This document shows positions 1-40,510 of a DNA stretch of 40,510 bases, one piece after another. The translations under genes were made by a program, and so were the position numbers. The notes under the pieces were generated by a model, which had not been told where the DNA came from, searched no databases, and saw nothing but the letters and a program-made list of their open reading frames with translations. Origin of the DNA: an uncultured Dehalococcoidia bacterium (lineage in GTDB: Bacteria > Chloroflexota > Dehalococcoidia > SZUA-161); NCBI GenBank assembly GCA_964353645.1, contig CAYGWR010000003.1:1-40510 (forward strand). Reading direction: 5' to 3'. Position 1 is the first letter of the stretch; each line of letters begins with the position of its first letter.

Positions 1-75
1 ACCTGAGGATAAAAGAGCACTTAAAGCGCGGCCCTTACTAATTAACTCATAAAATAAAACGGGAGGAGGGTAACA

Positions 76-1923
76 ATGGGGACAAACAGGGGCAAGATAC
101 TGGACATAGACCTGAGCAGCGGCACTATTAAGACCACCAAGATAAAAGACGACGTGCTGCGAAAATTTATCGGAGGGGCTGGGCTGGCAGCAAAGCTATT
201 CCTTGACCGTGTCCCTCCCGACACCGATCCATTGTCCGCCAAGAACATCCTATTCCTTATGGGTGGCCCGTTGTCAGGAACCAACTTTCCCACATCATCA
301 CGCCTCCTCGCAGCCTTTAAGTCTCCCCAGACAGGTATCTGGGGGCAGGGCTCGGCCGGCGGAAACTTTGCCGCCGAAATGAAGAGAGCAGGCTACGATG
401 GAATTACTATATCAGGTGCTTCCAAGAAGCCTGTGTATATCGTGATAGAAGATGACAAGGTGGAGATTAAGGATGCATCCGACCTGTGGGGAAAGGACAC
501 TTATGAAACCGCGGATATTCTCAAGAAACGTCATGGCGCCAAAGCAGATGTGCTGGAGATAGGGCCTGCCGGGGAGAATCTGGTGAAGTTTGCCAACATA
601 ATGAACACGAAGTGGGGCTCGATTAGCCGCTGCGGCGGCGGTGCGGTGATGGGCTCCAAGAAGCTGAAAGCTATTGTCATCAGTGGCACGGGCAAAGTGA
701 CACCTGCCGTGCCGGAAGCGTTCGAGAGCGTGCGAAAGAGTGTTCTAAGTAAGATCAAGGAGAGTGTAGTCACGCAAGCCCTCACCGCCAGCGGTACCGC
801 GATGGGGCTAGAAGTAACTGCATTGACCGGCGTTCTACCGGTTAAGAATTTCACCGTGGGCGACGGTAGCTGGCTAGCCCCGCTGCTCGGCGGCAGCACG
901 ATAACCGCGAAATATCTTACCAAGCCGCATGCATGCTTCACCTGCCCTATAGCATGCAAGAGAACGGTGAAGGTAGCAGAGGGTCCCTATGCAATGGAAG
1001 AAGGGCCTGGACCCCAGTATGAGACAGTTGGCGCCTTCGGCTCTATGATGGTGATTGAAGACTTGGCAGCCGTCCTGAAAATGAGCGAGATGGCGGACCG
1101 ATATGGCATGGATAGCATTAGCTGCGGCGGCACCATTGCCTTTGCCATGGAATGCTTTGAGAAGGGGCTGATTAGCTCGAAGGAAGTAGGTGGTCAGTTG
1201 AGATGGGGCAATGCCGATGACGTTCTGGCAATGATGGAGAAGATAACACACCGCAAGGGCTTCGGCAATGTACTGGCGGAGGGCAGTCGAAGTGTCGCTA
1301 AGAAGATAGGCAAGAATGCAGCAGATTATACAGTAGAGATTAAAGGCCTCGAGTTCGCTTTGTACGATTCACGGGGGTCCCATGGTCATGGCCTCGGTTT
1401 CATGATGTCAAACCGCGGCGCCTGTCACGTCGCATCCGAGATAGGCAAGATCGAATCGGGCTGGACCACCTGGCCGGACATTGGTATAACAGGCGGCTAC
1501 GACCCCATGGCGGACGAGGGCAAAGGTGAGCTTAACTTCATATGCGAAAACGTAGCAATGCTGTCGAATTCAGTAACAATGTGCCAGTTCGGCCTTATGT
1601 CCATGACCGTTACCGAGCTCGCCGAGGCGCTGAAGGCCGCCACCGGTTTTGACTACGACCTCAAGGAACTCATGGAATGCGGTGAGCGCATCTGGATGAT
1701 TCAAAGGGGACTGAACAATCTCATGGGGATTACAGCCGCAGATGACCGAATGCCGAAGCGGATTATGACTCCTCACACGGATGGTGCTGCTGCGGGCTCA
1801 GTGCCCAATGTAAAACTCATGCTGAAAGACTACTACAAGGCAAGGGGCCTGGATGCCAAGGGTCGTCCGTTGAAGAAAAAACTGGAAAGCTTGGGCCTGT
1901 CCGAGCTTGCCGCCAAGTTATAA
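76..1923 (+). CDS. aor: Aldehyde:ferredoxin oxidoreductase family protein (W/Mo-pterin, 4Fe-4S)
   Basis: 615 aa. Family motifs FIGGAGLAAK, GAVMGSKKLKAI, CFTCPIAC, GPQYET, DRYGMD, RGACH, DYYKARG. GGAGGAGG RBS upstream of ATG. Confidence 0.95.
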   Translation: MGTNRGKILDIDLSSGTIKTTKIKDDVLRKFIGGAGLAAKLFLDRVPPDTDPLSAKNILFLMGGPLSGTNFPTSSRLLAAFKSPQTGIWGQGSAGGNFAAEMKRAGYDGITISGASKKPVYIVIEDDKVEIKDASDLWGKDTYETADILKKRHGAKADVLEIGPAGENLVKFANIMNTKWGSISRCGGGAVMGSKKLKAIVISGTGKVTPAVPEAFESVRKSVLSKIKESVVTQALTASGTAMGLEVTALTGVLPVKNFTVGDGSWLAPLLGGSTITAKYLTKPHACFTCPIACKRTVKVAEGPYAMEEGPGPQYETVGAFGSMMVIEDLAAVLKMSEMADRYGMDSISCGGTIAFAMECFEKGLISSKEVGGQLRWGNADDVLAMMEKITHRKGFGNVLAEGSRSVAKKIGKNAADYTVEIKGLEFALYDSRGSHGHGLGFMMSNRGACHVASEIGKIESGWTTWPDIGITGGYDPMADEGKGELNFICENVAMLSNSVTMCQFGLMSMTVTELAEALKAATGFDYDLKELMECGERIWMIQRGLNNLMGITAADDRMPKRIMTPHTDGAAAGSVPNVKLMLKDYYKARGLDAKGRPLKKKLESLGLSELAAKL

Positions 1924-1958
1924 AGATAGCCCTGGAAATCCCTGCCCTCCTTGAGTCA

Positions 1959-1989
1959 AGTACCTCCCCACTTGCAGTGGGGAGGTACT
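1959..1989. terminator. Perfect GC-rich hairpin after aor (terminator-like or REP-like)
   Basis: AGTACCTCCCCACT-TGC-AGTGGGGAGGTACT, 14 bp perfect stem. No U-tract follows, so intrinsic termination is uncertain. Confidence 0.5.
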
Positions 1990-2081
1990 GCTATCGGGAA
2001 CAGGCTCCTGCTAGCAATGACGAGCCAAATGCGATAATATCATGCTGTTCTAAACCTGGAGCCGCTATTGGAGCAAAATAG

Positions 2082-2801
2082 ATGCTTAGTAAACGAGAGC
2101 TAGCGCGATACAAGAGGCAGATACTGATCCCCGAGTGGACACAGTCAGGGCAGGAGAATCTCAAAAAGGCGAGGATACTGGTCGCTGGCGCAGGAGGACT
2201 TGGCTCAGCTATACTGACCTATCTGGCTGTTGCTGGTGTAGGCAAGATAAGAGTTATCGATGGAGACATAGTGGAACTGAGTAACTTGAACCGTCAGGTG
2301 CTGCATTCAGATAAGGACATAGGGAGATCTAAAGTGGATTCGGCTAAAGAGAAGCTCGAGGCGCTGAATCCAGATATAAGTGTAGAGGCTATAAAGGAGA
2401 TTATCACCAAAGATAACGTTTTCGAGCTGGTAGGGGATTATCCTATCGTTGATGCTATGGATAATCTCCCTACAAGGCTTCTGCTGAACAGGGTTGCCGT
2501 CAAGAAAAACCTTCCTTTGTTTCACGGAGCAGTCTACGGTTTCGAGGGTAGGGCCACCACAGTAATCCCAGGCAAGACAGCATGCCTGAGATGTTTATAC
2601 CAGGGCGTTATACAGGGCAAGACCCCAGTGGTCGGTGTCACCCCTGCAGTCATTGGCTGTATTCAGGCTACCGAAGTAATTAAGTATATCCTGGGCATAG
2701 GCGAATTGCTCGCAGACAGGCTCTTGATTTATGATGGGCTCAGTATGAACTTCAGTGAAGTCAAGCTGAAAAAAGACCCAAATTGCTCTGAGTGTAAGTA
2801 A
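2082..2801 (+). CDS. HesA/MoeB/ThiF family adenylyltransferase (E1-like)
   Basis: RYKRQI, GAGGLGS, VELSNLNRQ, DAMDN and two Zn-binding CxxC motifs (CLRC, CSEC). No rhodanese domain. Confidence 0.93.
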   Translation: MLSKRELARYKRQILIPEWTQSGQENLKKARILVAGAGGLGSAILTYLAVAGVGKIRVIDGDIVELSNLNRQVLHSDKDIGRSKVDSAKEKLEALNPDISVEAIKEIITKDNVFELVGDYPIVDAMDNLPTRLLLNRVAVKKNLPLFHGAVYGFEGRATTVIPGKTACLRCLYQGVIQGKTPVVGVTPAVIGCIQATEVIKYILGIGELLADRLLIYDGLSMNFSEVKLKKDPNCSECK

Positions 2802-2829
2802 TGTGGAAGATTGCGGTCAGGGACTAAAG

Positions 2830-3102
2830 ATGAGCGTCACCATAAAAATATCCTCGCTATTTCGCAAATTTACCGATGGGCAAGAGTTCGTGAAGGTAAC
2901 AGGAAATAGCCCTGTAGAATGCCTCCATGAATTGAAAGCTCGATTCCCGAAAATTAAGCGATGGCTATATGACAAGCAGGGCAATCTACGGCCCCAGGTC
3001 TGGTTTTTCGTTAATGGGCAAAAAATCTCGGCCGACGACATGGCTAAGCCGCTGAACGATGGCGACGAGCTCTTCTTCGTGCTCGCTATCAGCGGCGGAT
3101 AA
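2830..3102 (+). CDS. MoaD/ThiS family ubiquitin-like sulfur carrier
   Basis: About 90 aa beta-grasp pattern with FVNG, LNDGDEL and C-terminal SGG. Start moved from the GTG at 2803 to the ATG at 2830. Confidence 0.92.
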   Translation: MSVTIKISSLFRKFTDGQEFVKVTGNSPVECLHELKARFPKIKRWLYDKQGNLRPQVWFFVNGQKISADDMAKPLNDGDELFFVLAISGG

Positions 3103-3198
3103 GTCAGTATACGCAATAGTTCTAACATGCGGTTTTAAAAACCATACGTCCCCCATTATGTTGTCATAACACTACATAAAAATATGGGGTTCTCTCCA

Positions 3199-3228
3199 TT
3201 GACACCCCCAGCACTGTGCAGTAAGAAT
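3199..3228 (+). promoter_or_regulatory. Putative sigma70 promoter for the flavoprotein operon
   Basis: Perfect TTGACA at 3199-3204, 18 nt spacer, AAGAAT at 3223-3228, within a 380 bp intergenic region. Confidence 0.5.
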
Positions 3229-3483
3229 AAATCATCACAGATGTAGCGTGATACCCTCTACCAGGTCTGTGGTAGTTCTTTTTGCTCTGCTTCCATCGAG
3301 AGGCAGACCTCAATAGAGCGGGCTGAAACACAATCAATTAAAGAGAGTTCTTAGACCGGTAAGAAGAGGCCAATTTCTCGCTCTGCTTTGACCCGCGAGC
3401 GTGAAAGTGATGCTGTTGCTTTGTCTCCAAGCGGGAAGTCCCGCTTATAGTCACCCTGTAATGTATTCGACAAGGAGGAGCTT

Positions 3484-5211
3484 ATGGGCAAGGATGAGAG
3501 ATACGATATTATCATCATAGGTGGAGGCCCCAACGGGATGACAGCAGCAGCCTATCTGGCTAAATGCGGCCTGAGCGTATGTGTGCTGGAGGAGCGGGTT
3601 GAGTGCGGTGGGGCTTGCGAGACAGTGGAACCTATCCCTGGGGTGCGCATCTATCCTCACGCCATGCTTATGTATGCGGCACCAGCCCCAGGCTTCGAGC
3701 AGTTGGAGTTGCACAAGTACGGCTTTCGCATGACCTGGAATCCGGTGGATGTGATGAAATCGCTGGCCGCAGGCAGCACGACTACCGAAGGAGTGGTACC
3801 CATCACTGAAAAGGACATGATGGGCTTCGCCAAGTTGGGCGGCCTGCTCGGACAGCCTCCGTTCACCAAGGAGCTTATGCGCGCGACATTCTGGTGTCCC
3901 CCGCACCCACCTGACATGGAGGTAACAGACGAGAACACACCCTATATGCAGGTTTACAAGAAATACCAGCCGGACGTCTGGACACACGAGCTGCGCGAGT
4001 GGACTATGTTCGACCTCATGGACGAATACTTTGAGAGCGAGCCTTTCAAGGTAACTGTGGCTTTCGCGGCTTGGGCATCGGGGGCTGCCGGCCACTGGGA
4101 GGGCGTGGCTATTCCCGCTTTACTCTGTGACCAGCTCCTCATCATGCCCAACACTGGCAAGCTGAGCGCTCCCCGAGGCGGCCTGCATGGCTATTTCCAT
4201 GCCATCCATCGCTGCGCGGTAGCTCAAGGCGCGGTGGTGCGCACCTGCTGCCCTGTGGACGAAATAATAGTCCAGGACGGGCGGGCTGTGGGGGTGCGAT
4301 TGAGGGAAACCGCTGCGATTGGTGGCAGGAAGATCTGGGCTAACAAGGCAGTGATAGCGGCAATTGACTACATGCAGACCTTTATCAAGATGCTAGGAAG
4401 GGAGCATCTTGATCCCGGCTTTATCCAGAAGGTTAAGGACATCAGTCTGAAGAATGGTACCCTCTATGTTTCCACCTTCCACACCCGCAAACCTATCCAG
4501 TGGAATACCAAATTCAAGGCGATGGTTGAAAATGAGGTCGGTGTAGCCGGACCCAACAAGATTCCCTTTGGCGGTGTATACCCGTCCGACTCTAGAGAGC
4601 TTTACTACGAGAACGTAGCTGATTGCGACGCCCGCAAGACTAACCCCAGCTTGCCTCCAGAGAAGCTGATGTGGTTTCTGACACCATCACAGGCATTCAA
4701 TCCCACGGATTGCCAGGGCTACTATCCCAACGGGCATATCTCGGCTGCCTTTGAGGTGAATGTACCTGTTCCGGAGTATCAGGTCGAAGGCGTCGATGCT
4801 CAGGACAAGGAAAAAGCCAAGCTTGATGCCTACATGCGCAAGGCGTTCAGCCAGGCGCTAGAAGGTCTTGAAGACAATAACATACTTCATCACTGGTCAG
4901 CCACAGGTCGCGAGGTAGAGTTCCGCAACACCGGCCTTATCGGAGGCACCTGGTGCGGCTCCCGTCACTGCAGTGACCAGTCCTGGACGCGGCGTCCCAT
5001 ACCGGAGTTGGCTCGCTACCGCACCCCTATTGAGGGGCTCTATACCTGCCACCAGACGACAGGGCATCCCGGGGCACTCTGCCTCATGGCCATACCCTAT
5101 AACCTGATGCACGTACTCATCGAGGACGGGATTGCCGAACCGGGCACGTGGTGGTATCCGTCGCCGTATTACATACCACAGCAGGACAAGATATCAGCGA
5201 TACCTCGCTGA
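3484..5211 (+). CDS. NAD(P)/FAD-dependent oxidoreductase, phytoene dehydrogenase-like (COG1233), copy 1
   Basis: YDIIIIGGGPNG...VLEER...GGAC dinucleotide-binding start and C-terminal RYRTPIEGLY. AAGGAGG RBS. Confidence 0.92.
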   Translation: MGKDERYDIIIIGGGPNGMTAAAYLAKCGLSVCVLEERVECGGACETVEPIPGVRIYPHAMLMYAAPAPGFEQLELHKYGFRMTWNPVDVMKSLAAGSTTTEGVVPITEKDMMGFAKLGGLLGQPPFTKELMRATFWCPPHPPDMEVTDENTPYMQVYKKYQPDVWTHELREWTMFDLMDEYFESEPFKVTVAFAAWASGAAGHWEGVAIPALLCDQLLIMPNTGKLSAPRGGLHGYFHAIHRCAVAQGAVVRTCCPVDEIIVQDGRAVGVRLRETAAIGGRKIWANKAVIAAIDYMQTFIKMLGREHLDPGFIQKVKDISLKNGTLYVSTFHTRKPIQWNTKFKAMVENEVGVAGPNKIPFGGVYPSDSRELYYENVADCDARKTNPSLPPEKLMWFLTPSQAFNPTDCQGYYPNGHISAAFEVNVPVPEYQVEGVDAQDKEKAKLDAYMRKAFSQALEGLEDNNILHHWSATGREVEFRNTGLIGGTWCGSRHCSDQSWTRRPIPELARYRTPIEGLYTCHQTTGHPGALCLMAIPYNLMHVLIEDGIAEPGTWWYPSPYYIPQQDKISAIPR

Positions 5212-5240
5212 TATGAGACTTGGCCAAAAGGAGAGACATC

Positions 5241-6887
5241 GTGACAACAGAAGATATTTTTGGGCACATGTTTAAAGAGTTCCCTGACGATAGCGAATGG
5301 GACGTCGTTATCATAGGCGCCGGGCCTAACGGCCTGATGGCAGCAGCTTACCTTGCCAAAGCAGGGCTGAAGGTGGCTCTGGTAGAACGCCGTTACGAAA
5401 TCGGGGGTGGTTTAGCCACTGATGAAATACTCTATCCCTGCTACTCCTCCAATCCGCATGTTATCTATCACATGATGGTTGATTACATGCCCGTTATCAG
5501 GGACTTCAACCTAGACGGTCCTTCACTCCTCTGGATCAAGCCCAACGCGCAAACGGCCATGGTGTTTGAGGATGGAAAGTCTTTGCTACTCACTCACATG
5601 ATAGAGGACACGAAAGATTCTATCAGCAAGTTCTCATTCAAAGACGCAGTTAACTTCGGGAAGGTGATGAGAAGCTGGCGACGGATAGTGGATGAGATAG
5701 TAGCTCCAGCCACCTACGTGCCTACGACGACTCCAATAGAGATGAGTATGGCTCTCCAGAAAACCAAGGTCGGCAACGAGATGCTGGAGCTCATAGAGCA
5801 GAGCCCGCTGGAGATTATCACTCACACCTTTGAGAATGACAGAGTCCGTGCTCTGATGCTATACGCCAGTTGCATGTGGGGGCTGGACCCGAGAGAGACC
5901 GGGATAGGCTTCTTCGTGCCACTCCTTCTCGACCGGGGTATGAATAAATGCTATTGCTACGGCGGTTCACATAAATTCGCCAGCGCTATGGGTAGGGAGA
6001 TAGTCAAAGCCGGTGGGTTAATTCTGGAACATGCAGAGGTGAGCAAAATACTGATGCATAACAGTCGCGTTGCCGGAGTCGAGCTAGCGGAGGGGCGCAC
6101 CCTGCGCAGTAAGGTGGTCATGTCCACCCTTGACCCTCATACCACCTTCCTTGACCTCGTTGGTGCACAGCATCTAGGTAAAGACTTCAAATCTTTAATT
6201 GAGGGATGGAAGTACGATAAGTGGAGTCTCTATACCCTGCATGTCGCCTCGGAGGAGCCGCCTCGGTATAAGTGTGACGACCCGTGGGTCAATGATGCCT
6301 TCATGACCATCTTCGGCATCGAAAGCACTGACCAGCTTCTGGCACACTGGGATAATGTGGTGGCAGGCAAGCTTGGCGCTAATTTCGGGGGGCACGCCAC
6401 CTGTGAAACCCTCTTAGACCCCCACCTTAGTGATAAGCCCGGCAAGCATGTCTCCTTCTTCCAGATGCACGCCCCCTACGAAATCCAGGGCGGCTGGGAG
6501 AAACGTGGTAAAGAGCTAGAGGAAGAGACGCTGGCGAAATGGCGGAAGGTAGCACCAAATATGAAGCGCGAGAACATCATTATGCCCGTCCATGAGACGC
6601 CGGTGGACATCGAGACTCGCTTCCCGAACATGCGCCGTGGCGGGATTAAGCACGGCGACTACAAACCCATACAGTTGGGTTCCTTCCGTCCCAATCAGGA
6701 GTGCTCCAGTACCAAGACCCCTATAGAAGGGCTTTACGTATGCGGTGCCTCTACATACCCGGGTGGTCTGGTGCTTGGAGGTCCTGGCTATCTGGGTGCA
6801 AACAAGGTGGCTGAGGACCTGGGTGCTAAGAAGTGGTGGAAACCCACCCCGGAGATGGAGAAGTACATTAAGACGTACCTGGAGTAA
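5241..6887 (+). CDS. NAD(P)/FAD-dependent oxidoreductase, COG1233, copy 2
   Basis: WDVVIIGAGPNG, ERRYEIGGGL, TPIEGLYVCGASTYPGG. GTG at 5241 follows AAGGAG; the ORF track starts at TTG 5220. Confidence 0.92.
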   Translation: MTTEDIFGHMFKEFPDDSEWDVVIIGAGPNGLMAAAYLAKAGLKVALVERRYEIGGGLATDEILYPCYSSNPHVIYHMMVDYMPVIRDFNLDGPSLLWIKPNAQTAMVFEDGKSLLLTHMIEDTKDSISKFSFKDAVNFGKVMRSWRRIVDEIVAPATYVPTTTPIEMSMALQKTKVGNEMLELIEQSPLEIITHTFENDRVRALMLYASCMWGLDPRETGIGFFVPLLLDRGMNKCYCYGGSHKFASAMGREIVKAGGLILEHAEVSKILMHNSRVAGVELAEGRTLRSKVVMSTLDPHTTFLDLVGAQHLGKDFKSLIEGWKYDKWSLYTLHVASEEPPRYKCDDPWVNDAFMTIFGIESTDQLLAHWDNVVAGKLGANFGGHATCETLLDPHLSDKPGKHVSFFQMHAPYEIQGGWEKRGKELEEETLAKWRKVAPNMKRENIIMPVHETPVDIETRFPNMRRGGIKHGDYKPIQLGSFRPNQECSSTKTPIEGLYVCGASTYPGGLVLGGPGYLGANKVAEDLGAKKWWKPTPEMEKYIKTYLE

Positions 6888-6938
6888 ATAAATTTTGATT
6901 CTCGCCTTAATATTTGAAATTAGCCTCCGGAGGTTATC

Positions 6939-8669
6939 ATGCCCGATTTGACGTTTGACGCAGTGATATGCGGCGGGGGAAATAAAGCGCTCTTGCTCGC
7001 TATGTATCTTGCTAAATACGGCGGCATGAGCGTTGGAATATTTGAGAGAAGGCATGAAATAGGCGGCGGCTTAGCGACAGAGGAGACCGCAGCTCCTGGA
7101 TTTCGCGGCAACACCCACGCTAATATTATCCTGCCCTGGTATTACGCCCCTGTCTGGCGCGATTTCCCTGAGTTCTGGGACTACGGTGCCCAGTATGACC
7201 AGTATCTTGTCAGCGATGGCGCTGTTTTCAAGAACAACAACACCTGCCTTGCCATTTATAGTCTGAAGCACGACCCTTCACAGGAGAAGACTGCCAGAGA
7301 GATCGCCAGGTTCTCAAAGAAAGACGCCGATAAATGGCTCAAGGTTGCAGAGCTATCCCAGAGCGATGAGTACCTGAGAGTAATGCTCGACTCTTTGTAC
7401 AACCCACACGAGTGGCAAACAGCTCCAGAGTTCATGGAACGGCAAGTTGCAATATACCCCAGGGTTCTGGAGGCTGGCTTTGACCCGGACTCTATGGTAT
7501 TGGCATCTACACCTATACGGGCATCACGAGAGTTTTTCGATAGCGGAGAACTACAGTATTGTGTTTGCCGATTTATTCTTTCAGGGGCACGCAATGTTAA
7601 TGATCCTTCACAGGGAGCCGAAACTTTGGGTATGTTAGGAACGTTGCCAACCATAGGTTATGCCAGAGGGGGAACACACCAGATTGCGCATGCTGCCCAC
7701 CAGATTCTGGTGCAGAACGGGGTCAAGTTCTTCACCCACGCCGAGGTAGCCAAAGCCATCATCGAAAACGGAGTGGCCAAAGGCATCCGCCTCACTGATG
7801 GCACCGTGATCGGTGCCAGGAAGGTCATCGTCAGCGCGGGCCTGAGCGCGGCACAGCTATGCTTCGATCTGATAGGCAGGGATATAGTTGGCGAAAAGAT
7901 AGCTAGACGAGTCGACAATTTGTCAACCTCAAACATAGGCAATCTGATGTGGTATAGCTTCGCCATTCATGATGCCCCTAAGTACAAGGCTGCCGAATTC
8001 AATCCTGACATAAACGAGACCATGTGGCTCGGTTTGGCAGAAGATGCTGACCCCGAACATATTGCGAAGGAGTGCCTCTATGCAAGGATGGGGAAGCTTC
8101 CTCCTCTCGAAGAATACAACCCGGTTATCTGGTGCCACAGCCTGGCAGACCCCTCCTACGCACCGCCCGGAAAGCATGTGGCCCAGTGCGAGATGCAGGG
8201 ACCTCGTGCCAGCGACCTTAGCGAAAAAGAATGGCTGAAACTAAAGCAAAAGTTCGCTGAGGATCTGATTCGTGTCTGGGGAAAACATGCTCCGAATATG
8301 ACCTGGGAAAACATCATTGGCGTCGATACTAACAGCCCTTATGATAACCTGCGGCTGAAAAACCTTGCGCCACACGGTAATTTCTCAGGAATAGACCAGT
8401 CCCTGTCCCAACGTGGAGCTAATAGACCAACCCCTGAACTTGCCAACCACAGGACTCCGATTCAGAACCTGTATTGTACTGGTGGTTACTGGCATGTGGG
8501 GTCGAATGCCAGTGCAGACGCCTCCTACAACTGCTACAAAATCATGGCCAGCGATATGGGGTTGAGCAAGCCGTGGGAGGAAAAAGGCAAAGAAGAACCT
8601 GATTCCCTGGTTGAGATGACACGGTGGGCAGTTAAGAAAGCGCGAGAAGCGTTTAAGTTGCCAAAGTGA
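6939..8669 (+). CDS. NAD(P)/FAD-dependent oxidoreductase, COG1233, copy 3
   Basis: FDAVICGGGNKA, ERRHEIGGGL, DPSYAPPGKH, RTPIQNLY. GGAGG RBS. Confidence 0.92.
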   Translation: MPDLTFDAVICGGGNKALLLAMYLAKYGGMSVGIFERRHEIGGGLATEETAAPGFRGNTHANIILPWYYAPVWRDFPEFWDYGAQYDQYLVSDGAVFKNNNTCLAIYSLKHDPSQEKTAREIARFSKKDADKWLKVAELSQSDEYLRVMLDSLYNPHEWQTAPEFMERQVAIYPRVLEAGFDPDSMVLASTPIRASREFFDSGELQYCVCRFILSGARNVNDPSQGAETLGMLGTLPTIGYARGGTHQIAHAAHQILVQNGVKFFTHAEVAKAIIENGVAKGIRLTDGTVIGARKVIVSAGLSAAQLCFDLIGRDIVGEKIARRVDNLSTSNIGNLMWYSFAIHDAPKYKAAEFNPDINETMWLGLAEDADPEHIAKECLYARMGKLPPLEEYNPVIWCHSLADPSYAPPGKHVAQCEMQGPRASDLSEKEWLKLKQKFAEDLIRVWGKHAPNMTWENIIGVDTNSPYDNLRLKNLAPHGNFSGIDQSLSQRGANRPTPELANHRTPIQNLYCTGGYWHVGSNASADASYNCYKIMASDMGLSKPWEEKGKEEPDSLVEMTRWAVKKAREAFKLPK

Positions 8670-8731
8670 TACAGCCCAGGATAGCCTCACAATATAAAAC
8701 GCATATTTGAGGTCGTTTGGCCACCGGTGGT

Positions 8732-8880
8732 AAGGGAATAGCCACTGAGTCTCAGGTTGTGATATTCACCCCAAACAGCTCTTGTGCAGCCTGGAGAAAT
8801 GGCTCAAAGTAAAAGAAGGCGAAATGCCCGACGAAGTTACCGCCTGGTATGAGATTCCCTCCAATTACGACACTGATTAG
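8732..8880 (+). pseudogene. Internal remnant of a COG1233 gene paralogous to 19788..21263
   Basis: Translates as KGIATESQVVIFTPNSS(frameshift)SLEKWLKVKEGEMPDEVTAWYEIPSNYDTD* versus KKVVTEPYGVIFTTDSPWSLEKWLKAKAGDIPDEVTVWYEIPSNYDSN. Identical blocks 8791-8809 = 20763-20781 and 8844-8870 = 20816-20842. Confidence 0.85.
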
Positions 8881-9091
8881 GGTTAGAACGTCCGCCAAGC
8901 GCGGAAGAAAGGGGTTTTCTAAATGTAAGCGTATTGCATGAAGTGCCGGGCAAGATGGTCTTTGCTTAGCTCTTCCAACCTGTTTTTGTTCTGTCAGGTG
9001 CTAACACTGTTATCTATACCGTGTTATCTCTATCTTATATAGTGCTGCCCCTTATAAATGTTCGGGAGGCAGCAGAAGGACAAAACAGGGA

Positions 9092-9118
9092 TTAGCACCA
9101 TACCCACCAGAGTGCTAA
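9092..9118. promoter_or_regulatory. CIRCE-like inverted repeat
   Basis: TTAGCACCA-N9-GAGTGCTAA versus consensus TTAGCACTC-N9-GAGTGCTAA: 16/18 match with the exact 9 nt spacer. Confidence 0.5.
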
Positions 9119-9231
9119 GGTTTTATCCTGCTCTTAGAGTTGGGTTTATCTAACCTGTGATGTCTGCAGATTCGTGCTAACGCTCGAACCTGCTTTCGGG
9201 TTAGTGATTTCATTGTAATCGAGGTACTGTT

Positions 9232-10449
9232 TTGAGTAAAAAAAAAGAGGGTGCCCTGAGTGTATACCGTATCTTAGACCTAGCCGATAGCTGGGGTGCT
9301 TACTGCACGAAGTTGCTCGCAGACCTAGGGGCTGATGTCATCAAGATCGAGAGCCCCGAGGGAGACCCCGGACGCACGATTGCCCCCTTTGTGGATGACA
9401 TTCCCCATTCCGAGAAAAGCCTCTACTTCCTGCATCGTAACGCTGGCAAGCGGGGTATAACCCTTAACCTGGAGACCTCCGACGGCAGAGATATCTTCCT
9501 AAAACTGGTTAAGACAGCCGATGTAGTGGTAGACAATTCACCGGCCGATTATATGGCAGGATTGGGTCTTGACTACCCTGCGCTGCGCAATATAAACCCC
9601 TCCCTTATCATGGCCAGCATCACCGAATTCGGCCACTCCGGCCCATACAAAAACCGCAAAGGCTCCAACCTTGTTGACTTCGCCATGAGCGGCGTCATGA
9701 TAACCAGCGGCTACCCCGGGAAAGAGCCCTGCCTGTGTCCAGGTTCGCCAGCATACGATGCAGCGTCGCTACACGCCAATGTAGCGATACTGGCTGCCCT
9801 CTATATGCGTGGCACTACGGGGCAGGGGCAATATATTGACATATCGGTGCACGAGACATCGCGCCTGGGGCTATATCCCTGGATAGTGCCAAATTATTCG
9901 TATGCCCTAAACCCTGAGGGGCCGCCACCGACTACAGAGACGCGAATGGGGGCATCCATCTACCCCGTCTACCCCTGTAAGGATGGCCTGATTAGGGTGG
10001 TTGCCCTGACCCCTCGGCAATGGGATGCCCTTGTTCGCGTTCTAGGCAGTCCCGAGGTGCTTCAGATGCCCGATTGGCGCAGCTTTATGTACCGCATCGG
10101 CAATGCCGATGACCTTTATGCCCTCGTGCTGGAATTCACCCAGAAATATACCATGACCGAGCTCTTTGAAGCTGGGAAGCGAGAGGGAGTCCCCATCGCT
10201 CCCATCTTGAATATAGAGAGTTTTTACAAAAGCCCGCAGACCAGAGCTAGAAAGTACTTCGTCGAGGTTGAACATCCCGTTGCCGGCAAGGCCGACTATC
10301 CGGGCCCGCCGTACAAGTGGACAGAAACACCAGCAGAGATAAGACGCCCCGCCCCCTGTTTGGGCGAACACAACGTCGAAATCTACTGCAAGGAACTCGG
10401 TTTATCGAAGAATGACCTGGTGGCCTTCAGAGGTGCCGGGGTATTGTAG
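9232..10449 (+). CDS. Family III (CaiB/BaiF) CoA-transferase, subunit 1 (BbsE-like, probably non-catalytic)
   Basis: RILDLA...LADLGADVIKIE...GDPGR, NAGKRGITLNL, GQGQYIDIS, APCLGEHN. TTG start after GAGG. Confidence 0.92.
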   Translation: MSKKKEGALSVYRILDLADSWGAYCTKLLADLGADVIKIESPEGDPGRTIAPFVDDIPHSEKSLYFLHRNAGKRGITLNLETSDGRDIFLKLVKTADVVVDNSPADYMAGLGLDYPALRNINPSLIMASITEFGHSGPYKNRKGSNLVDFAMSGVMITSGYPGKEPCLCPGSPAYDAASLHANVAILAALYMRGTTGQGQYIDISVHETSRLGLYPWIVPNYSYALNPEGPPPTTETRMGASIYPVYPCKDGLIRVVALTPRQWDALVRVLGSPEVLQMPDWRSFMYRIGNADDLYALVLEFTQKYTMTELFEAGKREGVPIAPILNIESFYKSPQTRARKYFVEVEHPVAGKADYPGPPYKWTETPAEIRRPAPCLGEHNVEIYCKELGLSKNDLVAFRGAGVL

Positions 10450-10462
10450 CAAGGAGGTCGCA

Positions 10463-11695
10463 GTGTTGCCTCTGGAAAATGTTAAGGTCCTAAGCTTCGG
10501 CACCGGTGGCGTGGTTCCCGACGCCGGCAAAATCCTCGGCGAACTGGGGACCGATGTCATCAAGATAGAGTCGAAGGATAACCTCGACTTCATGAGGACT
10601 ATAGGCTCAGATATCAACAATATCGCCGGGTTCAACGAGGCAAACCGGAGCAAGCGAAGCTTCGGCGTGAATCTCAAAACAGAAAAGGGAAAAAAGCTTG
10701 TCAGCAAGCTAATCAAGTGGACCGATATCCTTCTGGAGAACTTTCGCGGCGGGGTCATGAAGAGCCTGGGATTCGACTACGAAAGTGCGCGTAAACTTAA
10801 CCCCCAAATCATATACGTTAGCAGCCAGGGGTTTGGCGGCGGGGGCCCTTACAGTGACTTTCAAGCATATGGTCCCATGTTGTCTGCCGCCTCGGGGATG
10901 CTCTCTATCTGGGCTCAGCCCGATGACCCTTATCCTGTCGGGTCAAACTCCCCCCTGCCCGACCATATGGCGAGCAAGCATGTCGTGGTAGCTGCTCTGG
11001 CTGCCCTTGACTACAGGCGCAGAACGGGCAAAGGGCAGTTCATCGACATGGCGCAAACAGAGGTGGCAGTCAGCCTCATCGGCGAGCGCTATCTGGACTA
11101 CACCTTCAATAAGAGAATCGGCAAGCCGATGGGGAATCGAAGCACTTACGCCGCTCCCCATGGTTGCTACGCCTGCAAGAATCCAGACGAGTGGTGCGCC
11201 ATAACTGTGTTCGCAGATGAAGAGTGGCAGAGTTTCTGTGATGTCATGGGGAATCCTGTGTGGACTAAAGACCCCAAATTTGCCAATCTCCAGAGCCGCT
11301 TGAAGAATGTAGCTGAGCTGGATGAACACATTAAGGAATGGACATCCACGCTCGATGCCCACTTGGTGATGGATACACTGCAGGCTGCCGGGGTTACTGC
11401 CGGGGTGGTGCAGCGTGCTCCAGACACCCTGGCAGACCCACAGCTCAGGTGGTTTAATTCGATTGTGGAGTTAGAGCATCCGGTAGCCGGGGCAAGGCTT
11501 TACCCAGGCGTACCTTTCAGAATGTCCGGCGCATCATCCATGCAGAGCACTCCGGCTCCTCTCCTGGGCCAGCATACAGAGGAAATATGCCGTGACCTGC
11601 TGAAAATGTCGGACGAAGAAATAAAGCAATTGCTGGAAGAAGATGTACTGCACAATCCGGCCAATACCCAATCTAGCGGGAAAGGTATGTTCTGA
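10463..11695 (+). CDS. Family III (CaiB/BaiF) CoA-transferase, subunit 2 (catalytic Asp present)
   Basis: LGTDVIKIES, NRSKRS, ENFRGG, LPDH, GKGQFIDMAQ, APLLGQHT. AAGGAGG at 10451 precedes GTG 10463 and TTG 10466. Confidence 0.92.
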   Translation: MLPLENVKVLSFGTGGVVPDAGKILGELGTDVIKIESKDNLDFMRTIGSDINNIAGFNEANRSKRSFGVNLKTEKGKKLVSKLIKWTDILLENFRGGVMKSLGFDYESARKLNPQIIYVSSQGFGGGGPYSDFQAYGPMLSAASGMLSIWAQPDDPYPVGSNSPLPDHMASKHVVVAALAALDYRRRTGKGQFIDMAQTEVAVSLIGERYLDYTFNKRIGKPMGNRSTYAAPHGCYACKNPDEWCAITVFADEEWQSFCDVMGNPVWTKDPKFANLQSRLKNVAELDEHIKEWTSTLDAHLVMDTLQAAGVTAGVVQRAPDTLADPQLRWFNSIVELEHPVAGARLYPGVPFRMSGASSMQSTPAPLLGQHTEEICRDLLKMSDEEIKQLLEEDVLHNPANTQSSGKGMF

Positions 11696-11728
11696 ATAAA
11701 TAGGTAAATAATGAAAGGGAGGCAAACC

Positions 11729-12829
11729 ATGAAAATGAAGGCAGCTATATTGTACGAGCCCAATACACCACTAAAAGTGGAAAAGGTCAACCTTGATGAC
11801 CCGCAGGTCAATGAGGTGCTGGTAAAGCTTGTGGCTAGCGGAGTGTGTCACAGCGACCTGCACTTCATGAAAGGTGAGATGTATTGTGCTACGCCTACTG
11901 TGGTGGGGCACGAAGGCGCAGGCATTGTAGAGAAAGTGGGGCCTGGCGTAACTTCCGTTCAGCCTGGCGACCACGTGATTCTAATGGTGTCATTCTCATG
12001 CGGCAAATGCCGTTTCTGCGTTGAGGGCCGCCCCACCATGTGCGTGGAGAACATGGCGGTGATGGCTGGGGGAGTGCTGCCTATTTGTGGTAGCACACGT
12101 CTTAGCAAGGGCGACCAGGCGCTGCACCATCTCTTCGGCTTGGCTTGTTTCGCCGAATACACCGTAGTTCATGAGCGGTCATGTGTAAAGGTCCGCGAGG
12201 ATGCCCCCCTGGATAAGGTCTGCTTACTCGGGTGCGGGGTTGCCACTGGCATCGGTGCTGCGATTAATACCGCCGGCGTAAGACCAGGTGAAAGCGTTGC
12301 TATCTGGGGGGCTGGAGGTGTGGGGCTCAGCGTGTTAATGGGAGCAAAGCTTGCCGGAGCAGGCAAGATCATAGCTATTGCCAGGAACCCGAAGAAGCTA
12401 GCGCTCGCCAAGGAATTCGGGGCTGACCATGTAGTCAACGCGAGCGAGGAGGACCCCGTAGCGAAGGTTATGGAGCTAACCGGCGGTGGGGCAGACTACG
12501 CCATTGAGGCCGCTGGCAAGGCAGAAGTAATACAGCAGGCTTATGCGTCTATTCACGGTGGCGGAAAGTGCGTCGTAGCCGGGATGGCTGCCATGGGGAG
12601 CGTGGTGAGCATTCAATCTTATGAATTCCTCCTGGGGAAGACTATTACCGGAACCGTCCAAGGCGACATAAGGGCGCAGGTCGACATTCCGAGATACATC
12701 GATATGTTTATGGACGGTAAGCTCCCCTTCGATAAGCTGATCAGCAAGACATACACACTTAAAGAAGTCAATGAGGCTTTCGAAGCGCTCGAAAAGGGAG
12801 AAATAATACGCAGCGTGATTAAGTTCTAG
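11729..12829 (+). CDS. Zn-dependent medium-chain alcohol dehydrogenase (class III/AdhD-like)
   Basis: CHSDLH, GHEGAG, structural Zn motif CGKCRFC...C, LLGCGV, GAGGVG. GGGAGG RBS before ATG 11729. Confidence 0.95.
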   Translation: MKMKAAILYEPNTPLKVEKVNLDDPQVNEVLVKLVASGVCHSDLHFMKGEMYCATPTVVGHEGAGIVEKVGPGVTSVQPGDHVILMVSFSCGKCRFCVEGRPTMCVENMAVMAGGVLPICGSTRLSKGDQALHHLFGLACFAEYTVVHERSCVKVREDAPLDKVCLLGCGVATGIGAAINTAGVRPGESVAIWGAGGVGLSVLMGAKLAGAGKIIAIARNPKKLALAKEFGADHVVNASEEDPVAKVMELTGGGADYAIEAAGKAEVIQQAYASIHGGGKCVVAGMAAMGSVVSIQSYEFLLGKTITGTVQGDIRAQVDIPRYIDMFMDGKLPFDKLISKTYTLKEVNEAFEALEKGEIIRSVIKF

Positions 12830-12873
12830 CCCTGTGGTTTTGGGATAAAGATAACCTTGTAGGAGGTAGCACG

Positions 12874-14619
12874 ATGGCTGATGAGACATTCGATGCTGTA
12901 ATTGTGGGAGGCGGAAACAAAGGGCTATTTCTTGCTCTATACCTCATTAAATACGGGGGTATGAGCGTAGGCATATTCGAAAGACGTCACGAGATCGGCG
13001 GCTGCCTGTGCACCGAGGAGATAGCAGCCCCAGGTTTCCGCGGCAACGACCATGCCAACATAATCCTTCCCTTCTACTGGACGCCGCTGTACCGCGATTT
13101 CCCCGAATTCTGGGACTACGGGGCGCAGTGGGACCAGCACCTCTGTGCTGACGGCTTCGTGTTCAGAGACAATCAGACTGCTCTCGCTATCTACAGCGAC
13201 AAGCATGACCCCACCTGGGAGCGTACGGCAAAGGAGATCGCACGGTTCTCAGAGAAGGATGCCGAGAAGTGGATTAAGCTCCGGGACCTGGACCGGAGCG
13301 ATGAGTACCAGAGAGTCACCGTGGATCGGTGCTACGTCCCCGCGGAGTGGTTGAGCAACCCTGAGTACATGGAACGGCAGATGGCCCTCTATCCCAAACT
13401 CCTCGAGGCCGGCTTCGCACCGGACGGCCTGATCCTTCAGGCAAGCGCCTATCGGTCGGCCCTGGAGCTCTTCGAGAGCAAGGAACTCCAGTCATGCATC
13501 TTGAGGTGGTGCGTATCGGCCGCCATGGACATCAACGAGCCGGGTCAGGGAGCCATGGTGTTCGGCATGGCCGGCCAGGCCCCGCTGATAGGCTTCTGCC
13601 GCGGAGGCACGCATCAGGCGGCCCACGCTGCGCACCAGCTCCTGGTACAGATGGGATGCAAGTTCTTCACACATGCTGAAGTAGAGAAGGCTATTATAGA
13701 GAATGGCACTGCTACCGGCATTCGCCTCAGGGATGGCAGCCAGGTCAAAGCGAGAAAAATAGTGGCGGTCTGCGGCCTATCGCCCGAGCAACTGTGCTTC
13801 GAGATAATAGGCAGAGAGTATATACCGGATAGCATGGCCACGCGACTGAAGCTTCTGCAAAAAGGCTTCGGATGTTTGATGTGGTACTCGTTCGCCGTCC
13901 ATGAGGCCCCCAAGTACAAAGCCGAAGCGTTCAACCCTGACATACATGAGTGCCAGTGGCTCGGGCTCCAGCCCGACCCAGATCCCATACACATCGCCAG
14001 AGAGTGCCTGTATGAGAAGCTACAGACATATCCTCCGCTCGAGGATTACTGCCCCACTGTGGGCTGCCACAGCCTGGTTGACCCATCCTATGCGCCCCCA
14101 GGCAAGCATGTGGTCCAGAACGAGCAGCTCTCTCCGCCCGTTAGTCGGTTCAGCGAGAAGCAATGGCTGGAGATAAAGAAGCGCTATGCCGATGAGTTGA
14201 TACAGATATGGCAGCAATATGCTCCCAACATGACCTGGGACAATGTCATCGGCGTCGACACAAATAGCCCTTACGACCACCTGCGCATGAAGAACCTCGG
14301 CCCCATGGGAGCGATGGCAGGGATCGACCGCTCACCGTTCCAGGTCTTCGAGAACAGACCTATGCCTGAGCTGGCCAACTATAGAACACCTATAACTAAT
14401 CTCTATGGCACTGGTGGCTGCTGGCATGTGGGCTCTAACGCGGGGGCAAGTGAGTCCTACAACTGCTACAAAATAATTGCTACTGACCTTGGGCTGGGCA
14501 AACCTTGGGAAGAAAAAGGGAAAGAGGAACCCGATTCCCTTGTGGAGCAATTGTGGAAGATAAGGAAGCGGGCGCAAGCTTCAGCCAAGCCGAATCATAC
14601 ATATCGCAAAAGTAAGTGA
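12874..14619 (+). CDS. NAD(P)/FAD-dependent oxidoreductase, COG1233, copy 4 (close paralog of copy 3)
   Basis: FDAVIVGGGNKG. Shares long motifs with 6939..8669, e.g. RDFPEFWDYGAQ, GVDTNSPYD, KPWEEKGKEEPDSLVE. Confidence 0.92.
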   Translation: MADETFDAVIVGGGNKGLFLALYLIKYGGMSVGIFERRHEIGGCLCTEEIAAPGFRGNDHANIILPFYWTPLYRDFPEFWDYGAQWDQHLCADGFVFRDNQTALAIYSDKHDPTWERTAKEIARFSEKDAEKWIKLRDLDRSDEYQRVTVDRCYVPAEWLSNPEYMERQMALYPKLLEAGFAPDGLILQASAYRSALELFESKELQSCILRWCVSAAMDINEPGQGAMVFGMAGQAPLIGFCRGGTHQAAHAAHQLLVQMGCKFFTHAEVEKAIIENGTATGIRLRDGSQVKARKIVAVCGLSPEQLCFEIIGREYIPDSMATRLKLLQKGFGCLMWYSFAVHEAPKYKAEAFNPDIHECQWLGLQPDPDPIHIARECLYEKLQTYPPLEDYCPTVGCHSLVDPSYAPPGKHVVQNEQLSPPVSRFSEKQWLEIKKRYADELIQIWQQYAPNMTWDNVIGVDTNSPYDHLRMKNLGPMGAMAGIDRSPFQVFENRPMPELANYRTPITNLYGTGGCWHVGSNAGASESYNCYKIIATDLGLGKPWEEKGKEEPDSLVEQLWKIRKRAQASAKPNHTYRKSK

Positions 14620-14680
14620 TGATAAGACGGAAGATACTTCCCTATACAGGAAGATGGAGACATAAAACAGAAGGTGTGAA

Positions 14681-16153
14681 ATGGCAAAGCAGTACGACGC
14701 TATCGTGATAGGTGGTGGCCCGGGAGGCCTTACCTGTGCCGCCCTTCTGGCCAGGTGGGGGCTCAAAACGCTGCTGCTGGAAAAAAACGAGATTACCGGT
14801 GGCAAGGCGGTGACCGTTGAACGAGATGGCTTCAGGTACGAGTTAGCACCAAAACTCCAGGTGCCAATGCGGGGCCCGGCTTTTGCCACAGCCTTCAAGC
14901 TCCTGGGAATTGAGTCTGAGTTGAAGCCAATCTATTTGGAAAATGCATGCCTTGCATACAGAAGTTCGAAGTGGAAAAAGTACAAGACGACGATTACTCA
15001 TCAGACAGAAGCAGGACAAGACCCCACAGAGTTCTTCAACCTCTTCGGACTGGATGCCCAAGAACAAGAGCGTGCGCTGAGTATACTAACGGATATTGCC
15101 ATGATGCCCCCTGAGAAGCTGCGCACTCTGGATGATATGACCTTTGAAGAATACCTCTCCCAGTTCGATGTGCCCTACGGCCTCTATAGCTATCTGGCTA
15201 TGCATTCTAATGCCTCCTTGGCAGAACCCATCGATTTGGTTTCAGCCTCCGAGCAGGCAACTATCCTACAACATATAGCCTTGAAGGGTGGTGGCGGATA
15301 CTATGTCGGTGGCTTTGGTCGGGTACTCGACACACTGACCAAGGCAATCAAGGCTAACGGCGGCAGAGTTCTCACACGGACCCGGGTAGAAAAGATAAAC
15401 GTTGAGAATGGACAGGTCACTGGAGTAGTCACCGAAGACGGTAAGTTAAAAGCCCCTATCGTCATAAGTGACGCCGGAATCCAGCCTACCGTGCTCAAGT
15501 TAGTGGGCGGGGAACACTTCGACAAGAGCTACGTTAACTATGTCAATGACCTGGTCCCCGGCTGGGCCTTCACCGCCGTGAAATACTTCCTGAACAAACC
15601 AGTACTGAAATTCCCGATGTACATGATGTGGTCCGATGACAGTTGGTGGAATATGGAGCGCTTCCTTAAGGTCAAACAGGGCCATGTCCCCAAAGAGGTC
15701 ATTATGTTTGGCATTGTTCCTTCCAATTTCGATCTTACCATGTCTCCTCCCGGCAAGCAGTGTTTCATCGCCGGCACCATCTGCCCGCCAGACCCCGAGT
15801 CTACCGGAATGATAAAGGAACTGTACGGGAAGATGGACGAGATGCTGAACAGAGTCTTTCCCGAGGTAATGGATGCTGTTATGTACAAAGAGTTCGAGGG
15901 ACCAGCCGAGGTATCGGCCGCAACGCGAGACCATGTGCTGCCAGGCCAGGGCGGTGAGTGCGTTGGCTTGGCTCAGATAGTAGGGCAGTGTGGTAAATAC
16001 AAGCCCTCACCAAAGGCGCCTATTCGGGGGCTTTTCTACGTAGGCTGTGACGCAGGCGGCACCGGTATGGGCACCCACCAGGCGGCAGAGTCAGGTATCA
16101 ATGTTGCCCGCATGGTGCTTCAATATCATCGAAAGAGGCAAGCAGCTAGGTGA
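14681..16153 (+). CDS. NAD(P)/FAD-dependent oxidoreductase, COG1233, copy 5
   Basis: YDAIVIGGGPGG, LLEKN...GGKA, SPPGKQ, PIRGLFYVGCDAGG. Confidence 0.92.
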   Translation: MAKQYDAIVIGGGPGGLTCAALLARWGLKTLLLEKNEITGGKAVTVERDGFRYELAPKLQVPMRGPAFATAFKLLGIESELKPIYLENACLAYRSSKWKKYKTTITHQTEAGQDPTEFFNLFGLDAQEQERALSILTDIAMMPPEKLRTLDDMTFEEYLSQFDVPYGLYSYLAMHSNASLAEPIDLVSASEQATILQHIALKGGGGYYVGGFGRVLDTLTKAIKANGGRVLTRTRVEKINVENGQVTGVVTEDGKLKAPIVISDAGIQPTVLKLVGGEHFDKSYVNYVNDLVPGWAFTAVKYFLNKPVLKFPMYMMWSDDSWWNMERFLKVKQGHVPKEVIMFGIVPSNFDLTMSPPGKQCFIAGTICPPDPESTGMIKELYGKMDEMLNRVFPEVMDAVMYKEFEGPAEVSAATRDHVLPGQGGECVGLAQIVGQCGKYKPSPKAPIRGLFYVGCDAGGTGMGTHQAAESGINVARMVLQYHRKRQAAR

Positions 16154-16209
16154 TGCAAGTAAATCCTGAATATAATGCTCTATAATACACTCTAGGAGAT
16201 GGAGGGTAT

Positions 16210-17025
16210 ATGCCGATAAACAAGATAGTAGCTAGCTTCGATGAAGCGGTTGCTGACGTAGAGGATGGGGCAGTCATCATGGTCGGCGGCTTCGGTACAG
16301 TGGTCAGCACGCCGAGTTGCTTACTGGAAGCCCTTGATAGAAAAGGGGTGAAGAATCTCACTACAGTATCCAATAGCAGCGGTTTCGGCGCCGATGTCTG
16401 GCGAATGCAAGGCGCTAAGTTCCCCGAGGATATGGACATCCTGGTAAGGAACGGGCGCATAAAGAAGGCCATCGTCTCTGCACCAGTGAGTGCGATGTAT
16501 GTTAATAACTTCGAGAAGCTCCTCAGGGCAGGAAAGGTTGAAATCGAGATGGTTCCTCAAGGCACCCTGGCGGAGCGGGTCAGAGCAGCCAAGGCGGGGA
16601 TTGGCGGTTTCTATGTGCCGGTGGGAATCGGAACGGTGGTTGAAGAGGGCAAGGAGAAAAAGGTAATCGATGGCCGCGAGTATCTGCTTGAGTTGCCGAT
16701 TAAAGCGGATTTTGCACTGATACATGCCCATAAGGGTGACCGCTGGGGCAACCTGGTCTACAGGGGGACATCGAGGACATTCAATCCCACAATGGCCGGG
16801 GCAGCCAGGGTCACCATCGCCGAGGTAGACGAGATAGTAGAGTTGGGTGAGCTGGACCCCGAGGCCATAGTCACCCCGGGGGTATATGTAGATAGGGTAG
16901 TAGCTCGCCCCAAGGAAGCCCCTCTCCGGGAAGGCGAGATTACTGACACTCAGGCTGAGGAATCCAAAAAGAGGTTTGAAGCTGAGATCAAAGAGGCCAA
17001 AAAGAGAAAGGGTAGCAGAAAATGA
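16210..17025 (+). CDS. 3-oxoacid CoA-transferase subunit A (family I)
   Basis: IMVGGFG, PQGTLAERVRA, GIGGFY, GDRWGNL, FNPTMA, IVTPGVYVDRVV. Confidence 0.95.
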   Translation: MPINKIVASFDEAVADVEDGAVIMVGGFGTVVSTPSCLLEALDRKGVKNLTTVSNSSGFGADVWRMQGAKFPEDMDILVRNGRIKKAIVSAPVSAMYVNNFEKLLRAGKVEIEMVPQGTLAERVRAAKAGIGGFYVPVGIGTVVEEGKEKKVIDGREYLLELPIKADFALIHAHKGDRWGNLVYRGTSRTFNPTMAGAARVTIAEVDEIVELGELDPEAIVTPGVYVDRVVARPKEAPLREGEITDTQAEESKKRFEAEIKEAKKRKGSRK

Positions 17026-17705
17026 GCAGCAAGCTTCAAGAAAAGGAAAGGCTGGATAGGCAGATAATGGCTCTTCGGGTCGCCAAGGAGTTTAAAGATG
17101 GCAATGTGGTCAACCTGGGGATCGGTATCCCCGGCTTGGCGGCGAACTTCGTCCCGGCGGGTAGAGAGGTGCTATTTCATAGCGAGAATGGTGTTCTCGG
17201 CTACGGTGAGGTAACGCTGCCTGGAGAAGGAGACCTCGACCTGGTCAATGCCGGTGGCCAGACCGTGAGCCGGCAACCTGGGATGTGCTTCTTCAGCCAC
17301 GATGAATCCTTCGCCATCGTCAGGGGAGGCCATCTGGACATCAGCGTCATGGGAGCCTACCAGGTATCGGAGAAGGGTGACCTGGCTAACTACATGGTTC
17401 CAGAGAGGCAGGTCGGCACCATCGGCGGCGCCATGGACCTCGCCTTCGGAGCCAAGAGGCTAATCATAGTGATGAACCATACCACAAAAGAGGGGAATTG
17501 TAGGATAGTAAAGAAGTGCGCTTACCTCTTAACTGCGCCCAAATGTGTTGACCTCATCGTAACCGATATCGCCGTTATTGAGGTCACAAAACGCGGGCTT
17601 GTCCTCAAGGAAGTGGCACCGGGGTGGACGCCTGAAGATGTTCAGAAACTGACCGAGCCCAAGCTCATCGTCGCTCCTGACTGCCATGATATCGAACTTA
17701 TGTAA
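17022..17705 (+). CDS. 3-oxoacid CoA-transferase subunit B (family I)
   Basis: VNLGIGIP, catalytic SENG, RGGHLD, GDLAN, GGAMDL. ATGA overlap with subunit A. Confidence 0.95.
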   Translation: MSSKLQEKERLDRQIMALRVAKEFKDGNVVNLGIGIPGLAANFVPAGREVLFHSENGVLGYGEVTLPGEGDLDLVNAGGQTVSRQPGMCFFSHDESFAIVRGGHLDISVMGAYQVSEKGDLANYMVPERQVGTIGGAMDLAFGAKRLIIVMNHTTKEGNCRIVKKCAYLLTAPKCVDLIVTDIAVIEVTKRGLVLKEVAPGWTPEDVQKLTEPKLIVAPDCHDIELM

Positions 17706-17765
17706 CACAGGAAAATATCGGCCGCACTCTAGGTTGGCAAGGTTATAAGGAGAAGGAGGCGAAAA

Positions 17766-19397
17766 ATGGCGGGGCAATACGATGTCATAATAATAGGCAC
17801 AGGCCCTAATGGGCTGGAGATCGGCGCCTATCTGAGCAAAGCAGGCCAGAAGGTTTTATTGCTAGAGAAGAGGTATGAAGCAGGAGGAGGGCTAGCCACA
17901 GAGCAGATAACCCTTCCCGATTTCTTCCACAATACACACGCTATATTCCACATGATGGTAGATTACGCTCCGATTTATCAGGACTTCAAGCTAGAAGAGC
18001 AGTACGGTGTCAGGCATATCTTCCCCGAACTCCAGTGGGCAATGCCTCTACCCGACGGCAAATGCATCTGCGTTTACAAGGACCCGGAGAAGACCTGCGC
18101 CTCGATTGCCAAATTCTCTAAAAAGGATTCTGATGCCTATCGCGATTTCTATCGCGAGTGCGACGAACTAATGAGAGAGGTTGTCGGGCCCCAGACTTTC
18201 GTGAAGCCCGAACCGGCCCCCCTCATGGCCGCACGGGCAGCATCATCTAAGCTCGGAAGCAAGCTCACGGAATTCGCAGAAAAAACCCCTGATGAGGTGA
18301 TCAGGGAGAAGTTTGAAAACGAACACGTTCGAACTCTCATGCTCTACGGGGTCTGTCATTGGGGCTTGGACTACAGCCAGTCAGGCGTGGGGTATCTTAT
18401 TCCCCTCTACTTCAATCGGATGGCCAATTATCGACTGACGGCAGGCGGGTCTCACCGAGTTTCAAATGCCTTGCTCAAGGTAATCTTCGAACACAAGGGG
18501 CAGATCAGGCAGAGCGCCCAGATCAAGAGGATTATCGTAGAGAATGGGACAGCCAAAGGTGTAGAACTGGAGGACGGCACCAAGTTCATGGCCAATAAGG
18601 CGGTGGTCAGCACCATAGACATACACCAGACTTTCCTCAAATACGTTGGTGAGGACAAGCTGCAGAAGGACTTCGTGGACATGGTCAAAATCTGGCAATG
18701 GGAGAAATGGAGCCTGTGCGACCTGCACCTGGCTCTGGAGGAACCTCCCAAGTTCAAAGCGGCTGAATCAAATCCTGATGTTAATAAGGCTTTTATGTAT
18801 GTTCTGGGGTACGAAAACTCAACTGAATTGAAACATGAATGGGATTTAATGGAGAAAGGCGAGCTGCCCAAGACTGCCGGCTATATTGCCAGCTTCCCTA
18901 GCGTTCATGACCCTTACCAGGCCCCTCCGGGGAAAGCCTCGGGTCTGCTTTCCCAGATGGCACCTTTCTCCCTGAAGGATGGCGGATCCGAGAAATGGTT
19001 GAAGTACAAGTTCCGGGAGCAGATTGCCGAGTACCAGTTGGCTACACTGCAGAAATATGCTCCTAACATTACGAGAGACAAGGTGCTCTGGTGGAACATA
19101 ACCACTCCTGCCGACATTCAAAACAAGTTCGCCAATATGGTTAGAGGGTCCTATAAGCAGGGGCAATACCATCCCTTGCAGATGGGATACCTGAGGCCCA
19201 ACCAGGAGTGCTCACACAATGTTACACCGATAAAGAACCTGTTTGTGGGTGGGGCAGGTGTCTGGCCTGGGGGTGGCGTAATCTGGGGGCCCGGTTACAA
19301 CTGTGCTAACACAGTTGCCGAGGAATGCGGAATACAGAAATGGTGGAAAGAGCCGGAGTTGGTCACTAAATCTCGCCAAAATGGCTACATTCTGTAA
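17766..19397 (+). CDS. NAD(P)/FAD-dependent oxidoreductase, COG1233, copy 6 (paralog of copy 2)
   Basis: YDVIIIGTGPNG, EKRYEAGGGL, HMMVDY, RPNQECS, TPIKNLFVGG...PGGGV. AAGGAGG RBS. Confidence 0.92.
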   Translation: MAGQYDVIIIGTGPNGLEIGAYLSKAGQKVLLLEKRYEAGGGLATEQITLPDFFHNTHAIFHMMVDYAPIYQDFKLEEQYGVRHIFPELQWAMPLPDGKCICVYKDPEKTCASIAKFSKKDSDAYRDFYRECDELMREVVGPQTFVKPEPAPLMAARAASSKLGSKLTEFAEKTPDEVIREKFENEHVRTLMLYGVCHWGLDYSQSGVGYLIPLYFNRMANYRLTAGGSHRVSNALLKVIFEHKGQIRQSAQIKRIIVENGTAKGVELEDGTKFMANKAVVSTIDIHQTFLKYVGEDKLQKDFVDMVKIWQWEKWSLCDLHLALEEPPKFKAAESNPDVNKAFMYVLGYENSTELKHEWDLMEKGELPKTAGYIASFPSVHDPYQAPPGKASGLLSQMAPFSLKDGGSEKWLKYKFREQIAEYQLATLQKYAPNITRDKVLWWNITTPADIQNKFANMVRGSYKQGQYHPLQMGYLRPNQECSHNVTPIKNLFVGGAGVWPGGGVIWGPGYNCANTVAEECGIQKWWKEPELVTKSRQNGYIL

Positions 19398-19459
19398 GAT
19401 GCTTATTATTTAGGCGAGTAAGAAAAAAGGGATACACATACAGTACAGTCAAAGGGGGT

Positions 19460-19720
19460 TTGTTCAACATGTTAATGAGGTCAACAGGGCTGGGCAAGAC
19501 CCAGCTCACTGGGTCTATCAGCGATATAAAGCGTCAGGGAGACTACCTGATAATGTATGTAGACGTTGTTGATCCCGTAAAATGGAAGCTTAGGGTCGGC
19601 GTAAGCCACCGTGACATGACCAAGGTTATAAAGAGTTGCGCCAAACGTCCCGTCATTTCGTTCATATTGTCTCCCGCTCAAATGCGTAAGAAGAATCCAA
19701 ATCCTCCCGGCGATTTCTAA
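19460..19720 (+). CDS. Small basic hypothetical protein (about 83-86 aa)
   Basis: Fills the gap between two flavoprotein genes on the same strand. AAAGGGGG upstream. Plausible beta-rich sequence RSTGLGKTQL...DYLIMYVDVVDPVKWKLRV. Start is TTG 19460 or ATG 19469. Confidence 0.75.
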   Translation: MFNMLMRSTGLGKTQLTGSISDIKRQGDYLIMYVDVVDPVKWKLRVGVSHRDMTKVIKSCAKRPVISFILSPAQMRKKNPNPPGDF

Positions 19721-19787
19721 TTGGGTTTGTTGTCACACTTATCCTAATGTTGGGATTAGCCAAGCAGGCGAAGGGAAGGTGGCTATC

Positions 19788-21263
19788 ATGACGAGGTCTG
19801 AGTATGATGTGATCGTGGTCGGAGCAGGGTTCGGTGGCAGCTCTTGCGCCGCCCTGCTGGCAAAGCGAGGGCTCAAGGTATTGCTGCTGGAAAAGAACTC
19901 CCGCGCTGGCGGTAAGGCTATGTCGCTCTCTAAAAAGGGATTTACCTATACAGCCTGGGTTGTGATCAGCGCGCCTACCCAAGGCACTTTGCTTGAGGTT
20001 GTGCTTAAGGAATTGGGTATGGAGGGCAAAGCGGAAATTGTAGCGCCTGGCGTACAGGGCACCCGATTTAAGAACTCCAAGGGCAAGTTTGTGGTGGGAC
20101 CGCAGCCGCCACCGGGACAGGTAATGAACCCTGATGATATGTTCGATTGGCTCGAGGTAGGAGCGAAGGACAGAGAGGAAGCCCTGAAACTCTTCACCGA
20201 GCTGACAATGATGACCCCGCAGGAAATAGACACTCTGCATGATATCAGCTTCGCCGATTGGCTCGGCCGCTATAACGTACACAAATCCTTATACGCTTTC
20301 CTCATTGGTCCTGTGGCCGACGGCTGTTTTATGGTACCCGTCGATGCTCTGGCTGCCTCGGAGGCGATAAAGACCCTGCAGGACATCTTCCTACGCAGCG
20401 GAGGTACTTTCTGCAAGGGTGGATTCGGCAAGCTGGCCGATGCCTACGCCCAGGCGGTAGAAGCTAACGGAGGCAAGGTTATCATGCGCGCCCGAGTGGA
20501 GAAGATAGTAGTTGAAAATGGAAAAACCGCCGGAGTAGTAACCGACAAGGGTGCCTTCTGGGCTTCCATCGTTGTAAGCAACGCGGGCATCCAGCCCACC
20601 GTACTTAAACTGGTGGGAGAAGAGCACTTCGACAAGAGCTATGTAAATTATGTCAAGGAATTGGTCCCATCCTGGGGGATGATGGGCACACGTTACTTCT
20701 TGAATAAAAAGGTGGTCACCGAACCTTATGGAGTGATATTCACCACCGACAGCCCCTGGAGTCTGGAGAAATGGCTCAAAGCCAAGGCCGGCGACATCCC
20801 CGATGAGGTGACCGTCTGGTATGAGATTCCCTCCAATTACGATAGCAACGCAGCCCCGGCAGGGAAGCAGATGCTTATGACAGGTTTCTGGTGTCCTGCC
20901 GACCCGCAGATGACAGATAAAGAGAAGAAGAGATGGTGGGATAAGGGTGAAGAGATGCTGTTCAAGGCCCTCCCCAACCTGCCGAAGTACATCGAATTCA
21001 AAGAGGGATACTCCACGCGAGACGTCTCTGCTCTCACTCGCGACCAGGTGCTGCCAGGGCAGGGCGGAGAGTGCATTGGGCTGGGACAGGTTGTTGGCCA
21101 GTGTGGCAAGTATAAGCCCTCAGCCAAGTCACCAATACAGGGATTATTCTATGTCGGCTGTGATGCCGGCGGCTATGGAGTCGGCATCCATCAGGCAGTG
21201 GACTCAGGCATCAATGTTGCCAACATAGTGCTTAAGTACCACCTTATGCATAAGTCAATGTAA
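19788..21263 (+). CDS. NAD(P)/FAD-dependent oxidoreductase, COG1233, copy 7 (paralog of copy 5)
   Basis: YDVIVVGAGFGG. Shares AGIQPTVLKLVG.EHFDKSYVNYV and LPGQGGEC.GL.Q..GQCGKYKPS with 14681..16153. Start is GTG 19779 or ATG 19788. Confidence 0.92.
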   Translation: MTRSEYDVIVVGAGFGGSSCAALLAKRGLKVLLLEKNSRAGGKAMSLSKKGFTYTAWVVISAPTQGTLLEVVLKELGMEGKAEIVAPGVQGTRFKNSKGKFVVGPQPPPGQVMNPDDMFDWLEVGAKDREEALKLFTELTMMTPQEIDTLHDISFADWLGRYNVHKSLYAFLIGPVADGCFMVPVDALAASEAIKTLQDIFLRSGGTFCKGGFGKLADAYAQAVEANGGKVIMRARVEKIVVENGKTAGVVTDKGAFWASIVVSNAGIQPTVLKLVGEEHFDKSYVNYVKELVPSWGMMGTRYFLNKKVVTEPYGVIFTTDSPWSLEKWLKAKAGDIPDEVTVWYEIPSNYDSNAAPAGKQMLMTGFWCPADPQMTDKEKKRWWDKGEEMLFKALPNLPKYIEFKEGYSTRDVSALTRDQVLPGQGGECIGLGQVVGQCGKYKPSAKSPIQGLFYVGCDAGGYGVGIHQAVDSGINVANIVLKYHLMHKSM

Positions 21264-21287
21264 TGACACACTTTAAAGGAAGTCTGA

Positions 21288-21827
21288 ATGACCGTAGATT
21301 ACGAGAAAAAGGGTCACATTCGCATCATGAGATTAATAATCCTGAGAAGCGGAACGCCTTGACCACCAAGGATTTTCTAAGGGTGGCGTAGATAGACGAG
21401 GAGTTTCAGGCCGACCCCGATGCCTGGGTTCTTATCATGACCGGCGCCGGAGATAGGTCGTTCTGCGCCGGTGCAAACCTCGAGGAGGCTATCGGCAAGG
21501 CAACCAGCGCAGAGGTCAAGCTGGAGCCCAGAGCCAAGCGGTGGTTCAGCCACTGCTACAAGCCGATTATCGCTGCTGTCAACGGCTATGTTGTGGCCGG
21601 GGGCGTTGATGCCTACAGCCATGAAGGTAGCAGAGCGCATCTGTGAAAATGGTCCTCTCGCGGTGAGGCTAGTCAAGGAAATAGTCCTGAAGGCGATCAG
21701 CCAGCCCAGGGAGCTGGGATTCATAACAGAGATGGAGGTAGGAGGAAAAGCATTTGAGTCCGAGGATGCCGAGGAGGGGCCTTTAGCGTTCTTCGAGAAG
21801 CGCAAGTCCCAATTTAAGGGACGTTAA
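21288..21827 (+). pseudogene. Disrupted enoyl-CoA hydratase (crotonase family, EchA19-like)
   Basis: MTVDYEKKGHIRIM, frameshift near 21331, INNPEKRNAL, in-frame TAG at 21389, TGAGDRSFCAGANL...KPIIAAVNGYVVAGG, then a jump with frameshift near 21605 directly to LMPTAMKVAERICENGPLAV...EDAEEGPLAFFEKRKSQFKGR. The catalytic core is missing. Confidence 0.9.
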
Positions 21828-21879
21828 CAAGGCCCAAGGGGGAAGTTGGATTGACAGCAGAACAGAAAAGGAGTCACAT

Positions 21880-23025
21880 ATGGTTGAAAAAGTAGGTATC
21901 GTAGCAGTAGGGCAGACAAAGTATCACCCAAATAGGACAGATGTGAACGAAGAGGAACTGGCATATGAGGCAGTGAAACAGGTGCTGGAGGCTACAGGGC
22001 TCACCCTGTCCGACTTCGATGCCGCCGTGTCCTGTTCCCAGGATTTCTGGGACGGCAGAACGATATCGAACATGAATATTCAACACGTTGTGGGCGCTCA
22101 CCTGAGCGACGAGGATAAAGTCTGTGAGGACGGTATCAATGCTGTTTATGCGGGAATGGCGAGGATTCTATCGGGGCACCATAAACTTGTCCTGGTTGTG
22201 GCACATACGAAGGAATCTCAAGCCGAAAAGAGTTTGGTCGAGAATGCTGCATTTGACCCTATTCTCAGCAGACAGCTAGGCTTGGACTTCCTTTCGGCTG
22301 CTGCCATGCAGGCAAAGCGCTACATGTACAAATATGGAATAACCCCGGAACAATGCGCTAAGGTAGCAGTGAAAAACCGCGGCAATGCTAAAAAGAATCC
22401 TCTTGCCCAAGCGCCTCTGGATATCACAGTGGAGGATGTCCTGAGCTCTAAAATATTGTCATCTCCCATCAGACTTCTGGATGCCAAGCCTATTTCGGAC
22501 GGTGCCTGCGCCATGATTTTAACCACAGAGGAAAAGGCCAAAAAGCTTACTAAGAAACCAGTCTGGATATTGGGAGCGTCAAGCTGCTACGACACACATT
22601 ATCTGGGGGATAGAGATTTGGCAGAATGCGAAGCCCTCGTCAAAGCAGCCAAGAAAGCATACAGTATGGCTGGTATCAGAAACCCTATGAAAGAGATAGA
22701 TGTCGCTGAAATATCCGAAGAATACTCATATCAGGAGCTTCTCTGGCTGGAAGGGCTTGGTTTCTGCGGCCGGGGTGAGGCAGGAAAACTTATTGATTCC
22801 GGTGTGACCAAGATAAATGGCAAGCTGCCGGTAAATCCCTCCGGCGGTGTGCTCTCCGGCAACCCAATTTGTGTGGCAGGGATGGCGCGCGTAGCCGAGG
22901 CAGTGCTACAGCTTCGCGGAGAAGCAGGAGATAGACAAGTAAAGAATGCCCACGTGGCTCTTGCCCACGGGGTAACTGGAATTTGCGGACAGCATCATGG
23001 TGTGATGATTCTCGGTAGCAGATAG
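21880..23025 (+). CDS. SCP2/thiolase-like protein (Ltp4-like, no catalytic Cys)
   Basis: GIVAVGQT, SQDFWDGR, PISDGACA, DVAEI, VNPSGGVL. The thiolase Cys position falls in VCEDGINA and is Gly. Confidence 0.88.
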   Translation: MVEKVGIVAVGQTKYHPNRTDVNEEELAYEAVKQVLEATGLTLSDFDAAVSCSQDFWDGRTISNMNIQHVVGAHLSDEDKVCEDGINAVYAGMARILSGHHKLVLVVAHTKESQAEKSLVENAAFDPILSRQLGLDFLSAAAMQAKRYMYKYGITPEQCAKVAVKNRGNAKKNPLAQAPLDITVEDVLSSKILSSPIRLLDAKPISDGACAMILTTEEKAKKLTKKPVWILGASSCYDTHYLGDRDLAECEALVKAAKKAYSMAGIRNPMKEIDVAEISEEYSYQELLWLEGLGFCGRGEAGKLIDSGVTKINGKLPVNPSGGVLSGNPICVAGMARVAEAVLQLRGEAGDRQVKNAHVALAHGVTGICGQHHGVMILGSR

Positions 23026-23040
23026 TTGGAGGAGAAAAAC

Positions 23041-24210
23041 ATGCCAAATAGAGTAGCGATAGTGGGAATCGGACAAACACATCACACAAGCAAGCGGCCC
23101 GATGTCAACCAGGCAGAGATGGTGAGAGAGGCTGTGATAGCAGCCCTGACCGATGCTCAGATAAGCATCAAGGACATCGAGGCTGTGTTCATGGCCAATA
23201 TGGAGACCTTCGAGGCTATCTATCTTCCAGATCATGGGATGGCTGCCGAAGTGGGTTTCTTCGGAAAGCCCGGATTGAAAGTGGGTACAGGGGGCACCAG
23301 CGGCGCTTCGGTGGTAGCGGAGGGCTTCTACTTCGTCGCCTCAGGCCTATATGACGTGGCTCTCGTCATCGGTTTTGAAAAGCAAGATTGCGGGGATACG
23401 ACTGCTGCCATCACGGCTGCTGCTACCCCGGTGTGGGGCAAAGGCGCAACTACAGGTGCAATTGGAGAGTTCGCCAAGCAGGCGCTATCCTATATGAAAA
23501 CATCAGGAGCTAAAGAGGAACACGCTGCCATGGTTCGCCTTAAGGCGGACAGGAATGCCTGCAGAAATCCCTACGCTCACCTAAAGCTGGGGCTAAAGAG
23601 CATTGAAGAGGTGTTTAAGTCGCCATACCTAGTCTGGCCGCTCAGATTTCTGGACTTCTGCCCTCAATCATGCGGTGCCTGCGCGCTCGTCTTCGCCTCA
23701 GAGAAGAGAGCAAAGAAAATCACAAGGAAGCCGGTCTGGATTGCCGATATGGAGACCGTACATCAAGAGGTCTTCCGCGCGGGGGTATTTGGCGACCCCA
23801 CAGGCAAGGAGACTTACACCCAGCATGTGGCTTGTGAAAGGCTTTACAAGCGAAATGGCATAACCAAGCCTCGCAGAGATATCGACATGGCTGAGATATA
23901 CGAGCCATCGAATTGGGAGGAGATGAATCTCTATGAGCACTTCCACTTCTGTGGCAAGAACGAGGGTTGGAAGCTGATAGAGAAGGGCATAACCGAAATA
24001 GAAGGCGAGTTTCCGGTAAATCCCTCCGGCGGCGTGATAGCGACGAATCCTATTGGAGCTTCACCCACCATCCGCGTTGCTGAGGCTGCTCTCCAAATAC
24101 GAGGAGATGGCGGCGAACGCCAGGTGACCAGAGATGTTAAGACTGCTTTAGCCAGCGCGCTGGGCGGTCCTAACTGGACCGTGCTGACTTTGCTAAAGAG
24201 GTCGCTGTAG
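23041..24210 (+). CDS. SCP2/thiolase-like protein (Ltp3-like aldolase candidate)
   Basis: VAIVGIGQT...KRPDV, GKPGLKVGTGGTSG, FEKQ, AEIYEP, VNPSGGVIATNPIGA. ATG at 23041 after GGAGGAG. Confidence 0.88.
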   Translation: MPNRVAIVGIGQTHHTSKRPDVNQAEMVREAVIAALTDAQISIKDIEAVFMANMETFEAIYLPDHGMAAEVGFFGKPGLKVGTGGTSGASVVAEGFYFVASGLYDVALVIGFEKQDCGDTTAAITAAATPVWGKGATTGAIGEFAKQALSYMKTSGAKEEHAAMVRLKADRNACRNPYAHLKLGLKSIEEVFKSPYLVWPLRFLDFCPQSCGACALVFASEKRAKKITRKPVWIADMETVHQEVFRAGVFGDPTGKETYTQHVACERLYKRNGITKPRRDIDMAEIYEPSNWEEMNLYEHFHFCGKNEGWKLIEKGITEIEGEFPVNPSGGVIATNPIGASPTIRVAEAALQIRGDGGERQVTRDVKTALASALGGPNWTVLTLLKRSL

Positions 24211-24221
24211 GAGGCATATAG

Positions 24222-24746
24222 ATGGCTAAAAGAACTGTGAAGAAAACCCCTGAGGTAACCGCTAAAGAGCAACCGAACCCAGAGTATATCCGGATAAAGT
24301 TTGACCTGCCCAGGCGATACAACTGGTCAACCGGCAAGCACCTGGGCCATTTCTACGCAGAGGCTAAAGAGAACAAAAAGATAGTGGCCAATCGATGTCC
24401 CAAATGCAAGGAGATATGGTTGCCCCCGACTCCGGTCTGCCCCAAGTGCAAAGTAGATATGGGCTGGGATTGGGTGGAGCTGCCCCAGACAGGGACGGTA
24501 TTTCAGTACACTTACCTTGTCTTCCCTCTCTGGGACCCGCACTACGGCGAGAAGTGGGCTAATCCCTATGCCAGCGCCATGATCGAGCTTGATAACGGGT
24601 TCTTCTACAGACACGCGCTCGAAGAGCAAGACAAAGAGAAGCTGAGAGAGGGAATGCGAGTAAAAGCTGTGTGGAAAGAGGATTACAATGAGCGCGGGCA
24701 GGGGCCTGGAGACATCCTGTACTTCAAAGAGATCGGGAAGGAATAG
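24222..24746 (+). CDS. DUF35 Zn-ribbon/OB-fold protein
   Basis: RCPKC...PP..VCPKC, GTVFQYT, LREGMRVKAVW. Confidence 0.9.
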   Translation: MAKRTVKKTPEVTAKEQPNPEYIRIKFDLPRRYNWSTGKHLGHFYAEAKENKKIVANRCPKCKEIWLPPTPVCPKCKVDMGWDWVELPQTGTVFQYTYLVFPLWDPHYGEKWANPYASAMIELDNGFFYRHALEEQDKEKLREGMRVKAVWKEDYNERGQGPGDILYFKEIGKE

Positions 24747-24758
24747 GAGGTAACAGAA

Positions 24759-25229
24759 ATGTCGACAGTTACTGAGAAGCTGGAAGGAATGGATGTCTGG
24801 ATTTATCACGGGCAGATATATATCCCGAATGCCTACGCTGCCGGTGGCGTGGGGAGCCAATTCCTCATCGCACTGAGAGATAAGAAAAAGATTATGGGCA
24901 CGAGATGCCCCACTTGCAATCGTGTCTATGCACCTGCCAGGTCGGTCTGCAAAGATTGCTTCGGTCAGTTGGATGAATGGGTGGAGGTGAGTAACAAGGG
25001 CACTGTGCTTACTTACACTGTTTGCCACCAGCCAAATCGCGTGCAGCCAATGGAACCTCCTATTGTCTACGGGATAATCCAACTGGATGGTGCAGACACA
25101 GGTTTCGTCCATATGCTGGGTGAGGTTGACCCCGAGCAACTAAGGGTCGGCATGAGGGTTCAAGCAGTTTTCAAGGAGAAGCGTGAGGCCAGCATTCTGG
25201 ATATTAAATACTTTAAACCGCTGGCTTGA
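24759..25229 (+). CDS. DUF35 Zn-ribbon/OB-fold protein
   Basis: RCPTC..VYAP...CKDC, GTVLTYT, IQLDGAD, GMRVQAVF, DIKYF. Confidence 0.92.
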   Translation: MSTVTEKLEGMDVWIYHGQIYIPNAYAAGGVGSQFLIALRDKKKIMGTRCPTCNRVYAPARSVCKDCFGQLDEWVEVSNKGTVLTYTVCHQPNRVQPMEPPIVYGIIQLDGADTGFVHMLGEVDPEQLRVGMRVQAVFKEKREASILDIKYFKPLA

Positions 25230-25266
25230 TGAGTCTCCGGTAATCACAAGTCATTTGAGGTCTTTA

Positions 25267-26742
25267 TTGAATTCGCGAAATGGAGGCGACCTGCAGGCAT
25301 TCTTCCAGCCCGCCGGCGTTGCAGTTATCGGCTCGCTAAGGGAGGTAATGGGGACAGCCTATGGAGTGATAAAAAATATGCGCCGCTTCGGATTCTCCGG
25401 TGCCATATATCCCATTAATCCCGACCCTTCGAAATATGGAGAGGTCTTTGGCTCAAAGGTCTACTCCCATATAAATGAGGTGGCACAGCTCATAGACCTA
25501 GCTGTTGTGATCACACCCCCACCAACAGTGCCGGAGATCGTCGAGCAATGCGCGAGGAAAGGAGTGAAGGCCGTCATTATCCTATCCGAGGGTTTTGCAG
25601 AGTCGGGTAAGGAAGGTGCTGCACTACAGATAAAACTCGCAGATACCGTTCGCCGCACAGGTGTCCGCATCATGGGGCCGAATACGTTTGGCGTTGTTAA
25701 CGCAGCCAACGGCCTGGTAACGGTTCCGCCCTATACAGACAATGACAAGATCGAAAGGGGTGGCATAGCTTTTTGCAGCCAGACCGGCTCTATCGGTCCC
25801 CACCAGGTTCCTCTGGATGACTGGGCCTACCCTATTAGCAAGATGTGCGACCTCGGCAACAAGTGCGATGTAGATGAAGTTGACATCCTGAATTACCTGG
25901 TAGATGACCCGGAGACAAAAGTGGTCGCCGTGCACACGGAGGACGTGAGGAATGGGCCTGGGTTCATGAAGGCAGCCCGCAGGCTGGTTGCACACAAACC
26001 GCTGGTAGTTTTGAAAGCAGGGCGGAGTGAGGCGGGAGCAAGAGCTACAGCCTCTCACACCGGCTCGCTGATGGGGAGCGACCAAATCTACGACGCTGCT
26101 TTAAGACAAGTCGGTGCAATCCGTGTTGATACCTGGCAGGAGCTGTGGGAAGTCCCGAGAACTCTCCTATATCAGCCTCTGCCGGCAGGCAACCGGTTCG
26201 CTGTTGTCACTTTCACCGGTGGGCAAGGGGCGATAGCGGCTGATGCAGCGTCAGCCGCAGGGCTGGCTGTGACTAATTTCTCGTCAGACACAGTTCGCAA
26301 GCTATCAATGGTTTTCCCCAGACTAGGAGGCAATCCGGTCGACATAGGGCCAGTTATGTCTGACTCACGAAGCCAGAGCTCATCCAATCCTTTCTACGCC
26401 CTTGAACAAATAATCCCCCTCGTGTTGGGTGATGCCAATGTCGATTGTGCCACTATCACCTTTAGCTGTGGCAAGCAGCTTGTTTCTCTATATCCAATGG
26501 TTGTGGACATGCTTCACAGGTTGACAAAAGATTTCTCGAAGACAGTGAACATATGGCTCTACGGAACCAGTTTGTCCGCCATGCAGGAGATGGCGCGCCA
26601 GCTACAAGCAAGGGGATTGCCAGCTTATTTCGACCTAGATATTGCCATTAAGTCACTTGGTTACGCCGCTTATTACTCGAGGGCCAAATCAAGCTTGCAA
26701 GACTGGGAGAATTCAAAGAGGAAAATTGAAAACTGTAATTGA
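25267..26742 (+). CDS. ADP-forming acyl-CoA synthetase alpha subunit (CoA-binding; AcdA-like)
   Basis: FFQPAGVAVIG, IYPINP, SEGFAESG, GPNTFG, SQTG, GNKCDV, phospho-His motif ASHTGSL, NPVDI. No ATP-grasp domain. Start moved to TTG 25267 after GAGGT. Confidence 0.9.
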   Translation: MNSRNGGDLQAFFQPAGVAVIGSLREVMGTAYGVIKNMRRFGFSGAIYPINPDPSKYGEVFGSKVYSHINEVAQLIDLAVVITPPPTVPEIVEQCARKGVKAVIILSEGFAESGKEGAALQIKLADTVRRTGVRIMGPNTFGVVNAANGLVTVPPYTDNDKIERGGIAFCSQTGSIGPHQVPLDDWAYPISKMCDLGNKCDVDEVDILNYLVDDPETKVVAVHTEDVRNGPGFMKAARRLVAHKPLVVLKAGRSEAGARATASHTGSLMGSDQIYDAALRQVGAIRVDTWQELWEVPRTLLYQPLPAGNRFAVVTFTGGQGAIAADAASAAGLAVTNFSSDTVRKLSMVFPRLGGNPVDIGPVMSDSRSQSSSNPFYALEQIIPLVLGDANVDCATITFSCGKQLVSLYPMVVDMLHRLTKDFSKTVNIWLYGTSLSAMQEMARQLQARGLPAYFDLDIAIKSLGYAAYYSRAKSSLQDWENSKRKIENCN

Positions 26743-26756
26743 CCAGGAGGTCACGA

Positions 26757-27935
26757 ATGGAATTTGCGCTGACGCCAGAGCAGGAACAATTTGTTAAAGA
26801 CTTTCAGAACTATCTAAGAACTCACATGACCACCGAGTTAAAAGAGGAGTTGGATAAGGAGCTTGCCTATTCCGAATCTCCAATTTGCCTGGAGTTCATC
26901 CGTCAGATGGGACGGGATGGCTGGCTTGGGGTAGGCTGGCCTAAAGAATACGGAGGACAGGGCCGCTCCCCCATAGAGCAGCACCTCTTCTTTGAGATCG
27001 CCCATTACGAAGGGGCACCTCTCCCGGTGCTCCCATTGAACACCGTTGGTCCTGCCTTAATGCGGTTCGGCAGCGAAGAGCAAAAAAAGGAGTTTCTCCC
27101 CCGCATATTAATGGGCGAGGTGGAGATATGTATAGGCTATACCGAGTCCGATGCAGGCACCGACCTGGCATCTATCAAGACTGCTGCCGTAAGAGATGGC
27201 GATTACTACATTATCAACGGGGCTAAGGTTTTCACCAGCCTGGCCCACACCAGCGATTATATCTGGCTTGCTGCCAGAACCGACCCCACTGCCCCCAAAA
27301 AGCACCATGGCATCTCGGTCTTCCTGATTCCCATGAATACCCCGGGCATAACCATAAAGCCGCTTTACACCATGCCCGGCGAACGAAATAATTACACCTT
27401 CTATGACAATGTGAGAGTCCCCAAATCCTGCCTTGTTGGAGAGGAGAATAAGGGCTGGAAATACATAACTACCCAGCTCGACTTCGAGCGCATAATGTTG
27501 AGCCCCTCCTCACCGATGAGAAGGAATATCGAAGATACAATTCAATGGGCAAAGGAGACCAAGGTCGACGGTACACCCGTAATAGAGCACCATGGAGTCA
27601 AGACCACGTTGGCTGAGCTGCTCATGGAAGTAGAAGTCCTCAAGATACTTAATTATCAGGTAGCATGGCTGATAACCAATGGGGTTGTCCCCTACGCCGA
27701 AGCCTCAATGGTCAAGGTATTCGGCTCGGAGTTATATCAGCGAGTTAATGGGACCTTGCTACAGATAATGGGCCAGTACGGACAGTTGCAGGCCCAATCC
27801 AAATGGGCCCCCTTAAGAGGGAGAGTGGAGAAGGCTTTCCGGAGCGATATAGTATTCATCTTCGGCGGCGGCGCAATCGAAGTCCAGAAGAACATTATAG
27901 CTATGGCAGGTTTGGGCATGCCCCGTTCTTCTTAG
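26757..27935 (+). CDS. Acyl-CoA dehydrogenase, catalytic subunit type (FadE29/FadE26-like)
   Basis: GWLGVGWPKEYGG, LNTVGP, IGYTESDAGTDLAS, INGAKVFTS, TTQLDFER, FGGG..EVQK. ATG at 26757 after AGGAGG. Confidence 0.93.
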   Translation: MEFALTPEQEQFVKDFQNYLRTHMTTELKEELDKELAYSESPICLEFIRQMGRDGWLGVGWPKEYGGQGRSPIEQHLFFEIAHYEGAPLPVLPLNTVGPALMRFGSEEQKKEFLPRILMGEVEICIGYTESDAGTDLASIKTAAVRDGDYYIINGAKVFTSLAHTSDYIWLAARTDPTAPKKHHGISVFLIPMNTPGITIKPLYTMPGERNNYTFYDNVRVPKSCLVGEENKGWKYITTQLDFERIMLSPSSPMRRNIEDTIQWAKETKVDGTPVIEHHGVKTTLAELLMEVEVLKILNYQVAWLITNGVVPYAEASMVKVFGSELYQRVNGTLLQIMGQYGQLQAQSKWAPLRGRVEKAFRSDIVFIFGGGAIEVQKNIIAMAGLGMPRSS

Positions 27936-27975
27936 AGCAGGGCTAAGGGATTCGACGATTTGGAGGTAATTTCGA

Positions 27976-28485
27976 ATGAGCCAGGGTGTCTATGAAAAAC
28001 TGCAAGCAATGGTAGGGGAAGAGGCAGGTCCCTTCGAGGCTGCCGACGAGGTAAACAGGGCAATGATACGGCACTGGTGCGAAGCCATGGAGGATGCCAA
28101 CCCTCTCTATACGGATGAGAAGTACGCCAAGAAAAGCAGGTACGCCAGCATCATCGCTCCTCCTCAGATGGTGCAGGCATATTGCATCCCTCCACTGTGG
28201 CCTAAGAAGGTGCTGCCAGACCCGCAGGCAAAGGCTGTGAGGATGATGGACGAAGCTGGCTATGCCGGCGTGGTAGCCACCACTACCTCTCAGGAATACT
28301 TCCGCCCCATGCGGCCCGGCGACCGGCTAAGCTACAAGCTAAAGTTTGTCAGCGTGTCTCCTGAGAAAACAACCAGGCTGGGAACAGGACACTTCATGAC
28401 CTCTGAGTACACGTATACCAACCAGAAAGGCGAAGTAGTCTGTATCCAGTCCTTTACAATACTCAAATTCAAACCGGCAGTTTAG
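27976..28485 (+). CDS. MaoC-like hot-dog protein, homologous to the N-terminal domain of ChsH2
   Basis: VNRAMIRHWCEAMEDANPLY, IIAPPQM, AGYAGVVAT, RPGD, KTTRLGTGHF. Confidence 0.88.
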   Translation: MSQGVYEKLQAMVGEEAGPFEAADEVNRAMIRHWCEAMEDANPLYTDEKYAKKSRYASIIAPPQMVQAYCIPPLWPKKVLPDPQAKAVRMMDEAGYAGVVATTTSQEYFRPMRPGDRLSYKLKFVSVSPEKTTRLGTGHFMTSEYTYTNQKGEVVCIQSFTILKFKPAV

Positions 28486-28509
28486 GAAGTATTAGGAAAG
28501 GGGCTTTAT

Positions 28510-28941
28510 ATGGCTTCGAAATCAATCTACTGGGATGCAATTAAGGAAGGCGAGGAGCTTCCCGTACAGAAGCGTGAAATAACACGCACCACCGTTATTG
28601 CGACAGCTATAGCCACCAGGGACTTCACCCCTGTACATCACGACCACGAGGCAGCCCAAAAGTCGGGAGCCCAGGATATCTTCTTGAACATACTGACCAC
28701 AGGAGGGTTCATCGGTAAGTATATGACCGATTGGAGCGGGCCTGAAGGGCAACTGAAGAAGATAGTAATTCGCCTGGGGGCTACCTGCTACCCCGGCGAT
28801 ATCCTGACCAGCACGGGCAAAGTGGTTAAGAAATACACCCAGGGAGATGAGCGCCTGGTGGATATCGAATACAACCTCTCTGTGGCGATGGGGCCGCACG
28901 CGTGGGGAACCGTAACCATGGCTCTGCCCACCAAAAGCTAA
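28510..28941 (+). CDS. MaoC family (R)-hydratase, ChsH1-like
   Basis: ATRDFTPVHHD hydratase Asp/His motif, DIFLNILT, TDWSGP, IRLG...YPGD. Confidence 0.9.
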   Translation: MASKSIYWDAIKEGEELPVQKREITRTTVIATAIATRDFTPVHHDHEAAQKSGAQDIFLNILTTGGFIGKYMTDWSGPEGQLKKIVIRLGATCYPGDILTSTGKVVKKYTQGDERLVDIEYNLSVAMGPHAWGTVTMALPTKS

Positions 28942-28953
28942 GGAGGCATATCA

Positions 28954-30186
28954 ATGGCGATGTTCGACCAGTATCTTGCCCGAAGGTATCGGACAACGGT
29001 GAGGCCGAGACCTGCGGATTACAAAATCAAGGATAACGTTGCTATCGTGGGAATAGGGGCAACAGCCTTCTCCAAGGATTCCGGCAGAAGCGAGTGCCAG
29101 CAGGCGTGCGAGGCTATAAAAGCAGCGGTTGATGATGCAGGGCTGAAAATCGAAGAAATAGACGGCCTGGTTAAGTTCGCCATGGACTACACTGATGAGA
29201 TGCATATTATCAGCGCCCTGGGAATCCCCAGGCTGAACTACTTCGGTGAGTGTGGCTGGGGCGGGGGCGCTTCCTGCGCCACCATCGTACATGCAGCGAC
29301 GGCAGTAGCCGCAGGTGCAGCCAAATATGTGGTCTGCTACCGAGGCATGAATGAGCGCTCCGGACGCCGCTACGGTCGCATACCGGGGGTGGAGCAGGTG
29401 ATGATCTCGCCCAACGACCACTATGGATCGATAATGCCCTACGGCTTCGCTACCCCACCGTCGTGGGTGGCCATGTTCGCAACCAGATATATGCATGAGT
29501 TTGGTGCTACCAGCGACCAGCTAGGTACGATCTGTGTCGTTTTAAGAGAGTATGCATGCCGGAACCCCAAGGCATTGTTTTACGGTAAGCCGATTACGCT
29601 CGAAGACTACAGAGCAGCCCGGATGATTGTCGAACCGCTGCGACTTTTCGATTGCTGCGTTGATACCGATGGAGCCGTAGCAATCATCGTAACCAGCACC
29701 GAAAGGGCGAAAGACCTCAAGCAGAGACCAGCTATAATCCTGGGTGCAACTCAGGGCATTGCCACCCAGGGGGAGATGATGACAAGTGTCTACCGACCCA
29801 GGATATCCGGGCTCCCGGAAGCATGGTATGCGGCGCAGGAACTCTGGAGGGTGTCGGGCGTAACACCTAAGGACATAGATGTCGCACAGTTCTACGATGC
29901 CTTCAGCCCTTTGATTCCTATGCAGTTGGAAGAATACGGTTTCTGCGGCGTAGGCGAAGGTGCGGCTTTCTGCGCAGGAGGCGATCGTATCAGGTTGGGA
30001 GGAGAGATTCCCTGCAACACCTCAGGGGGCCACCTCTCAGAGGCATATCTCCATGGCATGAATCTAATCGCAGAGGCAGTGCGGCAGATTAGGGGCACTT
30101 CCACTTCCCAGGTAAAAGATGCAGAGCTGAGCCTTGTCACCGGCGGGCTTGGTGTCCCCACCAGCGCCCTTGTTCTAAGGAGGTAA
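28954..30186 (+). CDS. Ltp2-like retro-aldolase (thiolase superfamily)
   Basis: AIVGIGATAFSKDSGRSE, GGGASCAT, YRGMNERSG, LFDCC, FYDAF, GHLSEAYLHGMN, AVRQIRGTS, GVPTSALVL. Confidence 0.9.
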   Translation: MAMFDQYLARRYRTTVRPRPADYKIKDNVAIVGIGATAFSKDSGRSECQQACEAIKAAVDDAGLKIEEIDGLVKFAMDYTDEMHIISALGIPRLNYFGECGWGGGASCATIVHAATAVAAGAAKYVVCYRGMNERSGRRYGRIPGVEQVMISPNDHYGSIMPYGFATPPSWVAMFATRYMHEFGATSDQLGTICVVLREYACRNPKALFYGKPITLEDYRAARMIVEPLRLFDCCVDTDGAVAIIVTSTERAKDLKQRPAIILGATQGIATQGEMMTSVYRPRISGLPEAWYAAQELWRVSGVTPKDIDVAQFYDAFSPLIPMQLEEYGFCGVGEGAAFCAGGDRIRLGGEIPCNTSGGHLSEAYLHGMNLIAEAVRQIRGTSTSQVKDAELSLVTGGLGVPTSALVLRR

Positions 30187-30189
30187 GAA

Positions 30190-30618
30190 ATGGTTATGGA
30201 ATATAGCCCAGCAATCCCCCTTCTACGTCCCCACATTGATCTCGACGACCAGGGATTCTGGGAGGCCGTTAAGCAGCACAAGCTTGTCTTCCAGAAGTGC
30301 AAGAGCTGCGGCTTACTTGTGCACAGGCCGCGACCTATGTGCCCCAGGTGCAACTCGATGAAGAAGGAATGGGCGCCTTCCTCGGGCAAGGGCACGATAT
30401 ATAGCTGGGTCAATTTCGTCTATGCCAATGCGGCATACCCGGGGATAAAGATCCCCTACCTTGTAGTGGTTGTGGAGATGCAAGAGGGAGTGCGCATGAT
30501 CAGCAATATGCACGGCGTGAAGAGAGAGGACATCTATATCGGGATGCCGGTGGAAGTGGTTTTCGATGACATAGCAGATGATTTGACCCTTCCCAAATTC
30601 AAGAGAAGGGAAGTTTAA
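30190..30618 (+). CDS. DUF35 Zn-ribbon/OB-fold protein (ChsH2 C-terminal-like)
   Basis: FWEA...LVFQKCKSC...PRPMCPRC, GKGTIYSW, EGVRMISN, IGMPVEVVF, LTLPKF. Confidence 0.93.
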   Translation: MVMEYSPAIPLLRPHIDLDDQGFWEAVKQHKLVFQKCKSCGLLVHRPRPMCPRCNSMKKEWAPSSGKGTIYSWVNFVYANAAYPGIKIPYLVVVVEMQEGVRMISNMHGVKREDIYIGMPVEVVFDDIADDLTLPKFKRREV

Positions 30619-30637
30619 CTGAGGTGAAGGTGCTGCA

Positions 30638-31819
30638 ATGACTATAATGAGAAGTATCAAGAATAAGGCGGCTATCGTCGGTATCGGGATGAGCGGCTTC
30701 TCCAAGGATTCCCAGCGAACCGAGCTATATATTGCCTGCGAGACCATAAAAGCAGCGCTGGATGATGCAGGATTAACTACAGCCGACATAGATGGCTTGG
30801 TTAAGCAGACCGACGATGCCTCCGATGAACATGCCATTACCAGTTCCATGGGGATGGGGAATCTAACCTACTTCGGCGAGTGCCGCTGGGGCGCAGCGCC
30901 CAGTGCCATGGTTATGCGTGCCGCCATGGGGGTTGCTGCAGGAGTTGCCAACTACATCGTCATCTTCAGGGCTGTGAATGGCTCATCCAAGAGGCGAATG
31001 ATTCCCAGTATGCGTAGCTCAGGTCAGATGTCTACATCTGACCTGCTCCAGTGGACATTCCACGCCCCCTTCGGACACATGTCCGAGGCCGGGCGTGTCG
31101 CCATGATTGTACGCCGGTACATGCATGAGTTCAGTATCAACAACAACCAGTTCGGTTGGGTGCCCGTAGTATGCAGGGAACACGGCGCCAAGAACCAGGC
31201 TAGCATGTTCTACAAGAAGCCGATTACCATCAATGACTATCTTAAATCAGAGATGGTTGTAGACCCTCTTAGAAGGCTGGACTGCTATGAGGAGGCAGAT
31301 GCCGCTGCTGCTCTGGTCATTACCACTGCAGAGAGAGCCAAAGACCTGAGGCAGCGAGCGGTCTACGTGCTGGGAGCCGCTCAGAACATGGTGCCTGAAA
31401 CCGAGGAACTGCATTCATACTATCGTCCGTCTATCTCAAGTCTTCCAGAGATGGTACAATTGAGGAAGACGGTTTTCGCTATGGCTGGCGTAACCCCCAG
31501 GGAAATAGATTGCGTTCAACTCGATGATTCATACGGGCCTTTCGTCCCCATGCAGTTGGAGGCATTGGGATTCTGCGGTCGGGGCGAAGGGGTGGCCTTC
31601 TGCGACGGTGGGGCCCGCATAAAGGTAGGAGGGGAGCTACCCCTCAACACCTCAGGCGGCTCGCTGGGCGAGGGGCATATACACGGCATGAACCATGTCA
31701 TTGAGGCTGTGCGTCAGATAAGAGGCACGTCAACAGCCCAGGTCAAGGATGCCAGGTTGGTGCTGGTTGCCTCTGGGGCAGGTGGCCCGGCCAGTAGCCT
31801 CATTCTAGGAGGTAAATGA
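30638..31819 (+). CDS. Second Ltp2-like protein (divergent active site)
   Basis: AAIVGIG...FSKDS, LRRLDC, QLDDSY, NTSGGSLGEGHIHGMN, AVRQIRGTS. Confidence 0.88.
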   Translation: MTIMRSIKNKAAIVGIGMSGFSKDSQRTELYIACETIKAALDDAGLTTADIDGLVKQTDDASDEHAITSSMGMGNLTYFGECRWGAAPSAMVMRAAMGVAAGVANYIVIFRAVNGSSKRRMIPSMRSSGQMSTSDLLQWTFHAPFGHMSEAGRVAMIVRRYMHEFSINNNQFGWVPVVCREHGAKNQASMFYKKPITINDYLKSEMVVDPLRRLDCYEEADAAAALVITTAERAKDLRQRAVYVLGAAQNMVPETEELHSYYRPSISSLPEMVQLRKTVFAMAGVTPREIDCVQLDDSYGPFVPMQLEALGFCGRGEGVAFCDGGARIKVGGELPLNTSGGSLGEGHIHGMNHVIEAVRQIRGTSTAQVKDARLVLVASGAGGPASSLILGGK

Positions 31820-32238
31820 TGAGCGTGGCTTACGATAAGGAACATCCTATACCCATGCCTCCCATTCTTTGGGACAATATGGGTTTTTGGGAAGGTGTTA
31901 AAAGGCATGAGCTAGTCTTCCAGAAGTGTAAGCAGTGCGGCACCTGGCTCCACCCACCCAGGCCGGTTTGCCCTAAGTGTCGTTCCCTGGAAAAAGAATG
32001 GGCTCCTTCTAAGGGGAGAGGGACTATTTACAGTTGGGTCACCTATCGAGAGTCGCCACACCCTGCTTTCAAAGCCCCGTATTCAGTAGTGCTGGTGGAG
32101 TTGGATGAAGGAGTGCGGCTGGTGAGCAATATGGTTGATGTAAAGCCAGATGAAATATTTATCGGTATGCCCGTAGAAGTGGCCTTCGACGATATATCAG
32201 AGGGTTTGACCCTGCCCAAGTTCAGAAAGGTAGGTTAG
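31816..32238 (+). CDS. DUF35 Zn-ribbon/OB-fold protein
   Basis: FWEG...LVFQKCKQC...PPRPVCPKC, GTIYSW, EGVRLVSN, IGMPVEVAF. Paralog of 30190..30618. Start is 31816 or 31819. Confidence 0.93.
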   Translation: MMSVAYDKEHPIPMPPILWDNMGFWEGVKRHELVFQKCKQCGTWLHPPRPVCPKCRSLEKEWAPSKGRGTIYSWVTYRESPHPAFKAPYSVVLVELDEGVRLVSNMVDVKPDEIFIGMPVEVAFDDISEGLTLPKFRKVG

Positions 32239-32241
32239 AAC

Positions 32242-33375
32242 ATGGACTTCGCCCCTAGTGAAGAGCAGGAGATGCTGAAGAAATCGGCAAGAGATTTTCT
32301 CAGCGTGGAGTGCCCCAAGAAAGTAGTGAGGGAGATAGAGGCCGGCGACCTGGGCTATTCTCCTGAGCTGTGGAAGAAGATGGCATCACTGGGCTGGATG
32401 GGGCTGGCGCTGCCTGAGGAGTACGGTGGAGCCGGGCTTAGCCTGCTCGACATGGCAGTGCTGTTTGAGGAGTTCGGACGCGCTGCAATGACCGAACCCA
32501 TGTTCAGTACCGTTGTGCTGGGAGCACTCCCCATTCTGCAATGGGGAACTGAGGAACAGAAAAAGGCATTCCTGCCTAAAGTGGCAACTGGTAAGCTTTT
32601 CCTGACCATGGCGCTGGCAGAGCCAAGTGTAAACGAGGACCCCATGTTCGTCACCACTCGCGCCATGACAAAAGATGATGGCTTCCTAATCCACGGCACT
32701 AAGCTCTTTGTTCCCTACGCTCATATCGCAGACTATCTTCTCGTGGTGGCAAGAACAAAGGGAGTCGCCGGCGATAAAAAAGGTGTCACTGTTTTCATCG
32801 TTGATAGAAAGGCTCAGGGTATCAACATCACTCCGCTGGTAACCATCGCCGCCGACAAGCAGTTCGAGGTTCAGTTCGATAAGGTATTTGTTTCGTCTAA
32901 AAACATACTCGGAAGCCTGCATAACGGTCTCCCTCTGGTTAGAGAGACGCTCAAGAAGGCTACAGCAATACAATGCGCTGAGATGGTGGGCGTGGCACAG
33001 CAAGAAATGGAGATGACAGCCGAGCATACCAAGAATCGAGTACAGTTTGGGCGCCCTATCGGCACCTTCCAGGCCGTGCAGCACCGCCTGGCCGATATGT
33101 TCATCGATGTCAACGGGGCTCGTTGGACTACATATCAAGCGGTGTGGCGCCTGAGCGAGGGCCTCCCGGCTGACCGTGAGGTGGCCATCGCCAAAGCATT
33201 CGCTAACATCGCCTGCCAGCGGGTTGCTTTCAGTGCCCAGCAACTACACGGCGGCGTCGGCGTTGACAAAGACTATGACCTTCATTTCTATTTCCGTCGT
33301 GCCAAGGCTTTTGCATTAACCCTTGGCAGCACACCTTTCCATTTAAAGGCAATCGAGGCAGAAATAAGTGGTTAG
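32242..33375 (+). CDS. Acyl-CoA dehydrogenase, non-catalytic partner type (FadE27/FadE28-like)
   Basis: LGWMGLALPEEYGG, GTKLFVP, RVQFGRPIGTFQAVQHRLAD, QQLHGGVG. No Glu at either catalytic position; shortened C-terminus LTLGSTPFHL. Confidence 0.92.
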   Translation: MDFAPSEEQEMLKKSARDFLSVECPKKVVREIEAGDLGYSPELWKKMASLGWMGLALPEEYGGAGLSLLDMAVLFEEFGRAAMTEPMFSTVVLGALPILQWGTEEQKKAFLPKVATGKLFLTMALAEPSVNEDPMFVTTRAMTKDDGFLIHGTKLFVPYAHIADYLLVVARTKGVAGDKKGVTVFIVDRKAQGINITPLVTIAADKQFEVQFDKVFVSSKNILGSLHNGLPLVRETLKKATAIQCAEMVGVAQQEMEMTAEHTKNRVQFGRPIGTFQAVQHRLADMFIDVNGARWTTYQAVWRLSEGLPADREVAIAKAFANIACQRVAFSAQQLHGGVGVDKDYDLHFYFRRAKAFALTLGSTPFHLKAIEAEISG

Positions 33376-33431
33376 GCAATGTTGAGTATCGCCAACCGGC
33401 AGGGGAAAAACCAGTCAAGGAAGGAGACAGA

Positions 33432-34235
33432 ATGTTAGTCGGAGGCTGTGACGTAGGTTCAGCTACGGGCAAGGCCGTTATAATGAGGAATGCGGAAGTC
33501 ATCTCGTATGAGATCATACCGTCCACAACCAAGCCCGAGGTGACGGCACGGACGGTTATGGATAAGGCCGTGGAGAAGGCCGGCCTATCATCAATCGCAG
33601 ACCTTGATTACATCGTTGGCACAGGATACGGAAGGCTCAAGGTTCCTTTCGCCAACGAGAACATCTCGGAGATCACATGCCACGCCCGAGGTGCGCAATG
33701 GCTCTTACCTACCGTTAGAACGGTGGTGGATATAGGAGGGCAGGACTGCAAGGTGATGTCGCTTGGGGAGAACGGCAAAGTGCTGGAATTCGTTATGAAC
33801 GACCGGTGTGCTGCTGGGACAGGCAGATTCTTTGAAGCCATGGCGAGGGTTCTCGACTGCGGACTTCAAGGGCTGTCAGAACTGGCGCTCCAAGGCAAGA
33901 ACCCTGCAACCATCTCCAGCCAGTGCAGCGTGTTCGCCGAGTCGGAGGTAGTAACCCTGGTCAATGAGGGCATGGAGCTGTCCGACATCGTAGCAGGTCT
34001 CCATGCTTCAATAGCCAGCAGACTGAACTCAATGGTGCGAAAGGTAGGATTGGTCGAGGACGTAGTGCTCACCGGGGGATGTGCGAAGAACGACGGCCTG
34101 GCCAAGGCACTTGAAGACAAGCTCGGTGTGACCGTCAAGAAGCTATCCCTCGACCCGCAGATCGCGGGGGCAATTGGAGCTGCGCTGATTGCTGCAGAAA
34201 GAGTAAGCAAGCAGCGCATGAAGAGCCCTGCCTGA
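33432..34235 (+). CDS. ASKHA-family ATP-dependent electron-transfer activator (HgdC/BcrAD-like)
   Basis: GCDVGSATGK, TGYGR, SEITCHARG, DIGGQDCK, MNDRCAAGTGRF, CSVFAESEV, TGGCAKN. Confidence 0.95.
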   Translation: MLVGGCDVGSATGKAVIMRNAEVISYEIIPSTTKPEVTARTVMDKAVEKAGLSSIADLDYIVGTGYGRLKVPFANENISEITCHARGAQWLLPTVRTVVDIGGQDCKVMSLGENGKVLEFVMNDRCAAGTGRFFEAMARVLDCGLQGLSELALQGKNPATISSQCSVFAESEVVTLVNEGMELSDIVAGLHASIASRLNSMVRKVGLVEDVVLTGGCAKNDGLAKALEDKLGVTVKKLSLDPQIAGAIGAALIAAERVSKQRMKSPA

Positions 34236-34304
34236 AGGAGGCAGCAAAACGCACAGACGAAATAGACAACCATCAAGCCTATTCTATGAAAGGAGGTACA
34301 GCCA

Positions 34305-35453
34305 TTGGAATCAAAGATAAAGTCAAAGGTGTTCGAGCAGTTCAGTGAAGCGACCAAGACGCTACTTAACCCGGCGCTGAAGAACTGGAAGGACCAGGGG
34401 GGTAAGATATTGGGGTACTTCTGCTCCACTGTCCCTGAGGAGCTAATCACCGCCGCCGGGTTAGTTCCATTCCGAATGAGGGCGACAGGTAGCACGAGTA
34501 CGGAGGAGTCGGATGCGTTCTTCAGTGGCATCAACTGCAGCTTTCCACGCCACTGTTTCAACCTGGCGCTGACCGGCGAGTTCAAGTTTTTAGACGGAGT
34601 TATTTGCATCAACTCTTGTGACCACGTGCGGCGCATATATGACAACTGGATACGCTTTGTGCCTGACACGCAGTTTGTCGAAGTCATGAGCCTTCCCCGG
34701 AAGACGGAACCTGCCCAAGTGGCCTGGTACCGCGACGAGATTAATCTTCTCAAAGGGAAGCTTGAGAAGCACTTTGGCGTTGAGATTAGTGACAAAACCC
34801 TGTGGAAAGCGATTAAGCTGCACAATGAAACACGGCGGCTGCAGAAGAAACTCTACGAGCTCAGAAAGCAGGAGAGACCGCCGATCACAGGCGCGGAGAC
34901 GCTTGCCGTAATGGTTGCCGGCACTGCCATGCCCAAGGAACAATACAATAACATGCTTCGTGAGCTGTTGGGTGAGTTGAGCGGGGCCAAGGGTCCGGGC
35001 AGCCACAGGGCGCGACTGATGATCGTAGGAGGCATCCTTGACGACCCCGCGTACATCAAGGTCATCGAGGACCAGGGCGGCCTCGTCGTCGCCGACTCGC
35101 TCTGCTTCGGCACCAGGATCATGTGGGTTGAAGTTGACGAAAGCCTCAGCGACCCTGCAGAAGCCCTGGCGAAATATTATGTGGCTGACCGCCCCTCGTG
35201 TCCCCGGTTTTACGGCGAGCACGACAACCGGGCTAAGTATGTCATAGACATGTGCCGCAAGTTCAAATGTGATGGTGTCATCGGAGAAAGGCTGATGTTC
35301 TGTGACCTCTGGGCAGTTGAGCACTATATGCTGGGGCAGGACCTCAAAGCTGCAGGCATTCCGATGCTGAAGCTGGATAGGGAATACATTACAGGTGGTA
35401 TAGGCCAATTGAGAACCCGAGTCCAGGCGTTCCTGGAAACGATGGGGAGGTAA
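34305..35453 (+). CDS. 2-hydroxyacyl-CoA dehydratase / class I benzoyl-CoA reductase family subunit (HgdB/FldC-like)
   Basis: GYFCSTVPEELI.AAG, NCSFPR, SCDH, CFG.R, FCDL, GQLRTRVQAFLE. TTG start after AAGGAGG. Confidence 0.9.
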   Translation: MESKIKSKVFEQFSEATKTLLNPALKNWKDQGGKILGYFCSTVPEELITAAGLVPFRMRATGSTSTEESDAFFSGINCSFPRHCFNLALTGEFKFLDGVICINSCDHVRRIYDNWIRFVPDTQFVEVMSLPRKTEPAQVAWYRDEINLLKGKLEKHFGVEISDKTLWKAIKLHNETRRLQKKLYELRKQERPPITGAETLAVMVAGTAMPKEQYNNMLRELLGELSGAKGPGSHRARLMIVGGILDDPAYIKVIEDQGGLVVADSLCFGTRIMWVEVDESLSDPAEALAKYYVADRPSCPRFYGEHDNRAKYVIDMCRKFKCDGVIGERLMFCDLWAVEHYMLGQDLKAAGIPMLKLDREYITGGIGQLRTRVQAFLETMGR

Positions 35454-35456
35454 GCA

Positions 35457-36761
35457 ATGGCGTTGATAGACAAGCACCCCGAGTTGGCACGCTACATCAC
35501 AGAGCGCGAATGGTTCCAGTTCCTCCGCGAGCAGACTCTGGCTCTGATCGAGATCCCTGAAATGCAGCTTCAGGTGAAGACGCTCGATTCTCTCCTGAAG
35601 ATGTATGACAGGATACTTGACGCCGTGGAGAACGACAAGCCGTTCCTTTCCAGCTACTACTGTCTGGCACCTGAGCTATACACTGCGATGAACCTGCCTT
35701 ATTATATGGTCATGCAGACTCCGTTCCTTGCATCCTCGGTACCTTATCTCCTCAGTGATATCGATGCTGCCGAAGTGATGGGACTGGGGAGTGACCTCTG
35801 CACAGCCATCAGGTTGTCGATATATTATGTTGAGGCCAACCTCTCACCCTTACCTACCTGCGCCCTGAACCTGCTTTACCCCTGCGACGGCGCTCCGCTG
35901 CTTCACGAGGTAATCAAGCGTAATGAACGCTGGCGCAATATCCCGATGTTCGCCCCCGACCCGCCGTACTATACAGATGAACGGAGTTTGAGTTATTTTG
36001 CCAGTGAGCTGCGCAAGATGGTGAAGTTCATCGAGAAGCATACAGGCAAGAAGATGGACATGGACAAGCTGAAAGAGACCCTGGAATGCTCCAATCAGAT
36101 GTTTCGGCTGTGGGACGAATACAATCAGTTGCGCCGTAATGTGCCGAGCCCTCACGGCTGGGGTATAGGCGCTCCTCAGTGTTTCTCTCAAGCCTGGGTA
36201 TATGAGGCAGGCACTCCGGAAGGCGTCGGATGGTTCAAGAAGCTGGTAGAAATAGCCGAGATAAACGTGAAAGCTGGCATAGGGCCTGTGGCCAAGGAAA
36301 AGATAAGGTTGTTCTGGTTCGACCTTCTGCCCTTCGGCTGGGTCTTCGACTTCCTGCCGTGGCTTGAGGAGGAGTGGGGGGCGGTCATGGTCATGGATAT
36401 GTTCGGCAACTATCCCTATACTATGATCGATACCTCCAACGAAGAGCAGATGTGGCTGGACCTCGCCAAGAGGAATCTTTTCGACTCGCCCATGGTGAGA
36501 CAGGCGCGAGGTGTGGCCGACAACTTCGCCAACGATATCAAACGAATAGTGCGGGACTACAAAATCGACGTGGTAATCTGGCCTGGACATATGGGCCACA
36601 AAGACGGTTCGGCGACTGTGGGCATCATGAGAGAGACCTGCCGCGATCTCAACGTGCCGTTTGTTCACCTGGGTCTCGACCTGTTCGACAGGAGATACTC
36701 GACACCTGACCAGATCAAGGACAAGATATCTCGGTTCTTCAGAGCTATGGGGCTGGGTTAA
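35457..36761 (+). CDS. 2-hydroxyacyl-CoA dehydratase / class I benzoyl-CoA reductase family subunit (HgdA/FldB-like)
   Basis: PELY.AM, G.GSDLCT, PCD, FIEKHTGKKMDMDKL, EKIRLFW, DYKIDVVI, LDLFDRR. Confidence 0.88.
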   Translation: MALIDKHPELARYITEREWFQFLREQTLALIEIPEMQLQVKTLDSLLKMYDRILDAVENDKPFLSSYYCLAPELYTAMNLPYYMVMQTPFLASSVPYLLSDIDAAEVMGLGSDLCTAIRLSIYYVEANLSPLPTCALNLLYPCDGAPLLHEVIKRNERWRNIPMFAPDPPYYTDERSLSYFASELRKMVKFIEKHTGKKMDMDKLKETLECSNQMFRLWDEYNQLRRNVPSPHGWGIGAPQCFSQAWVYEAGTPEGVGWFKKLVEIAEINVKAGIGPVAKEKIRLFWFDLLPFGWVFDFLPWLEEEWGAVMVMDMFGNYPYTMIDTSNEEQMWLDLAKRNLFDSPMVRQARGVADNFANDIKRIVRDYKIDVVIWPGHMGHKDGSATVGIMRETCRDLNVPFVHLGLDLFDRRYSTPDQIKDKISRFFRAMGLG

Positions 36762-36786
36762 ATAACCAATGGGAAAATAGTCAGTC

Positions 36787-36832
36787 ACCCTGAGCGTCGA
36801 CGAGGGCTGATGCTCCTCGTTGCGCTCAGGGT
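36787..36832. repeat. Intergenic palindrome (REP-like or terminator-like)
   Basis: ACCCTGAGCG-T-CGACGAGG-GCTGATGCT-CCTCGTTG-CGCTCAGGGT: 10 bp perfect outer stem plus 8 bp inner stem with one G-U pair. Confidence 0.6.
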
Positions 36833-36869
36833 TTAGATTCAAGCTAAACGTTATGGCCGAGGAATTCGA

Positions 36870-37667
36870 TTGATGTCTGTCTTCGATGCCTACATAAGAA
36901 AGGTAGCCGGGTACATTGAAGTAATGCAAAGCGGCGGCAGGCAGGTCAGGGTTTTCGATTGCCCCGGTGATCCGGAAAGATTGCTAGGGGGGCTGCCTGT
37001 AAGGGTTGGGCCCGGGGCAGGCTCGGGAATAGTCCTGCGTGGAGACACCTTTGCCGAGCTTGGCAGTCCCGAAGCCGGTTCCTGTGCCTTTCCCCTTTGG
37101 ACCAACAATACCGAGCTTGTCAGAGACGGCAGGATAACCCTTATCGGCCCGGATATCCTCGAATCCCGAGGAGAAAGCTTACCCTTTGGCCAAATCCTCA
37201 TAGCGGCAGGGGGGAAACTCAGCGACAAACAGCACTCTGCACTGGACGAAAGTCAATATATTTCCGATCAGATTGAAGGCTACATGGTAAAGAGCACGCC
37301 GGGGTGCATGTGGACGAGAATAAGCAACCACGCTGCAGAGAGGGGGCTCGGCTTCGAAGCACTGGGAAAGGCACTTATGGCCATCTACAAGTCCCATGTA
37401 TCCCAGATAGAGGCGATGGAGATCGTTTTCGTCACCTCGGGCAAAGAAGATGTGCGACGGCTGGACGAAATCGCAGAGCAGGTAAAGAAAATAAGCAAGG
37501 ATATCATCAGGGAAACATGGCTGGCCAGAGGCTACGACATCCTTGAATGCACCCTGGGCTGGGATTGCGAGTCTTGCCTTGATAAACCTGTGTGCGATGA
37601 CATCAAGACAGTGATAACCGTGCGCAAGAAGAAATCCGGCAAGCCTCAAGCTTCAACTAAGAAGTAA
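36870..37667 (+). CDS. Truncated acetyl-CoA synthase (AcsB/CdhC)-like protein with a C-terminal 4-Cys motif
   Basis: ELGSP...DGRITLIGPDI...LPFG...IEGYM...WTRIS..A...G.GF..LG..L...YK...IEAMEIVFVT resembles the ACS middle domain. Ends with CTLGWDCESCLDKPVC. No A-cluster domain. Confidence 0.7.
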   Translation: MMSVFDAYIRKVAGYIEVMQSGGRQVRVFDCPGDPERLLGGLPVRVGPGAGSGIVLRGDTFAELGSPEAGSCAFPLWTNNTELVRDGRITLIGPDILESRGESLPFGQILIAAGGKLSDKQHSALDESQYISDQIEGYMVKSTPGCMWTRISNHAAERGLGFEALGKALMAIYKSHVSQIEAMEIVFVTSGKEDVRRLDEIAEQVKKISKDIIRETWLARGYDILECTLGWDCESCLDKPVCDDIKTVITVRKKKSGKPQASTKK

Positions 37668-37730
37668 TTATATAAACAGGGCCACTGTCAAAGACTCGCA
37701 GCTTAAATAAATAGATAGGTGTTAGTATTG

Positions 37731-38519
37731 ATGCCACAATCTCTTAGCCCCACCAAGAGGCTGGTCGCTGTATGTGGCAAGGGAGGCACTGGTAAAACAG
37801 CGCTCACTGCCATGATGACCAGAGTCCTGCTAGACAGCGGCAAGGCTGGCAAGCTGCTGCTCATCGACGCCGACCCGGCCATGGGCTTGCCTACCGCCCT
37901 GGGCATAAAAGTCAAACGAACTATGGGCCAGGTTCGCGAGGAGATAATCAAGACCGCCAGGGGCAGCGACAAGGAGAAAAAGACCAAGCTAGCCAGTATG
38001 CTTGATTATATGGTCTTGGAAGCCCTTTATGAAACAGACCATTTCGCCCTGCTGGCTATGGGGCGGACCGAAACTCTGGGCTGCTTCTGCCCGGTCAATG
38101 ACCTGCTGAGAGATGGAATAGAGACCCTTTCCAAAAGCTTCGATACCATCATCATCGATGGCGAAGCGGGCGTGGAACAAATTAACAGGCAGGTCATGCG
38201 CCACGTGGATACACTGGTCATCGTCAGCGATGCTACATCCAGAGGCATCCAAACCGCAGCCCTGATAAAGAAGATGGTGCAGGGCGATCGAGTGATACAA
38301 TGTGAAAAAGTAGGCCTGGTCTTCAACAGGGTTCAGGGCAACGAAGAGCTACTGAAACAAGCTGCGCAGGAGATGGGGCTGAATGTTTTTGGCTATATAC
38401 CGCAGGACGAAAATATAGCCTACTATGATCTGGTGGGCAAATCTATCCTCGAACTCCCCACAACATCACCTGCCCTTTCGGCAGTAAATAATGTCGTGGC
38501 AAACCACATCCTCGAATAG
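37731..38519 (+). CDS. CooC/AcsF-type MinD-family ATPase (Ni-insertion family)
   Basis: Deviant Walker A GKGGTGKT, LIDADP, LLAMGR...GCFCP (CxC), DGEAGVEQINR. Start is ATG 37731 or GTG 37719. Confidence 0.9.
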   Translation: MPQSLSPTKRLVAVCGKGGTGKTALTAMMTRVLLDSGKAGKLLLIDADPAMGLPTALGIKVKRTMGQVREEIIKTARGSDKEKKTKLASMLDYMVLEALYETDHFALLAMGRTETLGCFCPVNDLLRDGIETLSKSFDTIIIDGEAGVEQINRQVMRHVDTLVIVSDATSRGIQTAALIKKMVQGDRVIQCEKVGLVFNRVQGNEELLKQAAQEMGLNVFGYIPQDENIAYYDLVGKSILELPTTSPALSAVNNVVANHILE

Positions 38520-38525
38520 TGCCTT

Positions 38526-39974
38526 TTATGAAACGTCCTGCGCCCCAATCTCAGCTACGAACTTATGGTAGTCAACAAAGCGGTTCAGGGCGCGGCAGGC
38601 CTTACGCAGTGAATTATAGACTGTTACCCCGGCTTCCCTCAGTTGCTGCGCATACTTTTCAGTATCATGAACCTGCCCCTCCTCCGACAAGGCTACAACC
38701 ACCGGCTTGATCGAGTGTTTTTCTTGTGCAGAACCCGAGATACGTTTATGTAGCTCACCCATCGCACCAACCATCGGCCCCGCAAAGAACTCAGCTCCCA
38801 GATGCAACATTATAATATCTATTTGAGGGTCAGCGGCCAGCAGCTCATAGGTTCGCTGCAGAGAGGAAATATCCATAACCACGCTGGGCACATCTATGGG
38901 ATTCGCCACACCCTGGTTCACCAGAGAAATAAACTCAAGCAGCCCTTGTCTGGTATTCTCCGAGAGTGCTGGCAACTCAATCCCCTCATCAGCACAGATA
39001 TCTCCGGTGGCTACGCTGCTGCCCCCGCCAGCCACCAAAACAGCAGCACGTTTACCCTGCGATGGCTTCAAACGGAGAAGGGTCATAGTTATCTCACCCA
39101 TCTCTTCAATCGAATTAACCTCTATCGCCCCTGTCTGCTTGAAGAATGCCCCCCAGATTTGTCTATTCCCTGCCAGTGAACCGGTGTGTGAAACCGCTGC
39201 CCTGGCGCCTGAGCTTGTAAGACCGCCCTTCCAGATAACAACGGGCTTCACTGGATTTATCCCGCTCACCAACTCCCTAAGTCTCCTGCCATCCTTAACG
39301 CCCTCCAGATACATACATATAATTTGGGTTTCCGGGTCATTGGCAAGGTACTCAAGAAAGTCAGGAGCATCCATCAAGAGCGCGTTTCCGTAGCTTATCA
39401 CCTTGCTGAAGCCGAAGCCGAGCTCCGGGCCACGTATCAGGTATATGCGCGCATGGCCCCCGCTTTGAGAAACAAAAGCCACTGGCCCCCGGACAGGCGG
39501 CGTGTCTGCATGCATCTGCATATTGATTGAAGGTATCTGGAAGCCCAGGCAGTTCGGGCCTATGACCCTGAGGTCTTCCTTCAATGCTATCTGTTTTATC
39601 TGGTTCTCCAACTCCTCTCCCTCGGCCTGCCCGGTTTCACCAAAGCCGGAGGTGCATATCTGCACATTGCGTACCTTTGCTGCCGCACAGTCTGCCACCA
39701 CTTGAGGAACCACCGCGGGAGGCACTGTAACTATGGCCAGGTCTAATAGCTCGGGGATGGAGGTTACACTGGGGTAGACTTTGATACCTTCGATAACGCT
39801 AGCATTAGGATTGACAGGGTATACTCGACCCTGGAAGCCTGCTTTCAGCAGAATACGAAGTAGCCCCACTCCCGTGTAGCCAGGATGGGGTGTGCTATCG
39901 CTCCTGGAGACGCCCACTATAGCAACAGTTTTAGGTGGGAAGCCCTCTCCAAAATTCCAACCTTGCTTCGCCAT
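38526..39974 (-). CDS. ADP-forming acyl-CoA synthetase alpha subunit (CoA-binding; AcdA-like), second copy
   Basis: PKTVAIVGVS, VYPVNP, TSGFGETG, IGPNCLG, SQSGG, SYGN, YLEG, VSHTGSLAG, NPIDV. Homology begins near MAKQGWNF, so the start was moved from 40349 to 39974. Confidence 0.9.
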   Translation of the reverse strand: MAKQGWNFGEGFPPKTVAIVGVSRSDSTPHPGYTGVGLLRILLKAGFQGRVYPVNPNASVIEGIKVYPSVTSIPELLDLAIVTVPPAVVPQVVADCAAAKVRNVQICTSGFGETGQAEGEELENQIKQIALKEDLRVIGPNCLGFQIPSINMQMHADTPPVRGPVAFVSQSGGHARIYLIRGPELGFGFSKVISYGNALLMDAPDFLEYLANDPETQIICMYLEGVKDGRRLRELVSGINPVKPVVIWKGGLTSSGARAAVSHTGSLAGNRQIWGAFFKQTGAIEVNSIEEMGEITMTLLRLKPSQGKRAAVLVAGGGSSVATGDICADEGIELPALSENTRQGLLEFISLVNQGVANPIDVPSVVMDISSLQRTYELLAADPQIDIIMLHLGAEFFAGPMVGAMGELHKRISGSAQEKHSIKPVVVALSEEGQVHDTEKYAQQLREAGVTVYNSLRKACRALNRFVDYHKFVAEIGAQDVS

Positions 39975-40062
39975 GCTCTCTGACTCAATCATCAACCATT
40001 CGAGTATACCAATTAAATCGCCATTTGTCATTCGTTGTACAGGACTAGATTGTCTAGCAAAT

Positions 40063-40171
40063 AGGGAGTGCAGAGGGGCGAAGCCCTCCTTCCTAGAGAA
40101 AGACTGGGGGTCTGGGGGTGTCCCCCAATTTTTCCTTCTCCCCCAAGGCTGGGGGAGCCAGAGGGGGTTGA
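40063..40171. repeat. Composite G/C-run multi-hairpin element
   Basis: Three consecutive stems: GAGGGGC-GAA-GCCCTC (40073-40088), TGGGGG-TGT-CCCCCA (40113-40127) and CTCCCCCA-AGGC-TGGGGGAG (40138-40157). Confidence 0.6.
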
Positions 40172-40420
40172 TATGCTGCATGTGATTAGCCTTCAACCAT
40201 GAAAACGATGCCCTGCATCGGTTCATGCTGTCCTCAGTTCGATGTCTGGTAATCTGACCACTGTATTTTGTAGCATGGGCAAACATGCAATCGCAATTGC
40301 ATTCTGCACTGACAGGCAACAGTTGCAGCCAGTATGAAGTACCATGCACCTATTTTTCTCCAGTATTCGGGTAATATGGCCCCCAGTACAAAAGTAGGAT
40401 ACCACTGAGAAAGACGATGT

Positions 40421-40450
40421 ATTATACTTGTAATTTGCAGGAGGTTGAAA
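40421..40450 (-). promoter_or_regulatory. Possible sigma70 promoter for the minus-strand ligase gene
   Basis: Minus-strand TATAAT at 40426-40421 with a weak -35 (TTTCAA at 40450-40445, 18 nt spacer). Confidence 0.3.
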
Positions 40451-40510
40451 CTGGGGAGGTGAGACAGAGTTGGAAGAAGGAGACTCCTTGAACGCAGTGT
40501 TCCAGTTTAT

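Follow-up and report, generated by a model that had tools for sequence, protein, structure and literature searches.

The window analysed here is an entire 40,510-nucleotide contig of a Dehalococcoidia metagenome-assembled genome (80% complete), in which a conserved gene island spans approximately 38 kb. Profile searches (Pfam, NCBIfam) identified 33 co-directional forward-strand genes and 1 convergent reverse-strand gene (Table 1), with intergenic gaps of at most 60 bp in 25 of 33 cases (median 19 bp). All gene families named by an earlier, sequence-only reading of this DNA were found in place on the forward strand and, as it had claimed, no ORF in the window matches any oxygenase family. That reading had not mentioned a five-gene ATP-dependent radical-enzyme module and an enoyl-CoA hydratase pseudogene. 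Within the window, no Mo hydroxylase, steroid-ring module, ferredoxin or reductase resembling CtmEF, 3-hydroxyacyl-CoA dehydrogenase, or substrate-naming transporter or regulator was found. Synteny across related genomes, which had been proposed as a check, is borne out by genomes G005 and G017, with the entire island retained in two genera.

Table 1. Genes and features of the window
Feature	Position	Strand	Detail
Tungsten-type aldehyde:ferredoxin oxidoreductase (AOR)	76..1923	+	AFOR_N 268.6 bits, AFOR_C 399.4 bits
MoeB/ThiF-type adenylyltransferase	2082..2801	+	Pfam ThiF 252 bits
MoaD-like small sulfur carrier, 99 aa	2803..3102	+	C-terminal GG; TIGR01687 40.2 bits (cut-off 49.5, not reached)
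F1, 575 aa, 64.1 kDa, proposed F2 partner	3484..5211	+	Motif GVRIYPHA
F2, 555 aa	5220..6887	+	Motif CYSSNPHV; F6 clade, 42% identity to F6
F3, 576 aa	6939..8669	+	Motif GFRGNTHA; 63% identity to F4
Family III CoA-transferase a	9232..10449	+	CoA_transf_3 322 bits; under every NCBIfam cut-off
Family III CoA-transferase b	10412..11695	+	31% identity to a; ORFs a and b overlap
Zn-dependent alcohol dehydrogenase (Zn-ADH), class III-like	11711..12829	+	ADH_N, ADH_zinc_N
F4, 581 aa	12874..14619	+	Motif GFRGNDHA
F5, CrtI-like, 490 aa	14681..16153	+	No His motif; Amino_oxidase match across whole profile
3-oxoacid CoA-transferase A (16210-17025), B (17022-17705)	16210..17705	+	TIGR02429 263 bits, TIGR02428 275 bits
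F6, 543 aa, proposed partner of F3/F4	17766..19397	+	Motif DFFHNTHA
F7, CrtI-like, 494 aa	19779..21263	+	No His motif
Decayed enoyl-CoA hydratase gene	21290..21830	+	In-frame stop and frameshift (three-frame translation); ECH_1 C-terminal fragment
SCPx-type thiolase-fold proteins ThlA (21880-23025), ThlB (23026-24210)	21880..24210	+	
Two stand-alone DUF35 proteins (24222-24746, 24759-25229)	24222..25229	+	CxxC...CxxC in each
ADP-forming acyl-CoA synthetase (ACD) alpha-like protein	25183..26742	+	No ATP-grasp domain
Acyl-CoA dehydrogenase (ACAD) 1, PimC-large-like	26739..27935	+	
Heteromeric MaoC-type hydratase pair (27976-28485, 28510-28941)	27976..28941	+	
Ltp2a, Ltp2-type retro-aldolase	28954..30186	+	NF005892 551 bits (above cut-off 469)
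DUF35c, stand-alone zinc-ribbon/OB partner	30190..30618	+	
Ltp2b, Ltp2 paralogue	30638..31819	+	50% identity to Ltp2a
DUF35d	31816..32238	+	
ACAD 2, PimD-small/IpdE2-like	32242..33375	+	
ATPase activator, HgdC/BcrAD type	33432..34235	+	TIGR00241 260 bits (above cut-off 125)
Two HGD-D-family subunits (34305-35453, 35457-36761)	34305..36761	+	Dehydratase/aryl-CoA-reductase/double-cubane-type enzyme
CdhC-N-like protein (resembles acetyl-CoA synthase N-terminal part)	36870..37667	+	Four invariant C-terminal Cys
CooC/MinD-type ATPase	37719..38519	+	CxC at residues 122-124; conserved with module
Second ACD alpha-like protein, convergent	38526..40349	-	Likely start 39974

Seven CrtI/amine-oxidase-type flavoproteins (F1-F7) are present as had been claimed, but they fall into two groups: five (F1-F4 and F6) are assigned to the CtmAB type, and two (F5 and F7) form a CrtI-like clade of their own. 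CtmAB and the delta-24 steroid desaturase have a published covalent-flavin motif (G-F-L/R-X-N/S-T/L-H-A, with N-terminal His), to which F3 is an exact match and F4 and F6 are near-exact matches; F1 and F2 carry its His within a poor overall fit (4 and 2 of 7 specified positions, respectively). Scored by class across 153 flavoprotein homologues, this residue is conserved in 11/11 (F1), 12/12 (F2), 19/20 (F3), 23/29 (F4), 43/43 (F6), 0/15 (F5) and 0/23 (F7). Genes for the CtmAB-type flavoproteins are organized as alpha/beta-like pairs. F1 and F2 (genes 8 bp apart) share 24% identity and F3 and F6 share 28%, resembling the 27% mutual identity of CtmA and CtmB; an F1-class gene neighbours an F2-class gene in 9 of 10 cases, and an F3/F4-class gene lies within 400 bp of an F6-class gene in 27 of 43. 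The flavoenzymes here measure 61.5-65.8 kDa, compared to 63 and 57 kDa for the delta-24 desaturase subunits (reference accessions CDM25290 for CtmA, CDM25289 for CtmB, and WP_067170564 and WP_067170561 for the desaturase). Together, motif, sizes and pairing partly support placing F1-F4 and F6 in the CtmAB/delta-24-desaturase type. At Thermodesulfobacteriota loci, a homologous flavoprotein pair lies directly upstream of an SDR and an AOR, or of an SDR and a Mo aldehyde oxidase. The grouping of a flavoprotein pair with an alcohol dehydrogenase and an enzyme that oxidises aldehydes is therefore seen again in another phylum.

The AOR has 1aor as its top solved relative (E 4e-127), and the MoeB/ThiF protein scores 268 bits with NCBIfam MoeB models, under their cut-offs. 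Similarly, the Zn-ADH reaches 365 bits with TIGR03989, short of the cut-off of 440; its gene is split in G005. Both 3-oxoacid CoA-transferase subunits exceed the cut-offs of their models. The families behind the three kinds of CoA-activation enzyme previously proposed are all present, but a ligase role is not assured, since the window encodes no ATP-grasp partner for the ACD-like proteins. At the position of the first ACD-like gene, G005 carries an extra F5/F7-like pair instead, and the second is placed elsewhere in G005 and is therefore probably outside the island. In the longest ORF of this last gene, CoA_binding_2 begins at residue 140, and the island end given previously, 39974, corresponds to Met126, where homology starts.

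An intact enoyl-CoA hydratase gene (279 aa) occupies the position in G005 equivalent to that of the decayed copy. The best-scoring model for both ThlA (298 bits) and ThlB (357 bits) is the generic PRK08313, whose cut-off of 514 neither reaches, and 'lipid-transfer protein' models score lower, so the Ltp3/Ltp4 label given to them earlier has no specific support. By alignment, the N-terminal glycine-rich stretch, which we take to hold the thiolase nucleophile, contains a Cys in ThlA and none in ThlB. The proposed ChsH-like/Ltp2 side-chain module is supported by its closeness to steroid side-chain enzymes of known structure: among solved structures, the first MaoC subunit matches only ChsH1 (4w78) and ChsH2 (4wnb) (E ~3.5e-27), and Ltp2a matches the steroid aldolase TcLtp2 (6ok1_A) with E 1e-128. 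Ltp2a retains the TcLtp2 catalytic residues Tyr294 and Tyr344, but has Ala in place of His296; Ltp2b lacks both catalytic tyrosines, with Leu and His at the aligned positions.

In the radical-enzyme module, the HgdA subunit is highly divergent, and the CdhC-N-like gene invariably follows the HGD-D genes at the loci compared. Across 301 Dehalococcoidia genomes, flavoproteins travel with this module and not with Ltp2: the F3 type occurs in 41 genomes and not in 260, and all 26 genomes with the HgdA type are among the 41 (26/26; 0/260 others), whereas Ltp2a-type genes occur in 11 of the 41 and in 34 genomes without flavoproteins. Within Dehalococcoidia, the aldolase module and flavoproteins are found together only in the taxonomic order of the window's organism. 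In Chloroflexota, 16 loci carry an F6 orthologue followed by 7 kb or more of sequence; the canonical lower modules are present at 9 of these, a shuffled variant (containing ACADs, HGD-D genes, MaoC and thiolase) at 3, and neither at 4. The HGD-D module also adjoins flavoprotein genes in two Binatia genomes.

COX1 (haem-copper oxidase), cytochrome bd and P450 are missing from all five close genomes, in agreement with the oxygen-independent setting previously suggested, and ETF genes are found in all five. The host is best explained as an uncultured member of the Dehalococcoidia that lives in sediment as an obligate anaerobe. DNA near-identical to the window occurs in 18 sediment runs, and contigs from two RNA libraries (one study) span the compared stretch, which is weak evidence because of possible DNA carry-over. 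Outside the window, the same genome encodes a KstD-type protein (7p18_A match, E 4.5e-115) whose gene neighbours are CODH, a TPP enzyme, a 2-oxoacid:ferredoxin oxidoreductase (POR-type) and an AMP-ligase, with no steroid genes.

We consider it about evenly balanced that the island encodes a catabolic route whose substrate is hydrophobic, unsaturated and methyl-branched, for example a terpenoid or sterol side chain. The genes, their motifs, the shared gene order, the co-occurrence and the lack of oxidases are observed; each reaction and the kind of substrate are inferred. In such a route, two to three heteromeric flavoenzymes (F1+F2; F3 or F4 + F6) would oxidise an allylic C-H without O2, by desaturation, water-dependent hydroxylation, or both. 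The resulting alcohol may be converted to the acid by the Zn-ADH and tungsten AOR, and to a thioester by the family III and family I CoA-transferases. The heteromeric ACAD, ChsH-like hydratase pair and Ltp2a/DUF35 retro-aldolase would then release a fragment of two or three carbons where the carbon to be cleaved is not oxidisable to a ketone, and the SCPx-thiolase/DUF35 pair would handle a 3-oxoacyl-CoA. Finally, the activase, two HGD-D subunits, ACS-N-like protein and CooC-like ATPase may constitute an ATP-driven radical enzyme for a difficult reduction or dehydration, coupled to the flavoenzyme step.

An aromatic or alicyclic substrate fits as well, as the best match of the HgdB-like subunit is BzdN of benzoyl-CoA reductase (8s02_B, E 2e-51) and the ACADs resemble PimC/PimD, the PimC/PimD and AcrC models giving their highest scores. 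A substrate of the alkyl-aromatic or phenylpropanoid kind is likewise a live rival. Oxygen-independent isoprenoid degradation, as first proposed for this DNA, is supported in part, by motif, synteny and side-chain enzymes, but not as to substrate class or Ltp2 co-occurrence.

It has been argued (2025; PMC12583861) that limonene dehydrogenase depends on an electron acceptor of positive potential and may fail in highly reduced systems, which counts against the proposed route. The missing CtmEF-like proteins, Mo hydroxylase and 3-hydroxyacyl-CoA dehydrogenase, the decayed enoyl-CoA hydratase gene, the ADH split in G005 and the non-steroid surroundings of the KstD-type gene also weigh against it. 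The sequence-only reading knew of no described pathway with its combination of enzymes; for COG1233 enzymes in anaerobic steroid breakdown this is outdated, as such a pathway has been reported (Zhan et al., 2024; PMC11061730), though with Mo enzymes and in a denitrifier. The joining of limonene-dehydrogenase-type flavin enzymes to steroid-side-chain-type cleavage enzymes points to an undescribed O2-free route for degrading branched terpene- or sterol-like compounds.

The source genome (1.84 Mb in 334 contigs, 80% complete, with the window as all of contig C3) carries 33 co-directional genes and one convergent gene here, as established by ORF listing with Pfam and NCBIfam scans, with gaps of 60 bp or less in 25 of 33 cases and a median gap of 19 bp. 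Three non-coding gaps of 381-562 bp interrupt this tight packing. Nothing in Rfam reached gathering scores anywhere in the window, the three large gaps included, and over bases 1-20000 both promoter-like sites (21 vs 16.0 +/- 3.4 expected) and terminator-like sites (18 vs 17.8 +/- 4.4 expected) occur at chance frequency. All gene families listed in the sequence-only reading were recovered by the scans, and its statement that no oxygenase is present agrees with the zero ORFs of the window that matched an oxygenase family. The AOR has AFOR_N and AFOR_C across its full length and matches 1aor (E 4e-127), with the NCBIfam equivalog missed (205 bits vs 868). The window has no 3-hydroxyacyl-CoA dehydrogenase, no transporter or regulator that would name a substrate and no molybdopterin oxidoreductase domain (Pfam), and no ferredoxin or reductase domain was found across its 34 ORFs (Pfam). 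G005, a genome from the window's own genus, has an intact 279-aa enoyl-CoA hydratase at the place of the hydratase pseudogene, and its Zn-ADH is broken into separate ORFs (214 and 149 aa). In the longest ORF of the convergent ACD-like gene about 125 N-terminal residues are without homology, and its start is likely Met126, at 39974; its G005 orthologue is 75% identical and lies on the island's opposite side.

Features of the island and one related gene, with positions on the forward strand and the source of each identification
Feature	Position	Source or remark
Seven CrtI-type flavoproteins (F1-F7)	3484-21263	Pfam/NCBIfam
Tungsten-type AOR, MoeB and MoaD-like ORF		Pfam/NCBIfam
Zn-ADH; family III and family I CoA-transferases; two ADP-forming synthetase-like proteins		Pfam/NCBIfam
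3-Oxoacid CoA-transferase A/B (ScoAB)	16210-17705	
Enoyl-CoA hydratase, decayed (in-frame stop, then frameshift)	21290-21830	absent from the sequence-only list
Two SCPx-type thiolases (ThlA, ThlB) and two DUF35 proteins	21880-24210 (thiolases)	Pfam/NCBIfam
Block in the order ACAD, MaoC pair, Ltp2, DUF35, Ltp2, DUF35, ACAD		Pfam/NCBIfam
Ltp2 paralogue Ltp2a	28954-30186	
Ltp2 paralogue Ltp2b	30638-31819	
Radical-enzyme module: activase, two HGD-D subunits, ACS-N-like protein, CooC-like ATPase	33432-38519	absent from the sequence-only list
HGD-D subunits HgdA and HgdB	34305-36761	
ACS-N-like (CdhC-like) protein	36870-37667	
Convergent ACD-like gene	38526-40349 (-)	
Non-coding gaps	3103-3483; 8670-9231; 19398-19778	
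KstD-type flavoprotein elsewhere in the genome (locus L068)	G000:C71:3225-4934 (-)	

We read these genes as an O2-independent catabolic island for an unsaturated, methyl-branched hydrophobic compound, a reading on which our confidence is evenly poised. Allylic oxidation would fall to flavoenzymes of the type of CtmAB, the limonene dehydrogenase of Castellaniella defragrans; ADH and AOR would take the alcohol to the acid, which would receive CoA by transfer; ACAD, hydratase and retro-aldol cleavage would shorten the chain; and the radical enzyme would serve some step linked to the flavoenzyme pathway. A sterol side chain is one candidate substrate. Elsewhere in the genome, a KstD-type flavoprotein of 569 aa matches the 3-oxosteroid 1-dehydrogenase 7p18_A (E 4.5e-115), which we take to be the Sterolibacterium enzyme AcmB. 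Neighbours of the KstD-like gene in G005 are MoeB/MoaD, Zn-ADH, CODH, a TPP enzyme, a 2-oxoacid:ferredoxin oxidoreductase (POR-type) and an AMP-ligase, with no steroid genes in that neighbourhood. Against the catabolic reading, the window has neither an electron-transfer partner nor a Mo hydroxylase, and limonene dehydrogenase has been argued to need a positive-potential acceptor (PMC12583861), which counts against allylic oxidation.

All seven flavoproteins match NAD_binding_8, DAO and Amino_oxidase (Pfam), the CrtI/amine-oxidase fold with an N-terminal dinucleotide-binding motif. For F1-F4 and F6 the top NCBIfam model is the CrtI-type ketolase CrtO, at 100-226 bits, far under its cut-off. 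Pairwise BLAST and a FastTree phylogeny (153 homologues out of all fetched loci, rooted on F5+F7) resolve four clades: F1 (support 1.0), F2+F6 (0.98), F3+F4 (0.94) and F5+F7. Both subunits of limonene dehydrogenase and of the delta-24 steroid desaturase of Sterolibacterium denitrificans carry a covalent flavin, whose attachment His lies within G-F-L/R-X-N/S-T/L-H-A (Zhan et al., 2024; PMC11061730). F3 (GFRGNTHA) matches this motif exactly, and F4 (GFRGNDHA) and F6 (DFFHNTHA) nearly so; F1 (GVRIYPHA) and F2 (CYSSNPHV) retain the His and little else of it, and in F5 and F7 the His is absent. Among homologues the His is retained in 11/11 of the F1 class, 12/12 of F2, 19/20 of F3, 23/29 of F4 and 43/43 of F6, and in 0/15 of the F5 class and 0/23 of F7; Cys replaces it in all six F4-class exceptions. 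In Thermodesulfobacteriota and Syntrophaceae loci (L042-L046, L050) the partner subunit of an F6-like protein reads GF[IL]QNTCA in six sequences, and this Cys in place of His suggests that such subunits have another covalent flavin link, or none.

The window's CtmAB-type flavoproteins measure 61.5-65.8 kDa, and their putative partners are 24-28% identical (F1/F2 24%, F3/F6 28%, F4/F6 28%). For comparison, CtmA and CtmB are encoded by adjacent COG1233 genes of 1698 and 1650 bp and are 27% identical (PMC4109377), and the desaturase subunits, of 63 and 57 kDa, are 26% identical (PMC11061730). F1 and F2 are separated by 8 bp, and F6 is not directly beside F3 or F4 in the window; across loci, an F1-class gene lies within 400 bp of 9/10 F2-class genes and an F3/F4-class gene within 400 bp of 27/43 F6-class genes. 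F1-F4 and F6 thus appear to be of the CtmAB/delta-24-desaturase type, a placement by motif, size and pairing, not by tree or by alignment of CtmAB to the window's sequences; this membership without direct comparison, and the poor motif match of F1 and F2, count against the branched-compound reading. The copy of solved structures that was searched held none for CtmAB or the desaturase; in it F6 best matches CrtI (4dgk, E 1.7e-10), F3 is weakly matched (best 3ka7, E 3e-6), and F7 finds CrtI-like and archaeal relatives. An ESM Atlas query with F3 returned generic cluster names only, as did the F6 homologues (at least 120 matches, 70-97% identical) among the matches listed, and the names in public databases are only 'phytoene dehydrogenase-like' or 'NAD(P)/FAD-dependent oxidoreductase'. 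In the 2.8 Mb genome G032, from another family of the same order, F3 finds 36 matches (E <= 1e-20), mainly full-length ORFs (~550-580 aa), unusually many paralogues for so small a genome.

Ltp2a passes NF005892 (551 bits vs a cut-off of 469) and matches the solved steroid aldolase TcLtp2 (6ok1_A) over 380 residues at E 1e-128. The catalytic residues of Ltp2 are Tyr294, in a YDHF motif, and Tyr344 (PMC12329534). Ltp2a reads YDAF, with both tyrosines retained and His296 replaced by Ala; in Ltp2b the two tyrosines are replaced by Leu and His, and this paralogue may therefore be a non-catalytic partner of Ltp2a. The DUF35 proteins DUF35c and DUF35d each directly follow an Ltp2 gene, free-standing and unfused to the hydratase, and all four DUF35 proteins of the window carry a Cys4 ribbon (CxxC...CxxC). 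The MaoC pair consists of FAS1_DH_region and MaoC_dehydratas ORFs 24 bp apart, the first of which matches only ChsH1 (4w78) and ChsH2 (4wnb) among solved structures. Two ACADs, 27% identical to each other, flank the Ltp2 module; their best models are PimC-large, PimD-small, AcrC and IpdE2, every one below cut-off, and the IpdE2 model found nothing above cut-off in the five close genomes. ThlA and ThlB are generic SCPx-type thiolases (NCBIfam), and the label Ltp3/Ltp4 that they had received finds no specific support.

In the radical-enzyme module the activase scores above the TIGR00241 cut-off. The best solved match of HgdB is BzdN (8s02_B, E 2e-51), with HadC second and the double-cubane-type 'dehydratase family protein' (6eno/7yyl) third; HgdA is highly divergent and barely recognisable. 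One activator ATPase with two HGD-D subunits fits the layout of 2-hydroxyacyl-CoA dehydratases, with HadC at 158 bits vs 700 and HadB at 45 vs 750; the benzoyl-CoA reductase models BzdN (179 bits vs 454) and BzdQ (197 vs 380) are both missed as well, and the two different ATPase subunits of the class I benzoyl-CoA reductase layout are unmatched by the single ATPase gene of the window. The CdhC-like protein has four invariant C-terminal Cys and the CooC-like ATPase a CxC motif. An AlphaFold model of the CdhC-like protein, from 7 sequences, was poor (pLDDT 44.1, pTM 0.39), and an ESM Atlas query with it gave generic cluster names only.

The main rival reading, which we consider unlikely, is degradation of an alkyl-aromatic, a lignin-derived phenylpropanoid or an alicyclic acid. 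Flavoenzymes would hydroxylate a benzylic or propenyl methyl, ADH and AOR would yield an aryl acid for the CoA-transferases to activate, the HGD-D enzyme would be an ATP-dependent aryl-CoA or dienoyl-CoA reductase, and ACAD, MaoC, thiolase and DUF35 would degrade the side chain or a ring-opened dicarboxylic chain, as in Bbs/pimeloyl-CoA routes. The ACADs and the HGD-D subunit lean to aromatic/alicyclic enzymes, which also tells against a branched compound: HgdB is nearest BzdN, the activase matches BzdQ, and the ACADs resemble PimC-large and PimD-small. The benzoylsuccinyl-CoA thiolase 7pxp is also among the matches of ThlA and of Ltp2a, and the two adjacent family III CoA-transferases resemble the arrangement of BbsEF. 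Homologues of the flavoprotein pair in Thermodesulfobacteriota lie beside UbiD/UbiX and PpsA-like genes, in 2014 CtmB had its best database match in the naphthalene degrader NaphS2 (PMC4109377), and sediment Dehalococcoidia enriched on lignin, with bcr genes, have been seen as lignin-monomer degraders (PMC10116835). Set against these points, there is a single ATPase gene where class I reductases have two, the BzdN, BcrC and HadC equivalog cut-offs are all missed, HgdA is scarcely recognisable, and Ltp2a scores 433 bits to the steroid aldolase vs 95 to BbsB. The MaoC subunit's restriction to ChsH1/ChsH2 argues the same way, as does the lack in the window of an intact ring-hydrolase (BadI/Oah-type) or dienoyl-CoA hydratase.

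Loci 88-92% identical to the window were found among uncultured Dehalococcoidia/Chloroflexota MAGs. In the synteny check proposed with the sequence-only reading, the whole island proved conserved in G005, at a protein identity of 82-96%, and in G017, which belongs to a different genus and has the radical-enzyme block shifted across the AOR. A survey downstream of F6 covered 16 Chloroflexota loci (orthologue at least 78% identical, at least 7 kb downstream; some share one MAG): thiolase/DUF35/ACAD/MaoC(/Ltp2) modules follow in nine, three from three MAGs have a shuffled variant with F6, ACADs, HGD-D genes, F3, MaoC and thiolase, and four have neither module set. In most Dehalococcoidia loci ScoAB immediately precedes F6 or F3-F6. 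Of 301 Dehalococcoidia genomes sampled class-wide, 41 hold F3-type genes (E <= 1e-60); 26 hold HgdA-type genes, every one of them within those 41 and 0/260 outside; and 45 hold Ltp2a-type genes (E <= 1e-100), namely 11 of the 41 F3-type holders and 34 genomes without flavoproteins. These counts are descriptive only, since related genomes are not independent. The five radical-enzyme genes stand together in G005, in G017 and in 6/6 loci of two other families (L075-L080), so that with the window the module spans three Dehalococcoidia families. In Binatia/'Deltaproteobacteria' (L069-L072), HGD-D, CdhC-like and CooC-like genes follow in order in 4/4 loci, which end short of the activase side and cover the four other genes.

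Beyond the class, Binatia loci carry F4-F6-F1-F2-F1-F2-F5 at 52-74% identity to the window's proteins, and the HGD-D module adjoins the flavoprotein genes in two Binatia genomes; flavoprotein genes have likely passed between phyla, judging from these Binatia/'Deltaproteobacteria' sequences. At four such loci (L030, L031, L034 and L037; Binatia and a 'Deltaproteobacteria' MAG) the flavoprotein genes stand beside an OYE-type reductase and a molybdate/tungstate-type ABC transporter. In two Thermodesulfobacteriota loci an SDR comes straight after a more distantly related flavoprotein pair and is itself followed by an AOR in one and a Mo aldehyde oxidase in the other, with UbiD/UbiX and PpsA-like genes near. 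Flavoproteins are thus linked to enzymes for oxidising alcohols and aldehydes in a second phylum too, and the stable core is flavoproteins plus radical enzyme. As to the module co-occurrence that had been predicted, the aldolase module joins the flavoproteins solely in the window's own order.

This distribution also bears on an improbable reading, in which a mobile flavoprotein and radical-enzyme unit merely sits beside an independent branched acyl-CoA beta-oxidation unit with no shared pathway. It would account for the Binatia flavoprotein and HGD-D genes (59-74% identical, with thiolase/Ltp2 absent within 10 kb), the radical module alone in 6/6 loci of families f39 and f51, the 34 Ltp2a-type genomes without flavoproteins, and the HGD-D block that switched sides between the source genome and G017. 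However, the units are still adjacent in both genera after rearrangement, the three shuffled loci interleave genes of both, the junction gaps are short, and ScoAB keeps its place upstream of F6 or F3-F6.

Haem-copper oxidase, cytochrome bd and P450 were found in none of the five close genomes, three of them at least 95% complete, with controls positive in named genomes, and ETF genes are present in all five. In G005 one flank of the island has formate-dehydrogenase-like, NuoF-like and MTHFR genes, and the opposite flank has a PAS histidine kinase and a response regulator of LuxR type. At least 57% of sampled words of bases 12000-21900 occur in 20/24 public runs among the matches listed, all 20 labelled sediment or freshwater-sediment metagenomes; two of these are RNA libraries from one study, whose contigs cover 30/30 and 22/30 bins of bases 10000-29999. 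The latter (run X20) leaves 8 bins without cover, from which we draw no inference either way. As DNA carry-over is possible in RNA libraries, this is a weak hint of expression.

The least probable reading, and a very improbable one, makes the flavoproteins RetSat-like saturases that, with the HGD-D enzyme, reduce conjugated C=C of polyenes/isoprenoids as an electron sink, as might suit strict anaerobes with Wood-Ljungdahl genes adjoining the island in G005 and a large family expansion such as that of G032, expansion of this kind being a pattern seen in respiratory reductase families. The thermodynamic objection to allylic hydroxylation (PMC12583861) and the anaerobic reduction of isoprene by an Fe-S flavoenzyme with Ni chaperones (PMC10134865) add to it, but the linked genes (ADH, AOR, CoA-transferases, ACADs, aldolase) make up a set suited to oxidation and carbon harvest, the two characterised members with the His motif are oxidising enzymes (PMC11061730), and respiratory or membrane-anchor genes are absent from the window. 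Three further candidates were rejected: ketone carboxylation, with ScoAB activating the 3-oxoacid from an aldolase ketone (Hydantoinase_B genes in 2/5 close genomes, none near the island); anaerobic alpha-oxidation via 2-hydroxyacyl-CoA and formyl-CoA (no TPP lyase in the window); and the anaerobic benzene flavoprotein (PMC13416013), which is of the VAO/PCMH family and hence not relevant.

Each enzyme family of the island is already known. The earlier statement that no described pathway has this combination needs qualifying, because anaerobic sterol degradation with a COG1233 enzyme was published in 2024; the combination itself, the Dehalococcoidia flavoprotein expansion and the five-gene radical module were not described in the literature searched, which lay mostly outside subscription journals. 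The two characterised flavoenzyme relatives come from denitrifying Betaproteobacteria, and the island puts the same type, in many copies, in oxidase-free bacteria of sediment metagenomes, tied to a conserved five-gene ATP-dependent radical-enzyme module. F3/F6, F1/F2, Ltp2a/DUF35c and the HGD-D module are candidates for degrading terpenoids, sterol side chains or alkyl-aromatics anaerobically, a process relevant to carbon turnover and to how biomarkers are preserved in anoxic sediments. A more specific proposal, tentative and in our view rather doubtful, is that strictly anaerobic sediment Dehalococcoidia (and Binatia by gene transfer) carry out O2- and Mo-independent C-H activation of isoprenoid/sterol side chains with several CtmAB-type covalent flavoenzymes acting jointly with a new ATP-driven metallo-radical enzyme made of the five-gene module, its CooC-like protein serving as maturase, and feeding Ltp2-type retro-aldol cleavage of the side chain in the window's order. 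Were this so, genes could be used to ask if, and by what route, sterol and terpenoid biomarkers degrade in anoxic sediments.

Among known systems, the ctm/geo/mrc genes resemble the window in an adjacent pair of COG1233 flavoprotein genes, ~27% identical to each other, followed by alcohol dehydrogenase, aldehyde oxidation, CoA activation and modified beta-oxidation (PMC4109377), and CtmAB shares the conserved His motif in both subunits. The Ctm system differs in having CtmEF (2Fe-2S ferredoxin and ferredoxin reductase), which the window lacks, an NAD-dependent aldehyde dehydrogenase where the window has a tungsten AOR, a ligase where it has CoA-transferases, a denitrifying rather than strictly anaerobic host, and one pair vs five such subunits and two CrtI-like proteins. 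In the stigmasterol pathway of S. denitrificans, the desaturase, acting with S26DH2, is likewise a heteromeric flavoenzyme with subunits of ~60 kDa and FMN bound covalently to the motif His, acts without O2 on an isoprenoid side chain, and is followed by alcohol dehydrogenase, aldehyde dehydrogenase, CoA activation and beta-oxidation of the side chain, in which an aldolase takes part (PMC11061730). Hydroxylation there is by a molybdenum enzyme (PMC11061730), whereas the window has no molybdopterin oxidoreductase to stand for the molybdenum steroid C25/C26 dehydrogenases; phylum and energy metabolism are different, and the radical-enzyme module has no counterpart there.

The actinobacterial igr-type module (ChsE, ChsH1-ChsH2, Ltp2) parallels the window's ACAD, MaoC pair, Ltp2 and DUF35. 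DUF35 forms the ChsH2 C-terminus there and is free-standing in the window, which also differs in its two Ltp2 paralogues, one without both tyrosines and the other with the His296 substitution, in ACAD genes that flank the module, and in an anaerobic host without Cyp125. Finally, 2-hydroxyacyl-CoA dehydratases, class I benzoyl-CoA reductases and double-cubane proteins share with the window an HgdC-type ATPase and two HGD-D subunits; the window's enzyme departs from them in missing all equivalog cut-offs, in its divergent alpha-like subunit, and in the ACS-N-like protein and CooC-like ATPase that always accompany it in the module.
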